Positions 1 through 64,000 of a stretch of DNA of 64,000 nucleotides are shown in pieces. Under the pieces are notes generated by a model that was given only the letters and a program-made list of their open reading frames with translations, did not search any database and was not told the origin of the DNA. Location of the stretch: IMG/VR virus record IMGVR_UViG_3300023055_000005; one strand, 5' to 3'. The translations under genes and the position numbers were made by a program. The stretch is from a virus. Its lineage: Duplodnaviria; Caudoviricetes. The first letter of the stretch is position 1. Every line of letters begins with the position of its first letter.

Positions 1-177
1 GCCCAGGAACTGACGGAGCTTACCTCCACCGTCGATGCCAATGCAGCGGCACGTAACAACTTCAGGTCGAACTTCATGGGCACCCGTGATGACGACACCA
101 TCGACGATCGACCCACCAATAGCGGCCGTAGCCGCTGGACCGAGAATGACCGCAATGACGCTGATTCCGTTCTATAG
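1..177 (+). CDS. 3' end of upstream gene (partial); by synteny possibly the phiKZ gp68-like nvRNAP subunit
   Basis: Frame 1 is open from base 1 (AQELTELTSTVDANAAARNNF...NDADSVL) to TAG at 175-177 and overlaps the next start. Identity rests on synteny only. Confidence 0.5.
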   Translation, partial: AQELTELTSTVDANAAARNNFRSNFMGTRDDDTIDDRPTNSGRSRWTENDRNDADSVL

Positions 178-1573
178 TTCCTTGCTCGATTCGCTCAACG
201 TTGTACAGAGCGATGATGGCAAGCTTTCCCTGCTCGTCGGCAACGAAGAGCGCCCGCTGCTGATCAGCGGCAAACGTGCGGCCATGCCGATCGCTGAAGT
301 GCTGCGTGGCGGCATCGATGATGGCGTCGTGGTATTCCATCCGCTGTCGGAGAAGATCTTCCGCGGCGAATCGGAAGTCCTGAAGAAGCTGAAGGAGCTG
401 GTGACCCTGCGACTGGGCACCGCTCTGACGCTGACGATGGCGCACATCCTGGACATCGCCGCAGAACCCGAGCAGCACAAGAAGCTGCCGCCGCAGGCCA
501 TCAAGCTGCTGCGCAACCTGCCCGACGCTGACGACAAGTTGGTCAAGACCTTCGAGAAGATCACCGAGACCTTCGCCGAGCACAAGGAGCACCGGCCGTT
601 CAAGCTGTTCCTGCGCAAGAGCGGCGTGATCGGTGATACCACCTACAGCCGTGTGGCCAAGGTGGACTTCCCGTACATCGACCAGATCGATCTGGAAAAG
701 ACCGACCTGTTCGGCTTGAAGGTCCGCAAGCGTGATCCGAAGGCGCTGTTCAACCTGATGGATATCGTGGTGCCTGGCTGCGCGGTGCCCAACACCTACA
801 GCTACGGCAGCAACGCGCTGATCGCTCCCAACTTCGATGCCCTGATGCGTGCCTACCACAAGGTGGCCAAGCAGATCAACGAAGTCAGCGAGCTGTTCCG
901 CGACAAGAACGAGGAAGTCAATGAGCTGTACATCGACCTGAGCTGGTTCGATGGCATGGACGACCTCGACAACCTTGCCGTGCAGGTGCCCTCGATGTCG
1001 GGCAACGAAGGCAACGTGGCCATCGAAGAACGTGCACCGGGTGATGACAAGGAACGCGAGAAGCCGGTCGAACCGGAACGCGTGCCGGAAACCCGCCGCA
1101 ACGAAGAACGCGACGATCGTGATGATCGACGTGATCCGCTGCGTGACAACCGTGGTGACCGCGAGTTCTCCGAATCGCGCGATCGCTACCGTCGTGAACG
1201 TGATGAAAGCCGTGGCCGTGATCGTGACCGTCGTGATGACGAACGCGAACCGGCCCGTAGCAGTCTCACCGACCGCTACACCGGCAAGGCGGATAGCGCC
1301 CCTTTCCGCGACTCGTCGTCGTCCAGGGATCGCGACGATTCGAGGTACGGAAGCCGGCGCGATGGCTCCTCCGAGCGCGCTGGATATCATCAGAGGCCTC
1401 GGAATGGCTGGCGTTCTGATGATCGCGACGATCGTGGTCGTGATCGTGACTACCACTACCGCGGTGAGCGCGATCGCGATGATCGTGATGACCGTCGTAG
1501 CAGTCGGCGTGACCGTGATGACCGTTACGACCGCGATGACCGCGGCCGTGGACGTCGTGACCGTCGCTACTGA
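146..1573 (+). CDS. Conserved Chimalliviridae core protein, likely PicA/Imp1 (phiKZ gp69-like) phage-nucleus import factor, with Arg/Asp-rich disordered C-terminal tail
   Basis: Coding-like codon usage. Start is probably ATG 146 or 155 rather than 35. It lies just before a small opposite-strand gene and the nvRNAP beta/beta'/helicase block, as gp69 does in phiKZ. The last ~175 aa are R/D/E/S low complexity. Confidence 0.55.
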   Translation: MTAMTLIPFYSSLLDSLNVVQSDDGKLSLLVGNEERPLLISGKRAAMPIAEVLRGGIDDGVVVFHPLSEKIFRGESEVLKKLKELVTLRLGTALTLTMAHILDIAAEPEQHKKLPPQAIKLLRNLPDADDKLVKTFEKITETFAEHKEHRPFKLFLRKSGVIGDTTYSRVAKVDFPYIDQIDLEKTDLFGLKVRKRDPKALFNLMDIVVPGCAVPNTYSYGSNALIAPNFDALMRAYHKVAKQINEVSELFRDKNEEVNELYIDLSWFDGMDDLDNLAVQVPSMSGNEGNVAIEERAPGDDKEREKPVEPERVPETRRNEERDDRDDRRDPLRDNRGDREFSESRDRYRRERDESRGRDRDRRDDEREPARSSLTDRYTGKADSAPFRDSSSSRDRDDSRYGSRRDGSSERAGYHQRPRNGWRSDDRDDRGRDRDYHYRGERDRDDRDDRRSSRRDRDDRYDRDDRGRGRRDRRY

Positions 1574-1578
1574 GTAAC

Positions 1579-1620
1579 GGCATAGGCGGGGGGATAAACC
1601 CCCCCGCTTATTTTTTTGCC
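1579..1620. terminator. Bidirectional hairpin terminator between convergent genes
   Basis: GGCATA-GGCGGGGGG-ATAAA-CCCCCCGCT-TATTTTTTTGCC. Confidence 0.75.
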
Positions 1621-1626
1621 TTCGAC

Positions 1627-1986
1627 TCACTGGCCAGAGGTCATCAGAGTGCGCTTCTCGGTGATGTAGCGAGACCGCAGCTTCTCGATAACTTGAGAAG
1701 ACGGAACCCGCAGAACCGTTTCGGTCCCAAGGAAGTCTTCATTGCTGCGCATGTTGTTGACGCGCATGACAATGTGGTGCATGAAGCGTGGCACATCCAT
1801 GGCGGTGAGCAAGCCTGCCAGATCGCCTTCATTCTTCCACCCGTGACGTTCAGGCACAGGCATCAACGTCGTCGAGGCGTCCCGACGCAACAGCCCCAGG
1901 TGAGACTCAATCATCCGGATGAAGTCAGGGTCGTAGTAGATATCGAGCCCGTCGTCTCGTTTCGTTCTGCGTAGACTCGATTGCAT
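1627..1986 (-). CDS. Small conserved protein (phiKZ gp70-like position)
   Basis: 119-aa ORF convergent on the upstream gene and divergent from RNAP beta. The C-terminal VMRVNNM...VLRVP segment is faintly LysM/tail-X-like. Confidence 0.7.
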   Translation of the reverse strand: MQSSLRRTKRDDGLDIYYDPDFIRMIESHLGLLRRDASTTLMPVPERHGWKNEGDLAGLLTAMDVPRFMHHIVMRVNNMRSNEDFLGTETVLRVPSSQVIEKLRSRYITEKRTLMTSGQ

Positions 1987-2000
1987 GACCGCTCCAAAAG

Positions 2001-2030
2001 AAAAAAGTACAAACCTATATCATTCATTAG
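2001..2030 (+). promoter_or_regulatory. Candidate phage promoter for the nvRNAP operon
   Basis: AAAAAAGTACAAACCTATATCATTCA in an AT-rich divergent gap; resembles the A-tract...CC(T)TATAT(A/C)A motif found elsewhere in the window. Confidence 0.4.
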
Positions 2031-2078
2031 CAGAAGAGATTTGAAGTCTGCATTCGCTAGGTTAACGGAGCACCAAGA

Positions 2079-4190
2079 ATGTCCGAGCATTCGCACGACT
2101 TTCACAACCCCAAAGGTCGTGAACAGTTGTCCCCGCAATTGCTGGGGTTGAGTTCGCTCAACAGCTTTCCCGCAGAAACATCATCCTCACGTGCGCAGAT
2201 GTGGACATCGCACATGGGGCAGACCCAGGTAGTAAAGGGAGCATGTCCGCCTGTAATTGCCACTGGCACGGAGTGGGATTACGGTCAGTACACCTTCAAC
2301 ATCAAGATGCCGTGCAATGCGATCATTCGCAAAGTCATTCCCAAATACAACACGCGCACGGTCGGTTACGAGTCCATCCGCGAGAACCCATCCACGCTGG
2401 TGATCTTCGAAGATGCCGACAGCCGCGCTGGCCGCATCGACTGCATCGAGATCCCCCGCCACTGCATCCACCATCAGCACTTCGGGTTCATCTATGTTCC
2501 CACGGCCGCTGAGAAGATGCTCTACGAAGGTGCAGCCATCGAGGAAGGCACGATCCTCGCAGACTCGCCCAACGTAGATGAGAACGGCGACTACAACTTC
2601 GGCATTGAGGCGCAGGTAGCCCTGATGTCGTTGCCGGGCGTCATCGAGGACGGCATCATCGTCAGCGAAGACTTCCTGGAGTCGATCACCTCAGTTGGCA
2701 TCGAGACCCGTACCTTCAGCTTCGGCAAGAAGCGTTTCCCGCTGAACATGTACGGCCGTGACTCCGGTGACTACCGTCCGTTCCCCGAGATCGGTCAGGC
2801 GGTTGCTGAAGATGGCATCGTGTGCGCACTGCGTGAGTACGATCCGATCCTTGCCCCGATCCACATGTCTCCCCAGGCACTGCGGACTCCGGATGCTCCC
2901 CACGATGACGTGATCTACGCACCGCCCGGTGCTATCGTGCGTGACATCCAGGTGTGGCATGACAACCGTCGTTCCTCGGCACCGCCGACTCCGGTGGGTA
3001 TGGAAGTACAGCCGGCACGCTATCACTCGGCGGCATCGCGCTATTACAAGGCGATCATCGACACCGTGGAAGGCGTGGAACGTGAGCGCAAGCGCGCAGG
3101 TCGTCCGTTCCAGTTGGGCGAGCGGCTGGAGGAAGTGATGGTCAAGGCCATCGCTGATGATCCCAGCAACGGCGGCGATCAGAAGATCACCTACACCTAC
3201 CGCAACGAACCGCTGGATGACTGGCGTGTCGAGATCACTCTGGAATATCCGGTGATCCCCGACATCGGTTCCAAGGCGACCGGGCAGGATGGTGACAAGG
3301 GCGTCTTCGTGGAAGTGCGCAAGCGTGAAGAAATGCCGGTGGACATGCACGGCAATCGCGCTGACATCGTCATGGATGCTGAGTCTGGCATCAAGCGCAT
3401 GAACATGGGCCGTCTGTACCGTCAGTACTTCGCATCGTCCTGCCTGTACCACACCGGCGTGGTGCGTGACATGTACGACAAGAAGGTGCCGATCGAAGAG
3501 ATCTGGGACTTCATGCTGGGCTACTACGCCATCTGCTCCCCGATCAAGCACCAGCTCCTGACCAGCGCAAGCTACCAGGGCACGCCCGAAGAGCACATCC
3601 GTTCCATCGTCAAGGATCAGATCCGTCTGACCATCCCGTGTGACAACCCGGCACGTTCCATCGACATGGTGCGTGAGCTGGAGAAAGCCTACCCGACGCC
3701 GTATGGTCCGGTGAGCTTCATCGGCAAGCGGGGCAACAAGATCACCACCAAGAACAAGGTGCGGATCGGCGGGCTGTATATCCTGGTGCTGGAAAAGACG
3801 GGTAACGACTGGGCAGCAGTATCGTCCGGCAAGACCAGCCACTTCGGGTTCCCGGCCAAGCGTACGCAGCGTGACCGCTACAGTGAACCGGGTCGTACCG
3901 GCTCCACTCGCGTGGGCGGTGAGGCGGAAGTCCGTCTGGGTGAAGCAATTGCCCAAGGTACGTTCGCTGAACTGATCGAGCAGTCCAACAGCCCGGTAAC
4001 GCACGGCAACATCGTGTTCAACATTCTGACCCACCCAACGCCGAGCAACATGGATACGGCAGTGGATCGGAACATTGCACCGCGCGGCCAAGGGCGCAAC
4101 CTGCGATTCCCGAAGCACATCTTCGGATGCTTCGGCTTCAGGATGATTCAGGTTGATCCCGAAACGGGTGAAACCCTCCAGCGTCTGTGA
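2079..4190 (+). CDS. Non-virion RNA polymerase beta subunit, C-terminal part (phiKZ gp71-73-like)
   Basis: Beta-type motifs SSSRAQMWTSH, EDGIIVS, GSKATGQDGDKGV (two catalytic Lys), DIVMD, RMNMGRLY, YILVLEK, RVGGEAE. Confidence 0.93.
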   Translation: MSEHSHDFHNPKGREQLSPQLLGLSSLNSFPAETSSSRAQMWTSHMGQTQVVKGACPPVIATGTEWDYGQYTFNIKMPCNAIIRKVIPKYNTRTVGYESIRENPSTLVIFEDADSRAGRIDCIEIPRHCIHHQHFGFIYVPTAAEKMLYEGAAIEEGTILADSPNVDENGDYNFGIEAQVALMSLPGVIEDGIIVSEDFLESITSVGIETRTFSFGKKRFPLNMYGRDSGDYRPFPEIGQAVAEDGIVCALREYDPILAPIHMSPQALRTPDAPHDDVIYAPPGAIVRDIQVWHDNRRSSAPPTPVGMEVQPARYHSAASRYYKAIIDTVEGVERERKRAGRPFQLGERLEEVMVKAIADDPSNGGDQKITYTYRNEPLDDWRVEITLEYPVIPDIGSKATGQDGDKGVFVEVRKREEMPVDMHGNRADIVMDAESGIKRMNMGRLYRQYFASSCLYHTGVVRDMYDKKVPIEEIWDFMLGYYAICSPIKHQLLTSASYQGTPEEHIRSIVKDQIRLTIPCDNPARSIDMVRELEKAYPTPYGPVSFIGKRGNKITTKNKVRIGGLYILVLEKTGNDWAAVSSGKTSHFGFPAKRTQRDRYSEPGRTGSTRVGGEAEVRLGEAIAQGTFAELIEQSNSPVTHGNIVFNILTHPTPSNMDTAVDRNIAPRGQGRNLRFPKHIFGCFGFRMIQVDPETGETLQRL

Positions 4191-6148
4191 GGACTATGAG
4201 CAAGTATTACAAGGCAAGGGACGTCGCAGCGATGTCCCACGACGAACTCTGGGATATTCCCGATGGCCTGCACGAGGTCGAGTTCGACGACGGAACTGTG
4301 GAGGTCAAGGGTCGCTACCTGATCCTGTCCTCCTACATCTGGCGATTCGTCAACGAGTGGCCTGACGCACCGCTGCTGAAGGAGCACTTGTACTCGGAGA
4401 AGGAGTTCTCCAACAAGGCCTTCCTGAAGCTGCTGGGCACCATGCTGTTCAACGTGTTTGACACGTACGACATGCGGCGTGACCCGGCTAACATCGAGGA
4501 TCTGTGCAAGTACTTGTACGAGATCGTCAATGCGGTGTTCAACAACTTCACGCTGAACTGTGAAGAGAACGCAACCTCCCTCGATATCCTGGACTTGATC
4601 GAGGTGGTGGACTACCCGGAGATCGCAGCAGCCAAGGCTGCGGCACTGCCCACCCAGCGCGGCATCAAGAAGGCCCACGCGGCTATCAAGGATTCCCTGC
4701 TGGATGCGGAAGATCTCAGCCACAACGCCACGGCGAAGATTGCCCGGCGTCTGCTGGTTTCGATCGACCAGATCATCCAGTGTATCGGCCCCCGCGGCTT
4801 CATTACCGATATCGCATCGGTGACGTTCCGCGAGCCGGTGATGTCCGGCTACATCGAAGGTCTGAACACGCTGTACGAGTTCATGATCGAGGCGCAGTCG
4901 GCTTCCAAGTCGCTGCTGTTCAACAAGGATCCGTTGGCTGACTCGGAGTACCACAACCGTAAGCAGCAGCTGTCTGCTAACGTGGTGCGCCGTGTGGAAC
5001 GTGGTGATTGCGGTACGCCGTACTACACCACCTTCAACATCAAGGCCAGCGACCTTCGTGCATTTGCGGGCAAGTACTACTACGGCGATGACGGCAAGCT
5101 GTTGACGCTGAAGGAAACCGACCGCCACCTGCACGGTGCCAAGATCAAGATGCGCTCGGTGCCGCATTGCCAGCACAAGGATCACGGTACGGTCTGCTCG
5201 ACGTGCTTTGGTGAGTTGTGGATCTCCATCCCCGACGAAACCAACCTGGGCCATGTGGCAGCAACGGTCTTCTGTAAGCTGATCTCTCAGCTGATCCTGT
5301 CCACCAAGCATTTGGATAGCAATGCCTCGGTGGATGAGATCAACATCAGCGACATGGACAAGATGTACATCCAGGTTGCCGATGACCCCAACCAGATCCA
5401 GTTCACGGAAATGATGGGGAAGCAGAAGTTCAAGATGGTGATCCATGCATCGGAAGCCAAGTACCTGTCCGACGTCAACTTCGTGTCGGAAGTGGATCAG
5501 CTGCCGATCTCCCGCATGAGCGAAATGACGGCTGTAAAGTTGGTCATCGGAGAAGGATCTAATGTACAGGTTATGGTCGTCCCGGTTGAGATGAATGGTC
5601 GCAAGGCCTACTTGACCTACGACATCCTGGACTACATCAAGCGCAAGAGCTGGACGATCAACCACGAAGGCAACATCGTGATCGACATGTCCGAGTTCGA
5701 TGTGAACAAGGCTGCTTTCGAGCTGCCCCAGCGTCACATCAACATGGTCGACTACATGCGCTGGATGGAAGCGTTCCTGCGATCCTCCGGTCGTTCCGAG
5801 CGTAAGAAGATGGGTATCGAGAAGCGCCGCGTGCTGAGTGACTTCAACAGCATTGACGCTGCGTTGGCCGAACTGTATGAGATGGCCAGCTCCAAGCTGA
5901 CCGTCCCGATCGCATACCTGGAAGTGCTGATGTACTCCACCATGGTGCGTGATCCGGCCAATCGCGACCATCGACTGCCCAAGGGCGGTGACCCGATTCA
6001 CTTCGGTACGTTCGGCGACAACATGACCCGTCGTTCCTTGACTGGTCCGCTGGCGTATCAGGATCAGATCGGCGTCATCACCGACGTGGAGTCCTACATC
6101 CTGCGGCATCGTCCGCCGCATGTGCTGGATGAGATGGTTATCGGCTAA
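4187..6148 (+). CDS. Non-virion RNA polymerase beta' subunit, C-terminal part (phiKZ gp74-like)
   Basis: Bridge-helix-like LADSEYHNRKQQL...GDCGT, Zn site RSVPHC...VCSTCFG, trigger-loop-like LGHVAATVFCKLISQLILSTKH; overlaps the upstream stop. Confidence 0.92.
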   Translation: MRTMSKYYKARDVAAMSHDELWDIPDGLHEVEFDDGTVEVKGRYLILSSYIWRFVNEWPDAPLLKEHLYSEKEFSNKAFLKLLGTMLFNVFDTYDMRRDPANIEDLCKYLYEIVNAVFNNFTLNCEENATSLDILDLIEVVDYPEIAAAKAAALPTQRGIKKAHAAIKDSLLDAEDLSHNATAKIARRLLVSIDQIIQCIGPRGFITDIASVTFREPVMSGYIEGLNTLYEFMIEAQSASKSLLFNKDPLADSEYHNRKQQLSANVVRRVERGDCGTPYYTTFNIKASDLRAFAGKYYYGDDGKLLTLKETDRHLHGAKIKMRSVPHCQHKDHGTVCSTCFGELWISIPDETNLGHVAATVFCKLISQLILSTKHLDSNASVDEINISDMDKMYIQVADDPNQIQFTEMMGKQKFKMVIHASEAKYLSDVNFVSEVDQLPISRMSEMTAVKLVIGEGSNVQVMVVPVEMNGRKAYLTYDILDYIKRKSWTINHEGNIVIDMSEFDVNKAAFELPQRHINMVDYMRWMEAFLRSSGRSERKKMGIEKRRVLSDFNSIDAALAELYEMASSKLTVPIAYLEVLMYSTMVRDPANRDHRLPKGGDPIHFGTFGDNMTRRSLTGPLAYQDQIGVITDVESYILRHRPPHVLDEMVIG

Positions 6149-6154
6149 GTGTAA

Positions 6155-6245
6155 GGAGGGCTGGGCAACTAGCCCTCCATGTAACAGGCGGCACCTCTGG
6201 ACGGGGGACTTCGGTCCCCCACGTTCACGGGTACAGGTTTTTTCT
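6155..6245 (+). terminator. Tandem hairpins after beta' gene (probable terminator)
   Basis: GGAGGGCTGG-GCAA-CTAGCCCTCC (6155-6178) and GGGGGAC-TTCG-GTCCCCC (6203-6220), followed by a T-rich tract. Confidence 0.6.
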
Positions 6246-6258
6246 TTTGGAGATATCC

Positions 6259-7791
6259 GTGGATCAGCTCAATTACGCGATGCGCATTGATGTCTACACG
6301 CATTACGTGAAAGCAACCAAGTTTGACACCATGGGCAAGACGGCGCTCTTTGAGTTCGCCATCGCCCAAGGTATCCGCGGATGGAAGCCCATCGGTCGCG
6401 GTAAGTCAGTCCAGTGCATTACGTCGATCTTCGCTGCGGCGACCAAGGATCGATCAGAGTTCCGTTTCCACATCAACCATTTCGAAGCGCTGAAGCGCCA
6501 CCTGATTGCTCACGACATCGGTCCGAACAAGATCGAATTCGTCCAGCATGGGGAATACATCCCGGCGATCGCGAACTTCGTCAAGATTTCGGATAAGAGC
6601 CTGTTTGATTATCAGGTTCCTCTCCATGAGTATTTCATCGCCCCAGGTAAGACAAAGGTCGTCACCCTCCAGACTGGTAAGGGTAAGACGATGCTGTTCC
6701 TGGAGTCGGTGTACAAGATCCAGAAGCGGGTGATCTTAATCATCCGTCCCAAGTTCATCGACAAGTGGATCCTTGACTTCCGTGAGATGTTCAAGGAGAC
6801 CGACACGTCGCTGGCTGTTATCCGGGGCGGTGGGCCGCTGTCTAACATGCTGCAGGCCTGCGTTGACGGCACCTTCGACGTCGACTTCACGATCATCTCC
6901 AACAAGACCTATCAGCTCTGGCTGAAGGACTACGAACACACGCGTGGTCAGTCCGGGGAGTATCCGCTCAACCCTGACATGCTGTGCGAGGCAACCAAGG
7001 CTGGCGTCATAGCCGTGGACGAGGTGCATCTGGACTTCCATCTGAACTACAAGATGGACCTGTACACCCACGGCGCCAAGTCGATGAACATGTCGGCTAC
7101 GTTGGTCAGCGGCAACCCGAAGATCACCGAGATGTATCAGGTCAAGTTCCCGAAGTTGGAACGATCACCTGAGATCGAATACGACAAGTACATCGCAGTG
7201 TCCGCTCTGTCCTACACCCTGCTCTCACAGAAGGGGATGCGCTACAAGCGCAGCATGGGCTACTCGCACACCGCGTACGAAGAATCGATCATGAAGGACA
7301 AGGAGCGCTTGCGCAACTACCTCTCCATGATCGCAGGTATCACCAAGACGACTTACGTCAATCGCATGGTGACTGGCCAGAAGATGCTGATCTTCGCATC
7401 CACCGTTGAGATGTGCACACTGATCACCAAGTTCATCGAACCGATGTTCCCCGATCAGAAGGTGAATCGCTACGTGGGTGAGGACGACTACAGCGATCTG
7501 CACACCGCAGATATCGTGGTCAGTACCATCCAGTCGGCAGGTACAGCGGTTGACGTTGACGGACTGTGGATTGTGTTGATGACTGACTCGATTGACTCGA
7601 TCCAGTCCAACCTGCAGGTTCTCGGTCGTCTGCGCAAGATGAAGGGTAAGTTCCTCGGCATCACGCCGGAGTTCTACTACCTGTTCTGTAATCAAGTCGA
7701 AAAGCAAGTCCAGTATCACATGAACAAGTTGGAGCATTTCTCCGGCCGCGTAATTGGACACAGAACCTTGCTTACCTCCTACAAGGTGTAA
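6259..7791 (+). CDS. SF2 DExH helicase (UvsW-like; phiKZ gp75-like)
   Basis: Walker A LQTGKGKT, Walker B AVDEVH, motif III SAT, motif VI QVLGRLR. Probable GTG start at 6259 after GGAGA. Confidence 0.9.
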   Translation: MDQLNYAMRIDVYTHYVKATKFDTMGKTALFEFAIAQGIRGWKPIGRGKSVQCITSIFAAATKDRSEFRFHINHFEALKRHLIAHDIGPNKIEFVQHGEYIPAIANFVKISDKSLFDYQVPLHEYFIAPGKTKVVTLQTGKGKTMLFLESVYKIQKRVILIIRPKFIDKWILDFREMFKETDTSLAVIRGGGPLSNMLQACVDGTFDVDFTIISNKTYQLWLKDYEHTRGQSGEYPLNPDMLCEATKAGVIAVDEVHLDFHLNYKMDLYTHGAKSMNMSATLVSGNPKITEMYQVKFPKLERSPEIEYDKYIAVSALSYTLLSQKGMRYKRSMGYSHTAYEESIMKDKERLRNYLSMIAGITKTTYVNRMVTGQKMLIFASTVEMCTLITKFIEPMFPDQKVNRYVGEDDYSDLHTADIVVSTIQSAGTAVDVDGLWIVLMTDSIDSIQSNLQVLGRLRKMKGKFLGITPEFYYLFCNQVEKQVQYHMNKLEHFSGRVIGHRTLLTSYKV

Positions 7792-7792
7792 C

Positions 7793-8428
7793 ATGGAATC
7801 GAACGAAGAGCGTGTCTTAGTGTACGCTGACCAGATCCGGGGTGGCGTCAACCACCCCGGCGTAGCTGCCCACACTCCGGCAGAGAAAGACTGGCGCTAC
7901 TACATGGACGAATGTCAGGATACCGAGAAGGCCTGGCTGACCATCCATGCAAAGCACTACCAGCCCCGCTGGATGGCTATCCTGATCCACAAGCCGCGTC
8001 TGTCAACGATCGCCACCGTCTGGAGTGAAGACCGGATGGTGAAAGAAGAGTGGCGTCAGGGCAACCGTGCCCAGGATCTGCTGACTGGCATCAAGCGTGC
8101 ACTGACTGGCATGTGCTACATGCTTGGTCCGGACACCACGATGAAGATGATGAACATCAACGGTCGCGCCTTCATCACTGCCGCTCTGGCTTCGTTGGAC
8201 ATGGAAGCATCTCCGCATGAGAACCCGGCGCTGAACATGCTGGCGGCAATCATGGCAGACGCTTCGTGCGAGCTGTATCCGACCGACCCGCGTTGTGGCT
8301 ACATCCACCTGTGCGGTCAGGTAGGCGTCCCGTTCCGCTTCCTCAGCGCTATCATGCCCATCGTTGATGAGTACTTCGAAGCGCGCGATGAAGCTGTGGC
8401 CGAAGGCTACCAAGAACTTAGTTCGTAA
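7793..8428 (+). CDS. Hypothetical protein
   Basis: ATG immediately after the helicase stop; coding-like codon usage; no motif recognised. Confidence 0.75.
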   Translation: MESNEERVLVYADQIRGGVNHPGVAAHTPAEKDWRYYMDECQDTEKAWLTIHAKHYQPRWMAILIHKPRLSTIATVWSEDRMVKEEWRQGNRAQDLLTGIKRALTGMCYMLGPDTTMKMMNINGRAFITAALASLDMEASPHENPALNMLAAIMADASCELYPTDPRCGYIHLCGQVGVPFRFLSAIMPIVDEYFEARDEAVAEGYQELSS

Positions 8429-8431
8429 GAA

Positions 8432-8466
8432 CATAAAGCCCCTCCCGTCTTGGGAGGGGCGATATG
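8432..8466. repeat. CATA-hairpin-TATG element; inverted near-copy of 58377-58410
   Basis: CATAAAGCCCCTCCCGTCTTGGGAGGGGCGATATG; its reverse complement matches 58377-58410 except for one extra A in the loop. Confidence 0.85.
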
Positions 8467-8495
8467 CTGTTAATCAACCAAGGAGCAACACAAAG

Positions 8496-9668
8496 ATGTC
8501 GATGTCACATGAAGCAATTGCCCTGCGTGGTAGCTTGATCCGCTTGCAGGCGATCGTTGGTATCATTCTCGAAGCCGGTGCACAGATCAACGAAGAGCAC
8601 GTGCAGGAGCTGTCCAAGTACATCGGTGAGCTCGGGTTTGTCAACGAGAGCTTCCAATACGAGCGCGTCATCTCGCTGATCAACACGGGCAATTACGAAA
8701 GCTACGCTCGCCCGCCGAATGAACTGATTGATGCAATGGCTGCTCGCGTGAGCAACTCCAACGTCGCCGGCGTTCTCTCGGCCGCGCAGTCCCTGAAGAA
8801 GATCACCACGCCCAAGGAGTACAAGAAGGTTGATTTTGCCGAGGTCATTGCAAGGCAGAAAGCTTCTTCCGCAGAACAGGTCTACGAGCGTACCCGTGAC
8901 CTGATGCTGTACTTCCGCGATGATGCCCAGAAGAGCCACCCTGCCAATCCGGCGCTGGCTTTGCGTCACGCCGTCCAACTGACGGAGAACGAACTGCGCA
9001 AGGAGTTCGATGGAATCTGCAAAGTCATGCTTCGCGTTACGGACGGTACGGCAACGGTTATCATCAACCTGGATGAGCCGGGGGTCGGTCAACACCCGCC
9101 GCGTGAAGTGAACTACGACTACACCTACGCTGAAGGCAGTGTCATCAGCCAGATCGTCAAGGAGGCCAAGCATCTTCTTGCTACTGGGTTTGTTCAGGGC
9201 TGCAGGCAGTGGCCTGATAACCGGCTCTTGGCTGCGCACATGACTGTCAATGGGACCAGCGGTGTGCTCAACCTGCGCGGCGAGCGTCACTATGTCTACC
9301 GCATCAATCTGGTGGAGGACACCGGTGAGGTGCTACTGAAGGTTACCGATCGAGCGGGCAACGTCATTGGTGAACAGATCGTCGGTGACCTGCTCAACAA
9401 GAAGTACGCTCACCTCGAAGCTCCAGTTCGACAAATGGCGGAGCAGCTCATCAACAGCACCGAGCTCCCTACGTACGAGGAGTGCGTCGCTATCGAGCAT
9501 GACCTGCGCGCCATGTACCTCAATTTCATTCACCCGAAGTTGCGCGACATCTCCGAGGTCGAGATCAAGACGTTCAAGTACGCGGCAAATGGGCGCCCGT
9601 TCTTCATGGTGGCCATCGATTCCACCGACCTGGAACATGAGATCGTATTCCCGGTCTACATGGAGTAA
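8496..9668 (+). CDS. Hypothetical protein
   Basis: AAGGAG Shine-Dalgarno at 8480-8485 before ATG 8496; ~390 aa; no motif recognised. Confidence 0.8.
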   Translation: MSMSHEAIALRGSLIRLQAIVGIILEAGAQINEEHVQELSKYIGELGFVNESFQYERVISLINTGNYESYARPPNELIDAMAARVSNSNVAGVLSAAQSLKKITTPKEYKKVDFAEVIARQKASSAEQVYERTRDLMLYFRDDAQKSHPANPALALRHAVQLTENELRKEFDGICKVMLRVTDGTATVIINLDEPGVGQHPPREVNYDYTYAEGSVISQIVKEAKHLLATGFVQGCRQWPDNRLLAAHMTVNGTSGVLNLRGERHYVYRINLVEDTGEVLLKVTDRAGNVIGEQIVGDLLNKKYAHLEAPVRQMAEQLINSTELPTYEECVAIEHDLRAMYLNFIHPKLRDISEVEIKTFKYAANGRPFFMVAIDSTDLEHEIVFPVYME

Positions 9669-9673
9669 GCGGA

Positions 9674-9710
9674 CATACTCCCCCTCCCGGTTGGGAGGGG
9701 GAGCTATGCC
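9674..9710. terminator. Bidirectional hairpin terminator between convergent genes
   Basis: CATA-CTCCCCCTCCC-GGTT-GGGAGGGGGAG-C-TATGCC, then a T-rich tract. Confidence 0.75.
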
Positions 9711-10171
9711 TATCTCTTTTTCTTTGTCCCGATTACGATATCGGTTTCGAAGGGTAACGGATCAAGGTAGTGATACATCAAAGGACGGATCATGTCCTCG
9801 TAGTTCAAGTGCCCATTACCGCAACCCAAGGGGACCATGGCCATGTCACTGATCCCCATCTGTTCATGCTTGTCTCTCAAGCGGATCAAGTTAGCCTCGA
9901 TCCAGTCGTAGCGTGACGGGCTACCCCACCATTGCTTGGTGGGAAAGAGCAAGACTTGTCGACCTTCCCCGAAGGGATACAGATACATCTTGTCAATGGA
10001 CAAGGCCTTAGCCTTGAACAACTTCATGTAGAACTCGTAGAGACCTGGGATAGACTCACGCAGACTCAGCGCAACTCCAGCCCCCATAGCACCTGTGGTA
10101 TTGATGGTACACACGAGCGTTTGACGCGGGGACGCCGAAACGTCCCCTACCAGTTCCTGTACGATCGGCAT
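9710..10171 (-). CDS. DarG/TARG1-like macrodomain (ADP-ribosyl hydrolase)
   Basis: VCTINTTGAMGAGVA, LLFPTKQWWGSPSRYDWIE, AMVPLGCGNGHL match the DarG-class macrodomain pattern, including the FPTK Lys. Confidence 0.88.
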   Translation of the reverse strand: MPIVQELVGDVSASPRQTLVCTINTTGAMGAGVALSLRESIPGLYEFYMKLFKAKALSIDKMYLYPFGEGRQVLLFPTKQWWGSPSRYDWIEANLIRLRDKHEQMGISDMAMVPLGCGNGHLNYEDMIRPLMYHYLDPLPFETDIVIGTKKKR

Positions 10172-10701
10172 TATCGACCACTCTTCCCGTCGGTGGCTTC
10201 ACGTGCTGCAGCTTCGGCAGCAGCCTGCAGCTTAGCTTGTCGCTCCAACCAATCCGCGTTGCTCTTGAACATGATCTCCGTTTCCCGCCGACTGAGTAAG
10301 ACGAACTCGCTCCACGACACCCCATACCGGTCCTTGATCCCGTTGATCATGTACCGATACATCTTGTGCTCAAGCGGGCCGTAAGACCCGTATTGCTCTT
10401 TGGGGTGCATGGCAACAGCAGCCATGGGGCGAAGATCTACATCCCCCGTCTCTTCAGTGTAGCGAGAGTCGTGGTAGAAGATCCCGTAGTAGTCGTCGTA
10501 CTCCTCCATGCACATCAACTGCACTGACATGGAGTCAACTTCCGAACTGACCGTAGCCAGCAGGTTGTTGTGCGGACCTAGATCGTTGACCTTATCCAAC
10601 CCGAAACGATCAAAGACTACATGACCGTTCGGGTCTTCTTGTTCAAGGTCTACATCACAGAGGCGGAAATCGCCTTCGCTGTGCGCTGGCCGAGGAGCGT
10701 G
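10171..10701 (-). CDS. Tail/baseplate assembly chaperone C-terminal extension (phiKZ gp76-like; T4 gp51-like), probably reached by -1 frameshift
   Basis: The frame is open upstream of the track's TTG start (10599) through the slippery run at 10701-10707, with no ATG in that stretch. The C-terminal YGVSWSEFVLLSRRETEIMF resembles gp51/GT-type chaperone ends. Confidence 0.65.
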   Translation of the reverse strand, partial: HAPRPAHSEGDFRLCDVDLEQEDPNGHVVFDRFGLDKVNDLGPHNNLLATVSSEVDSMSVQLMCMEEYDDYYGIFYHDSRYTEETGDVDLRPMAAVAMHPKEQYGSYGPLEHKMYRYMINGIKDRYGVSWSEFVLLSRRETEIMFKSNADWLERQAKLQAAAEAAAREATDGKSGR

Positions 10702-12356
10702 AAAAAAAGTCGTGTCACGTCGAGCGGCAGCAGGCGCGGATGCTTGGAGCCTTCCACGGTCTGCGGGGCGGAACAGACACGGCAGTTGTAGCGCGGGATC
10801 GCCACCATTGCCACGGTCACCGAGTCGATGAACTTCTGCACGCCTTCGGTGAAGCGCTCCACCACGTCCTGGCGGCTGGAGATTTCGCCGAGCAGTTCGA
10901 CGAACGATTCACGCACGTCATCCTGGTCATCTTCTTCCGGGTTGAAGGTGAGCACACCTGCAACTTCTTCTTCCTTGTTCTTGAAGATGATGCGCTTGAC
11001 CCAGTGGCTGTACTGACGAGCGGTGGCCATGCGGGACTGCGCCATGATGTACTGGTCGCGTTCCTGCCCTTCCAGGGCGGTGCCGAAGGCCGCGTCCACG
11101 CGCTCTTCGATGGAGTTGATCCATTCGAAGGAGGACTTCTCGTACAGCTCCACCGTGGGGACGGCGAACTCGACGTAGATGTCATCGCTGATGGCGCACA
11201 GCGCGGTTTCGGCGTAGGAGTGGCTGTTGACGTACTCGGTCAGCTCTGCGTCGTTGCTCTTCTGCGTACGACGGGCCATCAGCTTGCGCTGGCTCTGGCT
11301 CAGTGCACGACGGTCCACGAAGAGCAGGCGCGAGAGGTTCAGCACTTCTTCTTCGATGTGCTGGCACTGGCCGGTGTGGTTGGTGCACGGACGGGCCAGC
11401 GGGTAGCCGTTGGGGTTGTTGATCAGACCCAGCTGCAGCATGAGCAGCGGGATATCGGTGATCAGCATCTTCTGCTTGATCGATGCCGGGGAGATGTCCT
11501 TCAGCGTGCTGTCGTACATCTTGCTGATGGCGAAGTTCGTCACCGTCAGCTGATGGTAGACGTTGTTGGCCGAGAAGGCCAAGCCGCCGGAGACACGACC
11601 CAGGGAGATCTTGCTGTTGCCCAGCTGCTGTTCCAGTTCCAGCATCTCGCCTTCACCCGGCGCCTGCAGCGACACCCAGAAGCCGGAGTGCCACATCGGT
11701 GCCTGTGCCAGCGAACCCACGCCCAGACGCGCCTTCAGGCGGCTCTTGGCTTCTTCGCCGGAGACACGGCCGTTGGTGGTGGAGTTGCCGCCGGTGGCGA
11801 TCGGACGGCCGATGGCCAGCTCTTCGCCGTTGTGGTCAACAGTCTGCTGCCAGTCCGAGCCTTCGCGACTCAGGGCACGGCTGCCGTACTGACCGGTGGG
11901 CATCAGGCGCGAACCACGAGCAGCACCTTCCAGCCAGCGGATGATTTCCGGCGTCGGGGTGAGGTTGAGGTTGCCCATGCTTTCACCGACCGGAGCGAAC
12001 TCCTCGGCGGTCTGGTTCAGGGACCACAGGTGGAAGCCCTTCTCCATGTCCTGCGCTTCGGCTTCGGTGGCCAGCGGACGGGTGACCGGACGGGTGAGGG
12101 TCACGGTCTTGCTCGGCGGCACGGCTTCCGAGCGCTTGGGCTGAACGCGACGCGCGGCGTCGGCGGCGAGCACACGTTCCTGCTTGCCGATCGGGGTCTC
12201 GACATTGGTCGCCGGGTCTTCGACGGAAGGCGGGTCAGCCGGGGTACGATCATGGTTCACGAACGTGCGCGGGTCGTCAACCGGGATCGCTGCCGCCTCG
12301 ACGGGCGTTTCCACGGGTGGCTGGTCGTCGATGTTCTCGTTGGGATCCTGCGTCAC
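10650..12356 (-). CDS. Putative tail/baseplate hub assembly chaperone (phiKZ gp77-like; T4 gp26-like C-terminus)
   Basis: 568 aa; C-terminal YNCRVC followed by LDVTRLFF, as in gp26-type chaperones; core-block position. Confidence 0.65.
   Translation of the reverse strand: MTQDPNENIDDQPPVETPVEAAAIPVDDPRTFVNHDRTPADPPSVEDPATNVETPIGKQERVLAADAARRVQPKRSEAVPPSKTVTLTRPVTRPLATEAEAQDMEKGFHLWSLNQTAEEFAPVGESMGNLNLTPTPEIIRWLEGAARGSRLMPTGQYGSRALSREGSDWQQTVDHNGEELAIGRPIATGGNSTTNGRVSGEEAKSRLKARLGVGSLAQAPMWHSGFWVSLQAPGEGEMLELEQQLGNSKISLGRVSGGLAFSANNVYHQLTVTNFAISKMYDSTLKDISPASIKQKMLITDIPLLMLQLGLINNPNGYPLARPCTNHTGQCQHIEEEVLNLSRLLFVDRRALSQSQRKLMARRTQKSNDAELTEYVNSHSYAETALCAISDDIYVEFAVPTVELYEKSSFEWINSIEERVDAAFGTALEGQERDQYIMAQSRMATARQYSHWVKRIIFKNKEEEVAGVLTFNPEEDDQDDVRESFVELLGEISSRQDVVERFTEGVQKFIDSVTVAMVAIPRYNCRVCSAPQTVEGSKHPRLLPLDVTRLFFTLLGQRTAKAISASVM
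10701..10707 (-). other. Predicted -1 ribosomal frameshift slippery heptamer T TTT TTC
   Basis: Minus strand CTT TTT TTC (L-F-F) in the 568-aa frame; a -1 shift enters the open frame of the downstream ORF. Confidence 0.7.
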
Positions 12357-12892
12357 TGCTCGTTCTCCTGTTGCGGGGTTTCGGCTGCTTCGGTGGCCGC
12401 TGCACTGGCCTTCAGCTCGTCACGGGTTTCCTGGTCGTAGTAGCCCAGCGTGTGCACGATGTTGGGCATCACGATGCGCGTGTGGCGACCTTGCCAGTCG
12501 GCGTACTTCTCGCCGATGTCGATGACCTGGATGGTTTCGTCACCGGTCATGCGCGGACGGCTGGTGGCACGCACGCGCTTGGTGACGGTGTTGCTGAACT
12601 CCACGTGTTCCTTGCGGATCGAGTCCAGCTCGTTGCGGAAGGTGCGGCTGTCCTGGCTGACGACCTGAGCCACCTTGACCAGAGCGGGGCGATCTTCGAC
12701 CGGCACCTGACGCAGGGCGTCCTTGTTGCGCAGGATCTGCGAGATCGGCAACACCTGTGCCAGCTGTTCTTCGCAGCCGGAGTAGACTTCATCCAGCTCG
12801 CGCAGGGACTGTGCAGTCACGTCACGATCACGGCCAGCCTTGTAGGGGCGACGGGCGCCAGTGTTCTTGCGGTTCTTGTTGCTTACGGGCAT
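12353..12892 (-). CDS. Conserved hypothetical protein (phiKZ gp78-like position)
   Basis: Start MPVSNKN at 12892 with GGAG Shine-Dalgarno; overlaps the next gene start. Confidence 0.75.
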   Translation of the reverse strand: MPVSNKNRKNTGARRPYKAGRDRDVTAQSLRELDEVYSGCEEQLAQVLPISQILRNKDALRQVPVEDRPALVKVAQVVSQDSRTFRNELDSIRKEHVEFSNTVTKRVRATSRPRMTGDETIQVIDIGEKYADWQGRHTRIVMPNIVHTLGYYDQETRDELKASAAATEAAETPQQENEQ

Positions 12893-12990
12893 GTCTTTAT
12901 CCACTCCGGGGATATGTATGTCAAAAACGAATTGCAGCCTTTTCATATAAAGGCTGGTGTGTGTACTATTTAACCGAAAAGGAGATTTGC

Positions 12991-13818
12991 ATGTCTGGTC
13001 TACTGACTGGCATTGCTCAGCTGGGTTGCTCCCCTGAGCGGGTGTTGTTGCTGGAACGCGTCCAAGACGTGCTGGCTGCTGTGGGCTTCACGGATATCGA
13101 AACTGAAGTGGAGAATGTCTACTTCAGCGGACAGGAAGTGGAGACGCATGTGTTGATCGAACTGATCGACAATCTCTTCCACGGTTACCTCGACAGTTCC
13201 ATCAAACAGCAGGGCGTGTTCACTCGCGACGACGCCAGCATGGAACAGAAGGTGATCCTGCTGGAAGACCTGCAACGCTTCGCCAACTTCGACAGCCCGC
13301 AGTTCTTCATCGAGCAGATGGACCTGGACGCCTCCGATACCGAGCGCCTGTGCGCTGGTCTGGATATCGTTGGCCAGTGGACTGCAGACCAGTATCTGGA
13401 GTTCATCGTCCACGTCAACAAGGGCTTGATCGATCGCATCCGTTCGTTCACCTCCGAAGTGGTCTCCACCGAGTCCGACGACAGTGCTGAGCTTGCTCGC
13501 GGTCGTCTGCGTATCCGTGGGTTCACCGAGACCTTCGGTAGCAACATGGTCGCAGAGCTGATCCGTGAGGGCTACAGCTGCGGTAACGACTACACCCTGT
13601 ACTTGCACCAGCTGCGCGAACTGCTGCCTCAGCTGAGCGATCAGGATCTTTCCAAGAACATGGTGGCAGTAATGCTGGCCAGCTCCTTGCCGAAGGAACT
13701 GGTGCTCTCCACCGCGCTGGAAGAAATCGAACATCTTGATCTGCCGCTGTTGCGCGTGAGTGCAATCAACGGTCTGGTCGCAAAGACCTACGGGGATTTC
13801 ATCAATGCTCAAGCGTGA
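12991..13818 (+). CDS. Conserved hypothetical protein (phiKZ gp79-like position)
   Basis: AAGGAG Shine-Dalgarno before ATG 12991; overlaps the vRNAP subunit start. Confidence 0.8.
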   Translation: MSGLLTGIAQLGCSPERVLLLERVQDVLAAVGFTDIETEVENVYFSGQEVETHVLIELIDNLFHGYLDSSIKQQGVFTRDDASMEQKVILLEDLQRFANFDSPQFFIEQMDLDASDTERLCAGLDIVGQWTADQYLEFIVHVNKGLIDRIRSFTSEVVSTESDDSAELARGRLRIRGFTETFGSNMVAELIREGYSCGNDYTLYLHQLRELLPQLSDQDLSKNMVAVMLASSLPKELVLSTALEEIEHLDLPLLRVSAINGLVAKTYGDFINAQA

Positions 13819-15139
13819 CTATTTCCTCCTCGCCATGAACAGCGGGGCATACCGCTGGAAGGCGTGGACGATCGAAGCGTTCGCTGTCACCAACCTTGCC
13901 GCCAAGGATCAGAACCGCAAGGCTGACCCGTGGACCGACCCGGAAGGTGCAAAGCAGCCTGGTGGCTATCCGTGTTCGCTGTTCTGCGAAGGCGATGTGG
14001 TGTGGTTCCATCATCCGGAAAGCGGCGAGCGCATTGTCATCGAAGACATCAAGCCGATGACCCAGCCGTTCAACTTCATGGACGAACTGGAGATCACCCC
14101 GGATGAAGTACCGAACCTGGACAAGGCAACCGTCACCACCTACGGCAACCTGCTGTTCAACTTCAACGTGTTCGTCTACGCATTCGGCGATGTGATGCCT
14201 TACATCAACGGGCCGGTCAAGGTTCGTAAGCTGGAGGCAGAACTGGAACGCCGGATGTACGATGACGGTGAGACTCCGCCTGAAGGTGGTGTCACCATCG
14301 CGCAGTATAAGAAGTTCGCTGAAGCCATGCTCTCGCTGGCTGGCCTGACGCAGCTGTGCGTACCGGCAGCTACTCCCAAGACGCTCGTGGTCAACCCGGC
14401 CATTATCAAGCGTCGTGACGAACTGCTGGCAGAGAACAAGGATCGTCTCCATGACCCGGCGGTGATTGCCGACATCGAGAACGAGCTGATCGCCATGGAT
14501 CGTGCGGACTTGGCTGGCGATGAGAGCATGGGCTTCTTCATCGACAACAAGTCCTTCGACATCGTCCGTAAGAAGACGCTGATCATGCACGGTGCCGAGT
14601 CTGCGTTCCAGGACGGCAACCATGTCCAGCTGATCCCGACCTCTCTGGATGAAGGCCTCGATCCGGACTACATGACCGAGTACGCCAACTCGCTGCGTGA
14701 GGGTTCCTACGCCCGTGGCACGTTGACGGCACTGGGTGGTTCGAAGGTGAAGGAAACCTATCGAGTCTCACAGAACGTGAGCGTCCAGCCGGAAGACTGC
14801 GGCGTGAAGTTCGGCATCCCCACCCTGATTCCGAAGGGGAAGGAAAAGTTCTACATCGGCAACTACTACTTCGAGAATGGCAAACAAGGCCAGGTCACCG
14901 AAGAGAACGTGTCCGATCTGCAGACCCGTGCGATCGAAGTAAGGTCGCCCATCTATTGCCATGCGGAAGGCTCGAACTACTGCCGCTTCTGCGTAGGCGA
15001 TGCGCTGGCCTCGGCTCCCGAAGCAATCCCCACCCTGCTGGCTGACGTCGGCTCGGACATGATGGGTCGCTTCATGGCACTGATGCACGGCAAGAAACTC
15101 TCCACGGCCAAGTACGATTTCAAAACGGCCATTTCGTAG
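13805..15139 (+). CDS. Virion RNA polymerase beta' C-terminal subunit (phiKZ gp80-like)
   Basis: Bridge-helix-like NSLREGSYARGTLTALGGSKVK, EDCG, Zn-site RSPIYC...NYCRFCVG, C-terminal FMALMHG. Confidence 0.88.
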   Translation: MLKRDYFLLAMNSGAYRWKAWTIEAFAVTNLAAKDQNRKADPWTDPEGAKQPGGYPCSLFCEGDVVWFHHPESGERIVIEDIKPMTQPFNFMDELEITPDEVPNLDKATVTTYGNLLFNFNVFVYAFGDVMPYINGPVKVRKLEAELERRMYDDGETPPEGGVTIAQYKKFAEAMLSLAGLTQLCVPAATPKTLVVNPAIIKRRDELLAENKDRLHDPAVIADIENELIAMDRADLAGDESMGFFIDNKSFDIVRKKTLIMHGAESAFQDGNHVQLIPTSLDEGLDPDYMTEYANSLREGSYARGTLTALGGSKVKETYRVSQNVSVQPEDCGVKFGIPTLIPKGKEKFYIGNYYFENGKQGQVTEENVSDLQTRAIEVRSPIYCHAEGSNYCRFCVGDALASAPEAIPTLLADVGSDMMGRFMALMHGKKLSTAKYDFKTAIS

Positions 15140-15196
15140 CATGGTATGCAGAATGCCAATGCTGCCCAACAACTTCATTGACCCAGAGGTATAAAC

Positions 15197-16072
15197 ATGT
15201 CGTATCAGCAGAAGAAGCTCAAGGACTGGACCGATGCCGATTTCAAGGCCTGGTCGCAGGCCGGCGCCGAGAATGTCAACGGCACCAAGAACACCGTCAT
15301 CTTCAACCGTGCCCGCGGCCGCTTCGAAGGCGCAGCTGATCTGGATGATGCCGCACTGATCGGCCTGCTGAGCCAGCTGGAAATCGAAGGCGAGGCTCCG
15401 GTTGCCGAAGTCGCCTCGGCCAGCGAAGAAGACGCCGGCCCGTCCGAAACCGTCGAAGGCGTCGTGCTCGACGAAGCTCCGACTGCCGAAGAAACCGAAG
15501 CTGCCGAGCGTGTCGACAGCGTCGTGGAAACCCCGGTCAACACCCGCGCTGAACTGGACGCCGTGCCCGACGACATCGCCGGCCCGAACACCCCGACCCC
15601 GCGCGTTGCCACGGTGAAGGAAAACGTGTTCACCCCGATGGGCAAGCTGACCACCGACGTGCTGGTGCGCAGCGAGCTGGAGACCTACCTGAAGGAAATG
15701 GCTCCGGGCAAGGCCGTCAGCGCTGACCGCGTGGTCGAACTGCAGCTGCGCCTGTGGCGCGTCATCAAGCGCGTGCTGAGCTCCAACGGTAGCGACTTCA
15801 GCGCCAGCTTCGGCTACATGCTGCAGGTCTTCGCCGAGAACGACACCAAGCACTTCCACGTCGACCGCATCATGCGTGGCTTCAACCGCATCGGCGCCCG
15901 CCTGCCGGCCCGCGAGTTCAACGCGTTCCGCAACATGCTGGACACGATGAAGCTGCTGGGCAATCCGGCCACCCGCAAGATCACCCTGACGCAGACCGAT
16001 CTGCCGTACGCTCTGCGCCATCTGGGCGATGAAGAGCAGGGCAAGGTCCGCGCGTACTTCGAAGGCCTGTAA
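15197..16072 (+). CDS. Conserved protein, strongly biased codon usage (phiKZ gp81-like position)
   Basis: GAGG Shine-Dalgarno; acidic Ala/Glu linker at about aa 60-130; follows vRNAP beta'. Confidence 0.8.
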   Translation: MSYQQKKLKDWTDADFKAWSQAGAENVNGTKNTVIFNRARGRFEGAADLDDAALIGLLSQLEIEGEAPVAEVASASEEDAGPSETVEGVVLDEAPTAEETEAAERVDSVVETPVNTRAELDAVPDDIAGPNTPTPRVATVKENVFTPMGKLTTDVLVRSELETYLKEMAPGKAVSADRVVELQLRLWRVIKRVLSSNGSDFSASFGYMLQVFAENDTKHFHVDRIMRGFNRIGARLPAREFNAFRNMLDTMKLLGNPATRKITLTQTDLPYALRHLGDEEQGKVRAYFEGL

Positions 16073-16081
16073 CGGGCCATG

Positions 16082-16125
16082 TAGCCTGCCTAGGAGGACT
16101 TCGGTTCTCCTAGGCAGCTATGCCC
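16082..16125 (+). terminator. Hairpin terminator
   Basis: CTGCCTAGGAGGAC-TTCG-GTTCTCCTAGGCAG followed by CTATGCCC. Confidence 0.75.
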
Positions 16126-16136
16126 TTTATGCCGTC

Positions 16137-16169
16137 AAAATAATTTCAACCATACAACACCTACGTGAG
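16137..16169 (+). promoter_or_regulatory. Phage promoter motif, variant class
   Basis: AAAATAATTTCAACCATACAACACCTACGTGAG aligns with the motif copies at 16462, 35800 and 58413. Confidence 0.55.
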
Positions 16170-16270
16170 GTCTCAACAAAACGCAGGCCTTACTAAGCGG
16201 CATAAAGCCCAGGGCGCGGGAACGCCCTGGGCCGTACTGCCTTACTTCTACTTCAATGCGGAGAAAGCGC

Positions 16271-16399
16271 ATGTCAAACAAACGTCCTCGACCCCCAAAG
16301 ATTGAGTACGTCAAACCAACTAAACATCCACTGGGCCAAAAGCCCGGTAGGATCTTGAAGCAGCTCTTTCGAGCGAATGGAGGTGAGGTAGCAGCCTAA
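16271..16399 (+). CDS. Small basic protein (42 aa), not in ORF track
   Basis: GGAGA Shine-Dalgarno; MSNKRPRPPKIEYVKPTKHPLGQKPGRILKQLFRANGGEVAA. Confidence 0.5.
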   Translation: MSNKRPRPPKIEYVKPTKHPLGQKPGRILKQLFRANGGEVAA

Positions 16400-16461
16400 C
16401 CGCCATTCATAGTATCGGCTAGGGGGTAAGAAATTACCTCCTAGACTACCCCTTAAAAGTC

Positions 16462-16500
16462 GATTCCAATAACTTTCACCTCTATATAACTCAGGTGAAG
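16462..16500 (+). promoter_or_regulatory. Phage early-type promoter
   Basis: GATTCCAATAACTTTCACCTCTATATAACTCAGGTGAAG; the core TATAT(A/C)AC resembles the phiKZ early consensus TATATTAC. Confidence 0.75.
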
Positions 16501-16554
16501 AGCCACATCAATCAAAGTAATTCCCTTCCGTTAGACTCACCAAGGAGTAACATC

Positions 16555-16734
16555 ATGGACATCAGTGATAACGCAGTGAAGCTGATCGTAGCAGGTGCTG
16601 TCGTAACTGCTGCTGGTTTGGGTTATGTGACCTACAAGAAGGGTCGCAAAGATGGCGTCCGTCTGGGCGCTGCCATCCAGCTCGGGCTGTACGACGACAA
16701 GCTGCGCAAGAACAAATCCCCCAAGGCCAAGTAA
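16555..16734 (+). CDS. Small single-pass membrane protein with basic tail
   Basis: AAGGAG Shine-Dalgarno; LIVAGAVVTAAGLGYVTY then KKGRK...KLRKNKSPKAK. Confidence 0.75.
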   Translation: MDISDNAVKLIVAGAVVTAAGLGYVTYKKGRKDGVRLGAAIQLGLYDDKLRKNKSPKAK

Positions 16735-16744
16735 GGACACTATC

Positions 16745-16948
16745 ATGATCATCGCAAAAGAAGACGCAATCGTTGCTGGCATCTCTCTGGCTGTTGGCGT
16801 CGCTGCAGTTGGCGCTGCCATGTACTTCGAAGGCAAGGCCCGTGGCCTGCGCTCCACCGGCGCTATCCAAGCAATGGCTGCTGGCGTTCGTGCCACGGCG
16901 GAGGCTGAAGCTGCCGCCAAGAAGCCGGCCAAGAAGACCCGTCGCTAA
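16745..16948 (+). CDS. Small single-pass membrane protein with Lys/Ala tail
   Basis: AAGGA Shine-Dalgarno; IVAGISLAVGVAAVGAAMYF then AAAKKPAKKTRR. Confidence 0.75.
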   Translation: MIIAKEDAIVAGISLAVGVAAVGAAMYFEGKARGLRSTGAIQAMAAGVRATAEAEAAAKKPAKKTRR

Positions 16949-17017
16949 ACGCACCAAGCTGTAAACTGCAATACGAACACCCAACCCCTTCCGCAGTACC
17001 CCTAAAGGAGCATCACC

Positions 17018-17245
17018 ATGAACTTCAAGCACACCGCTATCTTCGCCCTGCTGGTTTCCTTCTTCGGAATCATCGGCTATGGCATCGCTGACAAGGCACT
17101 GGCCTATGAGGTCTCTGTCTGCGGCACCGGCATCACCCTCGCATCCCAGCTGATGCGCGACAACACTCCCCACTGCAGCGTGACCTCGATCGGTTTCTTC
17201 AGTGGCCACCAGTCTTCCCGGATCGTTTTCCAGGAGCAGCAGTAA
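17018..17245 (+). CDS. Small exported/membrane protein
   Basis: AAGGAG Shine-Dalgarno; signal-peptide-like N-terminus ending ALA; two Cys. Confidence 0.7.
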   Translation: MNFKHTAIFALLVSFFGIIGYGIADKALAYEVSVCGTGITLASQLMRDNTPHCSVTSIGFFSGHQSSRIVFQEQQ

Positions 17246-17586
17246 TGACCGGTATCAAAGGAACCTACAAAGACGACAAGGGCGTCGTCCGTGATATCCG
17301 CCAGATGCCCAACGTGGCTGAGGAAGTAATCAAGATGGAAGCTGAGGCCGCTGAGATCGACGAGGCTGAAACTTTCCTCGAAGACCTGGTCAACGTCAAG
17401 AAAGAAGACGTGCTCCTCACGATCGACGTACCCGAAGCCAGCGGTTGGTTCCGTAAGAAGCTGTTCTTGTCCGATGCCTTCATGACCGAACTTGAACGCC
17501 AGCTCTACGGGGAAGGACGTGACCGCATTCGTGCTCGCCGCCGCCGTGCTCGTCAAGCTTCCAATCGCCGCCGCCGCAAGAAGTAA
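17245..17586 (+). CDS. Hypothetical protein with acidic body and Arg-rich C-terminal motif
   Basis: Translationally coupled (TAATG); ends RIRARRRRARQASNRRRRKK. Confidence 0.8.
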   Translation: MTGIKGTYKDDKGVVRDIRQMPNVAEEVIKMEAEAAEIDEAETFLEDLVNVKKEDVLLTIDVPEASGWFRKKLFLSDAFMTELERQLYGEGRDRIRARRRRARQASNRRRRKK

Positions 17587-17680
17587 CCCGCCAGTACTGG
17601 GAGTCTCCGTAAGGAGGCTCTCGGTGCTATGTCCACCCAAAGGCTTTTCTTTTAGCCAGGAGCAATGAGGAACTACAGCC

Positions 17681-18082
17681 ATGATCGACACGGCTACGCT
17701 TAACCAAGTGCACATGGAACAAGTCGCCCAGTGCGGCAAGAAGTTCCACCATGCAGCAGAAGTTATCGGCTGTGACGTCATGCGTCGTATCGCTTCCCTG
17801 CTCCTCGACCGGGACAAGCTGTACAACTACTACCGCCGCCCCGGTTACACTGCCAGCCTGAATCAGCCCAAGCCGGAGATCGAAATCAAACTCCCGCTCT
17901 TCCTGGGCTATGACCTGCTGAACTCCATCGACAACTCGATCCAGCTTACGCTCCAGAGCGAACTGGAACGAGCCCTAGACGAAGTCGCCGAAACCGTCCG
18001 CCTGCAAATTGGCAAGCGTACCTACAGCGGCGAAGATCGTTCCGACAAACTCACCATCGTCCTCAAGGGCGAACTGATCTAA
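17681..18082 (+). CDS. Hypothetical protein
   Basis: GAGG Shine-Dalgarno; coding-like codon usage. Confidence 0.75.
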   Translation: MIDTATLNQVHMEQVAQCGKKFHHAAEVIGCDVMRRIASLLLDRDKLYNYYRRPGYTASLNQPKPEIEIKLPLFLGYDLLNSIDNSIQLTLQSELERALDEVAETVRLQIGKRTYSGEDRSDKLTIVLKGELI

Positions 18083-18110
18083 TTCCCTCAACTACCAAAG
18101 GTATACGAAA

Positions 18111-18479
18111 ATGATCCAAGTCAACACCAACAAGCTGCGCGGCGAACTGACCGAAAACCAGCAGGTGATCGTCAAGACCGCCATCGCCGCCATCGCCACT
18201 GCTCTCACCGACGGTGAGCTGGTTCTCTCCAGCTCGGAAACCATCAAGGACATGCTCATCATCAAGCTGCCGTTGGCCGAGGCCTTCAGCCGCGAACTGC
18301 ACCAGTCCATCGACTTCGCCACCAAGTACGAGATCCAGCGTCGTCTGGCGGCGGAGATTGTCGAAGCCCGCAACGTGATCTTCAACATCGATATCGGCGA
18401 TCGCTACGAGTCCGATGAGCAGTACGAGAAGAAGTGCCTGGACACCCTGAACTTCACCATCCCGGCGCCCACGGTCTAA
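18111..18479 (+). CDS. Hypothetical protein
   Basis: AAGG Shine-Dalgarno; possible paralog of the upstream ORF (IKLPL...SID). Confidence 0.75.
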   Translation: MIQVNTNKLRGELTENQQVIVKTAIAAIATALTDGELVLSSSETIKDMLIIKLPLAEAFSRELHQSIDFATKYEIQRRLAAEIVEARNVIFNIDIGDRYESDEQYEKKCLDTLNFTIPAPTV

Positions 18480-18543
18480 TCGACCTGGGCTCCACCCTTT
18501 CCCCCGCAACAAACCTTCCGTTTACTAGCAAAGGAGTTTCACC

Positions 18544-18960
18544 ATGAAGAACCCGCTCAATGTCGTCGCCGCTTACAACGAAGCCAACCTGGTCAGCTTC
18601 CACAAGACCGGCCTGCGCAACATCGCAACCGAACGTTCCGAGACGCTGGTAACCCTCGGCAATGCCCTGACCGAGATCATGGGCAACCCGAACGAGATCC
18701 GCAAAGCCTACGAACCCGCTGAAGGCGTGGTGCGCTTCTCCGTCCGCGTCAAGTACTGGGACAAGTTCGTCACCGGCATGATGCGTCCGGCCCTCGACGA
18801 CGCTGGCCTGAACGGCACCGAGATCACCTGCAACACCGACGTCGAAGTCATCGGTTACGATTTCGCCGACGTCCTCATGGTCACCTTCACCGTACCGCTG
18901 GTCGACCCGGCCATCCTGGAAGCGGCCGCTCTGTCCGAGCTGGAACCGGCGGGGGAGTAA
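18544..18960 (+). CDS. Hypothetical protein
   Basis: AAGGAGTTTCACCATG initiation region. Confidence 0.8.
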   Translation: MKNPLNVVAAYNEANLVSFHKTGLRNIATERSETLVTLGNALTEIMGNPNEIRKAYEPAEGVVRFSVRVKYWDKFVTGMMRPALDDAGLNGTEITCNTDVEVIGYDFADVLMVTFTVPLVDPAILEAAALSELEPAGE

Positions 18961-19023
18961 TCCCCCGTAACACCCCCCTCCCCCAAGTCATCCACCATCC
19001 CTTAGTCTTTGGAGTACCTAGTC

Positions 19024-19143
19024 ATGATCAAGAACATTCTCGCAGTCGTCGGTGCCGCTGTCGTCCTGAAGCACGCTGTCAAGATCGGTGTCAAGTTGTC
19101 CAAGGACTACGCCGAGCTGGAAGGCTACCGTCGCGTCAAGTAA
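19024..19143 (+). CDS. 39-aa hydrophobic microprotein, not in ORF track
   Basis: GGAG Shine-Dalgarno; MIKNILAVVGAAVVLKHAVKIGVKLSKDYAELEGYRRVK. Confidence 0.6.
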   Translation: MIKNILAVVGAAVVLKHAVKIGVKLSKDYAELEGYRRVK

Positions 19144-19183
19144 GTCTGCAGTACAACTCCCTCCGCTACCAAAGGTAATCGCA

Positions 19184-19393
19184 ATGTCCATGTTCTCCCG
19201 CAATGACCTGATCGCACTGGGCGCCACTGCTGTTGTCGCCATCGGTGTCACCTACGTCAACCACCGCATCTCCAAGAACGTGATCGCCGCACTGACCTCT
19301 CCGGAGTCGCGTGCCAAGATCGCCGGTGCCAAGAACAAGCCGGCTCCCAAGAAGAAGCTGAAGAAGGTTGCCACCCGCGCCGCCGCTGCTTGA
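19184..19393 (+). CDS. Small single-pass membrane protein with Lys-rich tail
   Basis: AAAGG Shine-Dalgarno; LIALGATAVVAIGVTYV then KNKPAPKKKLKKVATRAAAA. Confidence 0.75.
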   Translation: MSMFSRNDLIALGATAVVAIGVTYVNHRISKNVIAALTSPESRAKIAGAKNKPAPKKKLKKVATRAAAA

Positions 19394-19397
19394 AGTC

Positions 19398-19436
19398 GAT
19401 TCAAACAAACTTGAGTTCTATATAACTCAGGTGAAG
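19398..19436 (+). promoter_or_regulatory. Phage early-type promoter
   Basis: GATTCAAACAAACTTGAGTTCTATATAACTCAGGTGAAG; last 19 nt identical to the copy at 16482-16500. Confidence 0.75.
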
Positions 19437-19497
19437 TAGTACCCGCAATACCTGCAACACCCACCCTTATTTCCAAAACAAGCAAAGGAGTTTCACC

Positions 19498-19947
19498 ATG
19501 TCCGCAGTCCTCAAGAATTCCGCCACCACCGTCATCACCGCTGAAGTGCTGCGCCAGATCGCAGCCAAGCTGCCGCAGATCGAATACAACCCCGATTGGG
19601 CCAACGGCACCGGTTACTTCAACGGCGCCTGTGAGTTCAAGCTGGAGCACACCGCCGCCTTCACCGATGACATCGGCCGTGTCGGCATCATCCACCCGGT
19701 TGACCTGCCGCAGGGCCGTACCGGCAACATCGTCCTGTTCCAGCGTGACAGCAGCAGCCGTGTCTGCGCCAACGTCCCGCTGGGCTACAACAACGATGAC
19801 GAAGAAAACGCCAACATCGGCAAGACCTACCAGGGCAAGATGGTCACCAACGGCTTCACCCTCAGCGCCCATGGTCGCTGGTACGACTACGAAGATCTGT
19901 CCAACCGCATGATCTTCGACCTGGACACCCTGCTCGCCCTCGCATAA
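19498..19947 (+). CDS. Hypothetical early protein
   Basis: AAGGAGTTTCACCATG; extreme codon bias. N-terminal YNPDWANGTGYFNGA looks like a recurring phage motif but is not assigned. Confidence 0.85.
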   Translation: MSAVLKNSATTVITAEVLRQIAAKLPQIEYNPDWANGTGYFNGACEFKLEHTAAFTDDIGRVGIIHPVDLPQGRTGNIVLFQRDSSSRVCANVPLGYNNDDEENANIGKTYQGKMVTNGFTLSAHGRWYDYEDLSNRMIFDLDTLLALA

Positions 19948-19975
19948 ACCAACCCAAGTAAAAGGATTCCCGCTC

Positions 19976-20158
19976 ATGTCCCTGGACGAACGCATTGAAC
20001 GTAGTCGTCGCGAACTCCTGGCCCACATTGGCGGGAAGTCCGATTACCAGATCCGCGACGAAGCACGCCGCTTCAACGCAGCACATCAGTACAAGAACAA
20101 CAACTCCTCCGCACAGGTCAAGCGCCTGTGCAACTCCTCCTACAAGTTCGACGCCTAA
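19976..20158 (+). CDS. Small hypothetical protein
   Basis: AAGGA Shine-Dalgarno; 60 aa. Confidence 0.65.
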   Translation: MSLDERIERSRRELLAHIGGKSDYQIRDEARRFNAAHQYKNNNSSAQVKRLCNSSYKFDA

Positions 20159-20173
20159 GAAAGGAATCTCCAA

Positions 20174-20455
20174 ATGTTCATGCACTCCTCCGAACGTACC
20201 GCCCTGTTCGCAACCGCCGCCATCGCTGCAGTCATCGTCGGCGCCGCCGTTGTCCACCAGCGCAAGCAGAAGAAGGCGATGACCGAGTTCGAAGAATCCA
20301 TCGCCAACCTCGGCAAGATCAACCTGAGCCCGGCTGCCACCTTCGCCGCTCACGGCGGCGTGGTTGAACTGTCCAAGTTCCGCGCAGCCAAGGGCAAGAA
20401 GGCCGCAGCCAAGAAGACCCCCACCAAGAAGCCGGCCGTTCGTAAGGTCCGCTAA
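20174..20455 (+). CDS. Single-pass membrane protein with histone-H1-like Lys/Ala tail
   Basis: LFATAAIAAVIVGAAVV, then KGKKAAAKKTPTKKPAVRKVR. Confidence 0.8.
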   Translation: MFMHSSERTALFATAAIAAVIVGAAVVHQRKQKKAMTEFEESIANLGKINLSPAATFAAHGGVVELSKFRAAKGKKAAAKKTPTKKPAVRKVR

Positions 20456-20456
20456 C

Positions 20457-20552
20457 ATGGGCAGCCTGATCTGGCGCGTCTCCTCCCGCGCTGTCGTGGC
20501 TGCGGGCATCATCTACCTCCTCAACTTCCACCCGATGAACAAGTACGAATAA
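20457..20552 (+). CDS. 31-aa hydrophobic microprotein
   Basis: ATG 1 nt after the upstream stop; MGSLIWRVSSRAVVAAGIIYLLNFHPMNKYE. Confidence 0.45.
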   Translation: MGSLIWRVSSRAVVAAGIIYLLNFHPMNKYE

Positions 20553-20601
20553 TCGTACCTCATCAATCCCTTCTCGCAATACCAATCCAAGGAGTTTCAC
20601 C

Positions 20602-21039
20602 ATGACTTTCGCAAACATCGTCTTCGTCGCCATGACCGTCGCCTGCCTGTTCGGTGCATACCAGCTGTACTGCATGCACACCGGCAAGCTGACCAAGCGC
20701 ATCCTGCGCAACGTACACCGCCTGACCGATTCCCTGTTGGCCATGAACCGCCGCACCAGTTCCGAGCGTCAGGACTGGGTGGGTCAGATGAACCTGTGGT
20801 ACGGCGTCATCACCGTGGTCTTCTGCCTGGTGGCCGTGTACTTCGGTGCCATCCACGTCTGCATCCCGCTGATCGCCGCCTTCGGTATCACCCGCGAAAG
20901 CAACGCCATGTACCTGCGACTGGTGGAAGCTGACGTGGCCAACCTCGAAGAGAGCGCCAACACCATCAAGCGTGACATCATGGAAGGTTGCCGTAATCTG
21001 GACCTGAGCAACATCAGCGCCAACGTCGACCGTCTGTAA
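20602..21039 (+). CDS. Multi-pass membrane protein
   Basis: AAGGAGTTTCACCATG; 2-3 hydrophobic segments. Confidence 0.8.
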   Translation: MTFANIVFVAMTVACLFGAYQLYCMHTGKLTKRILRNVHRLTDSLLAMNRRTSSERQDWVGQMNLWYGVITVVFCLVAVYFGAIHVCIPLIAAFGITRESNAMYLRLVEADVANLEESANTIKRDIMEGCRNLDLSNISANVDRL

Positions 21040-21040
21040 G

Positions 21041-21098
21041 CGGCATAGCTGGGCTCCCCGCGAGGGGAGCCCAGTATCCAGTCCTCTTTTTTTTTGCT
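21041..21098. terminator. Bidirectional terminator between convergent genes
   Basis: GGCATAG-CTGGGCTCCCC-GCGA-GGGGAGCCCAG-TATCC, then a T9 tract. Confidence 0.8.
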
Positions 21099-22844
21099 TT
21101 ACGCGTGCTCTGCCTGACGCGCACGTTCACCGATGCGGTGGATGTTGTCCAACACGTCCGGGTTCTGAACCAGTCCGCGGTCACGACGGAAGTTCTGCAG
21201 GAGCGTATCCATGCTCGGGGCGTTGTACAGGGTACGCACGATCTCCACGGCATTGGTAGTGCCGCCGGTGATGTTGATGCCCTGTGCACGCTGCACCTCT
21301 TCGGGAATGTCGCGCATCATGCACAGCTCGCGCAACGTGGTTTCCTTGGAGATGTTCATCACCACTTCCAACGTCGGGTAAGTACCAACGGCGTCGCAGT
21401 CTGCCACGTGAGTGAAGATTGCGGTGGGATGGTTCGGCAGCTCTTCGATCAGACAGACACCATCGTCGACCAGGTACGAAGGCAGCGTCACGATCCAGTC
21501 GTTCATACCGAGCACGAACTTGTCGTTCTCATCCACCATGTCACGACCGGTGGAACCCATGATCTTGCCTTCGTTCTGCACGAAGAAATGCAAGTCATCG
21601 CAGGTGCGCTTGGGCTGAGACGGGAACTTGCTGTACTCGGAGTGTTCGACCAGAACCGAGATCACGCGCTTCAGATCGTTGGTCTCATCATCGAGCATCT
21701 CCATACCAACGCAGTCGAACACGTTGTAGATGCAGTACTCGATCGGGTACTTGCTCTGCATGAACTTGTGCCAGTCCAGACCCTTCAAATGGTCAGCGAC
21801 GTCGAAGTTCAGCTTGCGCACACCCAGGTTCTTGTTGAGGATGTGATCCAGTCGGTAACTGGTTTCATTACCCTTGGTGACACGCAGCTTCTTGTAGACG
21901 CACATGGCGTCAAGGAAGACGAAGGCGGACGGACATTCCATCGTGTGCCAACGATCGGCAGGGTGGATGGGTTTCAGTGCGCCAGTTGCGGTCTGCTGCT
22001 TCGAACGTCCTTCCTTGTATCGGACAAAGCGGAATGCCGGCGGAACACTCGGATCGGAGAACACGTCAGCGGAGTTGATGCGTTCACGTTCCAGTGCAGC
22101 CAGGATCTTGGGTAAGTCGAAGTTGATGTTCCAGATCGCGATGATGTCAGGCGAGATCTCGTGAGCACGTTCGAAGATCTTCCTGATCAGCTCACCCGGC
22201 GTCTTACCAAAGTGAACCTGCAAGTTGATCCCTCGTGCCTTCTTGACTTCGCCGAGGTAGGTTTCCATCGCATTGTGCAGAGCCTTCTCAGGCTCAGGGA
22301 TGTGCTTGACGAACGAGTCCTTGACGCAGAGGATGACATCCTGCTTGCAGGCCAAGGTGATCGAGACGATCTCCTCAGTACCATGAACAACGTCCGTTTC
22401 AATGTCGAGCGTGGCCACCAAGTTATCGCTGATGTGCTGCGGGAACTTGTGACGGTAACTGTGCTTCAGCAGAACCGGGGTGGTGATGTCCGAACCGTAG
22501 AGGTACGGAGACATGCCTGCCATCGGCATGCCGCCCTGGATCATGCCGCGGCCGAGCGCCTTGGATACACTGGCCAACAGCTTGTGCTGAGGCGTGGTGT
22601 ACTTCTGCAGCTTGTCAACGTCCTCCCACTCCTTCTTATCGGTGTGGTTGCGGAAGTTCGGCTTGGTGACGTAGAAGTCACGGGGGTAATCCTTGAAGCG
22701 ACGGATGCGGGGGACACAGCGACCATCCTTCAGATAGACCTTCTCCTTCACGACCAAAAGGTCGAAAGGTGCGTCTTTCGGATGGCAGTAAACGGCGTGT
22801 TTACACTCCAATCCGACAATGTCTTCCTGTTTAATTTGGGTCAT
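21099..22844 (-). CDS. Split family-B DNA polymerase, exonuclease-containing subunit (phiKZ gp82-like)
   Basis: ExoI TLDIETD, ExoII IWNINFDLPKI, FLDAMCVY, ExoIII YNVFDC, then a region-A-like DCDAVGTYPT near the C-terminus; no KxxxNSxYG or YGDTD. Confidence 0.85.
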   Translation of the reverse strand: MTQIKQEDIVGLECKHAVYCHPKDAPFDLLVVKEKVYLKDGRCVPRIRRFKDYPRDFYVTKPNFRNHTDKKEWEDVDKLQKYTTPQHKLLASVSKALGRGMIQGGMPMAGMSPYLYGSDITTPVLLKHSYRHKFPQHISDNLVATLDIETDVVHGTEEIVSITLACKQDVILCVKDSFVKHIPEPEKALHNAMETYLGEVKKARGINLQVHFGKTPGELIRKIFERAHEISPDIIAIWNINFDLPKILAALERERINSADVFSDPSVPPAFRFVRYKEGRSKQQTATGALKPIHPADRWHTMECPSAFVFLDAMCVYKKLRVTKGNETSYRLDHILNKNLGVRKLNFDVADHLKGLDWHKFMQSKYPIEYCIYNVFDCVGMEMLDDETNDLKRVISVLVEHSEYSKFPSQPKRTCDDLHFFVQNEGKIMGSTGRDMVDENDKFVLGMNDWIVTLPSYLVDDGVCLIEELPNHPTAIFTHVADCDAVGTYPTLEVVMNISKETTLRELCMMRDIPEEVQRAQGINITGGTTNAVEIVRTLYNAPSMDTLLQNFRRDRGLVQNPDVLDNIHRIGERARQAEHA

Positions 22845-22929
22845 TAAGAGCTCCGCTGAGTACCGCTATTCCTGAGACTATACTATCACTATGAGCAGTA
22901 AATAATCACAGAGATCCAAAGGAACCCCT

Positions 22930-24237
22930 ATGGCCGCCCTCGGCGACTGGTTGCTCAGTCAAGAAGCAATCGATTTCCAGAACAACCCGCGAGCACTCGA
23001 AGCGCTGGCTGAAGCCTTCACCAAAGCGATGGAAGTGCCGGTGCGTGACGGCCGTCAGCTCGATGAAGCTGGACTGGCCAAACTCGTCTTTGACCTGACG
23101 GGAATGAAGGTCCGCTTCTTCGTCTTTGAGAGCCAGAGCATCGACGCTTTCGTTCTCATCCCGGCAATGCGCAACGGCCACTCCTGGTTCCCTTCCCCCA
23201 CCCCGCAGAAGTGGGCTTCATGGGAAGCGCTGAAGAAACTGGAAGAAGTCGGCAACATGATCGAAGGCGAGGTCAATCTCAAAACGGGCCGCGTCTCCGG
23301 CGTGTTCTCCGAGATCGACATCGACGTCTTCTTCGCCACCGGCTGGTTCAAGCTCAACCTCACTCCGATGGAGCGCGTGGCCATCCTCCTGCATGAGCTG
23401 GGTCACCCGTTCACGTACTTGGAGTATCTGAACGAGACCACGCGTACCAACTACGCAATGGCCGCCATCAAGGAAGGGTTCGCCCAGTCCGAAGATCGCA
23501 CCAACCGCTACAAGTTGGTCGCCCAGCTGGAGAAGACCCTCAACGTCACGCTGGCAGATCACAACGGCCTGGTCACCGCTACCGATCCGGGTGTGGTCGA
23601 AGTCATCGTAGTTACCTCCGTGGTTGACCGGGTTCGCTCTGAAATGGGCAACAGCACCTACGACAACTTCGCCATGGAGTCGCTGGCTGATCAGTACGCC
23701 TCCCGCATGGGTGCTGGCGCTGAGCTGGCATCGGCACTGGTCAAGATCAGCAAGGCAGGCTTCGCTCGTTCGACCGCCTCGTCCGCTCTGCTGTTTGGCT
23801 ATGAGTACTTCGCCACGATGTATCAGGTTCTGCCGCGCATGTTGGTTACCATGCTCGCATTCAGCCTCAGCGGCCCTCTGGCAGTAGCCACGGCATTGGG
23901 GTCACTGCTCTACGGCAAGAACGACCTCGGCAAGTACGAAGACCTCCCAGCTCGTCTGGCGGCAATCGAGCGGGACATGATCGGTCGTCTGCGGAAGGGG
24001 AACCTGCCCAAATCCAAGGTCGAGCAGTTGGTTCGCGATCTGCGTGCAACCCGCCAGATCATCGACTCCACCAAGACCGAAGAAACGGTGGTCTCTCGCA
24101 TCGTGACGTTCTTCTCTCTGCGTGCACGTAGTCAGCGCAATGCCGTCTCTGCCCAGCGTGAGCTGGAGAAGCTGGGTCGCTCGCGTCTGTTCGTCACCGC
24201 AGCCGAAATCAATCTCAATCTGAAGGTGAACAACTGA
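22930..24237 (+). CDS. Virion protein with zincin HExxH motif (phiKZ gp83-like position)
   Basis: ILLHELGH plus downstream ESLADQYASRMGAGAELASALVKI (M48/M56-like third ligand), followed by a hydrophobic segment; first gene of the structural cluster. Confidence 0.7.
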   Translation: MAALGDWLLSQEAIDFQNNPRALEALAEAFTKAMEVPVRDGRQLDEAGLAKLVFDLTGMKVRFFVFESQSIDAFVLIPAMRNGHSWFPSPTPQKWASWEALKKLEEVGNMIEGEVNLKTGRVSGVFSEIDIDVFFATGWFKLNLTPMERVAILLHELGHPFTYLEYLNETTRTNYAMAAIKEGFAQSEDRTNRYKLVAQLEKTLNVTLADHNGLVTATDPGVVEVIVVTSVVDRVRSEMGNSTYDNFAMESLADQYASRMGAGAELASALVKISKAGFARSTASSALLFGYEYFATMYQVLPRMLVTMLAFSLSGPLAVATALGSLLYGKNDLGKYEDLPARLAAIERDMIGRLRKGNLPKSKVEQLVRDLRATRQIIDSTKTEETVVSRIVTFFSLRARSQRNAVSAQRELEKLGRSRLFVTAAEINLNLKVNN

Positions 24238-24695
24238 TGGACGGCATTCCTGATTCTGTGACCATGGCGCTGGACTGCGACGGCCTCATGGGCAAGGAGC
24301 GTCTGGAGGTGGTCACCAGTGCACTGGCGCTTGCAATGGCCTACGCACTTCCCCTGCCCTCTGGCGCAGTGGAGAACGTGGAGCTCTACTTCTCGCAGAA
24401 CTTCCGCGAAGAAACCAACCGCATCATCTCCAAGGTCAACGAACGTGAGCCGCTGAACATCCCGGCCATCCAGTCGTTGACGGCGAGTCTGTGGAAGACC
24501 CGCTACCGCATGGTGTTCGAACCCAGCCACCCCTCGGCGATCATCGCCCTGGAACAAGCGCTGGCCTCCGGCACCCTCGGCGAGATCAACTTCGATCTCG
24601 TCTCCTCCCTCCGTGACGAAAAGCGCCAGCGTCAGATTCGCTTCCTGACCCGGCGCTTTGAAGAGCACACCACCAAACAAGGCGAGAAGTTCTGA
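24237..24695 (+). CDS. Putative virion protein
   Basis: Coupled (TGATG) within the structural operon. Confidence 0.75.
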   Translation: MDGIPDSVTMALDCDGLMGKERLEVVTSALALAMAYALPLPSGAVENVELYFSQNFREETNRIISKVNEREPLNIPAIQSLTASLWKTRYRMVFEPSHPSAIIALEQALASGTLGEINFDLVSSLRDEKRQRQIRFLTRRFEEHTTKQGEKF

Positions 24696-25945
24696 TGGAC
24701 GTTACCGATCTCGATGAAACCACCCTGCTTCCGGAAGACTTCGGTAGCGAAGAGCTGTCCAAGATGGAAGACGTGGAGACCTCCATGGAGGCGCTGCTCG
24801 GACACATCGAACGTATCGCTGAAGTCGGCGGTATCTCGATGGAGCAGGCCGAACAGCTGGTGGTCGAACACGCCATCGAACTTGGCCGCATCCCGGTCAA
24901 GAGCTTCACCAAGGAACCTTCCACCACCAACCTGAAGGTGGCGCAGGAAGCAATCACCGTGGGTCAGGCTGTCCTGATCGGCGCTCTGGTCGGCGTGGCA
25001 GCAGCCCTGCTCATCAAGCTGACGGTGTGGATGGTGGAGTACTTCCGCAGCAACCGCACCAAGGAAGCCAAGACCTCCGTGGTGGTCAACAACGTCATGG
25101 CGCTGAACGAAGCCATGGACGAAGTCGAGCCGCTGTTCCAGGGCACCGCATTGCAGGAGATCCGCAAGCGCCTGGGCAACGACCGTGAAATGGTGTCGCA
25201 GCTGCGCGCCATCCATGAAGACCTGCTGACCAGCGGTCCGTTCTCCACGTTCCTGGGCACCTGCTGGGAGAAGCTGGATCAGTGGGAGGAGAAGCTCAGC
25301 GAGAAGATCTCCAACTACATCCGTCTCTCCGGCCAGACCGTGCGCGAAGGCGACCAGCGCTCCAACGACGTGCTGGTGGAAATGCTCGATGAGATCGCAC
25401 GTCCCATTCCGATGTTCTCCTTCCCCAGCGAAGTGACCGCCGGTGTGTTCGTGTCCGAATCCATCCACTCGGACATCCTGCCGGTGGCCAACGCCATCTA
25501 CCAGTCGGTGACCAAGCTGGATCAGCAGCCGGTGGCAGTGGACGATATCGACCGCCTGGTCAAGCGTGTGGTCGATGGTGCCTTCGTGACCCGTTCGGTC
25601 TACGGTCCGATGGAAAGCTCCCTGCGTGGCGCCGTTCGTCTGAACGCAGCCGCCCGGAAGCTCAAGTCCGTGGAGAAGACCACCTCCAACGATCCGCGCG
25701 TGGCCTCCACCTACAGCAAGGCGCTGAAGAACATCACCGAAGAGACCCGTGCTCTGGTGGTCATGTGGAACTCAGTGGAAGTGATGGCAGCGGCCCGTCG
25801 TCGCCTGCTCACGCTTTCGCTGAACCGCATGCTGGCCTTCTTCTCCGAGTTGAACAAGGTGGCCATGGCATCCGAAGACGCTGAACTGCGTGGTCGTATC
25901 GCCAAGATCACCGCCGAACTGAAGCGCCGCATGCGTCGTTTCTGA
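24695..25945 (+). CDS. Putative internal head protein with acidic propeptide
   Basis: Acidic N-terminus with SME, SME and AQE sites, followed by a hydrophobic helix, typical of phiKZ-like head proteins. Confidence 0.7.
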   Translation: MDVTDLDETTLLPEDFGSEELSKMEDVETSMEALLGHIERIAEVGGISMEQAEQLVVEHAIELGRIPVKSFTKEPSTTNLKVAQEAITVGQAVLIGALVGVAAALLIKLTVWMVEYFRSNRTKEAKTSVVVNNVMALNEAMDEVEPLFQGTALQEIRKRLGNDREMVSQLRAIHEDLLTSGPFSTFLGTCWEKLDQWEEKLSEKISNYIRLSGQTVREGDQRSNDVLVEMLDEIARPIPMFSFPSEVTAGVFVSESIHSDILPVANAIYQSVTKLDQQPVAVDDIDRLVKRVVDGAFVTRSVYGPMESSLRGAVRLNAAARKLKSVEKTTSNDPRVASTYSKALKNITEETRALVVMWNSVEVMAAARRRLLTLSLNRMLAFFSELNKVAMASEDAELRGRIAKITAELKRRMRRF

Positions 25946-25948
25946 ACA

Positions 25949-25986
25949 ACATAGAGGGAGGGGCGAAAGCCCCTCCCCTTATGCCT
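25949..25986. terminator. Bidirectional hairpin between convergent genes
   Basis: CATA-GAGGGAGGGGC-GAAA-GCCCCTCCCCT-TATGCC. Confidence 0.75.
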
Positions 25987-25987
25987 T

Positions 25988-28897
25988 TTACTTGGCTTTG
26001 GCGTGACGCAGCGGATCGATCTGCACGTCGTCTTCAACCGCCAGGGTGTCATCGCTCTTGGCGACAAGACGCTTGCGGACGGAGCAACGCAGAGTATCAT
26101 CCAGTGTCGTGATGACGGGGAAGTTGTTGGCTCCACCCAGACCAGACACACTGAATGCGATCGCTTCATTGCCGATCTCTTCGCGCAGCTTATCGGTGAT
26201 GTCATCGATGCTCACCACCGACTGGATCAGACGATCAGCGATGACCAGCTTGATCGAACGAGTCAGCGACTCACGCAGACGTGCATCAGCGTATTCCGCA
26301 CGGCCCAGGTACAGACCCACACGCAGACCCTGTTCAGCCGGGATGGTGGAGATCAGACCTTCTTCAACCATGACCTGCACGTTGCCCAGCGTGGTCTGCG
26401 GAGCGAAGTACAGTTCGGTGCCTTCCAGCAACTTGGCCCGGATTGCAGCGATGTCAGTGCTGAGCCAACGCACCACCGTACGCGCCGTGGTGTCACGGTA
26501 GTCGATGGAGGTCGGGTTGGTGGAGAACCAGTACTTGCCGTCCAGGAAGAACAGGTCGATCTGACGCTGCATCTTCCGGGTGGACTCCACGATCGGATTG
26601 CCTTCGGCATCACGCATGACGTCACCCTTCGGGAAACGAATCATCGGTTTGCCTTCGTCGTCCAGACGGACCTCGCCCTTGGCATGGAGCATCCGGTACT
26701 TGATCTCGCCATCGACGATATCGTACAGGATCGTGCCAGTCTTGGGATCGCGTTCGAACTCGGGTTCCTCGTAGACCCACGGCACGTCAGCGGCGTACTT
26801 CTTGAAGTCCTCATCGGACACCACCGAACGAGACGCCGTCCACAGTCCGTCCAACGAACTGCCCAGGTTGCTATTGAACTTCTCATGGGTCAAGGCGATG
26901 GCGTCTTCCGGCAGCATCTCCTTGGCAATGATCAGGTCGATATCGGTGGTCAGCGTATCGGCTGGGCGGTAGTCGCTCAGCACGTAGACCAGATCGAAGC
27001 TCTCGGTCAGCGATGCCGGCACCGGACGGGTGCTTCCACCAAACATCTGGAAGTTGGTCAGGTACAGGTCGTGGTTGGAGTTGATGTCCAGGTTGGACTC
27101 CAGCTCGAACACGAAGGCGCGCTCACCGGTTTCCATCTTGACTTCCAGCACGCCATTGAGGTAAGCACGACCGCTCTCACCAGTGGGCTGGAAGCTCAGC
27201 TGAGCATGGACGCTCGAATCGGGCAGCGCCAGTGCTTCTTCGCTCGATGCGGTAACGACGGTGATGCGATAACCCTTGTCGGTACGCTCGATGTCGAAGC
27301 TGTCCGTGGAGATGGTCATCCCCAGCGTGTCGTTCTCGGCGATGAAGTTGCGGCTGTCGATGGACGGATCGTCCAGGTAATAGCCACGGGCCTCGAAGAC
27401 ATTGCCGGTGATATCCAGCACGTAGTGGTACGGGCTGTACAGATAGCGCTCTGCATTGATCAGGCGCGCCTGCGTCTCCAGGATCGTGCTGCGGATCATG
27501 TCCAGCTCGTCTTGCTCCACGATCTTCGTCAGACCGTTGTCGAGCTTGTACAGGATCTCCGGCGTCAGCGTGACGCGCTCACCGTTGTCCCTGACACCCT
27601 TGTAGCCCTTCAGGCCGTCCAGGGACTGCTGGAAGGTCATGATGCCAGCGCCGATGGGGCTGAGCACCGAACCATCTTCAGGCAGCGGCAACGGACGGGA
27701 GGTCTTGTAGATGCGGCGGGTCAGGTTGTCCACGGTCTTGACCGAGGAGTAGCCTTCGTTGGTCAGCGTGGAGATGATCTGCCACGGGGTGATCGGCTGG
27801 TTGGATGCGCCGTGGGCATTCATCATGACCTGCTCGCGCAGTTCTTCGAAGCCCTTGGCACCGCTACCACCAGTCACGACTTCATCGGAGAAGATGAGCA
27901 TCGTGCTGAGGTTCTCCAGCGCAGCCCAGTACAACCCGTTGTCGTCGTTGTCGAAGTCCTGCCAACGGTAGCCGAACGCGTCGGACTCGTAGTTGGACAG
28001 GATCATGGACAGGTCACCCTCGGTGGAGTACACGTCCAGACGCAGCTGACGCTTGATCGTACCTGCCGTGGCGTACACTTCCGGGACCGAGTACAGCACG
28101 CGGTCGGAGAACACCTGCAGCGCAACCGTGGGTTGTGCCGGATCGAAGACCTGCTTGGTCTCGGTGGTGAGGATCTCTTCCCACGGGCCATCGCCGGAAC
28201 GGTGGTAGGCACGGGTGGCGTAGTAGCTACCAGCAAAGCTGATGGCGCCACTGGTCGGCGAAGCACGGCTGACGGTGAAGTTGCTGGTGCTAACCTTCAT
28301 CTGCATCACCGGGATTTCGATGAACAACATCTCGATCCCACCCTGGGCGGTACTCTTCCAGGTCTTCAGCAGGTTGGTGGACAACGGCATCAGCGGAGAC
28401 GGACGGGAGACGTCGTAGACAACGCGCTCGGTGCCAGCACTGTTGATGCGGATCTCGATCGGGTACTGCATCGAGAAGGTGATGCCTGCGACAGTGAACT
28501 CGGTATTGCGCGGGATCACCATCTTCTGCACGCCATTCACGCCGGTCGGCACAGCACGAGCCAGCACTTCTTCCAGTGCCATCGCCACGGTGATCGTGGT
28601 ACGCGCCGGAGTTGCCCAGCGGCCGATGTAGTCCTTGTCGGACATGTGCAGGTACAGTTCCTCTTCGTCCAGTGCCATGCGGGCGAACTGGCGACGGGTG
28701 TTGGCGGCACTTTCATGCATGGCCGAGGCGGCCAGCGTGGCTGCCATTTCGATCAGCTGCACAGCAGGCTGGCTGGCGTCGACGAAGATGAGATCTCCGT
28801 TGTTGGCCTGCTCCAGCATGTTGATGCCAACTTCGAACATGGCGCCGGGGTTGTAGCGTGCCTTGTCCAACAGCACCATTACTTCGTTCGAGTTCAC
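25988..28897 (-). CDS. Large virion structural protein, probably baseplate wedge (phiKZ gp87-like)
   Basis: ~970 aa; probable GTG start 28897 with GAGGAG Shine-Dalgarno overlapping the upstream stop; size and position match the phiKZ-like core. Confidence 0.75.
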   Translation of the reverse strand: MNSNEVMVLLDKARYNPGAMFEVGINMLEQANNGDLIFVDASQPAVQLIEMAATLAASAMHESAANTRRQFARMALDEEELYLHMSDKDYIGRWATPARTTITVAMALEEVLARAVPTGVNGVQKMVIPRNTEFTVAGITFSMQYPIEIRINSAGTERVVYDVSRPSPLMPLSTNLLKTWKSTAQGGIEMLFIEIPVMQMKVSTSNFTVSRASPTSGAISFAGSYYATRAYHRSGDGPWEEILTTETKQVFDPAQPTVALQVFSDRVLYSVPEVYATAGTIKRQLRLDVYSTEGDLSMILSNYESDAFGYRWQDFDNDDNGLYWAALENLSTMLIFSDEVVTGGSGAKGFEELREQVMMNAHGASNQPITPWQIISTLTNEGYSSVKTVDNLTRRIYKTSRPLPLPEDGSVLSPIGAGIMTFQQSLDGLKGYKGVRDNGERVTLTPEILYKLDNGLTKIVEQDELDMIRSTILETQARLINAERYLYSPYHYVLDITGNVFEARGYYLDDPSIDSRNFIAENDTLGMTISTDSFDIERTDKGYRITVVTASSEEALALPDSSVHAQLSFQPTGESGRAYLNGVLEVKMETGERAFVFELESNLDINSNHDLYLTNFQMFGGSTRPVPASLTESFDLVYVLSDYRPADTLTTDIDLIIAKEMLPEDAIALTHEKFNSNLGSSLDGLWTASRSVVSDEDFKKYAADVPWVYEEPEFERDPKTGTILYDIVDGEIKYRMLHAKGEVRLDDEGKPMIRFPKGDVMRDAEGNPIVESTRKMQRQIDLFFLDGKYWFSTNPTSIDYRDTTARTVVRWLSTDIAAIRAKLLEGTELYFAPQTTLGNVQVMVEEGLISTIPAEQGLRVGLYLGRAEYADARLRESLTRSIKLVIADRLIQSVVSIDDITDKLREEIGNEAIAFSVSGLGGANNFPVITTLDDTLRCSVRKRLVAKSDDTLAVEDDVQIDPLRHAKAK

Positions 28898-29928
28898 GAC
28901 AGCAGCCTCCTCTTGGCATCTTCGTAATCGACCTTGGTAACCCACCATTCAAGACGGCTGGATCGGGGGTCGATTCGAGGGTAGCCTCGGTAGTTGAAAA
29001 AGGTCAGTTCGGCTTTGGTCAGGCGCTGCATCTTTTCTTCGCGAGTACCATCAAACATGTCGCTATTGAAGAAGCAGACCGTGGAGTTGAACTCCACCAA
29101 CAGGATCGGATCGTAGGGCTCGTAACCAAGGCACTGGAAACGAACACTGATCTCCTTACTGTCCTGACTCATTGCCTGATCGGCATTGAAGTTGAACACC
29201 GCGCCCAACGGATTTGCCGTGGGGAATGCGCCGGCACAGGCCGTGATACGCTGGACGTACTGGCGGGTCGGATCAAGCACGAGGCGATAGATTCGCGTCA
29301 TGTAGTCGATCTCGTTTTCCAGCACCATCAGCGGATACGGCAGCATCGTGCCCTGCGTCACTTCTGCGATGTACTTCATCCACACGTAATACAGCAATGT
29401 TATAGGGTCGCCTGTCACATTGCGGTAAGTTGCGTTAAGCGGGAAGGCTGAGAAGTCACGCGAGATGCCATCGGCCATCGTGTAAACTTCTCGGTGTGCA
29501 CCCGGCTTCGAGGTGAACGTATCGAGCTCTTGATCAGGCCACCCCGTCAAACTGAGGAGGTGGTTGGTCAATGGCGTTATGAACGCTTGCTTCGGATCGA
29601 CCAGCGGAGTGTTTACTGCCTTTCGAGCGCCGGGGTCTTCAGGATAGTGACCCCACGGATCGAGCAAGCAGCGAATAGCCCGCTGGTAGCTGTATTCCTC
29701 CGGTGTCAACAGAGGAGTCAGCTGGCGACACGACGCTACATTGTCGTACGCAAGATTCAACAAAGGCCTGGTGAAAAAGATCAGACCCTGATTGTCGGTA
29801 TTCAGGGGAATCGGATTACCCAAGCCGCGATGGTTGATGCCGAACATCGCATCACTTGATGCCCGGCTGAAGGAACCAAGGCCTGATCCCTGAGCGATCA
29901 GGTTGATATCCTCTTGATATGTACTCAT
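28894..29928 (-). CDS. Virion structural protein (phiKZ gp88-like; tail/baseplate)
   Basis: 344 aa; FFTRPLLNL...YSYQRAIRCLLDP; coupled to the 970-aa gene. Confidence 0.75.
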   Translation of the reverse strand: MSTYQEDINLIAQGSGLGSFSRASSDAMFGINHRGLGNPIPLNTDNQGLIFFTRPLLNLAYDNVASCRQLTPLLTPEEYSYQRAIRCLLDPWGHYPEDPGARKAVNTPLVDPKQAFITPLTNHLLSLTGWPDQELDTFTSKPGAHREVYTMADGISRDFSAFPLNATYRNVTGDPITLLYYVWMKYIAEVTQGTMLPYPLMVLENEIDYMTRIYRLVLDPTRQYVQRITACAGAFPTANPLGAVFNFNADQAMSQDSKEISVRFQCLGYEPYDPILLVEFNSTVCFFNSDMFDGTREEKMQRLTKAELTFFNYRGYPRIDPRSSRLEWWVTKVDYEDAKRRLLS

Positions 29929-29963
29929 TTCTGTTTCAACCTCCGATAAAAGGGCTTTCCAAA

Positions 29964-31373
29964 ATGATTCTCAAATCGGTGCTGGCGAATACCGCGCTGA
30001 AGTTCGTGACCCAGTCGCTGCCATTCTTGATGGCAAAGAACAACAAGTCACTGATCGACGTCTCTGCTCCCACTCGCGTGGAGCCGGTCGTCCTGGTCGA
30101 TTCGCGTCTGCAGTCTCAGCCCTACATGGGCGATGTCATGCAGTCGCTCACCTCGCTCTTCGCAGCGTACTACATGATGGCGGTAAGCCTGCGTGTCAAC
30201 GTCGGACGTGTCGACGTGGTGCGCCTGTTGGAACCCCTGAATCCCAAGCGTGCTGGTCTTGGCACCAGCGCTGACATGCAGCGCGCCTCGGCGTACCTGA
30301 TGTCGTCCATGGAATCCTACCGCTTCGGCCTGCCCTCGCCGAACCTGCCGGTTCCGGGTCTGGAAAGCTACGGCCTGGAAGCCGACGACTACCAGAGCCA
30401 GCGCATGAAGCTGGACGAACGTCGCCTGGCCCTGGACACCCGTCGCTTCAACGCCGAACAGCAGCGTCAGCGTGAACAGCGCGCCGGCGAGCAGGACAAG
30501 GAATTCCAGAACCGTCTGCGTGATCAGAGTCGTGCTGACGCTGAAGCCCGCAAGCAGGAGCTGGAAGAATCCCGCTTCGCCGACCAGCGCACGCGCGCTG
30601 ATCGACGTGAGAAGCAGGACGCGCTTCGCCAGGCGGCGGAGGATGAACGTCGTGCAGCCGAAGAAGAGCAGCGTGATTTCGAACGCTCTCAGCCCGGTGC
30701 GGAATTCTCCAACGTTGATGTGTTGAAGGACACCGCCAACCTGAGCGTCGGCAAGATGCTGGAAGTGTCGGTCACCGACAACGGTCAGACCGCTCGCTTC
30801 CCCATCCAGCTGCGTCTGATCGCCTCGCTGATCGCGCCCCGGAACCTGGTTCATATATTGGGCGACCTGTCCAAGAACATGACCATCAAAGAGCGCTACC
30901 ACATGTGGCGTTCGGGTCAGCTGGAGTTCGTCAAGGACATCGTCTTCTGCACCGACCTGATCGACAACCACCGTCGTACGCTGGCGCAGGATGGCACCCG
31001 GACCTACCGGAACATCCTGAAGACCCGCAACAACAACGGTCTGGCTGCGATCTTCCGTGGTAGCCCGTCGCTGGCCACCGCTTCGAACATGTGCGTGATG
31101 TCCGGCGACACCGTCAAGGAACTGGAGCGTGAGGCACGTGGCCGTCTGAGTGACAGCCGCTTCCGCCAGCGCATCTTCGAAGGTTCCTACCTGATGGTGC
31201 TGGTCGTGGTCGACGAGAAGTGGGAGAGCGTCACCTTCTACCATCGCGGCATCGACCTGCCGACGGAACTGAACCTGCGCGACATCAAGGGCGCTTCCAA
31301 GGGTGGCAGCAGCACTGCTGACATCATGGAAATCTTCAAGGCCCTCAACAGCCAGAACGCCCCCTCCTTCTGA
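29964..31373 (+). CDS. Virion head protein (phiKZ gp89-like)
   Basis: Divergent from the gp88-like gene; SME, GLE and GLE sites followed by a charged coiled-coil insert. Confidence 0.75.
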   Translation: MILKSVLANTALKFVTQSLPFLMAKNNKSLIDVSAPTRVEPVVLVDSRLQSQPYMGDVMQSLTSLFAAYYMMAVSLRVNVGRVDVVRLLEPLNPKRAGLGTSADMQRASAYLMSSMESYRFGLPSPNLPVPGLESYGLEADDYQSQRMKLDERRLALDTRRFNAEQQRQREQRAGEQDKEFQNRLRDQSRADAEARKQELEESRFADQRTRADRREKQDALRQAAEDERRAAEEEQRDFERSQPGAEFSNVDVLKDTANLSVGKMLEVSVTDNGQTARFPIQLRLIASLIAPRNLVHILGDLSKNMTIKERYHMWRSGQLEFVKDIVFCTDLIDNHRRTLAQDGTRTYRNILKTRNNNGLAAIFRGSPSLATASNMCVMSGDTVKELEREARGRLSDSRFRQRIFEGSYLMVLVVVDEKWESVTFYHRGIDLPTELNLRDIKGASKGGSSTADIMEIFKALNSQNAPSF

Positions 31374-31391
31374 TCCAAGGAACATCGGAAA

Positions 31392-32303
31392 ATGAAAGCC
31401 CTCGAATTTGTCCGGAGTCTCGGTGAGACCCTGCGACGCGATCAGATCACCGCCGCGCTGGCCGCGTTGGACAACGAAGTCAACGAGGTGACCATCACCC
31501 CGTTCCAGCATGGCGTCAAAGTGCTGGAGGGCCGCGGCGGCTTCCGTAGCCGCGCGGTCCAAGAGGTCAGCAAGACCTTCCTGAATGCCAATCGCGCCTG
31601 GGGTGAAAACTACCCCGTGCTGATGCTGCGCTTGATGGAGGAGATGCCCATGAAGGTGGACATGATCCTGCATTACACCAAGAGCAGCTTCAACAAGGAC
31701 GTGACGCCGGAAGAGATGGATTACCGTCGTGCCGCGGTGCTTCAGTACCTCGGTGCGCTGGACTTCTTCGTCACCTACTCCCGCCATCTGTTGCTGTGGA
31801 CCATCGACTGCGAAACCGCAGCGGCCCAGGGCAACGTGAATGAGCGTGGAGCATCGACGATGCCGCAGGCTGAACTGGAGATGCTCCAGAAGGGCCTGCC
31901 GGGCTTCATCGCGGTGTGCAAGCTGCTGGAGATCCCGGTCGCTGAAGTGGACCGTGCACTGAAGTCGATCCCGGACGCCGCCGTGCGTTCTGAGAACGAT
32001 GATGCTCTGCGTCAGGGCATCGGTGCCAACAAGCTCGATCCGCTGCGCATGGACTTCCTGCCGCCGCGCTGGAACCCGTTCTTCCACATCCGTGCTGGTC
32101 TGGCCATGTTCTCGGCCAATCGCTACCAGGCCGCTGTGGAAGAGGCTCGCGCCATCGAGTACAGCCTGCTCAACCTGGAGCAGGTCTACGCTGGCCGCCA
32201 GTCCGATCCGGCTGCTGTCAAAGCACTGGGCTACACCCGCCGCCGTCTTCTGGACAAGCGCCGGGAAATCGCCAAGTACGAAGACAAGTACCTCAACAAC
32301 TAA
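31392..32303 (+). CDS. Virion head protein (phiKZ gp90-like)
   Basis: 303 aa; FLPPRWNPFFHI; position after the gp89-like gene. Confidence 0.75.
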   Translation: MKALEFVRSLGETLRRDQITAALAALDNEVNEVTITPFQHGVKVLEGRGGFRSRAVQEVSKTFLNANRAWGENYPVLMLRLMEEMPMKVDMILHYTKSSFNKDVTPEEMDYRRAAVLQYLGALDFFVTYSRHLLLWTIDCETAAAQGNVNERGASTMPQAELEMLQKGLPGFIAVCKLLEIPVAEVDRALKSIPDAAVRSENDDALRQGIGANKLDPLRMDFLPPRWNPFFHIRAGLAMFSANRYQAAVEEARAIEYSLLNLEQVYAGRQSDPAAVKALGYTRRRLLDKRREIAKYEDKYLNN

Positions 32304-32315
32304 GGAGAGTTACCG

Positions 32316-32825
32316 ATGGCAGCTCTCCTGATCTATCCCCGCCGCTACTTCCGCCGCGTTCCGACGGGCTCGGGTGTGATTCGTGTCAATGGTGATCCGG
32401 AGGTCAACAAGATCTTCGATGACTTCATGGCACAGAAGCTCAACACCCAGTCCTTCGCCAAGCGTGCAGAAGTGTTGGTCGTGGCCGGCCGTCTGCTCCA
32501 CAACTTCGTGGAGTGGGCCAAGGACCAGCAGGCCAACGCAAACCTGCGGGGATACAACTACGACTTCCTGGTCGATACGGTCAACTTCATCAATTCCGGC
32601 AAGCGAAAGATGTCGGCGGTGAACTGGCTGGATCTGGTCAACGAAGACGATTTCCCCACGCATGGGAACAATGTCGTTCGCGCCGTGCCCTTGGATTTGG
32701 GCATGTTTGAGAACGATTCGGCCTATGTTGTGACCAAGTGGTGCTCGCGTGATGGCGGCTTCGAGGACATGATTCTGTCATTGTACCTCATCTTCGGCCG
32801 CAGCAGTCAGAACCGCAACGACTGA
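32316..32825 (+). CDS. Putative virion protein
   Basis: AAGGAG Shine-Dalgarno; structural operon. Confidence 0.75.
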   Translation: MAALLIYPRRYFRRVPTGSGVIRVNGDPEVNKIFDDFMAQKLNTQSFAKRAEVLVVAGRLLHNFVEWAKDQQANANLRGYNYDFLVDTVNFINSGKRKMSAVNWLDLVNEDDFPTHGNNVVRAVPLDLGMFENDSAYVVTKWCSRDGGFEDMILSLYLIFGRSSQNRND

Positions 32826-32852
32826 TCACACTAGACTAGCGCAAGCTATTCT

Positions 32853-32995
32853 ATAGGGAAAATGCGCACCGCTGGAAACATGTGCGTATTTTTCACGAGT
32901 ATTATTTGGACCTATTTTGTTGGTGCGCACCACTGGCAGAAACCCGCAGCAGGGAATGCTGTAACAGCTGTTACTCGCCGCGGGTCATTCCCCGG
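32853..32995 (+). promoter_or_regulatory. Structured 5' leader upstream of abundant internal head protein
   Basis: AAAATGCGCAC/GTGCGTATTTT stem; GGGAATG/CATTCCC stem enclosing the palindrome GTAACAGCTGTTAC. Confidence 0.4.
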
Positions 32996-33021
32996 CACAA
33001 CCCATATAGAAGGACATTGCA

Positions 33022-34353
33022 ATGAGCGTTCGCGACTTTTTCGCCTCCCTGGAATCGGAAGATGAGACCGGTGCAGAGCCGATCGAAGAAACCGGTGCCG
33101 ACAGCCTCGAAGCCGATCTGACCGAAGTGGAAGAAGCCGGCAGCGAAGCCGACGCCGATGCCTCGGCCGTCGAGCAGCTGGAAGAAACCGCCGAATCCCT
33201 GGAATCCATCGCCCTGTCGCTGGAAGCCGACGCCCAGAACGGCGGCCTGGATCCGGTTGCTGCCCGTTACGCGCAGCGCGCCATCGACTTCGCCCTGCGC
33301 CCGCTGGGCCCGTCGGCCAAGTTCACCCACGCCTCGCTCGAATCCTTCGGCGGCGACAGCTCCAAGCGTGATGCCACCCTGTCCATGGAAGCCGACGTCA
33401 AGGCGTGGCTGAAGAAGGTCTGGGAAGCCATCAAGCGTGCCATCGCCAAGGTCCGCGACAGCATCAAGAAGCTGTTCATCAAGCTCTTCGCTGCTGCCCC
33501 GAAGCTGAAGCGCCGCGCCGAAGCCCTGCAGACCGCTGCCAAGGGCCTGGAAGGCGAGCCGAAGGAAAAGCAGCTGGTCATCCCCGGCAACGTCGCCTCC
33601 GGCATCGCCGTCGGCAAGGGCCTGACCTCGCTGTCCGACACCGCCAAGAACCTGCGCGAGCAGGGCGACTGGGTGTTCGACGACTTCTTCAAGAAGACCT
33701 GGGCCTACGGCGAATCCTTCGCCTCGGCGCTGGCCGGCTGGAAGTTCGACAGCGAGAAGAACTTCGATGCCTCGGCCAAGGCCGTCGACACCCTGATCGG
33801 CGCCGTGCCGACCGTCGCCGGTGCCAAGGTCTCCTCGGGTGACAAGCGCTTCCAGGGTCTGGAAGTCGACCGTTCGGAAGCCCTGCCGGGCAACCAGGCC
33901 GTCTTCGTGACCTGCAAGAAGGCTGGTGCCACCCTGGCCTCGAAGATCGAGACCCTGGGCACCTACAACGTCAGCGTCCGTGACTTCACCGCCACCCCGG
34001 TGGAAGTGAAGGAAGTGAAGCTGTCGGTGCCGAGCAAGCAGGAGCTGGAGAAGGTCGGCGAAGAAATCGCTGCCCTGGCCGGCCGCGTGACGAAGTACAA
34101 CAACAGCTTCCAGTCGATCGACGCCCTGATCAACAAGGTGAAGACCGCTGGCGACCAGTTCTCGGCCGCTGCCGAGAAGTCGGACAAGCTGACCGGCGAG
34201 AACAAGGCTTCGGCCCGCCAGATCCTGTCGGCGGCCAAGGCTTGCGCCAACGTGATCGACGCGCCGGCTGCGGCGATGACCCGCTACCTGATCACCACGG
34301 GCGCCAAGGTTCTGGCCCTGGGCGAGAAGGCTGCTGGCATGTACAAGGCCTAA
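33022..34353 (+). CDS. Internal head (inner-body/ejection) protein, phiKZ gp93-family-like
   Basis: Acidic propeptide with repeated SLE/SME sites, then VKAWLKKVWEAIKRAIAKV amphipathic helix; very strong codon bias. Confidence 0.85.
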   Translation: MSVRDFFASLESEDETGAEPIEETGADSLEADLTEVEEAGSEADADASAVEQLEETAESLESIALSLEADAQNGGLDPVAARYAQRAIDFALRPLGPSAKFTHASLESFGGDSSKRDATLSMEADVKAWLKKVWEAIKRAIAKVRDSIKKLFIKLFAAAPKLKRRAEALQTAAKGLEGEPKEKQLVIPGNVASGIAVGKGLTSLSDTAKNLREQGDWVFDDFFKKTWAYGESFASALAGWKFDSEKNFDASAKAVDTLIGAVPTVAGAKVSSGDKRFQGLEVDRSEALPGNQAVFVTCKKAGATLASKIETLGTYNVSVRDFTATPVEVKEVKLSVPSKQELEKVGEEIAALAGRVTKYNNSFQSIDALINKVKTAGDQFSAAAEKSDKLTGENKASARQILSAAKACANVIDAPAAAMTRYLITTGAKVLALGEKAAGMYKA

Positions 34354-34376
34354 TCGGCCTCGTAAGCGCTGATAGA

Positions 34377-34405
34377 GCCGAGGCCCCTCCGGGGGCCTCG
34401 GTTTT
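34377..34405 (+). terminator. Intrinsic terminator
   Basis: GCCGAGGCCCC-TCCG-GGGGCCTCGGT-TTT. Confidence 0.8.
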
Positions 34406-34432
34406 ATATCGTCAACCAAGGAGAGTTCAATC

Positions 34433-35743
34433 GTGGATGATTACAAATCGTCCGACGTCGAAGCTTTCGCCGATGATGCCATTGCTCAGGCAGTGGTTGA
34501 AACCCGTGATCCCAATGTGGCCGTAGCGGAGGACGTTGTTGAAACGGCCTTCACTGAATCGGTTGCAGAGATCGATCGTGGGGCTGGTGAGCTGGATGAC
34601 GTCAATCGCGCAATGGACCTTGCCGATGGGTTGCAGCGTCTGTCTCTGGTCACCTCCGATATCCAGGAAGCTACTCCCCACGAAGCTGCCCTCACCCAGA
34701 TCGCTCTGGAGATGGCACTGGCTGGTACGGGTCGCTTGCCGGAGTCGCTGGCACCGGGGCTGGAAAGCAGCATCGGCTCGAAGATCTCGATGGAAGGTGT
34801 GGGCGAGACCATCGCTCGTATCTGGCAGCGCATCATGGACGTCATCCGTCGTGTGCTGGCTTCCATCGCTGCATTCTTCCAACGCGCCATGGGACAGATC
34901 GCTGTCCTGAAGCGTCGTGCACAACGTATCGTCTCCCGTGCCAAGGCCGCCTCCGGGCAGCCGCTGGAGTCGCCGACCGTCGCTCTGGGCAGTGATGCCT
35001 ATTCGCTGGCAGTGCAGGGGCGTCCCCCGGCAGCTGTGGGCCAGATCGATGCGGCGCTGCGTGAGATGACACGTCAGGGTGAGATCCTGTTCCAGGTCTA
35101 CCCCACTGCCATCAACGATACCCTGGGCAAGGTCAACGAAGCTCTGGGTGATTTCGCCAATGGTCGTGCGCAGCAGGCTGTGCGTGCGGTCAAGTCCGGC
35201 GAAGACATCTTCGATCCGTGGAAGATGGCTACCAAGTTCCGTACCTCGGTTCCCTTTGCTGATCCGCGCTTTGAGCCGGGTACTGCCAAGGTGGTTCGTG
35301 GTCTGCCTGGTGGCTGGGGTCTGGTGTTCGTTGCGGCAGGTCATCAGGGCGCTGGCATGCAGTGGGTCCGTACGGTCTCCGATGCACAGCAGCCCAGTGG
35401 CACCGAGACCATGGCGACGATTCCTGCACAGCAGTGCAACTCGTTGGCTGAACGTGTCTTTGACATGCTCACCTTCGTGGAGAAGGTCGAAGGCGGCAAC
35501 TTCTTCCAGAACATGGAGAAGGCCTTCGGTGAACTGGATCGACGCGGCAAGCAGGTGATGTCTGCCACTGAGGCAGAGAAGAACCCGCAGGCCAGTGGAG
35601 CCAAGAAGGTGCTGTTGGGCTTCCTGTCCAACTTCACCCATCGCACCATCGGTCCGATGAGTCAGTTCCTGGGCCACTTCATTGTGGTCTGTCGTTCGGC
35701 CATGTCCGTCATGGAACGTTCGCTGGCTCTGCATCAGCGTTAA
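34433..35743 (+). CDS. Internal head protein, paralog of upstream gene
   Basis: GTG start after AAGGAG; acidic propeptide, GLE...SME, then IARIWQRIMDVIRRVLASI helix. Confidence 0.82.
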   Translation: MDDYKSSDVEAFADDAIAQAVVETRDPNVAVAEDVVETAFTESVAEIDRGAGELDDVNRAMDLADGLQRLSLVTSDIQEATPHEAALTQIALEMALAGTGRLPESLAPGLESSIGSKISMEGVGETIARIWQRIMDVIRRVLASIAAFFQRAMGQIAVLKRRAQRIVSRAKAASGQPLESPTVALGSDAYSLAVQGRPPAAVGQIDAALREMTRQGEILFQVYPTAINDTLGKVNEALGDFANGRAQQAVRAVKSGEDIFDPWKMATKFRTSVPFADPRFEPGTAKVVRGLPGGWGLVFVAAGHQGAGMQWVRTVSDAQQPSGTETMATIPAQQCNSLAERVFDMLTFVEKVEGGNFFQNMEKAFGELDRRGKQVMSATEAEKNPQASGAKKVLLGFLSNFTHRTIGPMSQFLGHFIVVCRSAMSVMERSLALHQR

Positions 35744-35747
35744 CTGG

Positions 35748-35790
35748 TATGGGGAGACCCTTCGGGGTCTCCCCCTATGTCGCTATGCCC
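35748..35790 (+). terminator. Hairpin terminator
   Basis: GGGGAGACCC-TTCG-GGGTCTCCCC followed by TATG twice. Confidence 0.7.
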
Positions 35791-35799
35791 TAAAACCAT

Positions 35800-35837
35800 G
35801 ATTCAAATAAGTTTCACCCCTATATCACCCATGTGAG
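35800..35837 (+). promoter_or_regulatory. Phage early-type promoter
   Basis: GATTCAAATAAGTTTCACCCCTATATCACCCATGTGAG. Confidence 0.72.
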
Positions 35838-35902
35838 CGTCGAGTTCATTTTCGGCGTTAATCCCAACCAAAGATTCACCACCCTGAAACAAGGAGCTTC
35901 AC

Positions 35903-36289
35903 ATGTCCAAGAATACCCCCGTCCGTGACGTCAACACCGCTGTCAACCTGCTCCGCGCCGCTGCCCTGGCCAACATCAACGGCGAGCTGCTGCCGAAGCT
36001 GATCAAGGATCTGTCCGAGAACGACTCGGTGACCGTCTCCGGCAACCTGATCGACCGCGCCACCTTCGATGCCGCCATGGGCGAAATCAACGCATCGCTG
36101 ATGCTGACCGACGGCCACGCCGCCGGCCTGGAAGCCTACACCGGCGAAGCCGCTGAAGAAGGCATGGGCTGGGTCGGCAAGACCATGATCGCTGGCGTTG
36201 TCGTCGGTGGTCTGGCCGGTCTGGCCTACTGGTACTTCAACCGCGACGGTGCCGTCGACGGCGCGCTGTTCGGTGGCCGCGGCTACTAA
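35903..36289 (+). CDS. Tail-anchored membrane protein, probably early
   Basis: AAGGAG Shine-Dalgarno; C-terminal TM MIAGVVVGGLAGLAYWYF; own promoter and terminator. Confidence 0.8.
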   Translation: MSKNTPVRDVNTAVNLLRAAALANINGELLPKLIKDLSENDSVTVSGNLIDRATFDAAMGEINASLMLTDGHAAGLEAYTGEAAEEGMGWVGKTMIAGVVVGGLAGLAYWYFNRDGAVDGALFGGRGY

Positions 36290-36304
36290 GCCGATTGCCA
36301 GCCG

Positions 36305-36360
36305 GACATAGTCTCCACTCCCCTACGGGGGAGTGGAGCTACAGGTAGTCTTTTTTTTGT
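36305..36360 (+). terminator. Hairpin terminator
   Basis: CTCCACTCCC-CTACG-GGGGAGTGGAG, then a T tract. Confidence 0.7.
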
Positions 36361-36394
36361 CGATGTTATGACCCACGCCTAGAAAGAGGCTGAC

Positions 36395-38104
36395 ATGCCC
36401 AGCGGTTCCATCACGATCGACGAGACCTACGACAGCATCAGCCGTCCTGTGGTTTATGATGTCGTCCGCCAGATCCAGAAGCTCACGGGCGCTCCGATCG
36501 GCACCACCATTCAGTACATCGGTGTATCCGGTGCAAGCTACATGAATGGCTCGACCCTGACTCCAGCCGAAGAGTTCAACACCTTCTCCCATGCAAACAA
36601 GATGCGTGTGGAAGTGGTGGAGGACGTGGACGAGCGTTCATTCCTGACCATGAACACGCACCAGAAAAATGCCATCGCAATCTTCAGCGATCAGACATTG
36701 GGTGTGTTGGTGTATCCGATCTACTCGGCTACCATGGCCAAGATCAACTTCCAGTTCCGTGCAGAGAATGCCACCATCGCCGAACGCTTCCGTAATGACC
36801 TGCGCATGCGCACGGCCAAGGGGCGGATGGAAAACCTGCACGTCATCGACTACAGCTACTCCTTCCCCAAAGAGTTCCAGTACATCCTTTCCCGTATCTA
36901 CGATCTGCGCGAGACGCAGGCTGGCTACGGACAGGAGTTCGAGGAGTATCTGGAAGAGCACGGCACCAACAAGCTGACTGTGGTCGTCAATCAGGCTGGT
37001 GAACAACCGCGCTTGGTGATTGCCGAACAGCAGATTCAGGTGCAGGGCTGGTTCGAGTTCTCCGCGTTGCCCGATCATCCCACCAAGGATGGTGAAGCCT
37101 CTGCGGTGCAGTTCGACTTCAGCTACGTCTTCCAGTACGACAAGGTCACCGGTGCTCACATCGAGTACCCGATGGTCGTGCACAACAGCGTGATCCCTGA
37201 GGACATTCGTCCTGACATCAGTGAGGGCATCTACTCGCCCACTCAGCACAACCGAGCTCAGTCGTTTGACACGCTGGCGCTGGAGCAGTTCAGCAAACTG
37301 TTCCGTCCTGAAGGTTGCTGCTTGGATGGCGTGGTGTTGCCCAACTTCGATGACTGGGTTCCGCGTCGTGTTCCGCTGGATACTTCTTCGATCCTCACGC
37401 TGATGATCGCAGCCAGTCCTGAGTCCGACCGCAACCTGGGTAACCTGAACGAACTGGGTTACTGGAAGATCGACGAAGACCTCATGGCCTTCATGATCGC
37501 TGAGCGTCGCCACATTCCCTTCCTCGGCAAGTCGCTGGTACACATGTGCCTGTTTGAGGGCAACATGCCTCTGACCGATGGGGCCGTGTCACTGGAGGAG
37601 GATGGCTGCGCTATCAAGCGGCTGGAGATCGACATGCGCAAGGTCTACCACCTGCGTCTGTCCATGGTCAACCAGTTGCAGCGCATCGCTCCGGAAGATT
37701 GGAACCGCATGCGTAAGCATGGCAAGGCTGTGGTCAAGCTGCTCACCCAGATCCAGTGCGGCTTTGCTAGCGGTGCGTGGATTCCTGAGCTGCTGCCCAA
37801 TGGCTCGGTTGCCATGCGTGACATCGAGATCATCATCAAGCGCGTGCAGTTGCAGCGCGGCAATCACTTCAACGGCGTGGAGCACGTAATGCTCACCGTT
37901 GGCAACTACACGCTTGTAACCTGGAGAAAAGAAGATGTCCTTCGTAACGGGACCGAATCCGGAGAAAGCTCCTCCGAAACCGACCCTTCAAAAGACTGGG
38001 GCAGTCGTGACGAATCCCGAGTATCGCGGTGTGACGGTGAATACCCGACACGTCCCGAGCTCTTCCCTGCTGACCTACGTCAGCGGCCAAAGCTGGATCG
38101 TTGA
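36395..38104 (+). CDS. Virion structural protein (phiKZ gp98-like position)
   Basis: 569 aa; GAGG Shine-Dalgarno; structural cluster; last ~55 codons overlap the next gene. Confidence 0.75.
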   Translation: MPSGSITIDETYDSISRPVVYDVVRQIQKLTGAPIGTTIQYIGVSGASYMNGSTLTPAEEFNTFSHANKMRVEVVEDVDERSFLTMNTHQKNAIAIFSDQTLGVLVYPIYSATMAKINFQFRAENATIAERFRNDLRMRTAKGRMENLHVIDYSYSFPKEFQYILSRIYDLRETQAGYGQEFEEYLEEHGTNKLTVVVNQAGEQPRLVIAEQQIQVQGWFEFSALPDHPTKDGEASAVQFDFSYVFQYDKVTGAHIEYPMVVHNSVIPEDIRPDISEGIYSPTQHNRAQSFDTLALEQFSKLFRPEGCCLDGVVLPNFDDWVPRRVPLDTSSILTLMIAASPESDRNLGNLNELGYWKIDEDLMAFMIAERRHIPFLGKSLVHMCLFEGNMPLTDGAVSLEEDGCAIKRLEIDMRKVYHLRLSMVNQLQRIAPEDWNRMRKHGKAVVKLLTQIQCGFASGAWIPELLPNGSVAMRDIEIIIKRVQLQRGNHFNGVEHVMLTVGNYTLVTWRKEDVLRNGTESGESSSETDPSKDWGSRDESRVSRCDGEYPTRPELFPADLRQRPKLDR

Positions 38105-39341
38105 CTACTACAGTCAGATCCTGGATCGTGACAACGCCACCAGCGGCCAGCAGCGCGGCAAGCCTGCCGACCAGCAGCCGTACCGTCTGATCAAGGGGCT
38201 GGAGCTTCGTGTCTCCAGCGCCTTCAACGATGGCCAGACGCAGGAAGTGGACACCAAGTCCATGCAGGTGCGTGGCTCGGCAACGATCTACCCCTGCCTG
38301 ATTCCCAACGTCGGTGACATGTTCATTGCTGACGTCGGCGATGGTCGCGAGGCAGTGCTGCAGGTCACGCAGGCAGAGCGCAAGACGATCTTCAAGGACA
38401 CGGTTCACACGATCGAGTACGAGGTCGTCTCTTACAACGACCCCGGTCGTCGTGAGGACTTCCGTCGCAAGACGACGGTGACCTATCACTTCGTCCGCGA
38501 CTTCCTGCATCACGGCCAGAGCCCGCTCATCATCGATGAGCTGTACAACAACCAGCGCAACATGATCCAGCTGTATCAGGATCTGGTGGGTTCGTACTTC
38601 CGTGACTTCTTCAGTCACGATCTGGATACGCTCATCGTCCCGGATCAGACCGGCATCACCTACGACCCGTTCATGGTGCGCTTCGTCAGTCAGTGCTTCG
38701 AGGCTGGCGAGAACCCGTTCCGCGCACGCATGCGTTCGTTGAACGTTGGTGGCGATCGTGCCATGAGCCAGCTCACCGTGCTCGATGCCATCGCTGCCCT
38801 CAATGGCCGTATCCTGCCCACCGCAGTCTACAAGATGCAGTTGGTGGATACGAGCCGGTTCAGGGAGCACGTGGTCTACAACGGCATCTTCTTCACCAAG
38901 GTGCGCGATGTGGTGTTCCCCGCCGAAGTCCGTACCGACGTGGATGCCAACTACACCCGCAACAACGTGGTGGCAGGCTCCAACAGTTCCTTGCAGCGCT
39001 CCGGCGCTCGCGTCAAGGATATCCGCCGTCTCATCCGCACAATGGAAGTGCCCTCGCTGCTCGATCTGGGCACGGCTCCTGACCACCTGCCTGACATCAA
39101 TCGGGTGGCTGACTCGGAGTACTACATCTTCACCGAGAAGTTCTACCACTCCCGTAGTGGCTTGCGCTCGACGAAGATGGAGATCGAGGTGCACAAGCTG
39201 TTGAGCGGTCAGCCGATGGACACCTCGGTGTTGGTGAAGATGGCTTCTGAATGCGGCTACTGGGATAACCTGGAGCGATTCTACTTCATCCCCATCCTGT
39301 GCGTCCTCTTGAAAATTGCATACAGGTCCAATCCATCATGA
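37935..39341 (+). CDS. Virion structural protein (phiKZ gp99-like position)
   Basis: GGAG Shine-Dalgarno; LLTYVSGQSWIVDYYSQ, IPNVGDMFIADVGDGR. Confidence 0.78.
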   Translation: MSFVTGPNPEKAPPKPTLQKTGAVVTNPEYRGVTVNTRHVPSSSLLTYVSGQSWIVDYYSQILDRDNATSGQQRGKPADQQPYRLIKGLELRVSSAFNDGQTQEVDTKSMQVRGSATIYPCLIPNVGDMFIADVGDGREAVLQVTQAERKTIFKDTVHTIEYEVVSYNDPGRREDFRRKTTVTYHFVRDFLHHGQSPLIIDELYNNQRNMIQLYQDLVGSYFRDFFSHDLDTLIVPDQTGITYDPFMVRFVSQCFEAGENPFRARMRSLNVGGDRAMSQLTVLDAIAALNGRILPTAVYKMQLVDTSRFREHVVYNGIFFTKVRDVVFPAEVRTDVDANYTRNNVVAGSNSSLQRSGARVKDIRRLIRTMEVPSLLDLGTAPDHLPDINRVADSEYYIFTEKFYHSRSGLRSTKMEIEVHKLLSGQPMDTSVLVKMASECGYWDNLERFYFIPILCVLLKIAYRSNPS

Positions 39342-39949
39342 GCTTCCTTCCGCCCGATCCCGTAAAGGTTTTCCGTCCCCGTCAGAAGGCTGCAGACAAG
39401 AGTGTGGCGCAGAAGCTGTTCGACTTCCGCTACACTACCCAAATCTCCAAAGTCCATTTGATCTCGGAAAAGGAGATTGCGCAGTTCGGCACCGTCTCCA
39501 CGGGCGACAAGGCAGTAGACAAGGCGATGGCCAACGAGATCGTCAACGCTCGTCTGACCGCTCCGCAGATGGCAGAGTTCCTGGATGAGGACATCACCTT
39601 CGCCTTGGTCAACACCAAGGACAGTGTGGAGATCTTCAGGCACTTGATGGAGCTGTTGAACGACTGGGCCAATCGGGCAACCGAAGAGCTGCAGAGCGTG
39701 ACCGTTCCGCTGGAAGAGTTGGCCAAGCTGGAGAAGCTGGCCGCTCACATGTACCAGAGTGCAAAGTTCTGGATCGCCAAGGGTGAGTACGGCAACGACC
39801 TGATGCATCGCCTGTCGATGTTCGGTTCTCGTCGCCGTCGCCATCTGAGCAACATCGGCGAACCCAAGCGCGCTGTCATCCGTGAGAGCGCAGGGATCAA
39901 GATCGTCGAAGGTATCCAGCGCTCGCTCGCTGAGCGGGAAGAATACTGA
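39338..39949 (+). CDS. Conserved protein (phiKZ gp100-like position)
   Basis: ATGA overlap with the upstream stop. Confidence 0.75.
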   Translation: MSFLPPDPVKVFRPRQKAADKSVAQKLFDFRYTTQISKVHLISEKEIAQFGTVSTGDKAVDKAMANEIVNARLTAPQMAEFLDEDITFALVNTKDSVEIFRHLMELLNDWANRATEELQSVTVPLEELAKLEKLAAHMYQSAKFWIAKGEYGNDLMHRLSMFGSRRRRHLSNIGEPKRAVIRESAGIKIVEGIQRSLAEREEY

Positions 39950-41325
39950 TGGCAAAGACAATCCGCGAATCCCCGCTCTGGGATGAGATCCAGGACGTCA
40001 TGAACGAAGGCTCCAAGGCAATCCAGTATCACTGGACTGCTGTGCTGCGAGCCAAGGAGATTGAGTACGACACCATCTGTGTGCTCAACATCGACAACGA
40101 CCGTCACTTCCACGGACGCTTTGCTGATCACATGTTCGTTGAGCTGGCCGTTCAGCCGGGTACGTTCTACGCTGACATCTTCCCGCACAACGACACGCTT
40201 GAGATGATTCTCACCCGTACGCCCAAGTTCATTGCAGGTTCGACCGAGACGCCGGATGAAGCACCGATGGTGCAGACCTACCGGGCCAGTATCGTCAACC
40301 CGAAGAATCCCTTGGTCACCATGAAGCAGGACTTTGGTGACAACAAGGAAGCGATGAATCTGTCCGACGTGGCCCGCGTGACGTTCCAGGTCTTTGACCA
40401 TGCGCTGGAACAGCTGATGATGAAGACCGTCAACCAGGGCGCGACTCGTTCTCGCCCCGGTGGATTGGCTCGCTGGATTCTCACCAACCTCAGTAAGGAC
40501 ATTGAGGTCGATGACGAATACAAGATCACCGGCGTGAGCATCGTGGACTACTCCAACCAAGAGGCTCGTCCTCTGGTGATGGTGCCTGCCGGTACGCGCT
40601 TCGTCGATGCGCCGCTGTATATCCACGAGCATCAGGGTGGGATCTACTCTGCGGGCTTTGGGTACTACCTGCATGGACGCAGCTGGTACATGTACCCTTC
40701 CTACGACGTGACACGCTTCAACACGGCCCGTCCGAAGCTTACGGTCATCGCAGTACCTGCCGACAAGCTGCCGGGCGTAGAGCGCACCTACCTGCGCGAC
40801 AACACGCATACCACCATCATCGCAACCGGTGGCATCGAGTACATGGATCCAACGGAAGGCCAGAAGCTCTCTGATGGTAACGGTGTCCGCTACAACGACA
40901 GCCGTAACGTCATGGAAGCCTATGGTGAAGTGGAGGGCAACAAGCTCAGTGTCGACAACTCGCTCAACACGACCGAGTACGTCACCGAGCAGCGTGCCAA
41001 TGGGCTGAACAACGTCCAGAGTGGTGCGCGTAAGTTCACCTCCAATCCGTTCGTCGAGTCCTCGTTGCTGGCCAAGCGCAATGGTGCGTATGTACAGGTG
41101 GTCTGGGAGAACAGCTCGGTTGACATGATCGAGCCGAACATGCCAGTGCGCTACATGTACGTGCAGGGCGGAGACGTGAAGGAAGCCTTTGGTACGCTGG
41201 CACATGCTCGGATGCTCGTCAATCCCACCCAGCAGGGCGTGACGTTCGCCACTCATGTCCAGAAGACCATCTTGACGATCTTCATCGGCTCCAAGTTGGA
41301 CTGGGCTCAGGTATCCAATGAATGA
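39949..41325 (+). CDS. Virion structural protein (phiKZ gp101-like; tail/baseplate hub candidate)
   Basis: TGATG coupling; 458 aa; QGGIYSAGFGYY. Confidence 0.75.
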   Translation: MAKTIRESPLWDEIQDVMNEGSKAIQYHWTAVLRAKEIEYDTICVLNIDNDRHFHGRFADHMFVELAVQPGTFYADIFPHNDTLEMILTRTPKFIAGSTETPDEAPMVQTYRASIVNPKNPLVTMKQDFGDNKEAMNLSDVARVTFQVFDHALEQLMMKTVNQGATRSRPGGLARWILTNLSKDIEVDDEYKITGVSIVDYSNQEARPLVMVPAGTRFVDAPLYIHEHQGGIYSAGFGYYLHGRSWYMYPSYDVTRFNTARPKLTVIAVPADKLPGVERTYLRDNTHTTIIATGGIEYMDPTEGQKLSDGNGVRYNDSRNVMEAYGEVEGNKLSVDNSLNTTEYVTEQRANGLNNVQSGARKFTSNPFVESSLLAKRNGAYVQVVWENSSVDMIEPNMPVRYMYVQGGDVKEAFGTLAHARMLVNPTQQGVTFATHVQKTILTIFIGSKLDWAQVSNE

Positions 41326-41360
41326 CATAAGGGAGGGGCCTAGCGCCCCTCCCAATATGC
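41325..41360 (+). terminator. CATA-hairpin-TATG element
   Basis: GACATAA-GGGAGGGGC-CTAGC-GCCCCTCCC-AATATGC. Confidence 0.65.
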
Positions 41361-41365
41361 GCTGT

Positions 41366-41398
41366 AAAAAAGATTTGACCGTACACTATCCAATTGAG
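41366..41398 (+). promoter_or_regulatory. Phage promoter motif, variant class
   Basis: AAAAAAGATTTGACCGTACACTATCCAATTGAG, similar to 16137-16169. Confidence 0.45.
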
Positions 41399-41427
41399 GC
41401 AACACTTCATTCAACAGGGGGAAAGAA

Positions 41428-41922
41428 ATGGCTTTTCGACGTTATCGCATGAAACCGGGTGAAATTGGTCCTTCGCGCCGGGTGACTTACATGAGCATCC
41501 AGAACATGGCCCTGCTCGGTACGCCTTCGGTGGTCATTTCCATCGGCGGCAAGTACGACAGCTGGCCCACCTTCAAGGTCGAGCACAAGGAAGTTCTGCG
41601 TCTGAACTTCGGCATCTCCAGCAACACCTTCGATCCGCACTTCGATGAAGCGATGGCCAAGCAGGTCGTGGAACTGATGGAGCGCTGGCCGGCAGAAGAC
41701 ATCATGATCCACTGCGGCGAAGGTCGCATCCGTTCCTCCTCCCTGGCCCGAGGGATCGAGTACTTCAGTCAGGGCGATATCATGGTCGATGTTGACCACC
41801 CGCTGTGCTCGCGTCACATGAACCAGGAAGATCGTCAGATCGTCAGGACCATGGGACTGTACGAACACACCCCCAGTACCGACAAGGAAAGTGAAGATGC
41901 GCAATCCGGTAACGTACAGTAA
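41428..41922 (+). CDS. Protein-tyrosine/dual-specificity-like phosphatase
   Basis: P-loop IHCGEGRIRS (HCX5RS). Confidence 0.75.
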   Translation: MAFRRYRMKPGEIGPSRRVTYMSIQNMALLGTPSVVISIGGKYDSWPTFKVEHKEVLRLNFGISSNTFDPHFDEAMAKQVVELMERWPAEDIMIHCGEGRIRSSSLARGIEYFSQGDIMVDVDHPLCSRHMNQEDRQIVRTMGLYEHTPSTDKESEDAQSGNVQ

Positions 41923-42622
41923 CAGTCGGCGTGTGGCCGCTTACTCGGCGGCTCTGTTCCGAGCTCTGGGTAAGCGCATTGCTACCTTCGCATCGGCGGA
42001 GGATCCCAACATCGTCTTCAGTGTCGTGGGTGCTCAGGGTGCTGAGCAGTCCATACCTCCGGTCGGCATCGATCTGGATCAGACGCTGCTGGTCCCGGTC
42101 CCGTATGCGGAAGTGGACCCCAACCTGCGGGTGATCTTCGCAGCGCAGGACGACGATGGCATCGGTGTTGGCAATGAGCTGCCCTGGCATGTGCGTGAAG
42201 ACCTGCTGCACTTCAAGGCGGCTACCATCGGCTGTCCGGTGATCATGGGCCTGCAGACCTTCAAGTCGCTTCCGCCCAAGGGCCTGCCCAATCGCCACAT
42301 CATCGTGGTGTCCAGTACGCTGGACTACGTTGTCGGCCAGACCTTCGATCTGGTCCGCAGCCTCGATGAAGCGATCGCTCGTGCACGGCACATCACCGAT
42401 AGCGAGTACTACGTCATCGGTGGTACGCGCCTGTTCGAAGAAGCGATCCGCAAGGCTTCTCAGGTTCACGCCACGGCAATCCATCATGACCTGAACAAGT
42501 TGTGCGACACCTACATTCCCTACGTCTGGGAGCGGCTGGAGTCGGACTACTTCCTCATGGACAAGTTCGTCCAACATGAGCAGTGCACGATCAAGATCTT
42601 CCGTCGGGTGCGTAACCCGTAA
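41897..42622 (+). CDS. folA: Dihydrofolate reductase with N-terminal extension
   Basis: GIGVGNELPWHVREDLLHFK, PVIMG..TFKSL, GLPNRHIIVVS, VIGG, CDTY. Confidence 0.9.
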   Translation: MRNPVTYSNSRRVAAYSAALFRALGKRIATFASAEDPNIVFSVVGAQGAEQSIPPVGIDLDQTLLVPVPYAEVDPNLRVIFAAQDDDGIGVGNELPWHVREDLLHFKAATIGCPVIMGLQTFKSLPPKGLPNRHIIVVSSTLDYVVGQTFDLVRSLDEAIARARHITDSEYYVIGGTRLFEEAIRKASQVHATAIHHDLNKLCDTYIPYVWERLESDYFLMDKFVQHEQCTIKIFRRVRNP

Positions 42623-42667
42623 GCCTCTGCAGAGCCATCCTATGCCTTAACCACAAAGGGTATAACG

Positions 42668-43549
42668 ATGGCTCTGCTCCTCCGTAAGGGCGACTCCTCC
42701 TCGGCGGTCGCCGCAGTCCAGAAAGCTCTGGGCATCAAAGACGATGGTATCTTCGGTCCCGGCACCGAAGCTGCTGTCAAGAAGTTCCAGGCTTCCAAGG
42801 GTCTGGCGGCTGACGGTCTCGTCGGCCCCGGTACTTTCGCAGCCCTGGGTCTGGCTCCCGAACCTGCCCGCAAGAAGCTCGTCGAGCAGGACTTCATCGA
42901 CGCAGCCAAGCTGCTGAGCAAGCCGAACAAGCCGTGCCTGGTCAATGCCATCAAGGCAGTGGCTCAGGTGGAATCGGCCGGTGATGCTTTCGGTGCCAAC
43001 GGCCTGCCGGTGATCCTGTGGGAACGCCACAAGTTCGACAAGTACCTGGTCGAGATCGGCAAGCCCGGCGTGCCGCGTGCGGAGATGATCGCCCTGCGCG
43101 ACAATCTGCGTGCTACCCAGCCCGAGCTGTGCCTGAACGTCGGCAAGGTCTACCGCTCGACCTACAACAAGAACCCCGCCAAGTACAAGCCCACCGATCT
43201 GTATTCGGGTGGCGCTGCCGAATGGGCGTTCATGGAACGTGGTCGTAAGTACAGCGACACCGCTGCACTGATGTCGGCCTCCTTCGGCATGTTCCAGATC
43301 ATGGGGTTCAACTACCAGCTGGCCGGATTCACCTCCGTGCAGGCTTTCGCTGAAGCCATGAAGATCGGCGAGCGTGAGCACCTGCTGGCCTTCGTGAACT
43401 TCATCAAGTCCAACGCAGCACTGTGGAACGCACTGCTGGCACTGGACTGGGAAGAGTTCGCACGCCTGTACAACGGCGCCGGCTACAAGCAGTTCGCTTA
43501 CCACACCCGCATGGGTGATGCGTTCAAGACGCTCAACAACAAGAAGTAA
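42668..43549 (+). CDS. Modular endolysin: PG-binding domain plus DUF3380-type N-acetylmuramidase
   Basis: LLRKGDSSSAVAAVQKALG...DGIFGPGTEAAVKKFQ...DGLVGPGT; AVAQVES, ILWERHKF, SASFGMFQIMGFNY, FARLYNG. Confidence 0.92.
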   Translation: MALLLRKGDSSSAVAAVQKALGIKDDGIFGPGTEAAVKKFQASKGLAADGLVGPGTFAALGLAPEPARKKLVEQDFIDAAKLLSKPNKPCLVNAIKAVAQVESAGDAFGANGLPVILWERHKFDKYLVEIGKPGVPRAEMIALRDNLRATQPELCLNVGKVYRSTYNKNPAKYKPTDLYSGGAAEWAFMERGRKYSDTAALMSASFGMFQIMGFNYQLAGFTSVQAFAEAMKIGEREHLLAFVNFIKSNAALWNALLALDWEEFARLYNGAGYKQFAYHTRMGDAFKTLNNKK

Positions 43550-43552
43550 AAG

Positions 43553-43586
43553 TCATGGGAGAGGGGGCAACCTCTCTCCTATGCCG
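43553..43586 (+). terminator. Hairpin followed by TATGCC
   Basis: GGGAGAGG-GGGCAA-CCTCTCTCC-TATGCCG. Confidence 0.6.
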
Positions 43587-43607
43587 TAAACCTAATGGAG
43601 AAGTACG

Positions 43608-44012
43608 ATGCACGAGATTGTAGTAGGCACCGCTTCGGAGGTGCGGCATATCAGAAAGACCTTAGCTCGACTGAGGCTTCCCGTCCACGAGATTGACGAG
43701 TTCGTGACTGGGATACTTCACTTTGTCGGGGAGATTATCTTCCACACCTTTGCAGACGGGGTAGTTCTATCAGACTACTTTGAGGAGACTGTACAGGAGG
43801 CGTTGTTTGAAGCCTTCCGTGACAGCAACTTCAACGAGGTGATTACCGATGACCAACTGATGTCGTGGACGCGTAGCTTGTATTACATGGTCGCGCCTGC
43901 CCTTGTCGAGATGCGTACCGGAGATGGGTACATTATCTCAGGGGTTGGGTTCTCGCGAACATTTGGCGATGATGCTGTTTACTTCTATGAAGAGACAAGG
44001 CTTCGTCGTTAG
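43608..44012 (+). CDS. Hypothetical protein
   Basis: GGAG Shine-Dalgarno; more AT-rich codon usage than neighbours. Confidence 0.7.
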   Translation: MHEIVVGTASEVRHIRKTLARLRLPVHEIDEFVTGILHFVGEIIFHTFADGVVLSDYFEETVQEALFEAFRDSNFNEVITDDQLMSWTRSLYYMVAPALVEMRTGDGYIISGVGFSRTFGDDAVYFYEETRLRR

Positions 44013-44067
44013 CGTAAAAACAAACACGTATTCACGATCATTTGAACAACTCCTCGGATAACCGACT

Positions 44068-44391
44068 ATGCACGCACAACCGATGATGACCGAGGACGAC
44101 AAGATCCTCAAGTTGCCCGAAGACCAGCCGTTGGGCAACCGGGCCTTCTCGCTTCGTTTCATCGTGAAAGACGCCACCACCGAAAGTCAGCATGCACTGG
44201 CACGCTCCTGCATCTTGGAGAACGCCCTGCTGTGCGACAGCCGCTTCAGTCACCTGAGCGTGCTTCCGGTGGAGTTCATCCAGCCGTTGGTCAACGTCTG
44301 GCGTGAAGAGAACAGTGGTCACGCGCGTCTGCGTTACCTGTTCGAATCCAAGCGTCCCCGCCGAAAGTTCCACAAGAAGAAACGCGGCTAA
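44068..44391 (+). CDS. Hypothetical protein with basic C-terminus
   Basis: 107 aa; ends KRPRRKFHKKKRG. Confidence 0.65.
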   Translation: MHAQPMMTEDDKILKLPEDQPLGNRAFSLRFIVKDATTESQHALARSCILENALLCDSRFSHLSVLPVEFIQPLVNVWREENSGHARLRYLFESKRPRRKFHKKKRG

Positions 44392-44421
44392 TCCCCGCAA
44401 AAAAAAAACTACCACAAGGAA

Positions 44422-44700
44422 ATGTACGAAATGCGCAAGAAGATCCTGACGTCGGCCATCGAGCATGTGCTGGGCGAACAGCACCTGAAGTATCAGCAGG
44501 AACTGCACCTGCAGAACATCCGCCGTATGGCAGAAGAGCGCGCAACCAAGCGCCTGAAGCAGGCTGGTGGCAAGCTGAACTACACCGCGGTGCCGTTCAA
44601 GCCGGCGGCTGAAGCCATCTACGCCGGTGATCCGGAACTGCTGGCCGAAGTCAACACCATCATCTCCAGCAACCTGGTCGCCGCTGCACTGGCGCATTAA
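44422..44700 (+). CDS. Hypothetical protein
   Basis: AAGGA Shine-Dalgarno; strong codon bias. Confidence 0.75.
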   Translation: MYEMRKKILTSAIEHVLGEQHLKYQQELHLQNIRRMAEERATKRLKQAGGKLNYTAVPFKPAAEAIYAGDPELLAEVNTIISSNLVAAALAH

Positions 44701-44743
44701 TCGTCAGAGGGAGGGCGTTGGCCCTCCCTCTATGGAGTTACAC

Positions 44744-45445
44744 ATGGGTAAGAATTACCGCAATGGCCGACTGATTGCCATCGAAGGTGGTGATGCAGTT
44801 GGCAAGGGGACCGTACTGACGAAGTTGGTCGGCTACCTCGAAGATCGCGAAATCCCGTACGCAGTGGCCAGTTCGTGGACCAGTACGCAGCTGGGCCGTG
44901 AGATCTACCCGATCATCACTGACTCCGGTCTGGGTCTCAATCCGTTCCTGCGCGCATCTCTGGCGCTGACGGTGCACCGCTCGATCTGGGATGAGATCAC
45001 CAAGCCTGCGTTGCAAGCAGGCAAGCTGGTGCTGATGGATCGCTCCTACCTGAGCACGCTGGTCTACCAGTGCAAGCTGGAAGGTTGTCCGCGCGATGAG
45101 TTCGAACGTCTGCGCGAGCTGATCCTGCCCTCGGGTATCCCTGACCTCACCCTGTTGCTGTGCTGCAATGTGTCCACCTCCCTGGAACGCATCGCTGCTC
45201 GTACCGGCAAGATGGATCGGATGGATACCAAAGACCCGGTCAAGATCGCTGCCATCCGTCAGCACTATATCGAAGCGGCCCGTCAGGAGACGCGCAACCG
45301 CGTGGCTATCCTCGACACGGACTGTGGTCCAGAGATGGTCCTCAACCGCGCACTGACCCTGCTGCAACAGGCAGGCATTCTGTGTCAGGTGGAGGATGAG
45401 TATCTGGTGGCAAGTGGTGCTGGCATCAGGGGGTTCTCGCTGTGA
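44744..45445 (+). CDS. tmk: Thymidylate kinase
   Basis: LIAIEGGDAVGKGT P-loop, LVLMDRSYLSTLVYQ, PDLTLLL; GGAG Shine-Dalgarno before ATG 44744. Confidence 0.88.
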   Translation: MGKNYRNGRLIAIEGGDAVGKGTVLTKLVGYLEDREIPYAVASSWTSTQLGREIYPIITDSGLGLNPFLRASLALTVHRSIWDEITKPALQAGKLVLMDRSYLSTLVYQCKLEGCPRDEFERLRELILPSGIPDLTLLLCCNVSTSLERIAARTGKMDRMDTKDPVKIAAIRQHYIEAARQETRNRVAILDTDCGPEMVLNRALTLLQQAGILCQVEDEYLVASGAGIRGFSL

Positions 45446-45717
45446 ACCATCGCTCCAGTAAATCTCTTGAAGAGTTGCGTAAGGAATACGGACGTTCCGT
45501 ACGGACCTTCCTCTTCTTCGGCCTTCTCGCAGTCTTCGATATCAGCTATGGCCTCCACTTCCTCCTCGCCCCCACCCATCCGCTCGATCCTATCGCAGCT
45601 GTTCTCTGCTTTGCGATCGCTGTGTGGGCAAATCACCACGCTACGGTGGCGCAGCGGCGGTACAAGATCTTGGAAGGGCGACTCATGCCCTACAAGGAAG
45701 GCAAGAAAAATGACTGA
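45442..45717 (+). CDS. Two-pass membrane protein
   Basis: Two hydrophobic segments and a basic C-terminus; GTGA overlap. Confidence 0.65.
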   Translation: MNHRSSKSLEELRKEYGRSVRTFLFFGLLAVFDISYGLHFLLAPTHPLDPIAAVLCFAIAVWANHHATVAQRRYKILEGRLMPYKEGKKND

Positions 45718-46159
45718 CCTGTCATCGGTTGACCCCTACGCCGAACGCAACCTGTTGCTGGCCCTGCTGTCCCATCACTACCCGGCTTTCATCTGCCGCA
45801 CCAACGAGCACGGGTGGGACGATGACTGGCGCTGGAGTTGCTACCTGCGCCTGCCGGCTGGCCAGATCAACTTCCACTTCCACGACAGCCAGCTGATGAT
45901 CTTCCAGCATCTGCCGGTCAAGGAAGAAGGCTGGGATGGAGCGGACAAGAAAGAAGTCCTCATCCGACTGGACACCATGGTGCGTCAGTTCGGCGATCTC
46001 ACCCACGTACCCAAGGTCGACCTGAAGTGGTTGATCGACGATGTGCGTATTGCCTCCCGTGACCTGGCTGGCAAGTCCCCGCTGACCGCTCTGAACGAAC
46101 TGGTCGATCGAGCCAAAGAACACAACAAGCAGTACGAAATCCAAAAGGAGCTTTTTTGA
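45710..46159 (+). CDS. Conserved phage hypothetical protein (LPxGQ...WDG family)
   Basis: YLRLPAGQINFHFHD...EGWDG. Confidence 0.75.
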   Translation: MTDLSSVDPYAERNLLLALLSHHYPAFICRTNEHGWDDDWRWSCYLRLPAGQINFHFHDSQLMIFQHLPVKEEGWDGADKKEVLIRLDTMVRQFGDLTHVPKVDLKWLIDDVRIASRDLAGKSPLTALNELVDRAKEHNKQYEIQKELF

Positions 46160-46569
46160 ACGCTGTCTATCCCTATCTGGTCTGGTCGCTGGCCATTGTG
46201 CTGGTGATCGCAATCATCGCCATCTTCTACCTCGTGCGTCAGATCGCGCTGGTCTACCAGGCTCGCGCGGAATACGAGCAGAACGCCCAGAAGGCGTCCT
46301 GGATGGTCGCCCGCATGGAGAACGCGTATGAAGATCTGGCCCAGGACTGCCATATCCTCTACTTCGCGCTGGCGCAGGCATGGTCCTCCTTCCGCGTCAT
46401 GAAAGAAGACCGGTGGCACATCTACATCAACCTGCCCACTGGGCTGGTGGTGTACGTCATTCCGCCCGAACAGGACGAGCTGTTCTCGGTGATCGATATC
46501 GGTCCTGAAGTCGACGAAGAGATCACGCCCATCAAGGTCCGCGAGCGTCTGCTCGGCACCGCCCTCTAA
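46156..46569 (+). CDS. Membrane-anchored paralog of upstream protein
   Basis: N-terminal TM; RWHIYINLPTG. Confidence 0.7.
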   Translation: MNAVYPYLVWSLAIVLVIAIIAIFYLVRQIALVYQARAEYEQNAQKASWMVARMENAYEDLAQDCHILYFALAQAWSSFRVMKEDRWHIYINLPTGLVVYVIPPEQDELFSVIDIGPEVDEEITPIKVRERLLGTAL

Positions 46570-46578
46570 GGAGCTGCC

Positions 46579-46854
46579 ATGAAACGCGAGTTCTTTGTCG
46601 AACGACTGCAAGGCCCTTTCGATTCGCTGACCACTACCGATCTCACTGAAGCTGTGAAGGCGTACTACCAGTACCCGAAAGGCTCCAGCATGTACCTGCT
46701 CGGGGACTGGGGGCAGAAGGTCTTCGTGCGCATGCCGCCCAACGTCGACACCTTCTCCGAGTTCGAAACCACCGCTCAAGCCAAGGTTCCCTCGCCAGAG
46801 CTCACCGATGAACAGAAGTTCGAGATCGTCCTCGGACTTCGCAAGCTGATCTAG
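46579..46854 (+). CDS. Hypothetical protein
   Basis: AAGGAG Shine-Dalgarno. Confidence 0.75.
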   Translation: MKREFFVERLQGPFDSLTTTDLTEAVKAYYQYPKGSSMYLLGDWGQKVFVRMPPNVDTFSEFETTAQAKVPSPELTDEQKFEIVLGLRKLI

Positions 46855-46862
46855 GAAGAGCA

Positions 46863-47249
46863 ATGCAGAAGCACTTTTACATCAAGTACGGCCAGGGTAT
46901 GAACCATGGCGTTGGTGCCATCACCACGATGGACGAGAAGGGCGAGATCAAGTTGAACGACTCGCTGATGATCGCCGTCTTCGCCTACTTCAACGCCTAC
47001 GGCAAGCCGAACCTGCGCCTGTTGGCTGGTCCGTACATCGACACGCGTGGTGTGCCAGCTGACGGTACGGCCGAAGAGATCCGCTCCATCGAGAAGTACA
47101 GCTCGCTGGTTGAACTCTTCCAGGCCATCGGTCTGCCCATTCCCGATGACCGCGTGTTCTACATGCGTGGACGCACCGCTGGCAGGACTGCGGCGATGAA
47201 CCACGTCAACAACGCCCTGCGCAGCTTCCTGCTTGGGGATGAGAGTTAG
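46863..47249 (+). CDS. Hypothetical protein
   Basis: Operon context; coding-like codon usage. Confidence 0.75.
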   Translation: MQKHFYIKYGQGMNHGVGAITTMDEKGEIKLNDSLMIAVFAYFNAYGKPNLRLLAGPYIDTRGVPADGTAEEIRSIEKYSSLVELFQAIGLPIPDDRVFYMRGRTAGRTAAMNHVNNALRSFLLGDES

Positions 47250-47251
47250 CG

Positions 47252-47614
47252 ATGGGCAAGGATAAGAAGATCAAGATCTACAGTGAGGGGAAAGACAGTA
47301 CCTTCACTTCCAACGGTAAGACCTACGCGTTGGACGGGTTGTTCCGCGAGACCCACAAGTACTCCATCACCATCCTGCCGATCTCCAAGCTGGACTGGGT
47401 GTTTGAGTATGTCACCCCCGACCCTGACCGCGTGGTCAAGGCCGACGAAGAAGTCCCTATCATCGTGGTGCGTGATCTCCATGCGCCGGCAGGGCAGCAG
47501 TTCATCGTGGTTGACGGTCTGCATCGATTGATGAAAGCGGTGAGCAAGCGCCGCAACACCATCAAGACCAAGCTGATCTCCAAGCCACTCCTCGACATGT
47601 TCGAAATCAAGTAA
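47252..47614 (+). CDS. Small ParB/Srx-N-terminal-like domain protein
   Basis: PIIVV...IVVDGLHRLMKA (DGxHR motif). Confidence 0.7.
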   Translation: MGKDKKIKIYSEGKDSTFTSNGKTYALDGLFRETHKYSITILPISKLDWVFEYVTPDPDRVVKADEEVPIIVVRDLHAPAGQQFIVVDGLHRLMKAVSKRRNTIKTKLISKPLLDMFEIK

Positions 47615-47623
47615 AGGGAAACC

Positions 47624-48847
47624 ATGCGTCAGTACATTGAGATGCTCAAGCACGTGTTCAACGTCGGGCGCCATCGTGGCGATCGCACCGGCACTGGCAC
47701 GATGTCCACCTTCGGCTATCAGGCCCGCTTCAACCTGAAGGACGGCCTGCCGGTGGTGACCGGTAAGGAGATCCACCTGCCGTCGGTCATCCATGAGCTG
47801 CTGTGGCTCATCAAGGGCGACACCAACATCGCCTACCTGCAGGCCAATGGCGTGCGTATCTGGAACGAGTGGGCTGCTCCGGAGGACGTCTACGTGGTCT
47901 CCCCGTTGTTGCCCGAGCAGATGCGTGATGCGATCGTGGCACATGACCCGTTCCTGAAGGCATGGGCCAACGTCAACATCTTCTGCCCGGACTACCTGAG
48001 CGAAAAGCTGGTCAAGCTCGGCCTGCCCATCACCCAGAACGTCAAGGTCAAGAGCAAGGGTGACCTGGGTCCGGTGTACGGCAAGCAGTGGCGTAACGTC
48101 GAAGATACCCGCCTGATCACCCAGGACGAGTACGTGGCCGGCGTGTACGCTGACAAGTACGACATCTCGAAGATCCCGGTGCGGATGGCGCATGGCGAGT
48201 TCTACGTGGCCACGCGCAAGATCGATCAGCTGGCCAACGCCATCGAGATCCTCAAGCGCGATCCGGACAGCCGCCGCATCCTGGTGGATTCGTGGAACCC
48301 GGCTGACCTGGACCACATGGCACTGACCCCGTGCCACAACCTGTTCCAGTTCGGCACCACCCCGCTGAACCGCGAAGAGCGCTGGGCCCTGTTCAACCAG
48401 TTCGCCAAGACGTCGGACATGGCCAAGATCCGCAAGGACATTCGCGACAATGGCTTCGATGCGAACAACATCGAGCACACGGCCTTCGATGAAGCCCTGA
48501 AGCTGCATGGTGTACCGACCCACCGCCTGAACTGCATGCTGAACATCCGCTCCAATGACATCTTCCTGGGCGCGCCGTTCAACATCACCAGCTATGCGAT
48601 CCTGACCCACCTGGTGGCGCAGGTCGTCGGCATGGACGTGGGTGAGCTGGTGTACAACATCGGTGACATGCATGTCTACAATAATCATGTCGAGCAGGTC
48701 GGCGTCCAGCTCCAGCGCGAGCCCTACCCGCTGCCCACGCTGATGCTCAACCCGACGATCAAGAACATCGACGATTTCACCATCGACGATATCGTGGTCA
48801 CGAACTACAAGCATCATCCCAAGATCAAGGCCAAGGTGTCCGTCTGA
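47624..48847 (+). CDS. thyA: Thymidylate synthase with insertions
   Basis: DRTGTGT, ELLWLIKGDTN, IWNEWA, DLGPVYGKQWR, MALTPCH, RSNDIFLGAPFNI, GDMHVYNNH. Confidence 0.96.
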   Translation: MRQYIEMLKHVFNVGRHRGDRTGTGTMSTFGYQARFNLKDGLPVVTGKEIHLPSVIHELLWLIKGDTNIAYLQANGVRIWNEWAAPEDVYVVSPLLPEQMRDAIVAHDPFLKAWANVNIFCPDYLSEKLVKLGLPITQNVKVKSKGDLGPVYGKQWRNVEDTRLITQDEYVAGVYADKYDISKIPVRMAHGEFYVATRKIDQLANAIEILKRDPDSRRILVDSWNPADLDHMALTPCHNLFQFGTTPLNREERWALFNQFAKTSDMAKIRKDIRDNGFDANNIEHTAFDEALKLHGVPTHRLNCMLNIRSNDIFLGAPFNITSYAILTHLVAQVVGMDVGELVYNIGDMHVYNNHVEQVGVQLQREPYPLPTLMLNPTIKNIDDFTIDDIVVTNYKHHPKIKAKVSV

Positions 48848-48881
48848 TGTCTCTTCCCCTCATGAACCTCAATAACCAACG

Positions 48882-49169
48882 ATGAGCGAGAAGACCAAGG
48901 AGATCCTTGTCGTACTCGGATGCCTTGCTTTCCTGGCCGTGATGATCACGGCCATCATTGTCAGTTCTATCCAAGCGCAGAAAACGAAGAATCTTGAGCG
49001 GACACTGGTGCGGGACTGCACTGCTACAGGTTATCAGCGCGTGGAGAAGCGAGGGAGTGCCTCCTTCGGGGTTTCTGCTAGCGGTAACCTTGTGGCGGTG
49101 CCTACCGACGAGATCATCATCTACAACGAGTACCTCTGTCCGGACGGTACGAAACGCTACGCCCAGTAG
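48882..49169 (+). CDS. Membrane-anchored hypothetical protein
   Basis: N-terminal TM; two Cys in the soluble part. Confidence 0.65.
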   Translation: MSEKTKEILVVLGCLAFLAVMITAIIVSSIQAQKTKNLERTLVRDCTATGYQRVEKRGSASFGVSASGNLVAVPTDEIIIYNEYLCPDGTKRYAQ

Positions 49170-49185
49170 CGAGGAGAGCTAGGTC

Positions 49186-49386
49186 ATGTTCAGCAAAGAG
49201 AAACACTTCACATCGGTGATTGCGCAGGGGATCATCAGTGACCTCAGTCGCTCTGTACGCGAGGCAGAGAAGGCGGCCAGCGAAAGAGCCAAGCGCGAGG
49301 CAATTCGCACCGGTGGTCGGAAGGCTGGTCTCCAGAACTCCGGCGGGAAGAAGTTCCAACGCATGGCTGCCCGTAGCCGCGGGTGA
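49186..49386 (+). CDS. Small basic protein
   Basis: GAGGAG Shine-Dalgarno; 66 aa. Confidence 0.65.
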   Translation: MFSKEKHFTSVIAQGIISDLSRSVREAEKAASERAKREAIRTGGRKAGLQNSGGKKFQRMAARSRG

Positions 49387-49471
49387 TAACGCAGGAGAGC
49401 CTTCGGGCTCTCCTGTATGCCGTAAATGAAAACGCAATGAAAGAATGTAATGACTAACCGAGGAGTATGAC

Positions 49472-49810
49472 GTGGAAGAGATTGTTGATAACGAAGCAAT
49501 GCGCCAAGCCCGCAAAGAGGCGGCACTGGCAGACCTGACCGCACTGGCATTGTCCACCTGGGGGATCATCTCCGAAGAGTGCGACAAGGACAAGGGTTCC
49601 AAGGAACTGTACCGCACCAAGTTCGAAGCCATGCTGGCCGACCGACTGGTTACCATCAGTCAGGGCTGGTCCTCCGCCTACGGGTTCGAGAAGATCGAAG
49701 TGATCTGGGACGGCCCTTCGCTGGTCACCACGTTCCACTACCAGCGCCGCACCATCAAGGACCATGTCATCTTCAGCTACAAGGTAGACCCGAAGGCGTG
49801 GTGGGTGTAA
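49472..49810 (+). CDS. Hypothetical protein
   Basis: GAGGAG Shine-Dalgarno. Confidence 0.7.
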   Translation: MEEIVDNEAMRQARKEAALADLTALALSTWGIISEECDKDKGSKELYRTKFEAMLADRLVTISQGWSSAYGFEKIEVIWDGPSLVTTFHYQRRTIKDHVIFSYKVDPKAWWV

Positions 49811-50169
49811 TGGACGAACGGCAACTACGCAAGCTCTGGGAGGATGAGGTCAAAGACATCATCCTGGAGGCCGTGCTCGAATCCAGGCTGAACCGAAACA
49901 GCTGGCAGGACAACGGAGACCGCGAGTACGAGCTGAAGCGCACTGTACCTGCGTTGCTGAAGACGCGTAGTTCCTACACCGGCCAGATCCCCGGTCAGTA
50001 CTACTCCAGTGAAGTGAGCTGGGATGATCGTGAAGTTTCTGTGCTGGTGGACTTTCGCCATGGCGACGACATGTACACCGTCGAAGTTGTCCACTCACTG
50101 CGCACCAAGTTTACCAACGTACGGCAGGGAACTCTCTTTGCCAATCATCGACAACCGAAATTAGTCTAA
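49810..50169 (+). CDS. Hypothetical protein
   Basis: TAATG coupling. Confidence 0.7.
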   Translation: MDERQLRKLWEDEVKDIILEAVLESRLNRNSWQDNGDREYELKRTVPALLKTRSSYTGQIPGQYYSSEVSWDDREVSVLVDFRHGDDMYTVEVVHSLRTKFTNVRQGTLFANHRQPKLV

Positions 50170-50179
50170 GGAATTATGT

Positions 50180-50914
50180 ATGTCTGATGTAAAGGCTGTA
50201 GCCGTAGTTGCCACGGACCATAGTCGTTTGCTCGCGCGGATCATCCGTACTTTGATTCACGATTACTACTCCATGCGTACCAGAATGCTGCCGCCGGAAG
50301 ACTACGACAAGCAGCTAGGTGATCTGATCAAGGCCAAGCTGTGGCATGGTTACAATCGCGGCTATCTGCCGGGACGTCACATGCGTATTGACGTCACCAG
50401 CAACCACAACTCCGTCGATGTTGACTTCAAGGCCTGGGGTGATCCGGGTGGGAATGAGGTAAACATCAAGATCCACGAACCCTTTGGCAATGGACTCGAT
50501 CCGCGTTTCTTCGATAGCGTGAAAGAGGACTGGACAGCGGACGGTTTCCTGCATGACCTGATCCTGTTCGCCAAAGGTCAGTACGGTCGTTGGACGGATT
50601 TCGACGGGCTGGTGGAAATCTACATGCACCACTACGCCACCCTGACCCCGCCCAAGATCACTGAGCGGAACTTCTTCTACATCTACCCTGTGATCGAAAG
50701 AGCACTTTCCGAAATCGGAGAGCGGCTCAATCCGCATGAACACATGGACATGCTGCGTCACCTCAGTCAGCGTGACTTCGAGGCGGCCATTGGGGTGAAT
50801 ATCAGCCATCTGACCCTCATGCCGGTCGGACGTGTCAACGATGTCCCGATGATGTGGAAACCCAATCCGGTGATAGCTGAAAAGCTCGCACCTTTTGTCA
50901 ACAGGGAGCCGTAA
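50180..50914 (+). CDS. Hypothetical protein
   Basis: AAGGA Shine-Dalgarno. Confidence 0.72.
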   Translation: MSDVKAVAVVATDHSRLLARIIRTLIHDYYSMRTRMLPPEDYDKQLGDLIKAKLWHGYNRGYLPGRHMRIDVTSNHNSVDVDFKAWGDPGGNEVNIKIHEPFGNGLDPRFFDSVKEDWTADGFLHDLILFAKGQYGRWTDFDGLVEIYMHHYATLTPPKITERNFFYIYPVIERALSEIGERLNPHEHMDMLRHLSQRDFEAAIGVNISHLTLMPVGRVNDVPMMWKPNPVIAEKLAPFVNREP

Positions 50915-51246
50915 TGCCTGATCGTCACCTCATCATGCGCAATGGCACTACCCAGTACAGCTACGCTCACAAGGGTCGTGTCTACGAACCCACGGTCAGC
51001 CGCATCAACCCCGATGGCTCCCTCACTCGGCTACAGCCCGGCGAGAAGGGTGACTACGTCATGGAGTTCCGTGGGCGTCAGCGTCGGATTACGTTGCTGC
51101 CGGGCGCACTCCCGGAAGGCGCGGCACCGGATGCCGAAATCCCGATGGACATCCGCGTCTCCAGTTGGCGCAAGCGTGATCCCCGCAGGCTGCGTCGCGG
51201 TCAGCAGCGTACGCTGTACAAGAAGCGCAAGCAGACTCGTGCATGA
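50914..51246 (+). CDS. Hypothetical basic protein
   Basis: TAATG coupling. Confidence 0.68.
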   Translation: MPDRHLIMRNGTTQYSYAHKGRVYEPTVSRINPDGSLTRLQPGEKGDYVMEFRGRQRRITLLPGALPEGAAPDAEIPMDIRVSSWRKRDPRRLRRGQQRTLYKKRKQTRA

Positions 51247-51518
51247 AGTACGTTGTCATGGTAGCCAGCACGATCATCTTCGCCGCGCTGGTGATCATCT
51301 CGATCATCCTCGCATCGCTGTTGTTCATCTCCGGCTATAGTCCTCGTGTGCAGACTGCCAATGTTGAAACTCCCAGCATTGGCGTGGAGGTGCGGTACTT
51401 CATGGTGGACGGAATGCAGTGGGTGCACTTCATTCCTCCTGGTAGCTCCATGGAGTGCATACAGCGCCGGCACAAAGCCCTCTCGGTCCAATGTGTACCG
51501 CTGAAGCAAGAGCCCTGA
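51243..51518 (+). CDS. Membrane-anchored hypothetical protein
   Basis: ATGA overlap; long N-terminal TM. Confidence 0.65.
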   Translation: MKYVVMVASTIIFAALVIISIILASLLFISGYSPRVQTANVETPSIGVEVRYFMVDGMQWVHFIPPGSSMECIQRRHKALSVQCVPLKQEP

Positions 51519-51522
51519 GAAA

Positions 51523-51563
51523 GGCATACAGGAGGCCCTACGGGGCCTCCTGCTTTTATGCCG
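51523..51563 (+). terminator. CATA-hairpin-TATG element
   Basis: GGCATA-CAGGAGGCCC-TACG-GGGCCTCCTG-CTTT-TATGCC. Confidence 0.75.
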
Positions 51564-51581
51564 TTTCTTTTCTTTTGGCTT

Positions 51582-51612
51582 AAAGATCTTTCAGCCCTAC
51601 ATTACCTAGTTG
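51582..51612 (+). promoter_or_regulatory. Phage promoter motif, variant class
   Basis: AAAGATCTTTCAGCCCTACATTACCTAGTTG upstream of a new operon. Confidence 0.45.
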
Positions 51613-51654
51613 TACCATACCCAAACCGAATCAAACTACTAACGGAGTAATACC

Positions 51655-52407
51655 GTGACTCGCAAGATTGGTCCCTACGAACACTACCTGCACATCGAAA
51701 CCTCCGCAGACGACTACGAACGTCTGAAGGCTGCCGGCATCAATGGCGCCCATCACTGGAACACCGACCGGCAAGCCTTGGACGCCCTGGCACGCACTGT
51801 CGAAGAGATCGCTCCCAAGGCGATGTTGATGTACTGCTCCGGCACTGACATGCGTGTGCGTGGTACGCGCGTCTCTGTCCTGCAGCTCCCTAGCTGCATG
51901 CAGTACGAGGTTCGTCAGGATCTCGGCTATGGCTACAAGATCCTCCACTCCGACGAAGAGCTGGCTGACTGCGACTGCCTGCTCTCCAGCATGATCAACG
52001 AAGATCACCCCAAGGTCCAGGGACTGCCCTGCGGCACGACGATCAAGGTCATCAGCACCAAGATCGTGGAGAGCGCAGACTTCACCTCTGACGAACAGTT
52101 GGAGTACTGGATCAATGGCCGGGATATCCACCGCAGCAAGGACGCTGAGCAGACCATCAAGTTCACCAACCTCAACGAAGGTGAGTGCTGCCCGGACTTC
52201 GGCTGCTGTGCTCCCACCACGGGCTCTGTGGAGGCGCGTAAGGCCTATTACAATGCGCACAAGGCCAAGGACTCCGATACCAAGCAGAAGCTGCTGATGG
52301 GCTTCCTGGGCAGCGCTGTGCTGAACGCAAGCGAGGCTGCCGGTGATAAGCCGAAGAGCACTTACATCGCTGGCAGTGGTCCGGCGCGTTCCACCAAACT
52401 GAACTGA
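51655..52407 (+). CDS. Hypothetical protein with Cys-rich C-terminal module
   Basis: GTG start after GGAG; W..G...H...ECCPDFGCC. Confidence 0.75.
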   Translation: MTRKIGPYEHYLHIETSADDYERLKAAGINGAHHWNTDRQALDALARTVEEIAPKAMLMYCSGTDMRVRGTRVSVLQLPSCMQYEVRQDLGYGYKILHSDEELADCDCLLSSMINEDHPKVQGLPCGTTIKVISTKIVESADFTSDEQLEYWINGRDIHRSKDAEQTIKFTNLNEGECCPDFGCCAPTTGSVEARKAYYNAHKAKDSDTKQKLLMGFLGSAVLNASEAAGDKPKSTYIAGSGPARSTKLN

Positions 52408-52416
52408 GAAATCGCA

Positions 52417-53079
52417 ATGAAGAAAGAGTACAAGGTCAAGTTCTGGGGCAGCTGCATGAACGATGGCTGGATCTGGAAGCAGATGCCCGAACTCGGCGAA
52501 TCGAAGCATCATTGGTTCGACACCGCTGAAGAGCGCACTGCTTTCATCGAAAAGATCAAGGCAGTGATGGCTACCGGGGAGAAGAACGGTCCTGTCGCAA
52601 TCTTCGATACCTGTGAAGGGGATGACACGCGCATTCGTAGCGTCGCCGTCTGCACCATGGTCACGCCCGATGGTAAGCGCTACACCATCACCGAGGACTT
52701 CGGATACGGCGATCTCCAGAAGACCGCTGATTTCATCTTCTTCGACTACGAGGAGAACAACCGTTCTTGCGATCATCGTCGGCAGGCCATGATTGCGGCA
52801 CGCTATCCGGATTACGTGCGTAGCGATGAACTGGATACGTGCAATGAAACCATCGTCTTGGAAAACCTCCACGTTACGCTGGTCAGCGAGTTTATCACCG
52901 AGGAGCAGCAGGCGGAGTTGCTCAGGGATGGACGCCATGTCATCGCAATGTTCCCGGAGGCATTCGGTGGCCCTGACGGTTCGGTGGATTTCACCAAGTG
53001 TCGTCCGTATTTTTTCCAGAGCATGCCGCAGGTTGACGTCGCTGCTTTCTACGCTGCCAGTAACAAGCAAACCCACTGA
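52417..53079 (+). CDS. Hypothetical protein, possible metal-binding
   Basis: EENNRSCDHRR...DTCNE. Confidence 0.75.
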   Translation: MKKEYKVKFWGSCMNDGWIWKQMPELGESKHHWFDTAEERTAFIEKIKAVMATGEKNGPVAIFDTCEGDDTRIRSVAVCTMVTPDGKRYTITEDFGYGDLQKTADFIFFDYEENNRSCDHRRQAMIAARYPDYVRSDELDTCNETIVLENLHVTLVSEFITEEQQAELLRDGRHVIAMFPEAFGGPDGSVDFTKCRPYFFQSMPQVDVAAFYAASNKQTH

Positions 53080-53210
53080 GTATTTTCGAACTCCCCCTGG
53101 CTATGAAATAGGGGAAGCAGAGACCGCTCTTACGCGTAGCGTTATGCCTTAAATATTAGGGGAGGCGTAGCCTCCCTTTCCTTTTATCTTTTGCCCTTCA
53201 GGAACTGCAA

Positions 53211-53795
53211 ATGGAAAAGTACGGACCGCATGCAAGTTCACCTGCAGACCGGATCAACACAGCTGAGCTGTTGCAACACCAGATCACAGCAGCGTTGAAC
53301 AGGCATGCGACTTACTCCAAGGTCGGAACCATTGAACAGCGTATCACCTACCCGCTGGACTTCTACTGCTATCGCACGGTGCGGTATGGAGGCCCCAAGG
53401 GTACTGGCAAGAGCACTGCCATCGCCAAGCTTGCTCGACCGGGGGACATGATCATCGTCTCCTCCCAGCCGTGTCGTAACAGGATGGCGACCTTGCTGGT
53501 GGAGAACGGCAAGAGCGACAATGACATCACGATCTTGGACGCCGAAGAGTTCATGGACAAGATCTTCGCCAAACTGCCTGAGGAACCACCTGCAATCCTC
53601 AACAAGCGTCATGAAGTTCACTCGGCAGGTGATGAAGGTATCCGTCGCGTGTTTGTAGATGACGTCATGCTCATCTGCCCACGTTTCCAGAAGATGGTGC
53701 ACGGTACACCTGTCCCGGCCTTCGTACCGGCGGTGTTGCGCTATGGCTGCCATTGCAGCTACCCCCAGCCTGTCATTGTGCTGGTGAACCTGTGA
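53211..53795 (+). CDS. Small P-loop NTPase
   Basis: Walker A GGPKGTGKST; Walker-B-like RVFVDD. Confidence 0.7.
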   Translation: MEKYGPHASSPADRINTAELLQHQITAALNRHATYSKVGTIEQRITYPLDFYCYRTVRYGGPKGTGKSTAIAKLARPGDMIIVSSQPCRNRMATLLVENGKSDNDITILDAEEFMDKIFAKLPEEPPAILNKRHEVHSAGDEGIRRVFVDDVMLICPRFQKMVHGTPVPAFVPAVLRYGCHCSYPQPVIVLVNL

Positions 53796-53806
53796 GCGGG
53801 GAATGC

Positions 53807-53956
53807 ATGCGGATGGCCACCAACGCTGAGGCGGCACTGGCAATCAGTCTCTACGTGATCATCATGGTCGCCACGATACTGATCCTCCCCAACACCAAGC
53901 ACATCTGGAGATGGGTCAAACGCCTCTTCTCCAAGAAGGCTGACGACAATGCCTGA
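53807..53956 (+). CDS. Small membrane protein
   Basis: ALAISLYVIIMVATILIL; overlaps the next start. Confidence 0.5.
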   Translation: MRMATNAEAALAISLYVIIMVATILILPNTKHIWRWVKRLFSKKADDNA

Positions 53957-54179
53957 CTACGTGAAGCGATTTGAGTTTCGTCTTCGCCAGAGCGCTGCAC
54001 TTGTCAATGCAAGACAAGAGCTGACTCGTTTAAAAGCTTACATGTCATCCCCTTGTTACGAGGAGCTCGATGCAGCCCGGCAGGAATGGGTTCGAGAACA
54101 GATCGTAGTGGAAGAGAAACGCCTGCAGTACCTGACGGCGTGGAGTCACTACTTCGAGTCCTCTAAGAGCAAGCCTTAA
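53949..54179 (+). CDS. Small coiled-coil hypothetical protein
   Basis: 76 aa; AAGG Shine-Dalgarno. Confidence 0.6.
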   Translation: MPDYVKRFEFRLRQSAALVNARQELTRLKAYMSSPCYEELDAARQEWVREQIVVEEKRLQYLTAWSHYFESSKSKP

Positions 54180-54201
54180 TCAATCACTTGGGGAGGGGGT
54201 C

Positions 54202-54669
54202 ATGGAAATTGCACTGTACATTGGCGCTGGGCTGCTGGTCATCATCATTCTGCTGGCACTGCGCAATCGCTCGTATCTGAAAGACCTGATGGCTTCCATG
54301 GATGAAGTCTTGGGGGATGCCGACGACGTCGCGTTCCCGAAGGAGATTCCGGAGGACATCATCCAGCAGACCCGCCAACGCGAATGGCCGCCTGCTCCGT
54401 GGCAGACCGACCCCAGGGTCACACTGGCTACCTCTGGTCTGTATCCGTTCTTGCGAATGGAAGCGTCCAGTAGTGAAGCCAGACTGAGGGCACTCACCCA
54501 GGCCTACGAACAGGAAAAGGGCAAGGAAAATCCTGACGAAGAACTGGTCAAACACCTGCAACAACTCCGCCTGCATGAGAGCAATCTCGGGGCAAGTTTT
54601 CTGTTGGCGTATCTTCGCGCCGAAACCATCGCTGCACAACCACAAGGAACCGCTACGCATGTCGGGTAA
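54202..54669 (+). CDS. Membrane-anchored hypothetical protein
   Basis: GGAGG Shine-Dalgarno; N-terminal TM. Confidence 0.65.
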   Translation: MEIALYIGAGLLVIIILLALRNRSYLKDLMASMDEVLGDADDVAFPKEIPEDIIQQTRQREWPPAPWQTDPRVTLATSGLYPFLRMEASSSEARLRALTQAYEQEKGKENPDEELVKHLQQLRLHESNLGASFLLAYLRAETIAAQPQGTATHVG

Positions 54670-55099
54670 CTTCTTCAAGGAAAAGATCGTCGTCCATCAC
54701 AGCCCGTTCGTCGAACAGGATTTGCTGAATGCGGTCAAGGAACAGATCGCCGACCGCCTGGACAGCCAGGGTCTGCCGCACGATCCCAGCGTCATCGTGT
54801 TCAACAACCTCGGGCCGTCCGGCGCCGGTGATGTGCTGACCTTCGCATGGGAAGGCGAGTTCTTCGTGGCCGGTCCGCAGAACGCTGGCCAGAGCCTGGG
54901 CACCGTCGTGCACAACAGCGACGTGAACGTCTTCCTCGGCAAGCGCGAAGCCAAGCTCGGCACCTTCGCCAAGAACTTCATCAACGGCCTGGGCAACATC
55001 GACCTGAACGCTACCCAGGTTCCGTCGCTGGCCGACGTCATCCGTCAGATCAACGACTTCCGCGACATCTTCCCGCGCCTGGAAGCAACCCGCGTCTAA
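54659..55099 (+). CDS. Hypothetical protein, strongly biased codons
   Basis: AAGGA Shine-Dalgarno before ATG 54659. Confidence 0.8.
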   Translation: MSGNFFKEKIVVHHSPFVEQDLLNAVKEQIADRLDSQGLPHDPSVIVFNNLGPSGAGDVLTFAWEGEFFVAGPQNAGQSLGTVVHNSDVNVFLGKREAKLGTFAKNFINGLGNIDLNATQVPSLADVIRQINDFRDIFPRLEATRV

Positions 55100-55152
55100 T
55101 AGCGCCGGCCTGTAATACCTGCCCCCACCTCCGGGTGGGGGTTTTATACCGA

Positions 55153-55302
55153 ATGGAGAAAGACGTGACACCCGTCGAAGCCTACCTCATCAGCCAGATC
55201 ATCTACGCTGTCATCGTTTGCGTGTTTGTAGTACCCGCAATGATCGGCGCAGGTATTGATGTGTACCGTATCCACAAGACCAAAGTGAAGGTAAAGAAAT
55301 GA
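55153..55302 (+). CDS. Small membrane protein
   Basis: IIYAVIVCVFVVPAMIGAGI, basic tail; ATGA overlap with the next gene. Confidence 0.5.
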   Translation: MEKDVTPVEAYLISQIIYAVIVCVFVVPAMIGAGIDVYRIHKTKVKVKK

Positions 55303-56495
55303 CGCAGCATTACGTTGGAACCAAGGTCATCCAGGCATACGAGAACGAGAAGGACGGCAAGCCCGGCTTCGCCGTTCAGTACCCGGATGGCTACACCTCC
55401 TGGTCCCCGAAGGAAGTCTTCGAAGAAGCTTACCTTCCGATCGGCGTCATCCCGGCCGGTACGCCGGACTTCGTGCAGCGCATGATTGCTGAACGTGTCC
55501 AGCTCAACGACCGTAAGAATAAGCTTAACGATTTCTACGTCGAAGCCAAGAAGAACGGCGGTCACCCGGATCTTCAGGGCGACGAGCTGTCGGACATCGA
55601 CGATCAGCTTGAACGGATGGTCGAATATCTCCAAGCACTGGATCAGCGCATCCAACGCCACGGCTTCATCTTCCACGACACCGGCCGTGTGCTCACGGTG
55701 CAGCAGGCCCAGGTCGAAAGCTATACCCGGATCAAAGAAATCATCGTCCAGATCATCGCCGCCGCGGAGAAGAAGGGCGAGCCGCTGGACCTTGCTGCCA
55801 CGCAGGATATCCCGAAGGCAATCCGCGAGAAAATCTTCCTCGAATTCGACGCGGGCAGTGTAGTTGAATGCTCTTTCGAGAATGCCTATTGGAATGTGAG
55901 GGTGAGGGGGATGCTGCTGTTCAGCCGCTCGGTCCACGAGTACAAGATCCGCCACCTGGAATGCTACCGTAGCACCGTCGACAAGCGCATCGCCCAGGCT
56001 ATCCAAAGTGCCTATGCGGAAGTCACCTCGATTGGCAATACCGCCAATGATGTCGTGTTCATGAACTACCTCTCTACGCACTTCCTCAAGAAGGTCGGGG
56101 ACATGGGTCAGGTCGCCATCGCCGGCCGCCGCATCGACGACTACTGGAAGTTCATTGTCGATTACACCGATGACGTGCTGCAGGGAATCTTCCTCTGCTA
56201 CAATTCGGTCAGATACTCGGCTTTCAGGGTGGAGATGCTGAGTCTGAACTCTCGCCAGTCTCGCTTCGAGCAGGCGCTGGACTCCTTGCGCACGCTCGTC
56301 CCCGACAGTGTCAGGGAAGCAATCCTTACCAAGCTCGATGAAAGCATCTGCCCGGTGGGCGACGTACTTGGGCCGTTGCCAACCCTTACTATCACCCGCC
56401 GCGGCGCGGCTATTGTCTACAAGGATGAAGCCTTGGAGCGTCTGAACCAGATGATCCAGGCGGCCGTCGCCAAGATGCAGGAGGCCAAGGCATGA
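55299..56495 (+). CDS. Multidomain phage protein (YxGTK...YPDGY.SWSPK module, coiled-coil module, unknown C-terminal region)
   Basis: HYVGTKVIQA...YPDGYTSWSPKEVFEEAY; FVQRMIAERVQLNDRKNKL...QLERMVEYLQALDQRI. Confidence 0.8.
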   Translation: MTQHYVGTKVIQAYENEKDGKPGFAVQYPDGYTSWSPKEVFEEAYLPIGVIPAGTPDFVQRMIAERVQLNDRKNKLNDFYVEAKKNGGHPDLQGDELSDIDDQLERMVEYLQALDQRIQRHGFIFHDTGRVLTVQQAQVESYTRIKEIIVQIIAAAEKKGEPLDLAATQDIPKAIREKIFLEFDAGSVVECSFENAYWNVRVRGMLLFSRSVHEYKIRHLECYRSTVDKRIAQAIQSAYAEVTSIGNTANDVVFMNYLSTHFLKKVGDMGQVAIAGRRIDDYWKFIVDYTDDVLQGIFLCYNSVRYSAFRVEMLSLNSRQSRFEQALDSLRTLVPDSVREAILTKLDESICPVGDVLGPLPTLTITRRGAAIVYKDEALERLNQMIQAAVAKMQEAKA

Positions 56496-57220
56496 CCGAC
56501 TCCTACGGAAACTACGCGCTGCTCGTATCTTTCCCGGATCAGAGCGAGACCTTCACCCTCGGCGTAGAGGCCGGTGTGTTCTGGCAGCGCCTGTCCATGG
56601 GTGAACGTGAGTTTGAGTACTTGGCTCACACCAAGAACCTCGCATGCCTGGAACGGATGGCCGCGTCGATGGATCTCCAGGTCAAGACCATCGCCAGTGA
56701 CGATGAGTGGACGACCCTCGGTATCTACCCGAAGGCGGCGGAGAAAGAAAGGCCGCGGCTGATGCTGATCAACGGTGGCATTCACGTGAGCACGGAGAAG
56801 ATGGAGGGCGTGTCTGAAGCACTCGCCAATCATGAACTCCAACGCACATTGGTGCAGGTGCTCGATGGCAAGTACCGTGCCGGTGAGGTTGTCACTGTCC
56901 GCCGCAATCTCGAAGGCATCATCCCGCTGTTCGGCAATATCTTCAGCGCAGACACCACCTTCATCGTCAACACCAACGCCACCTTCGACGAGCTGCAGGC
57001 AGTCATCGAACCGCTGCTCGTGCCCATCGGCAGTAAGCGTTCGCAGGTCTACCTGTCGTACTCGCTGCCGGTTGTCGATGCGTGCTATGCCAAGTATGTG
57101 GTGATCGATCGTCGCCGCATGCCTGGCAGTGAGAGCGATGCCTTCCAGCGTACCGAGGCCTTGATCAAGGGTATTACCAAGATCGCCAAGGTGCCGCCGG
57201 TGTTCATCGTAATGGACTAA
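56492..57220 (+). CDS. Hypothetical protein
   Basis: GGAGG Shine-Dalgarno; ATGA overlap. Confidence 0.75.
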   Translation: MTDSYGNYALLVSFPDQSETFTLGVEAGVFWQRLSMGEREFEYLAHTKNLACLERMAASMDLQVKTIASDDEWTTLGIYPKAAEKERPRLMLINGGIHVSTEKMEGVSEALANHELQRTLVQVLDGKYRAGEVVTVRRNLEGIIPLFGNIFSADTTFIVNTNATFDELQAVIEPLLVPIGSKRSQVYLSYSLPVVDACYAKYVVIDRRRMPGSESDAFQRTEALIKGITKIAKVPPVFIVMD

Positions 57221-57223
57221 GTG

Positions 57224-57268
57224 AACGGGAGGGGCTTCGGCCCCTCCCTCTATGTCTTTTTTTTTGTC
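57224..57268 (+). terminator. Intrinsic terminator
   Basis: GGGAGGGGC-TTCG-GCCCCTCCC, then TATG and a T tract. Confidence 0.8.
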
Positions 57269-57325
57269 TGGTTTTCTGCCCACTATATGGGGCGCTTTCG
57301 CCCGTCTACGCAGCTAACCGGGATC

Positions 57326-57718
57326 ATGGCAATGTTGAAACACTTCGTACTACTGAAAACTTTCGAGCACGGCTGGCAGGCCAAGCAGTTTGTTCTGATC
57401 CTGCGTCAGCGCCTGACCAGCTCCAAGTCCTTCCTGGGCGCATGGAGCTGGGCACAGACGACGATGACTCTGCCCGACCACCCAGAGCAATTCGAAGGTC
57501 CAGTCATTCTGGAGAACGGCTATCGCGACGTGGCCTGCTATCGCGACAAGTGCCGCAACGGCGAAGGTGACGTGTACACCTATCCGGCCATGAAGGACTG
57601 GATCGAAGGTGGGTTCTGCGGTGAGCCGCCGTCCCCGCCACAAGAGTCCGACGACCAACAGACGTTGGGCGACTTGGGCAACATTTCCAAACTTACCAAG
57701 TCTGAGGACGCGCCATGA
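57326..57718 (+). CDS. Hypothetical protein
   Basis: Start likely ATG 57326 or 57332; ATGA overlap with the next gene. Confidence 0.65.
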   Translation: MAMLKHFVLLKTFEHGWQAKQFVLILRQRLTSSKSFLGAWSWAQTTMTLPDHPEQFEGPVILENGYRDVACYRDKCRNGEGDVYTYPAMKDWIEGGFCGEPPSPPQESDDQQTLGDLGNISKLTKSEDAP

Positions 57719-58146
57719 GCAGTACCAACAAACGACAGTGCTGCTACCTCGGTGAAGGTCGCTATCTGGTCCGCAGTGCAGAAGGCTACGAAGAAGCCAA
57801 GCAGCAAGCGCTCAAGCAGAGCGGCCTGCGTGGTCCGGATGTCAAGATCAAGTACACCGGCGTCTTCCGCTTCGGCTATCCGGCGGTGGTCTGGTTCTGG
57901 CCGATCTTCCGTGGGAACATGCGTTGGGACATCTACGCCTGCTCCTACCACCTGAACACGTACATGGAGTTCCTCCACAAGCGCCTGAAGGAGCTGGAGA
58001 ACCATGACGTGCTGATCGCCGAGCTGGGCTATACCAAGCTGGCCGAGGTGGCCGCCGGTCGTGCAGCCGATGATCCGGAGTTCCACGCTGATCTTCTGCG
58101 CCTGCTCGAAGAAGGCGCTGCCTCCAACGAAACCAAGGAACCCTGA
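57715..58146 (+). CDS. Hypothetical protein
   Basis: GAGG Shine-Dalgarno. Confidence 0.72.
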   Translation: MSSTNKRQCCYLGEGRYLVRSAEGYEEAKQQALKQSGLRGPDVKIKYTGVFRFGYPAVVWFWPIFRGNMRWDIYACSYHLNTYMEFLHKRLKELENHDVLIAELGYTKLAEVAAGRAADDPEFHADLLRLLEEGAASNETKEP

Positions 58147-58376
58147 TGTTCATCGGTCTGTTCAAAATGGCACTCGGCATCGGCGGGTTGTTCTTCACCC
58201 TGCTGGGCATGTTCGTGTTCTTCAAGGTGTTCATCGCGCCCAAGGTTGCGCCGATGGATACCTCCAACCGGATCAACCACCTGCGCCTGCTTTGGTTCGT
58301 GCTGGCCAGGCCGGAACTGTTCGTCGACACGTTCCCGTGGCTGAAGAACGATGAGCTGAAGAACGTCACCAAGTGA
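58146..58376 (+). CDS. Small membrane protein
   Basis: TGATG coupling; long hydrophobic N-terminus. Confidence 0.7.
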   Translation: MFIGLFKMALGIGGLFFTLLGMFVFFKVFIAPKVAPMDTSNRINHLRLLWFVLARPELFVDTFPWLKNDELKNVTK

Positions 58377-58410
58377 CATATCGCCCCTCCCAGACGGGAG
58401 GGGCTTTATG
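58377..58410. repeat. CATA-hairpin-TATG element; inverted near-copy of 8432-8466
   Basis: CATATCGCCCCTCCCAGACGGGAGGGGCTTTATG. Confidence 0.85.
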
Positions 58411-58412
58411 CC

Positions 58413-58450
58413 GATTCCAATATGTTTCAACCCTATATAACTCATGTGAG
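58413..58450 (+). promoter_or_regulatory. Phage early-type promoter
   Basis: GATTCCAATATGTTTCAACCCTATATAACTCATGTGAG. Confidence 0.75.
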
Positions 58451-58500
58451 GTTCCAATCAAAAGACCTCATTCCCTTCTTAAACTCAATGGAGATTCAAC

Positions 58501-58707
58501 ATGAACAAGTCCACCCCGAAGACCAACAACGTCGCCGCTCGTCGTATCGCTCCGGCACGTAAGCCCCTCATCAAGCGCCTTGGTTCGGCTGTCGTCGATA
58601 CCGCCAAGGACAAGCAGGTCCAGATTGTTGTCGGTGGTTCGCTCGCAGTTTGCGCGCTGATCATCACCGGCGCAGTCCTGGCTGATAAGTACCTGGAACG
58701 TAACTAA
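58501..58707 (+). CDS. Small tail-anchored membrane protein with basic N-terminus
   Basis: GGAG Shine-Dalgarno; IVVGGSLAVCALIITGAVLA. Confidence 0.75.
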   Translation: MNKSTPKTNNVAARRIAPARKPLIKRLGSAVVDTAKDKQVQIVVGGSLAVCALIITGAVLADKYLERN

Positions 58708-58781
58708 CTCCAGACCGCAGCAAACTGAGCCGTCATTTCGGCGGCTCTTTTATTTCCCTTCCAATAATGGAGTAACAAAGA

Positions 58782-59807
58782 ATGAAAAAGAAAGTAACTG
58801 AAACGAAGAACGCCGCAACTACCGTGGACAACACCGAGTACTACGAACTGATTGCCAAGCGCAAGAAGCTCGCCGCTCGTGCCAAGAAGCTGACGGACGC
58901 TGGCAAGCCGGTCCCGACCAAGCTTCGCGACGAAATGGCTGCCCTGAAACGACAGACCAACAAGTCCTCCATCGTCCTCGGCAAGGGTCTCAAGACCCTG
59001 GCTACCAAGCCGAACGATGTGAAGGAAGTCAAGGTGGTTGACATCACCACCACGACCACCATCACCGAACTGGCAAAGGCGCTGGGCATGCGTCCGAGCG
59101 GACTGGTGAGCCGCCTGTTCCGTCATGGGACTACTGCGGTGAGCGGTGACAAGGTGACCACGCTCAAGAGCGCCGTCAAGGTTCTCAACGAGATCGGCTC
59201 GAAGGAAGGCTTCAAGGTCCAGCTCGTCGAATCCACTGCGGTGGACAAGCTCACCGATGCGTTCAGCACTGCGACCAAGAATCGCCGTGTGCGCAAGAAG
59301 CCGCTGACCAAGATCGCCATTTCCCCGCGTATCACCATCGAGCAGCTGGCTGAAAAGCTGGACATCACCAAGAACGCGCTGGTCAAGCACTACTTCGCCG
59401 AGAAGAAGATCGTGTCCACCTCGCAGACCGTTGCGTCGGCAGGTCGCATCCTCGCTCGCAAGATCGCTCACGAGCTGGGCTTCGAGTTGACCTACACCAA
59501 GGTCGGCAAGGTGTCCAAGACGGTCTCCCAGTCCGAAGCGGGTCTCACCATGCGTCAGCTGGAAAACGAGATCTTCAAGGTCGACGGTCTGCGCATCGTC
59601 TTCCGCGTCGATCAGAACGTTCGCTCGGGGATTGCCAAGTGGGGTCAGCGTATGCCTGACAGCGCCACGATCTCCAGCCTGCACGCTCGGCTGAAGCGGC
59701 ACCACGCGGACTTCAAGGACTGCCAGTTTGTCATCACCGACAAGAACGGCGACGCCTTCACGTCCACCAGCAACCGCAAGCAGAAGCTCTCGGCTCTGGC
59801 TTTCTAA
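58782..59807 (+). CDS. Lys-rich protein with two IF2-N-like domains and a small C-terminal domain
   Basis: TITELAKALGMRPSGLVSRLFRHG...AVKVLNEIG and ITIEQLAEKLDITKNALVKHYF...LARKIAHELG; GGAG Shine-Dalgarno. Confidence 0.75.
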   Translation: MKKKVTETKNAATTVDNTEYYELIAKRKKLAARAKKLTDAGKPVPTKLRDEMAALKRQTNKSSIVLGKGLKTLATKPNDVKEVKVVDITTTTTITELAKALGMRPSGLVSRLFRHGTTAVSGDKVTTLKSAVKVLNEIGSKEGFKVQLVESTAVDKLTDAFSTATKNRRVRKKPLTKIAISPRITIEQLAEKLDITKNALVKHYFAEKKIVSTSQTVASAGRILARKIAHELGFELTYTKVGKVSKTVSQSEAGLTMRQLENEIFKVDGLRIVFRVDQNVRSGIAKWGQRMPDSATISSLHARLKRHHADFKDCQFVITDKNGDAFTSTSNRKQKLSALAF

Positions 59808-59843
59808 GCAGTACCCACCAACCACTGGTATAAGGAGATAGAA

Positions 59844-60284
59844 GTGAACGTTGGTGTTTGTGAGAAGGTTGTCCCTCAGCGTCGTGAGTTCTACGTGACG
59901 CACTCGTTTGAGGGTAACCTCTACTTCAGGAATCTCCACCCGATGAATGTCGAGGAGCCTGTCCTGAAATTGACGTGTGAGATCCCTACGCTCGGCATGG
60001 AACATGCTGATCGGAATGGTCGCATTGACGTCATGAAGTTGTGCATCTTGAAGAAGTTCGAGGCTCAAGGTCTGAACGGTATGGAACTGGGCGCCCTGTT
60101 AGGGTTGCTCAGTCCCCGCTGCATATGCCCTGAGTTACTCGATGAGCTGCCTGCGACTGTGCTGAACCATGTACAGATCGAGGATGAACGGCTGATCAAA
60201 ATCTCCGGTACGCATTGGGGCGAATATCTGGAAGCTAACTACCTGGCGGTAAGTTGGCCCAGTGAAAAGTTCCTCGGCTGCTGA
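59844..60284 (+). CDS. Hypothetical protein
   Basis: AAGGAG Shine-Dalgarno before GTG; AT-richer codon usage. Confidence 0.65.
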   Translation: MNVGVCEKVVPQRREFYVTHSFEGNLYFRNLHPMNVEEPVLKLTCEIPTLGMEHADRNGRIDVMKLCILKKFEAQGLNGMELGALLGLLSPRCICPELLDELPATVLNHVQIEDERLIKISGTHWGEYLEANYLAVSWPSEKFLGC

Positions 60285-60377
60285 GAAAGAGTAGTAACTG
60301 GCTGTACTCTGCTGTACCATGTATGGCGGAGGTAACCCCTCCGCCTTTTCTCGCTTAAACCTAATGGAGTTTCAAAT

Positions 60378-60920
60378 ATGTGGGGCAATTACGTCGGAAC
60401 GTTGGAAATCAGCCGTGCCAAGAGCACCGCTCATCGCTCGGGTCGCATCATGTTCTTCGATCGCGCTACTGACCTGTTCGCTCACGTCCTGTTCGATCTG
60501 GACCCGATCAACTACGAAGACCCCAAGGACTACCGCGGTCTGTTCGTGGTGGATGAGATCTTCACCAACATCCTCGATGAAAACGAAGCCGACCGCTTCC
60601 GCGACATCATCGCGCTGTCGATCCACTTCCTGTTCAACAACAAGGACTTCAAGGATCGGCACCGCATCACTCACACCGAGATCCTCATCGGCGTTGGCGA
60701 GCTGGATGAGAATCCTGTCCACAGCTCGCTGATGCAGAGCACGACCAAGTTCCTGGTCGACGAGCATCACGAGGAAGGTGACAATGTCATCACCATCGAG
60801 AAGCTGCGCGAGTTCGCTCGCAACGACTCGGTCATGAACAAGCAGATCGGCATGTACACCGCCGGTGAGCGCGAGCCCACCATGGTGATCGACTGCACGT
60901 CGGCATTCGCCACGCTGTAA
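60378..60920 (+). CDS. Hypothetical protein
   Basis: GGAG Shine-Dalgarno. Confidence 0.8.
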   Translation: MWGNYVGTLEISRAKSTAHRSGRIMFFDRATDLFAHVLFDLDPINYEDPKDYRGLFVVDEIFTNILDENEADRFRDIIALSIHFLFNNKDFKDRHRITHTEILIGVGELDENPVHSSLMQSTTKFLVDEHHEEGDNVITIEKLREFARNDSVMNKQIGMYTAGEREPTMVIDCTSAFATL

Positions 60921-60925
60921 CATCC

Positions 60926-60960
60926 TAGAGGGCAGGACTTCGGTTCTGCCCCCTTTCCTT
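60926..60960 (+). terminator. Intrinsic terminator
   Basis: GGGCAGGAC-TTCG-GTTCTGCCC then a T-rich tract. Confidence 0.7.
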
Positions 60961-60989
60961 TCGTAATACCCCCCAATGGAGAAATTCGT

Positions 60990-61493
60990 ATGAACAGCAA
61001 GACCCCGCGTTACATAGCGGTCCTTGACATGCTGAACATCGGCCGCATGACCAACGCCGACGGTGACCTCATGGTCATCGATACCACCACCGCTGAACAC
61101 GTTTTTCTTTATTTGGCAATTCGTGAAGAAGGAAGTGAAGAAGAGGGGGATTATGGTGTCGAGTTGGAGATAGTCGGCGCACGCGACAACATTCCCCAGA
61201 ACCCGGTCGAAGAGGACAACCTGGCAGCTGCTCGGCGACTGGCCAACGGTGCCTACAGCATCCTCTGCAGCGCTCTGGACATCATCCGGGAAAATCCAGA
61301 AAGCGAAGTCTTCGCCCACCGCGCCCTGGCTAAGGCCTCCGTCAAATACAACTGCGAAGATAGCGAACATCTGACTGAGAAAGTGCTGTACTCGGTCATG
61401 CAATCGAATGATGCCTGTCATGAAAAAGTCGAACTGACCATCCTGACCGACAAGTTGATCAGGCGCACCTTTGATCTGGGTGATCGTACCTAA
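60990..61493 (+). CDS. Hypothetical acidic protein
   Basis: GGAG Shine-Dalgarno. Confidence 0.72.
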   Translation: MNSKTPRYIAVLDMLNIGRMTNADGDLMVIDTTTAEHVFLYLAIREEGSEEEGDYGVELEIVGARDNIPQNPVEEDNLAAARRLANGAYSILCSALDIIRENPESEVFAHRALAKASVKYNCEDSEHLTEKVLYSVMQSNDACHEKVELTILTDKLIRRTFDLGDRT

Positions 61494-61532
61494 GTCCCAC
61501 ACTCGCCCAACAACTACCCAACCGAGGTTCCC

Positions 61533-61787
61533 ATGGCCAGCAAAGCCGTCAAGCGGTTGACCGCAAGGTATACCCGCAAGCGCAACTCGTTCCTGCTCTA
61601 CGCAGCCCTGATGATGATCGTCTGTTTCTCGATGGGACTCATCCTTCCCAACGCCAGTGTGTTCGGCAGTTACAAGTGGGCGGTACTGGGAGTGCAGCTG
61701 GGATTGTTCTTCTTCGCCGCAGTCGCCGCAGTCAAGAAGTTCTGGCCGGCATACTACGACTACCTCCGATTGCGGAGTGTGGCGTAA
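61533..61787 (+). CDS. Two-pass membrane protein
   Basis: GAGG Shine-Dalgarno; basic N-terminus and two TM segments. Confidence 0.72.
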   Translation: MASKAVKRLTARYTRKRNSFLLYAALMMIVCFSMGLILPNASVFGSYKWAVLGVQLGLFFFAAVAAVKKFWPAYYDYLRLRSVA

Positions 61788-61797
61788 TTTGCTACAC

Positions 61798-62092
61798 GAG
61801 CAGGCCTATAATCTGTACAAGTCAGTGTGCACTGCAGCTCCTCCGATAACCCGAATGTAGGCACGGCCATGCGTGCTGATCATCTATCCCGTTCGTGTAC
61901 GGGAAAGCTCTTTAGGGGGAGCCATAATCGGAGTCAAAGCGCAGCACATACCCTGCATCAACATCGTTTGTCTGATCGACCTACTTGCTCGGGTTGCTAG
62001 GATCGCGGAGTTGTTGCCTGACTCTTCTGCTAGGTTGGGGTGGCAGTTTATTCCAAGCATTAGGCCTGCTCCTTCGGGGGCAGGCTTTATGC
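61798..62092 (+). ncRNA. Candidate structured non-coding RNA or attenuator
   Basis: 11-bp end-to-end stem (61798-61808 with 62061-62071), an internal four-way junction (61841-61933), further hairpins and a terminal UUCG hairpin; ORFs here lack a Shine-Dalgarno and coding bias. Confidence 0.45.
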
Positions 62093-62128
62093 CCTTATGC
62101 GCTTTTCGAATACCACAACGGAGTTCCA

Positions 62129-62293
62129 ATGACTGAAGATAAGTTCACCAAGTGTAAGCCGGGTTCCTTCCTCGACAAGATGTACCGCGAGAAGTTCGGG
62201 CAGGTTTACATTGACTACATTGAAGTGGAAGAGCAGTGCACCTCGCGCTCCTCCACTGGGCCGGAGTTTGAGTTCGAGGATCTCGACGCATGA
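62129..62293 (+). CDS. Small hypothetical protein
   Basis: GGAG Shine-Dalgarno before ATG 62129; ATGA overlap with the next gene. Confidence 0.6.
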   Translation: MTEDKFTKCKPGSFLDKMYREKFGQVYIDYIEVEEQCTSRSSTGPEFEFEDLDA

Positions 62294-62823
62294 ACTTCAT
62301 GCCCCTGCTCTGCAATAAGCTGTGCATCTGCAAGTCCTCGTTCGGCTGGCTCATCATGACGCCGCTGTTCGTCTACATGTCCTCCTCTTCGGCGATGATG
62401 GGTCCGATCGTCTCCGGGTCCACCGCACTCACGATCAACGGCTGGTTGGTCACGTGGAAGTGGAAAGGCAAGCTGGTGTTCATGTGGTCCTTCACTGAAC
62501 TGCTCCCCGCGGTTAAGAAGTGGATCCTTGGACCGAATACCAACGAGTTCAAGGAGACCGGGGCGTGGACCTACGCCTACCTGCCTGATGGCTCGTCGGC
62601 GATCGTCAAAGAGGGCTACCTCACCGTCCACAATCGCCGCTGGCGTAAGAGCGTTCCACATGGCCGTCTGTACGAGGTCGTTGGCTTCCCCGGTTATCTC
62701 AAGGCGCCATGCCTTCAAAGCGCCGCAGAAAAGGCCGAAGCATCCTTCAAGGCACTCGAAGAGTTGTCGGGACTGGTCAACGAACTGCAAACCGATATCA
62801 ACAACTCTGCACTGAAAGCGTAA
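62290..62823 (+). CDS. Hypothetical protein, hydrophobic N-terminus
   Basis: 177 aa in operon. Confidence 0.65.
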   Translation: MNFMPLLCNKLCICKSSFGWLIMTPLFVYMSSSSAMMGPIVSGSTALTINGWLVTWKWKGKLVFMWSFTELLPAVKKWILGPNTNEFKETGAWTYAYLPDGSSAIVKEGYLTVHNRRWRKSVPHGRLYEVVGFPGYLKAPCLQSAAEKAEASFKALEELSGLVNELQTDINNSALKA

Positions 62824-62872
62824 CACCCTCCTTCGCAGTATCACTAAAACACAACGTATCACGGAGATAGAC

Positions 62873-63379
62873 ATGAGCAACATTGCACAGCTGACCCAGA
62901 CCGTTTCCCTCGAAGTCAATGCCTACACCGATCAGGCACGACTCCAGGAGATCGCAGCCAAGCTGCGTTCGATGATGGTCCAGGACGGCCAGGATGAAGC
63001 AAACCTGACGACCCACGCTTCGTCCGACAACAAGCCGGAATATCCGACGGCTGTGATCAAGACCGAGTTCCGCTGCAAGGGTTTTCGCAACATGCTGGAG
63101 ATCGACATCCAGCTCAGCGAAAGCCTGCTGACCAACAACCTGCTGATGGTGGACCACAAACGTCGCCTGCAAGCCTACGCCGCCGGTAAGGAAGCGCTGT
63201 GGGTCATCAACGAGTTGAACAAGACTCTGCTGGATGATCCGGAAAGTTCCAACCCGCAGCTGGACAAGTACATCAACCGCGGCCAGCGCATCATCCTGCG
63301 GAAAGAGTACGACGCTCACGCATTCCACCGCGAACTGGTCAAGCTGCAGGACGAAATCCTCGGCTCCCTCCCCAAGTAA
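62873..63379 (+). CDS. Hypothetical protein
   Basis: GGAG Shine-Dalgarno. Confidence 0.78.
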   Translation: MSNIAQLTQTVSLEVNAYTDQARLQEIAAKLRSMMVQDGQDEANLTTHASSDNKPEYPTAVIKTEFRCKGFRNMLEIDIQLSESLLTNNLLMVDHKRRLQAYAAGKEALWVINELNKTLLDDPESSNPQLDKYINRGQRIILRKEYDAHAFHRELVKLQDEILGSLPK

Positions 63380-63450
63380 CTGACCCACCCTCTCAGGGCG
63401 GGGGCACAACCCGCCCTTTCCTTTGAGCAATACCCTTAACGGAGTTTCAC

Positions 63451-64000
63451 ATGACCAACGTACAGCTTACCCAGAAACTGGACTTCCCCGGCTGGCATGA
63501 TGTCAATGGCATCCCCAGTGGACTGTGGGACGATCCCAACTGCGACTTCGAGTCCTACATCGAGGGTCGCTACAACTACGCCGATGTTGAGTTCCATCAC
63601 CCGCAGTTCCTGCCCTACGGCGTTCGTGAACAGGCTCGTGCCGATACCAGCCTGAGCCGTGGCATGAATGAGTTCAAGACCGACCTGCGTTACGTGGTCA
63701 CCAACGGCATGCTGGTGTTTGAAACCTACTACACCTACAGCGGCGCCAGCGTTGATCGGTTCCCGGCAGTTGCTGTACTGACCCCGGACGAACTACTGGT
63801 CTTCGGCGCACCTGACTGGGGCCTGTGGGCGGATCGTACTTTCACCAAGGACGATTACCTGCGCTTCAACATCGCCAAGCTGCGTCTGTCGTTGCCGCTG
63901 CTGATGCGGCACAACCTGATCATGCAAGGCGACAACAAGTACGTCTTCGCCGAGATCTATCGCTCCAACCGCTCGGCCAACACCAGCAACCGTGCAGCCA
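63451..64000 (+). CDS. Hypothetical protein, runs off window end (partial)
   Basis: GGAGTTTCAC-ATG; open frame MTNVQLTQKLDFPGWHDV... to base 64000. Confidence 0.75.
   Translation, partial: MTNVQLTQKLDFPGWHDVNGIPSGLWDDPNCDFESYIEGRYNYADVEFHHPQFLPYGVREQARADTSLSRGMNEFKTDLRYVVTNGMLVFETYYTYSGASVDRFPAVAVLTPDELLVFGAPDWGLWADRTFTKDDYLRFNIAKLRLSLPLLMRHNLIMQGDNKYVFAEIYRSNRSANTSNRAA

Follow-up and report, generated by a model that had tools for sequence, protein, structure and literature searches.

How is an open reading frame (ORF) expressed when it overlaps the end of a conserved gene in another frame and has no conserved start codon of its own? The question is raised by two adjacent ORFs in the window, by which we mean the whole 64,000-nucleotide stretch of DNA that was analysed (IMG/VR record IMGVR_UViG_3300023055_000005, a virus of the Caudoviricetes). 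The window belongs to a nucleus-forming jumbo phage that is close to Xanthomonas phage Xoo-sp14. The first ORF encodes 568 aa and is the homologue of phiKZ gp77, 201phi2-1 gp136, PhiPA3 gp074, and EL gp47, i.e., of cg18, a core gene of Chimalliviridae that is annotated as "hypothetical". The second is homologous to PHIKZ076.4, 201phi2-1 gp135, and PhiPA3 gp073. An earlier, sequence-only reading of this DNA had proposed that a programmed -1 frameshift fuses the two and had called them the gp77/gp76 pair; gp77 is the right name, but gp76 lies on the other strand, and the partner in phiKZ is PHIKZ076.4. The 568-aa ORF and the extension match two PHROGs families (phrog_4585 and phrog_12109, respectively), both of unknown function. 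The neighbouring genes are homologues of gp78, gp79, the virion RNA polymerase (RNAP) beta' subunit, and a RAD2/SF2 helicase. The locus is organised as follows:

12356..10650, minus strand: zero-frame ORF of 568 aa, the putative short isoform; its GTG start overlaps the upstream stop as GTGA
10707-10701, minus strand: slippery heptamer T TTT TTC in the X XXY YYZ register, encoding Phe551-Phe552
10650..10700, minus strand: zero-frame tail of 16 sense codons plus TAG (10652-10650), dual-coded with the start of the extension
10171..10701, minus strand: -1-frame extension of 176 codons, then TAA at 10173-10171
10683-10656, minus strand: hairpin CACAG-CGA-AGGCG-ATTTC-CGCCT-CTGTG, with 5 bp, a 3-nt bulge, 5 bp, and a 5-nt loop
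10599-10597 and 10530-10528, minus strand: candidate internal starts of the -1 ORF, TTG and ATG, respectively, both downstream of conserved extension residues

The 568-aa ORF, the position of the heptamer, and the -1 frame open down to 10171 had all been described in the earlier reading, and we recovered each of them on the minus strand. The codons CTT TTT TTC occupy positions 10709-10701 on that strand, 16 codons ahead of the stop of the 568-aa ORF. Recomputation gave the same predicted products, of 568 aa and 728 aa (552 + 176; about 62 and 80 kDa), with residues 1-552 in common and the junction ...TRLFF/HAPRPAHSEGDFR; the predicted trans-frame product would yield the tryptic junction peptide LFFHAPRPAHSEGDFR. 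The overlap contains no ATG, as had been noted: the first ATG/GTG/TTG of the -1 frame is the TTG at 10599 (codon +35 past the shift), and an ATG is reached only at 10530. The slippery site at 10707-10701 is more than a chance occurrence, because TTT and CTT are rare in the window (GC 57.6%), where they make up 8% of the Phe codons (65 vs 722) and 14% of the Leu codons, and because about 109 relatives keep both the site and the open -1 frame. At the zero-frame tail, a block of 155 nt is approximately 99% identical to Xoo-sp14, compared with 87% overall.

Among the relatives, we compared 109 distinct junctions, taken from phages in GenBank and from contigs of IMG/VR, with GC contents of 0.25-0.60. 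An in-frame TTT TTY is found in 105 of them, 8-44 codons ahead of the zero-frame stop. At every one of these 105 sites, the -1 frame stays open over 149-195 codons (median 166), compared with a +1-frame median of 12 codons. TTT is always the first of the two Phe codons, even in GC-rich genomes, and the heptamer is T TTT TTT at 53 sites, T TTT TTC at 27, G TTT TTT at 14, A TTT TTT at 6, and another sequence at 5. The four remaining junctions also have a long open downstream frame; three of them carry a T5-T6 run in another register, and the fourth is the record of RTH11, whose T-run is one base shorter than that of its sister LucasX. The two ORFs are in a -1 relation at 108 of the 109 junctions, RTH11 being the exception. 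Phe551 and Phe552 account for two of only six invariant columns in an alignment of 74 sequences with a mean identity of about 26%. In-frame stops bracket the site closely: the nearest upstream stop of the -1 frame can be as few as 3 codons away (L132 and L134 in our set) and the zero-frame stop as few as 8 (201phi2-1 and L029), so a shift at a homologous position has to fall within a stretch of approximately 11 codons, in which the T-run lies. Family-wide, relatives keep the T-run and the open -1 frame, whose conservation the sequence-only reading had proposed to check, together with the relation between the two frames.

These data bear on whether the two frames could result from a homopolymer sequencing error or from a recent frameshift mutation that split a single 728-aa gene. 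The break does fall within a homopolymer, and the RTH11 record apparently carries a one-base error at this very place. However, the two-frame arrangement recurs in about 108 assemblies that are independent of one another and cover many genera and sequencing platforms, and an in-frame fusion occurs in none of the relatives among the 109 junctions. The zero-frame tail is itself conserved among relatives (FFTLxxQ...) and is modelled by AF2 as the last helix of the short isoform (residues 547-567). We therefore give artefact or decay virtually no credence.

A second explanation involves no recoding at all. The downstream ORF would be a gene of its own, translated from the TTG at 10599 or the ATG at 10530, and the open frame upstream of these codons would be incidental; in a variant of this scenario, a product of 119-142 aa would be made beside the fusion. 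A weak GGAAG lies 9 nt ahead of the ATG at 10530, which is the start used by gene callers (in the Xoo-sp14 record and in the Atlas gene call), and some relatives have a start near the zero-frame stop, e.g., the TTG of 201phi2-1 gp135. Yet these starts are not homologous. The first ATG/GTG/TTG of the -1 ORF is scattered among relatives from -87 to +151 codons relative to the site, and no start codon is conserved among the 109. It may come very late, at +151 of 154 codons in L063, +143 in L139, +135 in L113, and +85 in phiKZ/KTN4, which leaves several AT-rich relatives without any start for 85-151 codons of a frame that is still open. Relatives with their own ATG and Shine-Dalgarno sequence and no slippery site, which the earlier reading had named as the observation that would contradict it, are therefore not what the family displays.

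The evolution of the stretch that precedes the first possible start also argues against a separate gene. We analysed the substitutions in 25 related pairs. In the segment that runs from the zero-frame stop to the first possible start, we counted 37, 34, and 102 changes at the first, second, and third codon positions of the -1 frame, and the changed codons were 77 synonymous vs 52 non-synonymous. The remainder of the extension has the same pattern (386, 230, and 939 changes). Hence, when read in the -1 frame, the pre-start stretch evolves as coding sequences do. The dual-coded overlap accumulates 0.13 substitutions per codon vs 0.42-0.45 elsewhere, i.e., 3.3-fold fewer. Conserved residues such as F34 precede the TTG of the window, and the -1 relation at 108 of 109 junctions is a further argument against an independent gene, which we consider very improbable.

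The claim that the downstream gene is usually annotated with a wrong start was borne out: the records give it non-homologous ATG, GTG, or TTG starts, and in phiKZ 218 nt of coding sequence are left at the junction as an unannotated intergenic gap. A joined or slipped coding sequence is annotated in none of the 16 chimallivirus records whose junction we inspected, including the phiKZ RefSeq. We found no mention of a frameshift in the genome records or in the searchable literature, which covers few subscription journals. It is absent from the 2025 Annual Review on nucleus-forming phages, the core-genome paper of Prichard 2023, the 2026 Goslar structure preprint, and a phage Tn-seq preprint. The notes of the 201phi2-1 record carry no mass-spectrometry flag for gp135 and gp136, and 'gp81'/'gp081' (gp081 being the inferred numbering of the cg18 homologue) does not appear in the main text of the Goslar virion structure paper. 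Our results correct the annotation of core gene cg18 across the 16 chimallivirus records inspected. They also imply that proteomic databases and the interpretation of knock-out and Tn-seq experiments should cover the 728-aa trans-frame product (687 aa in phiKZ, whose short form has 533 aa).

The synthesis of the 568- and 728-aa products by a programmed -1 frameshift is, as a prediction from the DNA, well supported. Most ribosomes would read through CTT TTT TTC, add the 16-residue C-terminal helix, and terminate, giving the 568-aa protein. A fraction would slip back by one base and continue for 176 codons in the -1 frame, giving the 728-aa protein. Both tRNA-Phe molecules, the P-site one paired with UUU and the A-site one with UUC, could re-pair on U UUU UU. 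We infer that the shift is ribosomal and that the long form is the minor product.

The same 728-aa product would also arise if the RNA polymerase of the phage or of the host stuttered on the T-run, producing mRNAs with an extra U. Hybrids of rU:dA are the most prone to slippage. Moreover, many runs are longer than a heptamer requires, with T7-T9 at 84 of the 105 sites (80%) and T8-T9 at more than 30 of these, and the one-T difference between RTH11 and LucasX indicates that the run is prone to indels in replication, sequencing, or assembly. On the other hand, only 5-6 T's are present at 24 of the 105 in-frame sites and at the three off-register sites, and known bacterial transcriptional slippage is inefficient at such lengths. 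The X XXY YYZ register is kept at 105 of 109 junctions, a trend that is confounded by the conservation of Phe-Phe. Contigs of phiKZ RNA-seq from four studies have only the unedited T7 across the junction; this is a weak argument against slippage because contigs drop minor variants, but it does mean that the bulk of phiKZ mRNA needs recoding to reach the -1 ORF. Overall, we find transcriptional slippage unlikely and favour a slip of the ribosome.

The sequence-only reading had also pointed to a stem-loop downstream of the site, the hairpin at 10683-10656. The hairpin is indeed part of the minimum-free-energy fold and begins 17 nt 3' of the heptamer, as described, but its role as a stimulator is not supported. 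The stimulators sought were an RNA structure (hairpin or pseudoknot) placed 5-9 nt past the site or a Shine-Dalgarno-like sequence ahead of it. The hairpin is farther away, and one of its pairs is broken, with no compensation, in a relative that is 83% identical (L016). Across 74 loci, the 60-nt windows downstream of the site fold no better than windows of the gene body (mean z +0.33), and the information profile contains no upstream Shine-Dalgarno-like motif. In some lineages (L058, L062, L071, and L118), a strong hairpin does follow the site at about 9-10 nt.

What could the two products do? In predicted structures, the core of gp77 (residues ~200-560) looks like the fold of gp26 and gp51, the chaperones of baseplate-hub assembly in T4. 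The AF2 model of the 568-aa protein has a pLDDT of 84 and a pTM of 0.82. When it was searched against BFVD, T4-like baseplate-hub assembly proteins or subunits came at ranks 20-33, below the chimallivirus homologues (E 1e-3 to 0.1, probability 0.85-1.0, TM by target 0.45-0.53), and a 'Baseplate protein' of AFDB matched a gp77-type model with a probability of 0.97; both comparisons have predicted models on both sides. The family PF12322 (T4_baseplate), of which T4 gp26 and gp51 are both members, matches 3 of 74 homologues at E<=1. The best of these (L071) scores 23.4 bits (E 5e-5), below the gathering cut-off of 24.5 bits, and aligns its residues 367-508 to positions 107-212 of the 219 in the profile, i.e., to the C-terminal half. 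The protein of the window has no PF12322 match, and five chimallivirus records contain no match to the family at any other place. With hhalign, comparison of the gp77 profile with gp26, gp51, and two T4-family alignments gave non-significant probabilities of 5-22%, the T4-side alignments being shallow (Neff 3-4). Local HMMs of the T4 families gave weak and inconsistent matches to the in-silico fused products, and PDB fold searches of both models (Foldseek and VIA-align) returned helical-hairpin noise (Z<=6.7). The likeness to gp26/gp51 that had been suggested from the sequence is thus found at the level of the fold (BFVD, the near-threshold PF12322 match, and Gp51_C, see below), but is not confirmed by the sequence profiles.

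The two families also share a pattern of motifs. The window protein has the Cys pairs C323/C330 and C524/C527, followed by F551 F552 x L554; as read from the alignments, these are colinear with C82/C84, C187/C190, and FFELL in gp26. The last CxxC was lost in two lineages, FLC9 and RsoM3USA. T4 gp26 ends in ...CPECG...EFFELL, and T4 gp51 runs 45 residues beyond ...VFKLL. Since FF-x-LL is also present in T4 gp26, a protein without a frameshift, the Phe-Phe is ancestral, and its conservation as amino acids is therefore not in itself evidence for recoding. Both gp26 and gp51 are listed as hub assembly chaperones (Leiman et al. 2010, PMC3004832), and this resemblance gives the two "hypothetical" proteins a first lead to their function.

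The extension represents a genuine domain with conserved FG, Y, and E motifs. In the alignment of 74 sequences, F34, Y69, and E103 reach 90% conservation or more, and F34 of the FG lies upstream of the first possible start of the window. Its AF2 model has a pLDDT of 83.7. The top match of this model in the ESM-Atlas is a 'putative Gp51' cluster, in which 49% of the members have PF28602 (Gp51_C), with a TM of 0.76 by hit over 60 helical residues and an rmsd of 2.2. A language-model search of the Atlas with the extension returned only unnamed viral clusters. By sequence, the comparison of the gp51 tail with the extension is not significant: the hhalign probability is 0.2%, and the local HMM does no better than reversed controls.

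Taken together, the reading that we consider probable is that the gp77 homologue is decoded in two ways by a ribosomal -1 slip, giving chaperone isoforms that resemble gp26 and gp51. The fold matches suggest that the shared body would be a much enlarged relative of gp26/gp51 and that the extension would end in a helical domain like Gp51_C. The frameshift would then supply, in a fixed ratio and from one gene, a short form like gp26 and a long form like gp51. We put forward more tentatively, as a conjecture to which we lean somewhat less than to its opposite, a scenario for every nucleus-forming jumbo phage. One recoded gene would replace the gp26/gp51 pair of paralogues, with a zero-frame product acting as a gp26-like hub chaperone and a -1 product acting as a gp51-like catalytic form with a Gp51_C-type tail, and the slippery Phe-Phe would be the ancestral FF-x-LL co-opted as a shift site. 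If this scenario is true, the frameshift sets the stoichiometry of baseplate-hub assembly, and current annotations have missed a family-wide recoding event.

The closest parallels to such a gene are found in three groups of systems. Lambda gpG/gpGT, which the sequence-only reading had taken as a model, and the -1 frameshift conserved among the tail assembly chaperones of long-tailed phages are similar in their logic: the gene encodes a morphogenesis chaperone, a -1 slip occurs close to its 3' end on a heptamer of the X XXY YYZ type, the two products have a common N-terminal body with an extra domain on the longer one, and neither product is among the listed virion proteins. Membership in the same family does not follow, given the lack of homology and the different genomic position. 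The window protein has no match to a tail-assembly-chaperone family (Pfam, E<=1), its body is far larger (552 aa), and the locus is not placed between tube and tape-measure genes but adjoins a virion-RNAP subunit, gp78/gp79, and a helicase. The client is also likely to differ, being the baseplate hub instead of the tape measure.

The gp26/gp51 pair of T4 resembles the predicted isoforms in having two Cys pairs and a C-terminal ...C-x-x-C...FF-x-LL motif, and in that the short form ends just past FF-x-LL (as gp26 does) whereas the long form enters a helical tail (as gp51 does). Yet in T4 these are two separate paralogous genes with no frameshift, their products are smaller (208 and 249 aa vs 568 and 728 aa here), and the tail of gp51 has 45 aa, compared with 150-195 aa for the extension in chimalliviruses.

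Finally, the capsid gene of T7 (10A/10B) and E. coli dnaX (tau/gamma) each make two proteins in a set ratio by a -1 slip on a homopolymeric or nearly homopolymeric heptamer near the 3' end of the gene. The heptamer of the gp77-type junctions is of the same kind and similarly placed, but the gene families and their roles are different. In dnaX, the shift yields the shorter product, at a site flanked upstream by a defined Shine-Dalgarno element and downstream by a hairpin, whereas at gp77-type junctions a conserved stimulator was not found and the shift would yield the longer one. The gp77 homologues would thus represent a deeply conserved -1 frameshift in phage morphogenesis outside the G/GT pair of tail chaperones and, having no obvious stimulator, a simple test case for slippage on U-runs.

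The upstream gene at this junction is the homologue of phiKZ gp77, 201phi2-1 gp136, PhiPA3 gp074 and EL gp47, and the downstream gene corresponds to 201phi2-1 gp135, PhiPA3 gp073 and PHIKZ076.4, both according to notes in the 201phi2-1, PhiPA3 and PA1C records (gp76 proper of phiKZ lies on the opposite strand). The gp77 gene was matched in 220 phage records by tblastn and is core gene cg18 of Prichard et al. 2023, whose supplement lists it as a "hypothetical protein". None of the records inspected annotates a joined coding sequence at the junction. In phiKZ RefSeq, 218 nt without annotation separate PHIKZ077 from PHIKZ076.4, and in Xanthomonas phage Xoo-sp14, which is 87% identical over this stretch, genes of 577 and 119 aa are annotated with 120 nt between them. 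The arrangement in the window is as follows.

Features of the gp77 junction
12356-10650, minus strand: zero-frame ORF of 568 aa, with a GTG start and a TAG stop
10707-10701, minus strand: slippery heptamer T TTT TTC, in the X XXY YYZ register
10701-10171, minus strand: −1 frame extension of 176 codons by frame reading, open from 10701 to the TAA at 10173-10171
9710-10171, minus strand: Macro-domain protein of 153 aa (PF01661, 22.3 bits, cut-off 22)

The GTG of the 568-aa ORF overlaps the stop of the gene before it (GTGA), and CTT TTT TTC lies 16 codons ahead of its TAG. The −1 frame has its earliest possible start at TTG 10599 and its earliest ATG at 10530. The two predicted products would have 568 and 728 aa. 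For the junction peptide, our derivation agrees with the sequence-only reading, which had proposed a −1 frameshift here. In the likely genes of the window (57.6% GC), TTT accounts for 8% of the codons for Phe and CTT for 14% of those for Leu, so that the codons used at the site are atypical of this genome. Elsewhere in the window there are four more T8-T10 or A10 runs (21087-21095, 36351-36358, 44399-44408, and 57257-57265), and TTTTTTY is found 18 times where 7 would be expected. The ATG of the Macro-domain gene and the TAA of the extension overlap (TAATG), an arrangement suggestive of coupled translation with the −1 ORF. Xoo-sp14 has no gene at this position on the same strand, so the Macro-domain gene looks like an insertion.

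We analysed by script the junctions of 15 GenBank phages and about 120 IMG/VR loci, which gave 109 distinct junctions with GC contents of 0.25-0.60. An in-frame TTT TTY was found in 105 of them, 8-44 codons ahead of the zero-frame stop, and was preceded by T in 80. All 105 sites have 149-195 open codons in the −1 frame (median 166), against a median of 12 in the +1 frame. The four junctions without this motif still fit the pattern. Long open −1 frames accompany CTT TTT ATT in two loci (L094 and L095) and GTT TTT TCC in another (L125). Xanthomonas phage RTH11 (OQ790161; L002:1990-2010) has a T7 run where its sister LucasX has T8, and because of this its annotated 627-aa 'gene' continues in the third frame, unlike either of the conserved products. 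The record probably contains a homopolymer error here, unless the slippery run truly varies in length.

The sequence-only reading had named an independent ATG with a Shine-Dalgarno in relatives, together with absence of the slippery site, as evidence against a frameshift. Instead, the T-run is kept and the starts of the −1 ORF are not conserved, ranging from −87 to +151 codons relative to the site. Several AT-rich genomes have 85-151 codons of −1 ORF without any start, and in one locus (L063) the earliest start is codon 151 of 154. Among relatives, the closest upstream −1 stop is at 3 codons and the closest zero-frame stop at 8, which leaves about 11 codons, around the T-run, in which a homologous shift could take place.

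Substitutions in 25 related pairs amount to 0.13 per codon in the dual-coded overlap and 0.42-0.45 elsewhere. Between the zero-frame stop and the earliest possible start, codon positions 1, 2 and 3 of the −1 frame carry 37, 34 and 102 changes, and 77 changed codons are synonymous and 52 non-synonymous; the remainder of the extension is similar (386/230/939). These biases indicate that the stretch before the earliest start is translated in the −1 frame, and, having no start codon, it is reachable from upstream only. The window and Xoo-sp14 share about 99% identity in a 155-nt block surrounding the site, compared with 87% overall. Of the columns in the alignment of 74 gp77 sequences, at about 26% identity, just six are invariant, Phe551 and Phe552 among them. 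The extension has a conserved FG motif, Y69, and E103; one conserved position, F34, lies upstream of the window's TTG, and its AF2 model is confident (pLDDT 83.7). In the homologues of Burkholderia phage FLC9 and Ralstonia phage RsoM3USA the CxxC shortly before the slip site has been lost, but the T-run encoding Phe-Phe is retained, as is the −1 extension.

The simplest reading is that two tRNA-Phe would slip −1 in tandem on U UUU UUY. Transcriptional slippage at the T-run is a serious though less likely alternative, since most runs are T7-T9. Against it, 24 of the 105 in-frame sites and the three off-register sites have just 5-6 T's, and phiKZ RNA-seq contigs from four studies show T7 alone (a weak test, as contigs hide minor variants). 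We found no conserved stimulator in downstream folding or in the upstream information profile across loci, the latter lacking a Shine-Dalgarno-like signal. The 60 nt after the site are no better folded than gene-body windows (mean z +0.33, 74 loci). The hairpin noted from the sequence alone (10683-10656, minus strand) is present, also in the minimum-free-energy fold, but does not hold up as a stimulator: it lies 17 nt from the heptamer, and a relative with 83% identity (L016) loses one pair without compensation. Most lineages have no strong hairpin at the classical spacer distance. Four IMG/VR loci (L058, L062, L071, and L118) have strong hairpins of 8-9 bp, 9-10 nt past the heptamer (z between −1.1 and −2.6 relative to gene-body windows). 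Stimulators may be lineage-specific.

The resemblance to T4 gp26/gp51, also proposed from sequence, stood at the level of folds and motif order and was not significant in sequence-profile tests (gp77 core against gp26/gp51, extension against the gp51 tail). PDB structure searches of both proteins gave no useful match. Below the chimallivirus homologues in BFVD, T4-like baseplate-hub assembly proteins or hub subunits of many different phages occupy ranks 20-33, and the AFDB cluster matches of the gp77 core include a 221-aa "Baseplate protein" (probability 0.97). PF12322 (T4_baseplate), to which both gp26 and gp51 belong, is matched by 3 of 74 gp77 homologues; the L071 protein, whose residues 367-508 align with positions 107-212 of the 219 in the profile, scores 23.4 bits, below the 24.5 cut-off. 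Motifs are colinear between T4 gp26 (C82/C84, C187/C190, then FFELL at the extreme C-terminus) and the window protein (C323/C330, C524/C527, then F551 F552 x L554). T4 gp51 has a 45-residue tail (Pfam Gp51_C) beyond VFKLL. When the model of the extension was compared by fold with the ESM-Atlas, the top match was a cluster labelled "putative Gp51 / Gp51_C", with a TM of 0.76 by hit over 60 aa. By these models, gp77 core and extension probably belong with gp26/gp51 and Gp51_C, an assignment kept at probable because of the profile tests. Both T4 proteins are listed as hub assembly chaperones, and gp51 is not in the particle (Leiman et al. 2010, PMC3004832). We hypothesise that one gene yields a gp26-like short form and a gp51-like long form.

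Our literature search found no mention of a frameshift at the gp77 locus. The present analysis contributes the census of 109 junctions, the test of codon positions, a negative result for stimulators, and the fold-level link to gp26/gp51 and Gp51_C. T4 gene 26 (L140:5803-6429, minus strand) has a second product in RefSeq, the 95-aa 26', from an internal in-frame start; it too gives two products, as predicted for the gp77 gene, by a different route. The frameshift logic is that of T7 10A/10B, dnaX, and lambda G/GT. The parallel with lambda G/GT, drawn from sequence, holds for this logic, whereas the gp77 gene is neither homologous to lambda G/GT nor in an equivalent genomic position.

Follow-up and report, generated by a model that had tools for sequence, protein, structure and literature searches.

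We report that a stretch of phage DNA of 64,000 nucleotides (nt), hereafter the window, encodes a set of small predicted membrane proteins, several with lysine-rich tails, whose genes sit in transcription units headed by a phiKZ-type AT-rich promoter. As far as alignments and profiles can tell, the common feature of these microproteins is an architecture and not a sequence, and it is found in genes that are barely or not at all homologous. With confidence somewhat short of even, we propose that they may be early membrane-anchored polycationic tails, which would bind polyanions in an accessory function of host takeover.

Small genes in a relative of phage Xoo-sp14

The window is colinear with Xanthomonas phage Xoo-sp14, which has been grouped with the chimalliviruses (bioRxiv 2024.03.21.585822). 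Judged by this colinearity, it derives from a relative of Xoo-sp14, i.e. a nucleus-forming giant phage (chimallivirus), and the Chimalliviridae context assumed in an earlier reading of the letters by themselves (the sequence-only reading) was borne out. The comparison within the genus used the window, Xoo-sp14 and a 230-kb relative from IMG/VR, and a fourth relative, a 28-kb Logan contig, was left out.

All seven small ORFs listed in that reading (beginning at 16555, 16745, 19024, 19184, 20174, 35903 and 58501, all on the + strand) were present where it had placed them. Each is preceded by a Shine-Dalgarno sequence, starts with ATG and scores positive for phage-like codon usage. Syntenic orthologs were found in Xoo-sp14 for 7/7 ORFs and in the IMG/VR relative for all but 16555 and 16745, and dN/dS across the microprotein genes ranged from 0.05 to 0.77. 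Because ribosome-binding sites with ATG codons, codon usage, syntenic orthologs and dN/dS all speak for them, the microprotein ORFs are, by these marks, genuine genes under selection; they are accessory and genus-specific.

The module, entirely on the + strand, begins with an operon of 16555 (16555..16734; 59 aa; dN/dS 0.19), whose ortholog is Xoosp14_240 and which has none in the IMG/VR relative, 16745 (16745..16948; 67 aa), with Xoosp14_241 as the ortholog and Xoosp14_239 as a weak paralog, and 17018 (17018..17245; 75 aa). The N-terminus of the last resembles a signal peptide, two Cys are conserved, and the product is probably secreted. The amphipathic 19024 (19024..19143; 39 aa; 90% identity, dN/dS 0.05-0.11) and 19184 (19184..19393; 69 aa) follow, then the gene of a 149-aa soluble protein starting at 19498, 20174 (20174..20455; 93 aa) and a 31-aa hydrophobic peptide (20457..20552; 84-94% identity) omitted from the Xoo-sp14 annotation. 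The gene of a 145-aa membrane protein with at least two transmembrane (TM) segments (20602..21039) closes the module. Within the module, conservation is highest in 19024 and 20457, both without Lys tails.

Promoters heading the transcription units

Copy 1 of the promoter motif (16482..16498), an AT-rich core preceded by a T-rich element, lies 73 nt upstream of 16555, and its near-duplicate, copy 2 (19418..19434), lies 80 nt upstream of 19498. Further copies precede 35903 by 83 nt (35820..35836) and 58501 by 68 nt (58433..58449), and a weaker one (2015..2031) is located 64 nt upstream of the ATG at 2079, where the gene of a PHIKZ071-like non-virion RNA polymerase subunit begins (2079-4190; PHIKZ071 homolog, E = 1.7e-122); all of these features are on the + strand. 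The five sites in the window and nine in the 230-kb relative were 100% intergenic and on the coding strand, with 0 on the opposite strand.

The core of the motif closely resembles TATATTAC, which we take to be the core of the phiKZ early promoter and which occurs in phiKZ 33 times in forward and 9 times in reverse orientation. Like the phiKZ early promoters, the motif has an AT-rich, -10-like core and a T-rich upstream element, is intergenic and co-directional with the genes, lies 54-90 nt upstream of the first ATG and, in one window copy, fronts the non-virion polymerase gene, a type of gene known to be early, so that its designation as early-type was upheld. Unlike in phiKZ, where there are about 30 copies, there are about 9 per genome, and the motif, known here from sequence alone, is longer and more strictly conserved. 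The early promoters of phiKZ are read by the virion RNA polymerase (PMC8244752, PMC7598289).

The sequence-only reading had also put all the ORFs directly downstream of the promoter. This was correct for 16555, 35903 and 58501, whereas the other microprotein genes lie further along the same operons. The position of copy 1 is kept in Xoo-sp14 and the IMG/VR relative, and the microprotein genes directly behind it are 239, 240 and 241 in Xoo-sp14, 240 and 241 in the window and 239 only in the IMG/VR relative. In this last genome, small TM or secreted proteins were encoded by 5/6 first genes no more than 150 nt from a promoter copy versus 24/235 other genes (p = 1e-4). This pattern did not extend to phiKZ, where small TM proteins accounted for only 3 of the 23 promoter-proximal genes (p = 0.28), and 0 had a Lys tail.

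Hairpins accompany the two units outside the module. A strong hairpin (35751-35775) lies upstream of the promoter copy at 35820 and another (36313-36338) lies 3′ of 35903, which forms a single-gene unit with phiKZ-type internal head protein genes on one side and a PHIKZ098-like collar gene on the other. Similarly, a phiKZ-type terminator hairpin (58383-58404) is found upstream of the copy at 58433 and a terminator-like hairpin (58727-58747) 3′ of 58501. Sigma-70-like promoters were looked for and none stood out, an Rfam scan of 15.9-21.2 kb gave no match, and discovery of early-promoter motifs in LucasX returned terminator-related words only.

Predicted topology and lysine tails

In 16555, 16745, 19184 and 20174, a helix rich in Ala, Gly and Val with an uncharged run of 18-21 residues is preceded by a flank of net charge ≤0 and followed by 2-4 K/R in the first eight residues. 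These four are predicted to be single-pass N-out/C-in membrane proteins, the prediction being based on simple hydrophobicity sums, not a trained predictor, with two of the helices marginal (+0.7 and +1.4 kcal/mol). Since only 12 consecutive residues are uncharged in 19024, it is probably not a transmembrane protein. The five module ORFs had been described as sharing one helix followed by a basic tail; the helix is indeed found in four, and a Lys/Ala/Pro-rich C-terminal segment in 16745, 19184 and 20174, but 19024, with its short hydrophobic run and no Lys tail, does not belong to this description. In 16555, a basic juxtamembrane cluster is accompanied by a short basic C-terminus.

The Lys clusters of the three tailed proteins are located 24-37 residues past the helix, apart from the juxtamembrane basic cluster. 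The tail of 16745 lies 29 residues past its helix, and that of 19184, in which the juxtamembrane stretch is invariant, contains 6 K in 10 residues and lies 24 residues past the helix. The tails are 10-22 residues long, their Lys positions are invariant between orthologs, and the cytoplasmic parts favor Lys over Arg (K/(K+R) of 0.68 vs 0.46 for the proteome, p = 3.5e-4). In the AF2 model of 20174, helices at residues 5-47, 53-61 and 63-76 are followed by a disordered Lys/Ala/Pro tail at 77-93. The distance from the helix, the invariant Lys positions, the bias for Lys over Arg and the modelled disorder of the 20174 tail thus suggest that the tails function as elements in their own right. TM genes were only marginally enriched in the module relative to the rest of the window (p = 0.067).

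As had been noticed before, the order is reversed in 58501 (58501..58707, + strand; 68 aa), where a basic Arg/Lys/Pro N-terminal tail precedes a C-terminal TM helix with an uncharged run of 23 residues; its N-terminus is predicted to be inside. The product of 35903 (35903..36289, + strand; 128 aa) comprises a conserved alpha/beta N-domain, a linker and a Gly-rich TM helix at the C-terminus, so it is tail-anchored as described before, but it has no basic tail.

Relationships and distribution of the microproteins

When pairwise similarity was compared with 10-residue block shuffles, which keep the local composition, only 16745 versus Xoosp14_239 exceeded the shuffles (z = 4.2). The hhalign probability was 88.6% for 19184/20174, 16% for 16745/Xoosp14_239, 1.3% for 16555/16745 and 0.8% for 19184/16745. 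By these scores, 19184 and 20174, and more weakly 16745 and Xoosp14_239, look like distant paralogs, and the microproteins do not form one homologous family, so the word "family" used for them earlier has to be dropped in the sense of homology. Because barely or non-homologous genes share the architecture and the promoter-proximal copies vary among close relatives, architecture appears to matter over sequence.

Word-indexed searches with 20174, 19184 and 35903 gave matches confined to the genus, and neither a HMMER profile search of 1.84 billion representatives nor an IMG/VR scan yielded a homolog outside it. PHROGs and Pfam searches of the microproteins gave no significant family (none above the cut-off for Pfam), the best ESM Atlas score was 0.80, which is chance level, and fold searches with the 35903 model found the Xoo-sp14 ortholog only. 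No genuine homolog was found in profile searches of the whole LucasX and RTH11 genomes; a weak match (E = 0.004) was rejected, being out of frame within another gene. The module occupies a genus-specific slot in which LucasX and RTH11 have different genes, and a strict class defined by one TM segment and a Lys-rich window had no member in phiKZ or LucasX. It is therefore not a chimallivirus-wide device, and the absence of the class from phiKZ and LucasX argues against a core role in the early infection vesicle, including its remodelling.

Discussion

The reading we tentatively prefer runs as follows. The virion RNA polymerase would read the AT-rich promoter within the first minutes of infection, and 16555, 16745, 19184 and 20174 would enter the inner membrane of the host, leaving a short N-terminus outside. 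From the membrane would extend, after a weakly hydrophobic Ala/Gly/Val helix, an orienting basic juxtamembrane cluster, a helical linker and a disordered cytoplasmic Lys/Ala/Pro tail, and 58501 would display its basic N-tail from a C-terminal anchor. Jointly, these short polycations might cover the cytoplasmic face of the membrane and bind a polyanion electrostatically, which may be host nucleoid DNA, RNA or ribosomes, or anionic lipids; because the phage DNA of chimalliviruses is enclosed, cytoplasmic tails could not reach it. The role would be an accessory one in host takeover, with architecture counting above the exact sequence. The shortness of the tails (10-22 residues) and the marginal TM excess in the module count against such polycations.

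In 19184 and 16555, almost no variation is seen across the TM and juxtamembrane stretches, and with this strong conservation specific protein contacts fit better than generic charge. The microproteins might then be small TM modulators of host membrane proteins (a transporter, a receptor, or a secretion or division component), perhaps in superinfection exclusion, with the basic tails secondary and serving orientation or stability. Bacteria and phages commonly encode small bitopic regulators and exclusion proteins of this kind, the top conservation of 19024 and 20457 despite their having no Lys tail agrees with such a role, and so does an accessory, genus-specific module, as host-specific interactions predict. 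Nevertheless, we regard this alternative as rather unlikely, since the Lys clusters are too distant from the helix for orientation and yet their positions are conserved, the same tail composition has been reached by several barely related genes, and no exclusion-protein family of PHROG or Pfam was matched.

The early infection vesicle originates from the inner membrane and has been put forward as a centre of early transcription and of localised translation (bioRxiv 2024.03.24.586471; PMC13282480), and its channels and constituents are still to be identified (PMC12908238). Together with the early-type promoter and a predicted topology that would expose the tails on its cytoplasmic side, this could suit parts of the vesicle or of the boundary between it and the nascent phage nucleus, where they might dock ribosomes or exported mRNA for localised translation. 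Of the roles considered, this was the one foremost in the sequence-only reading. Such an assignment is improbable, however, because the vesicle stage is family-wide and the genes are not (LucasX and RTH11 have no homologs, and phiKZ and LucasX lack the protein class), gene copy number differs among close relatives, and formation of the vesicle precedes all phage gene expression. That the Lys tails themselves dock ribosomes or freshly exported phage mRNA on the inner membrane or the vesicle is very unlikely; if true, this genus would own a dedicated device for localised early translation, which has been proposed in the field and for which we know of no membrane-anchored phage factor.

Least probable are membrane-permeabilising or lysis-timing peptides, holin/antiholin-like or depolarising as type I toxins: the proteins are small and single-pass with Gly/Ala-rich helices, and 19184 and 20174 have weak PHROG holin matches, but these are at chance level (E = 0.26-0.27), the helices are just weakly hydrophobic, and the holin class was rejected for want of a significant family match, for the early-type promoter in front of the genes and for the lack of endolysin linkage, the peptidoglycan-binding (endolysin-like) gene annotated in Xoo-sp14 being about 22 kb away.

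What chimalliviruses do with host membranes during the first minutes of infection is an open question, as are the constituents of the vesicle, its export route and the way in which the genome passes to the nucleus (PMC12908238, PMC13282480). The analysis yields a short list of conserved proteins predicted to be made early and to lie in the membrane, each with a distinctive cytoplasmic polycation, which are candidates to be localised and knocked down. The finding is limited in reach, being confined to one genus, and the microproteins are more probably a matter of host-specific takeover or exclusion than of conserved vesicle machinery. For the annotation of Xoo-sp14-like phages, the promoters are mapped (about 9 sites per genome), along with the observation that promoter-proximal genes mostly encode small membrane or secreted proteins.

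Comparison with known systems

In composition, the tails of 16745, 19184 and 20174 are similar to the C-terminal domain of linker histone H1 and to the H1-like bacterial tails of the AlgP/PhaF/PhaM type, which are rich in Lys, Ala and Pro, higher in Lys than in Arg, and disordered, as the 20174 tail is in its AF2 model. H1-type C-terminal tails are about 100 residues long, whereas those of the window measure 10-22 residues and sit on a membrane anchor, and 16555 and 19024 do not fit the composition. The globular histone domain (Pfam Linker_histone) was not matched in the Pfam scan of the microproteins. The coat proteins M13 g8p and Pf3 share N-out/C-in single-pass insertion and a basic C-terminus, which in their case touches DNA. 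They are, however, structural parts of the virion in single-stranded DNA phages, and their tails are very short, while the window genes lie behind an early-type promoter.

The AcrZ/MgrB-type bitopic proteins and the T4 Imm/Sp exclusion proteins have 30-100 residues, one helix and a positive-inside orientation, and are often early or accessory. In size, single helix and orientation the window microproteins resemble them, but there is no sequence relationship, and to our knowledge helix-distant Lys/Ala/Pro tails are not found in proteins of these types.

A p16.7-like membrane DNA organiser was considered as a class and rejected: the microproteins do have an anchor, but the model shows the basic part as disordered, and no family was matched. 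The DNA-binding domain of the phi29 protein p16.7 is folded and dimeric, and the phage DNA on which the protein acts is exposed, whereas here the tails are short and disordered (in the AF2 model of 20174), the phage DNA is enclosed and there is no homology. Nevertheless, p16.7 is an early phage membrane protein that brings DNA to the membrane by an N-terminal anchor and a cytoplasmic nucleic-acid-binding part (PMC4974454), and it is the nearest functional precedent for the polyanion tethering proposed here.

Coding status and phage context

The seven small ORFs at 16555, 16745, 19024, 19184, 20174, 35903 and 58501 are genuine genes on which purifying selection acts. Each starts with an ATG behind a Shine-Dalgarno sequence, obtained a positive score from a codon model that had been trained on the window's long genes, and has a syntenic ortholog in Xanthomonas phage Xoo-sp14 (genes 240, 241, 246, 247, 250, 12 and 50, respectively, all annotated as hypothetical proteins). 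The second relative, a 230-kb IMG/VR contig, has counterparts of all of them except 16555 and 16745. The dN/dS was 0.05-0.11 for 19024, 0.19 for 16555, 0.28-0.55 for 19184, 0.34-0.39 for 58501, 0.35-0.70 for 20174 and 0.61-0.77 for 35903, whereas for the soluble genes at 18111-18479 and 19498-19947, which are surrounded by the membrane microproteins, it was near 1 (0.7-1.1 among three phages).

The 16-21 kb region showed 74-78% nucleotide identity to Xoo-sp14, and colinearity with it extends over the remainder of the window. Xoo-sp14 and LucasX are classed among the chimalliviruses (bioRxiv 2024.03.21.585822), and the window encodes phiKZ-type internal head proteins (PF12699), a PHIKZ098-like collar protein and a PHIKZ071-like non-virion RNA polymerase subunit; the Chimalliviridae setting assumed from the sequence alone is therefore sound.

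Architecture of the microproteins

The sequence-only reading had described a helix followed by a basic tail, and this design was found in 16555, 16745, 19184 and 20174, each with a single uncharged, Ala/Gly/Val-rich run of 18-21 residues. Simple Hessa sums for these helices ranged from -1.3 to +1.4 kcal/mol, two helices being marginal. Because the N flank is neutral or acidic and the eight residues that follow the helix include 2-4 Lys/Arg, an N-out/C-in topology is predicted for all four. In 16745, 19184 and 20174 there is a further and denser Lys cluster, located 29, 24 and 37 residues past the helix, respectively. Its Lys positions are invariant among orthologs, and at this distance it is too remote to have a role in orientation. 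The AlphaFold2 model of 20174, of low confidence (mean pLDDT 64), has one long helix spanning residues 5-47, then two short ones, and is disordered in the tail, from residue 77 onward. In addition, K/(K+R) was 0.68 in the predicted cytoplasmic parts versus 0.46 in the proteome (p = 3.5e-4).

The remaining three proteins depart from this design. The reversed order reported for 58501 was confirmed, as a basic N-tail precedes a 23-residue C-terminal helix. The product of 19024 does not belong to the design and is probably a peripheral amphipathic peptide, since it lacks a Lys tail, has just 12 consecutive uncharged residues and shows a high hydrophobic moment. That of 35903 retains the C-terminal helix, which is Gly-rich and follows a conserved alpha/beta N-domain, and lacks the basic tail.

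Related genes had been passed over: 17018, whose product has a signal peptide and a pair of conserved Cys; 20457, with a 31-aa product (84-94% identical); 20602, for a protein with at least two TM segments; and Xoosp14_239, another gene with a tail, which both relatives have and the window lacks. Seven more small membrane-protein genes are located at 46156-46569, 51243-51518, 53813-53956, 54202-54669, 55165-55302, 58146-58376 and 61533-61787; all seven are kept in the IMG/VR relative and five in Xoo-sp14, short basic tails occur in the products of 53813 and 55165, and no gene of the seven directly follows a promoter copy. Just after 58501, a 341-aa protein with a Lys-rich N-terminus (58782-59807, + strand) matched the IF2_N domain at 29.8 bits (cut-off 25.3) and, more weakly, helix-turn-helix domains; a search for a relative of solved structure found none.

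Relationship among the microproteins

The proteins had been regarded as one family. In the pairwise similarity test, ortholog pairs gave z above 26, whereas similarity between different genes was lost under shuffles keeping local composition, except for 16745 and Xoosp14_239 (z = 4.2). Profile-profile comparison gave 88.6% probability for 19184 versus 20174, spanning the N-terminus, helix and juxtamembrane part, and 16% for 16745 versus 239; the remaining tested pairs scored about 1%. The set is therefore a class defined by architecture rather than a single family, with distant paralogs making up no more than two pairs. Directly behind the promoter copy at 16482, Xoo-sp14 has 239-240-241, the window 240-241 and the IMG/VR relative 239 alone.

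Promoter motif and operon position

The promoter motif combines an AT-rich core, CTATAT followed by A/C/T, A and C/T, with an upstream T-rich element and, downstream, a conserved stretch. The core is present at five sites on the coding strand of the window (2015, 16482, 19418, 35820 and 58433) and at nine in the 230-kb relative, all intergenic and none on the opposite strand, and in the window the distance to the first ATG is 64-83 nt in every case. In the phiKZ genome, TATATTAC, which we take to be the early promoter core, was found 33 times in forward and 9 times in reverse orientation (10-12 for a reversed-pattern control), 39-135 nt and mostly 40-66 nt ahead of ATGs. According to reviews, the early operons of jumbo phages that encode RNA polymerases share a conserved AT-rich motif centred near -10, which in phiKZ takes the form of an extended -10 and, upstream of -19, a T-rich portion (PMC7598289, PMC8244752). 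Downstream of the copy at 2015 is the gene for the PHIKZ071-like polymerase subunit, and the non-virion polymerase subunit genes of phiKZ are early (PMC13282480). Early timing is thus predicted for the motif-led genes, with good support by analogy.

Direct proximity to the motif, suggested for all seven genes, applies to 16555, 35903 and 58501 only; the others are further down operons, 16745 being second, 19024 eighth, 19184 ninth and 20174 third behind the copy at 19418. The units of 35903 and 58501 each consist of one gene, insulated by a strong hairpin on either side. In the IMG/VR relative, of the 6 first genes located no more than 150 nt from a promoter copy, 5 encode small membrane or secreted proteins, versus 24 of 235 others (Fisher p = 1e-4). 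At 212259-213663 of this relative (reverse-complement coordinates, outside the window), a further promoter copy is followed by three consecutive membrane-protein genes (79, 121 and 113 aa). Within the window, TM genes were only marginally over-represented in the module (6/14 versus 13/67, p = 0.067), and small TM proteins were not enriched among promoter-proximal genes of phiKZ (3/23, p = 0.28).

Strong, GC-rich hairpins with a TTAT- or TATG-containing tail, resembling the conserved terminator motif reported for phiKZ, are located at 16081-16120, 35751-35775 and 58383-58404, each just upstream of a promoter copy. The intergenic region 16073-16554 is 88% identical across three phages, exceeding the flanking genes, and holds a terminator hairpin, a second degenerate motif copy near 16140, another hairpin and an unannotated 42-codon ORF (16271-16399, + strand); an Rfam scan of the region gave no match. 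This ORF has its own ribosome-binding site and encodes a very basic, Pro-rich, non-membrane peptide of equal length in all three genomes, with mostly synonymous changes (dN/dS 0.25-0.39).

Distribution

Searches of PHROGs, Pfam, IMG/VR and the ESM Atlas, together with word-indexed and HMMER profile searches, found no homologs of the microproteins outside the genus. The module is flanked by the genes for a polymerase beta-subunit and DNA polymerase; in LucasX and RTH11 this slot contains different genes, and profile searches of both whole genomes gave no real match. A strict class was also defined, limited to proteins of up to 160 residues with a single TM segment and a 15-residue stretch that carries a net charge of +6 or more and no fewer than 4 Lys. 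Three members were found in the window and three in the relative, and the 347 gene calls of phiKZ and the 306 of LucasX contained none. The feature is lineage-specific.

Possible function

The original observation, as corrected here, is largely real and its interpretation plausible. In our best reading, early membrane-anchored polycations would bind a polyanion at the cytoplasmic face, because the tails are detached, conserved, Lys-biased and, in the 20174 model, disordered, because barely related genes converge on one design, and because copy number turns over between relatives. As the principal alternative, the helices may act by modulating host membrane proteins or by excluding other phages, a view favored by the near-invariant TM and juxtamembrane sequences. 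A role in the vesicle or in localised translation (bioRxiv 2024.03.24.586471) is possible and is weakened by the narrow distribution of the genes: restriction to the genus speaks against a conserved contribution to the construction of the early infection vesicle, whose remodelling had been put forward. A role in lysis is unlikely.

The polycation reading has a functional precedent in the phi29 membrane protein p16.7, which the proposed tethering of a polyanion at the membrane would resemble (PMC4974454). Small early membrane proteins are a familiar kind among phages, and the set in the window is a variant of this kind.

Follow-up and report, generated by a model that had tools for sequence, protein, structure and literature searches.

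We found that a soil jumbo phage, kin of Xanthomonas phage Xoo-sp14, encodes a 341-aa protein with two modules of the type that builds the N-terminal region of bacterial IF2. The identity of both repeats as IF2 N-type modules was confirmed by four independent routes, Pfam, profile, and fold tests among them. The architecture as a whole (a helical hairpin, two IF2_N modules, and a tentatively β-grasp-like domain) is new; the IF2_N module itself was already known. The original prediction, read from the DNA alone, had described tandem IF2 N-type domains with basic linkers in a mimic of translation initiation; it is partly supported, in that its structural part holds, and the mimicry stays an analogy with the N2 sub-domain of IF2 on helix h16.

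A genuine gene of a phiKZ-like jumbo phage

The reading frame at 58782 to 59807 on the plus strand is a genuine gene. Its GC3 (0.81) is on par with that of the remaining genes of the window (the whole stretch of 64,000 nucleotides that was analyzed), GGAG stands 8 nt 5′ of its ATG, and the N-terminus of the protein is kept among orthologues. The orthologue in Xoo-sp14, Xoosp14_51, is annotated as "hypothetical." A 454-aa antisense ORF over the gene has a GC3 of 0.54 and was rejected, from codon-position GC, as a high-GC artefact.

In the protein, a basic helical hairpin comes first, then a pair of IF2 N-type modules with an Arg-rich linker between them, and last a C-terminal domain of ∼90 aa (Table 1); the net charge is positive in every domain. 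The AF2 model of the whole protein has a mean pLDDT of 59; most of the repeat regions lie between the 60s and 80. For the helical hairpin, structural matches were generic only (SerRS arm, ClpC M-domain; Z of ∼6). Linker residues A160, F161, A164, T165, R168, R169, and K173 are invariant among close orthologues, and the linker motif was found too in P0008 and P0012, two family members with a single repeat.

Table 1. Features of the gene, its protein, and the region upstream.
Feature	Coordinates	Strand	Details
Terminator-like G+C-rich hairpin with T-rich tail, end of upstream gene block	58383..58405	+	Read directly
Promoter-type motif GATTCCAATAT-N2-TTCA-N4-TATATAAC-TCATGTGAG	58414..58451	+	Presumed early (virion RNA polymerase) class
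68-aa gene with hydrophobic stretch, first after the motif	58501..58707	+	ORF; Xoo-sp14 counterpart Xoosp14_50
Conserved hairpin, then TTTTATTT, between 68-aa gene and 341-aa gene	58727..58747	+	Terminator-like
341-aa ORF	58782..59807	+	pI 10.2, net charge +33
Basic antiparallel helical hairpin, aa 17-61	58830..58964	+	AF2 helices 18-39 and 46-61, pLDDT 72-80
IF2 N-type module 1, aa 83-149	59028..59228	+	Pfam IF2_N best stretch 90-121; VIA Z 5.3-5.7
Arg-rich linker, aa 160-174	59259..59303	+	AF..AT+.RRV+K, conserved
IF2 N-type module 2 (N2-like), aa 175-239	59304..59498	+	TIGR00487 177-249 to model positions 5-74; VIA Z 9.4, 7.8
C-terminal domain, aa 254-341	59541..59804	+	GLT..LE.EI, three invariant Arg, C-terminal Phe

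The genome context is that of the Chimalliviridae, i.e., of a phiKZ-like jumbo phage with a chimallin homologue known from Xoo-sp14, which bears out the phage type that had been proposed. Genes of the window matched phiKZ_IP (E = 1.3e-54) and include an RNAP beta-like gene (Rpb2_6), and Xoo-sp14 encodes a homologue (E = 6e-22) of phiKZ gp54, which is chimallin, the protein of the phage-nucleus shell. Nucleus-forming jumbo phages keep transcription apart from translation. Xoo-sp14 is among the listed chimalliviruses (bioRxiv 10.1101/2024.03.21.585822).

Both repeats are IF2 N-type modules

Pfam IF2_N (PF04760) matched two stretches of the protein with 29.8 bits versus a cut-off of 25.3 (E = 5e-7), and it scored 45.9 bits on Xoosp14_51 and 29.2 bits on the relative P0004. 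Taken individually, 11 of the 14 family repeats matched IF2_N at an E value of ≤1 (best, 2.6e-7). A profile made only of these 14 repeats, module 1 of our protein included, was searched against the PDB sequences. It matched residues 259 to 319 of Pseudomonas aeruginosa IF2, which form the N2 sub-domain (E = 3.5e-7). The match spanned the entire repeat, and the next matches were other IF2 chains, that of Thermus thermophilus first (E = 0.007). The best non-IF2 match had an E value of 0.008 and the best HTH-type DNA-binding protein one of 0.11. Within P. aeruginosa IF2, the profile scored 27.1 bits on N2 versus 5.7 bits on N1.

Fold comparisons gave the same answer. Foldseek of the predicted model returned as its best PDB match 7uiu, in which the N2 sub-domain of IF2 sits on the 30S subunit. 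With VIA, the model of module 2 aligned with IF2 residues 134 to 197 (9a4o_A) over 64 aa (Z = 9.4, rmsd of 1.9 Å, 27% identity), and a longer segment (residues 169 to 246) aligned with N2 of 7uiu (residues 253 to 327) with both flanking tails covered (Z = 7.8); the model of module 1 aligned with N/G1 of T. thermophilus IF2 (residues 1 to 54; Z = 5.3 to 5.7). In a structure search of the Swiss-Prot AFDB, the best 30 matches were all IF-2, and many covered both repeats and the linker.

The contrary outcome named at the outset, a generic MerR or excisionase HTH with no IF2_N match, is not what Pfam showed. None of its HTH regulators (MerR, Cro/C1, LacI, TetR, HTH_10, etc.) scored above cut-off, the best being HTH_10 (18.8 versus 23.1 bits), and the phage antirepressor domain KilAC/ANT (PF03374) reached 20.2 bits versus a cut-off of 25.3, with only positions 17 to 52 of 108 matched. 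A PHROG search of the repeats gave no significant match, and a single repeat of the 14 matched any PHROG, a DNA-binding family. The predicted lack of a GTPase was upheld as well: TIGR00487 scored 24.2 bits versus a cut-off of 424.4, over model positions 5 to 74 only, and GTP_EFTU did not match. Kinship of the repeats with IF2 needs profiles or structure to be seen, since single-sequence searches fall short of IF2: phmmer of single repeats against the PDB did not recover IF2, and BLASTP of repeat 1 against repeat 2 gave no alignment. The profile of the whole protein against the PDB sequences gave nothing useful.

Like the N-terminal region of bacterial IF2 (N1 and N2; PF04760; PDB 7uiu, 1nd9, and 4b3x), the phage protein has the same three-helix module twice and a charged flexible linker, and in the predicted model its repeat 2 superposes on ribosome-bound N2, tails included. 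However, it has no G, C1, or C2 domain and thus cannot be an initiation factor. It also differs from IF2 in being much more basic, in a sequence identity of ∼20 to 27%, and in its N-terminal helical hairpin and C-terminal domain, both missing from IF2.

C-terminal domain and family

That a further domain follows the repeats was borne out by phrog_10601, which matched residues 255 to 324 (E = 1.1e-4) and also Xoosp14_51 of Xoo-sp14 (E = 3.9e-7) and Erwinia phage Ea35-70 (E = 1.5e-55). This domain is common to our protein, a 96-aa protein of Ea35-70, Stratton gp76, and a 115-aa protein of Serratia phage Yaphecito; unlike our protein, the Erwinia and Serratia proteins have no IF2_N and carry the domain alone or in tandem. 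Its AF2 model (pLDDT 71.6, pTM 0.62) matched Erwinia and Serratia jumbo-phage proteins in BFVD (TM of 0.66 to 0.71), with an E value of 1.8e-5 for the Ea35-70 protein (TM of 0.66/0.71). In the VIA comparison with the PDB, most of the rows listed, and nearly all top-ranked ones, were of UBL, MoaD, or Atg12 types, all weak (Z of ≤3.6), and the TM scores to ThiS and UBL in the Atlas were 0.42 to 0.46; the models thus hint at a ubiquitin-like or β-grasp-like fold. The profile of the domain had no match among the PDB sequences, and its matches in the AFDB clusters were unnamed proteins only. An ADP-ribosyltransferase-like reading (E-x-E, Arg, and an S/T-rich stretch) was rejected by eye, as the motifs come in the wrong order and the domain is too small.

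Among 1.84 billion representatives, the family has seven clusters, and Xoo-sp14 is its one cultured phage; its members come from phiKZ-like jumbo phages throughout, and every one is strongly basic (pI 9.9 to 10.7). A tblastn search with the family, three distant members included, against 50,697 phage records found Xoo-sp14 only, and a scan of IMG/VR found 3 contigs only. PF04760 was not found in the genomes of phiKZ, Stratton, and Ea35-70. In the alignments, the C-terminal domain is the invariant core of the family, and in Erwinia jumbo phages it is found again with no IF2_N attached. At least one repeat is present in 6/7 clusters, the remaining one, P0010, being the C-terminal domain alone; clear copies number 0 to 2 per member, with a possible third in P0007. 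In the Xoo-sp14-like clade, the repeats are conserved as strongly as the C-terminal domain, and LGMxPSGLVSRLFRHG is nearly invariant. We found no partner gene conserved across the family's neighborhoods.

The ESM Atlas holds small IF2_N-annotated proteins, partly viral, as well as antirepressor-type clusters with IF2_N and ANT, so the IF2_N module is not unique to the Xoo-sp14-type phage family. The claim that no phage IF2-N protein had been described stands for the PHROGs and the literature searched. The Atlas clusters with ANT/KilAC resemble our protein in that IF2_N serves outside IF2, at times in tandem, as a portable module, but they are mostly bacterial or prophage borne and have a recognizable partner domain, whereas ours joins IF2_N to a jumbo-phage domain in a lytic phiKZ-like phage.

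Locus and presumed early promoter

Near copies of the hairpin that ends the upstream gene block were found at further sites of the genome. The promoter-type motif that follows it occurs, with TATATAAC, in four copies in the window, all on the plus strand, and is kept at the orthologous sites of Xoo-sp14 and of a 230-kb JGI contig. A search of the entire Xoo-sp14 genome gave 7 matches, every one of them forward, and the control gave 0; a rare, strand-specific AT-rich motif usually lies upstream of the family gene. A sigma-70 promoter scan of the region found none. In RNAP-encoding jumbo phages, AT-rich motifs of such a type mark early operons (PMC7598289), and by analogy we presume that the motif is of the early promoter class and that our gene is expressed early. 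The gene was correctly placed second behind the motif, yet a conserved hairpin with a T-run separates it from the first. This hairpin is near-identical in Xoo-sp14 and the 230-kb contig, despite 50 to 55% protein identity.

The 68-aa gene had no Pfam or PHROG match and was not found beside distant family members; the same searches assigned none of the neighboring genes, bar a crAss001_48-type module three genes upstream. Twenty-one soil "RNA" runs contain the stretch. In the four that were examined, a single contig of flat depth carried the whole ∼234-kb genome, so these runs say nothing about transcription, timing, or transcript ends.

Proposed function and alternatives

We propose that the protein is a strongly basic modular adaptor, presumably expressed early, of a phiKZ-like phage of the Xoo-sp14 lineage, and that its IF2 N-type modules and basic tails would bind structured RNA. 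Binding to nucleic acid of some kind is probable. The likeliest RNA target would be helix h16 of 16S rRNA, at the 30S shoulder, where IF2 N2 is anchored; N2 contacts h16 through its tails and the turn between helices 1 and 2 (S277, V278, K279, and R259) (PMC9192638). Occupancy of h16 could weaken the anchoring of IF2 on host initiation complexes; alternatively, 30S subunits or ribosomes might be tethered to whatever the C-terminal domain and the N-terminal hairpin hold. Specific docking on 30S/h16, proposed by analogy with IF2, is tentative, and we consider it somewhat unlikely.

Docking on RNA is favored by the superposition of module 2 on ribosome-bound N2 with both of its tails, by the positive charge of all domains, by the Arg-rich motif conserved ahead of repeat 2, and by the near silence of the HTH and PHROG searches. 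In the profile alignment, the turn that contacts h16 in IF2 reads G-M-R (repeat 1) or D-I-T-K (repeat 2), which preserves a hydrophobic center and a neighboring basic residue relative to IF2 N2. The rare strand-specific motif ahead of the gene and the phiKZ-like context also speak for this explanation as the best one. Against docking on the 30S subunit, the column of IF2 R259 is non-basic (the flanking residues are basic), and that of K279 is non-basic in several family repeats; the likeness to IF2 is visible to profiles and structure only; IF2_N+ANT antirepressor-type clusters are among the Atlas neighbors; what is invariant in the family is the C-terminal domain and P0010 has no repeat, so the core function may lie outside IF2_N; and the fold is a small three-helix unit whose N1 copy in IF2 binds a protein, NusA, in vivo and not rRNA (PMC12297416). 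The phiKZ ribosome-binding early proteins offer a parallel, in that a presumed early protein of a phiKZ-type phage may touch the translation machinery, but they have no sequence relation to ours, and the phiKZ genome has no match to PF04760.

As it reproduces the N1-linker-N2 anchor without the GTPase, the protein is a concrete candidate for a phage factor at the 30S shoulder, and it would bear on how the mRNAs of nucleus-forming jumbo phages get to ribosomes and compete for them. In a more far-reaching and quite improbable version, it would be a viral copy of a ribosome anchor, in which the IF2-type modules hold h16 and the other domains hold a phage structure or RNA. It might then recruit 30S subunits to mRNAs that leave the early vesicle or phage nucleus (localized translation) or block the docking site of IF2 and of IF2_N-tagged host toxins or defense effectors.

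Among the alternatives, the protein could be a general binder of phage transcripts that makes no specific contact with the ribosome and serves to protect these transcripts, to export them from the early vesicle or phage nucleus, or to hand them over to translation; the modules and the Arg-rich linker would then be generic binders of structured RNA. We regard this as unlikely. The strong basicity of all domains and the conserved Arg-rich motif agree with it, as do the proven binding of an RNA helix by the IF2 N2 fold, the presumed early promoter, and the separation of transcription and translation in this lineage, but known RNA-binding families (KH, S1, RRM, and Whirly) were not detected in the Pfam and PHROG searches, nothing points to phage RNA over rRNA, and P0010 has no repeats.

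Just as unlikely is a DNA-binding early protein with HTH-like three-helix modules, as in phage antirepressors and regulators, that regulates transcription or coats or condenses DNA. Sub-threshold matches of HTH_10, HTH_3, HTH_24, LacI, MerR, and ANT/KilAC fall on the same helices, PHROG "transcriptional regulator" families matched weakly (E = 0.003 to 0.02), the pI is high, and IF2_N is joined to ANT in Atlas clusters. However, IF2_N exceeded its curated cut-off and all HTH and ANT matches stayed below theirs, the PDB profile search placed IF2 at 3.5e-7 and HTH-type DNA binders no better than 0.1, the best 30 Swiss-Prot fold matches were all IF-2, and the PHROG DNA-binding family was reached by only one repeat in 14. 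If DNA or another RNA were bound instead, a new architecture would still be defined.

It is very unlikely that the IF2_N modules are incidental, adding only solubility or unspecific affinity to a function that resides in the β-grasp-like C-terminal domain and would be common to the Erwinia and Serratia jumbo-phage proteins. The C-terminal domain is the sole invariant part, and P0010 has nothing else; Stratton gp76, with two tandem domains of the C-terminal type and no IF2_N, and the variable repeat number point the same way. Against this, six of the seven clusters have at least one repeat, and in the Xoo-sp14-like clade the repeats are conserved as well as the C-terminal domain. The protein is a first handle on the phrog_10601 domain, which is widespread in jumbo phages.

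Least likely is a protein-protein adaptor that binds partners as IF2 N1, of the same fold, binds NusA (PMC12297416): the phage protein does mimic the N1-linker-N2 arrangement, but the repeat profile fits N2 of P. aeruginosa IF2 far better than N1, and phiKZ-type phages are independent of host RNA polymerase (PMC7598289), which makes the benefit unclear. Because Xoosp14_51 comes from a cultured Xanthomonas oryzae phage, gradients, CLIP, and cryo-EM are feasible with it.

IF2_N modules in a phage protein

The gene is an intact 341-codon ORF whose ATG is preceded, 8 nt upstream, by GGAG, and the same start is found in five homologues (50 to 100% identity to the protein). A 454-aa antisense ORF covering the gene was rejected as a high-GC artefact (GC3 of 0.54); the codon-position GC of the gene (0.54/0.41/0.81) agrees with that of the long genes of the window. 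Long antisense ORFs over real genes are common throughout the window (57% GC); a caller that naively takes the longest ORF is misled by them, so the coding strand has to be chosen by codon-position GC.

Pfam IF2_N (PF04760) matched the protein over two stretches with 29.8 bits (E 5e-7; cut-off, 25.3 bits), whereas no HTH-type family, nor ANT/KilAC, reached its own cut-off in Pfam; by the tests run, the protein lies outside every HTH regulator family. Xoosp14_51, its orthologue in Xanthomonas phage Xoo-sp14, scored 45.9 bits. Taken singly, 11 of 14 repeats from all family members matched IF2_N and 1 of the 14 matched any PHROG. As a profile against PDB sequences, the alignment of these repeats matched Pseudomonas aeruginosa IF2 end to end (residues 259 to 319, E 3.5e-7), followed by Thermus thermophilus IF2 (E 0.007); Escherichia coli IF2 (E 0.1) and the IF2N NMR structure (E 0.42) were sub-significant. 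The top non-IF2 match had an E value of 0.008, and HTH-type DNA binders had values of at least 0.1. Whole-protein and single-sequence searches of PDB sequences did not reach IF2, and BLAST found no similarity between repeats 1 and 2.

For the AF2 model (pLDDT 59 on average, mostly 60s to 80 in the repeat regions), the top PDB match in Foldseek was the 30S-bound N2 sub-domain of IF2 (7uiu). With the structural alignment tool VIA, repeat 2 reached Z 9.4 (rmsd 1.9 Å, 64 residues, 27% identity) and Z 7.8, and repeat 1 Z 5.3 to 5.7 against the T. thermophilus N/G1 domain; rows unrelated to IF2 all fell on the N-terminal hairpin (Z ≤6.2). The best 30 matches among Swiss-Prot models were all IF-2, and many of these alignments span repeat 1, linker, and repeat 2 (query 92 to 243 versus IF2 ∼4 to 175), which is the N1-linker-N2 layout of IF2. 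IF2_N clusters likewise occur among the ESM Atlas feature neighbors of the protein. The IF-2 model TIGR00487 aligned with residues 177 to 249 through its positions 5 to 74 only (24 bits versus a 424-bit cut-off), so the N-terminal module alone is common to both proteins and the GTPase is not. The original prediction of tandem IF2 N-type domains without a GTPase, joined by a basic linker and followed by a further domain, is thus borne out by Pfam, the repeat profile, Foldseek, and VIA, including the PF04760 and Foldseek searches that it had proposed. The resemblance to IF2 is real, and the protein belongs in the IF2_N domain family without being an IF-2.

Features of the protein and of its locus (nt, window positions; aa, protein residues)
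Feature	Position	Strand	Remark
Gene under study	nt 58782-59807	+	341 aa
Basic helical hairpin	aa 17-61		generic structural matches only
Module 1	aa 83-149		IF2 N-type
Arg-rich motif	aa 160-174		AF..AT+.RRV+K, conserved
Module 2	aa 175-239		IF2 N-type
C-terminal domain	aa 254-341
Antisense ORF	nt 58704-60068	-	rejected
398-aa protein	nt 55299-56495	+
Promoter-type motif	nt 16463-16500, 19399-19436, 35801-35838, 58414-58451	+	four copies
Terminator-type hairpins	nt 57226-57256, 58377-58413		e.g. GGGAGGGGC-TTCG-GCCCCTCCC, then T-run
Hairpin with T-run	nt 58727-58747	+	between 68-aa gene and gene under study

A rare family with an invariant C-terminal domain

Searched exhaustively by HMM, 1.84 billion representatives yielded only seven real clusters, and word-indexed searches added two sequences. 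Xoo-sp14 is the sole carrier among 50,697 GenBank phage records, and three IMG/VR contigs have the gene. Sufficiently long family contigs look like jumbo phages (up to 230 kb and 323 to 324 kb) and encode PhiKZ_MCP, ribonucleotide reductase, PhoH, or SNF2 genes. Repeat number differs among members: none in P0010 (113 aa); one repeat-1-type module with the Arg-rich motif behind it in P0008, P0012, P0014, and P0015; one repeat, which the profile search aligns with module 2 and which adjoins the C-terminal domain, in P0009 and P0011; and two or more in P0007 (428 aa) and the Xoo-sp14-like clade to which our protein belongs. The part that is invariant throughout the family is the C-terminal domain, with three arginines and an LE.EI helix among its fixed residues.

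Folded alone (13 sequences; pLDDT 71.6, pTM 0.62), this domain, a member of phrog_10601, matched, at E values as low as 1e-6 and TM scores of ∼0.66 to 0.71, uncharacterized proteins of Erwinia phages Ea35-70, Stratton, and Wellington and of Serratia phage Yaphecito. Stratton gp76 (354 aa, nt 709 to 1773 of its locus) has two tandem phrog_10601-type domains, with helices LENEIF and LENKIL, behind an unrelated N-terminal part, and no IF2_N was found in it; jumbo phages carry the domain as a mobile module. Most listed matches to solved structures were ubiquitin-like beta-grasp domains. Because their Z scores were ≤3.6 and agreement in the Atlas was weak, we name the predicted fold beta-grasp-like only tentatively.

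The papers that we searched describe no phage IF2_N protein, as originally stated, and no PHROGs family covers the repeats; the Atlas, however, has clusters of small, partly viral IF2_N proteins. It also has IF2_N+ANT clusters, and a DGR target protein has IF2_N by automatic annotation (PMC5758913); like our protein, these carry IF2_N outside IF-2. Since IF2_N is already known as a portable module, at least by automatic annotation, what is new is a rare architecture in a new biological setting. With Xoo-sp14 as cultured representative, the family is open to testing.

Possible function

The domains are real; the function that we propose is argued by analogy. In published work, IF2 N-type modules have two partners. 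N1 binds NusA (PMC12297416), and N2 (residues 266 to 312 plus tails) binds 16S rRNA h16 on the 30S shoulder, anchoring IF2, with contacts from R259, S277, V278, and K279 (PMC9192638). The phage repeats are far nearer N2 than N1 (27.1 versus 5.7 bits on P. aeruginosa IF2), and the VIA alignment of repeat 2 with N2 includes both tails. The protein is extremely basic (net charge +33, pI 10.2, each segment net positive; pI 9.9 to 10.7 across the family). Given the N2-like repeats, this basicity, and the Arg-rich linker, we favor structured RNA as the ligand. The most specific candidate target would be the 30S shoulder, a possibility that we advance tentatively. Docking there could compete with IF2 anchoring or, alternatively, keep small subunits tied to anything that the other domains bind. 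Repeat 1 has G-M-R at the turn equivalent to S277-V278-K279, and repeat 2 has D-I-T-K; the R259 column is not basic in the repeats, its neighbors being basic.

Binding to another RNA, to which the same basicity would apply, is rather unlikely. We judge equally unlikely that the modules bind DNA as HTH or ANT modules do, the support found being sub-threshold HTH/ANT matches and the Atlas IF2_N+ANT clusters. A function wholly in the invariant C-terminal domain is improbable, and a NusA-type protein contact is the most doubtful.

Phage and promoter context

Parts of Xoo-sp14 (MT939492, 232 kb) are 82 to 85% nucleotide-identical to the window, and Xoosp14_51, annotated as a hypothetical protein, is 50.6% identical to our protein. 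Genes in the window include those for a phiKZ-type internal head protein (E 1.3e-54) and an RNA polymerase beta-like fragment, and head-tail joining domains are encoded as well. Xoo-sp14 has a homologue (E 6e-22) of phiKZ gp54, the nuclear-shell protein chimallin. Xoo-sp14 is among the chimalliviruses listed in bioRxiv 10.1101/2024.03.21.585822. Soil runs yielded the phage of the window in single contigs, the longest of 234,185 bp. The stretch is contained in 21 soil "metatranscriptome" runs, every one deposited as a separate study; in four of them (X7, X15, X16, and X23, compared over nt 54000 to 64000) the phage is one near-complete genome contig of flat depth (67 to 272), which fits DNA carry-over and pervasive transcription alike. 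Upstream, residues 56 to 120 of the 398-aa protein match PF21825 (crAss001_48-related, E 5.8e-13; labelled "Sequestin" in precomputed tables) and residues 1 to 118 match phrog_32732, the other ∼280 aa having no Pfam or PHROG assignment.

A ∼40-nt motif, GATTCmAAyAw-N2-TTsA-N4-TATATmAC-yCAnGTGA, with a TATATAAC box, occurs in the window on the + strand only. At our locus, a terminator-like hairpin is followed by a motif copy, a 68-aa gene whose product has a hydrophobic stretch, and the gene under study. The motif is kept at the orthologous sites of Xoo-sp14, which has just 7 matches genome-wide, all forward (control, 0), and of the 230-kb contig. In two distant relatives (L003 and L005), a hairpin and a closely similar TTTCA-N3-CTATAmTAC box directly precede the family gene. 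In jumbo phages that encode RNA polymerases, the virion polymerase reads conserved AT-rich motifs lying 5' of early operons (PMC7598289), and our motif is probably the early promoter class of this lineage. The position originally given for the gene, second behind a promoter, was confirmed with respect to the promoter-type motif; "early" is a reasonable inference from this published pattern and the conserved AT-rich motif.

The hairpin between the two genes is nearly nucleotide-identical in three phages (also at L001 ∼5940 to 5965 and L006 ∼9945 to 9970) whose flanking proteins are only 50 to 55% identical, which suggests that it is functional; possible roles are those of an attenuator or RNA-stability element. 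Terminator-type hairpins recur at least five times, on both strands, in the 234-kb genome contigs.
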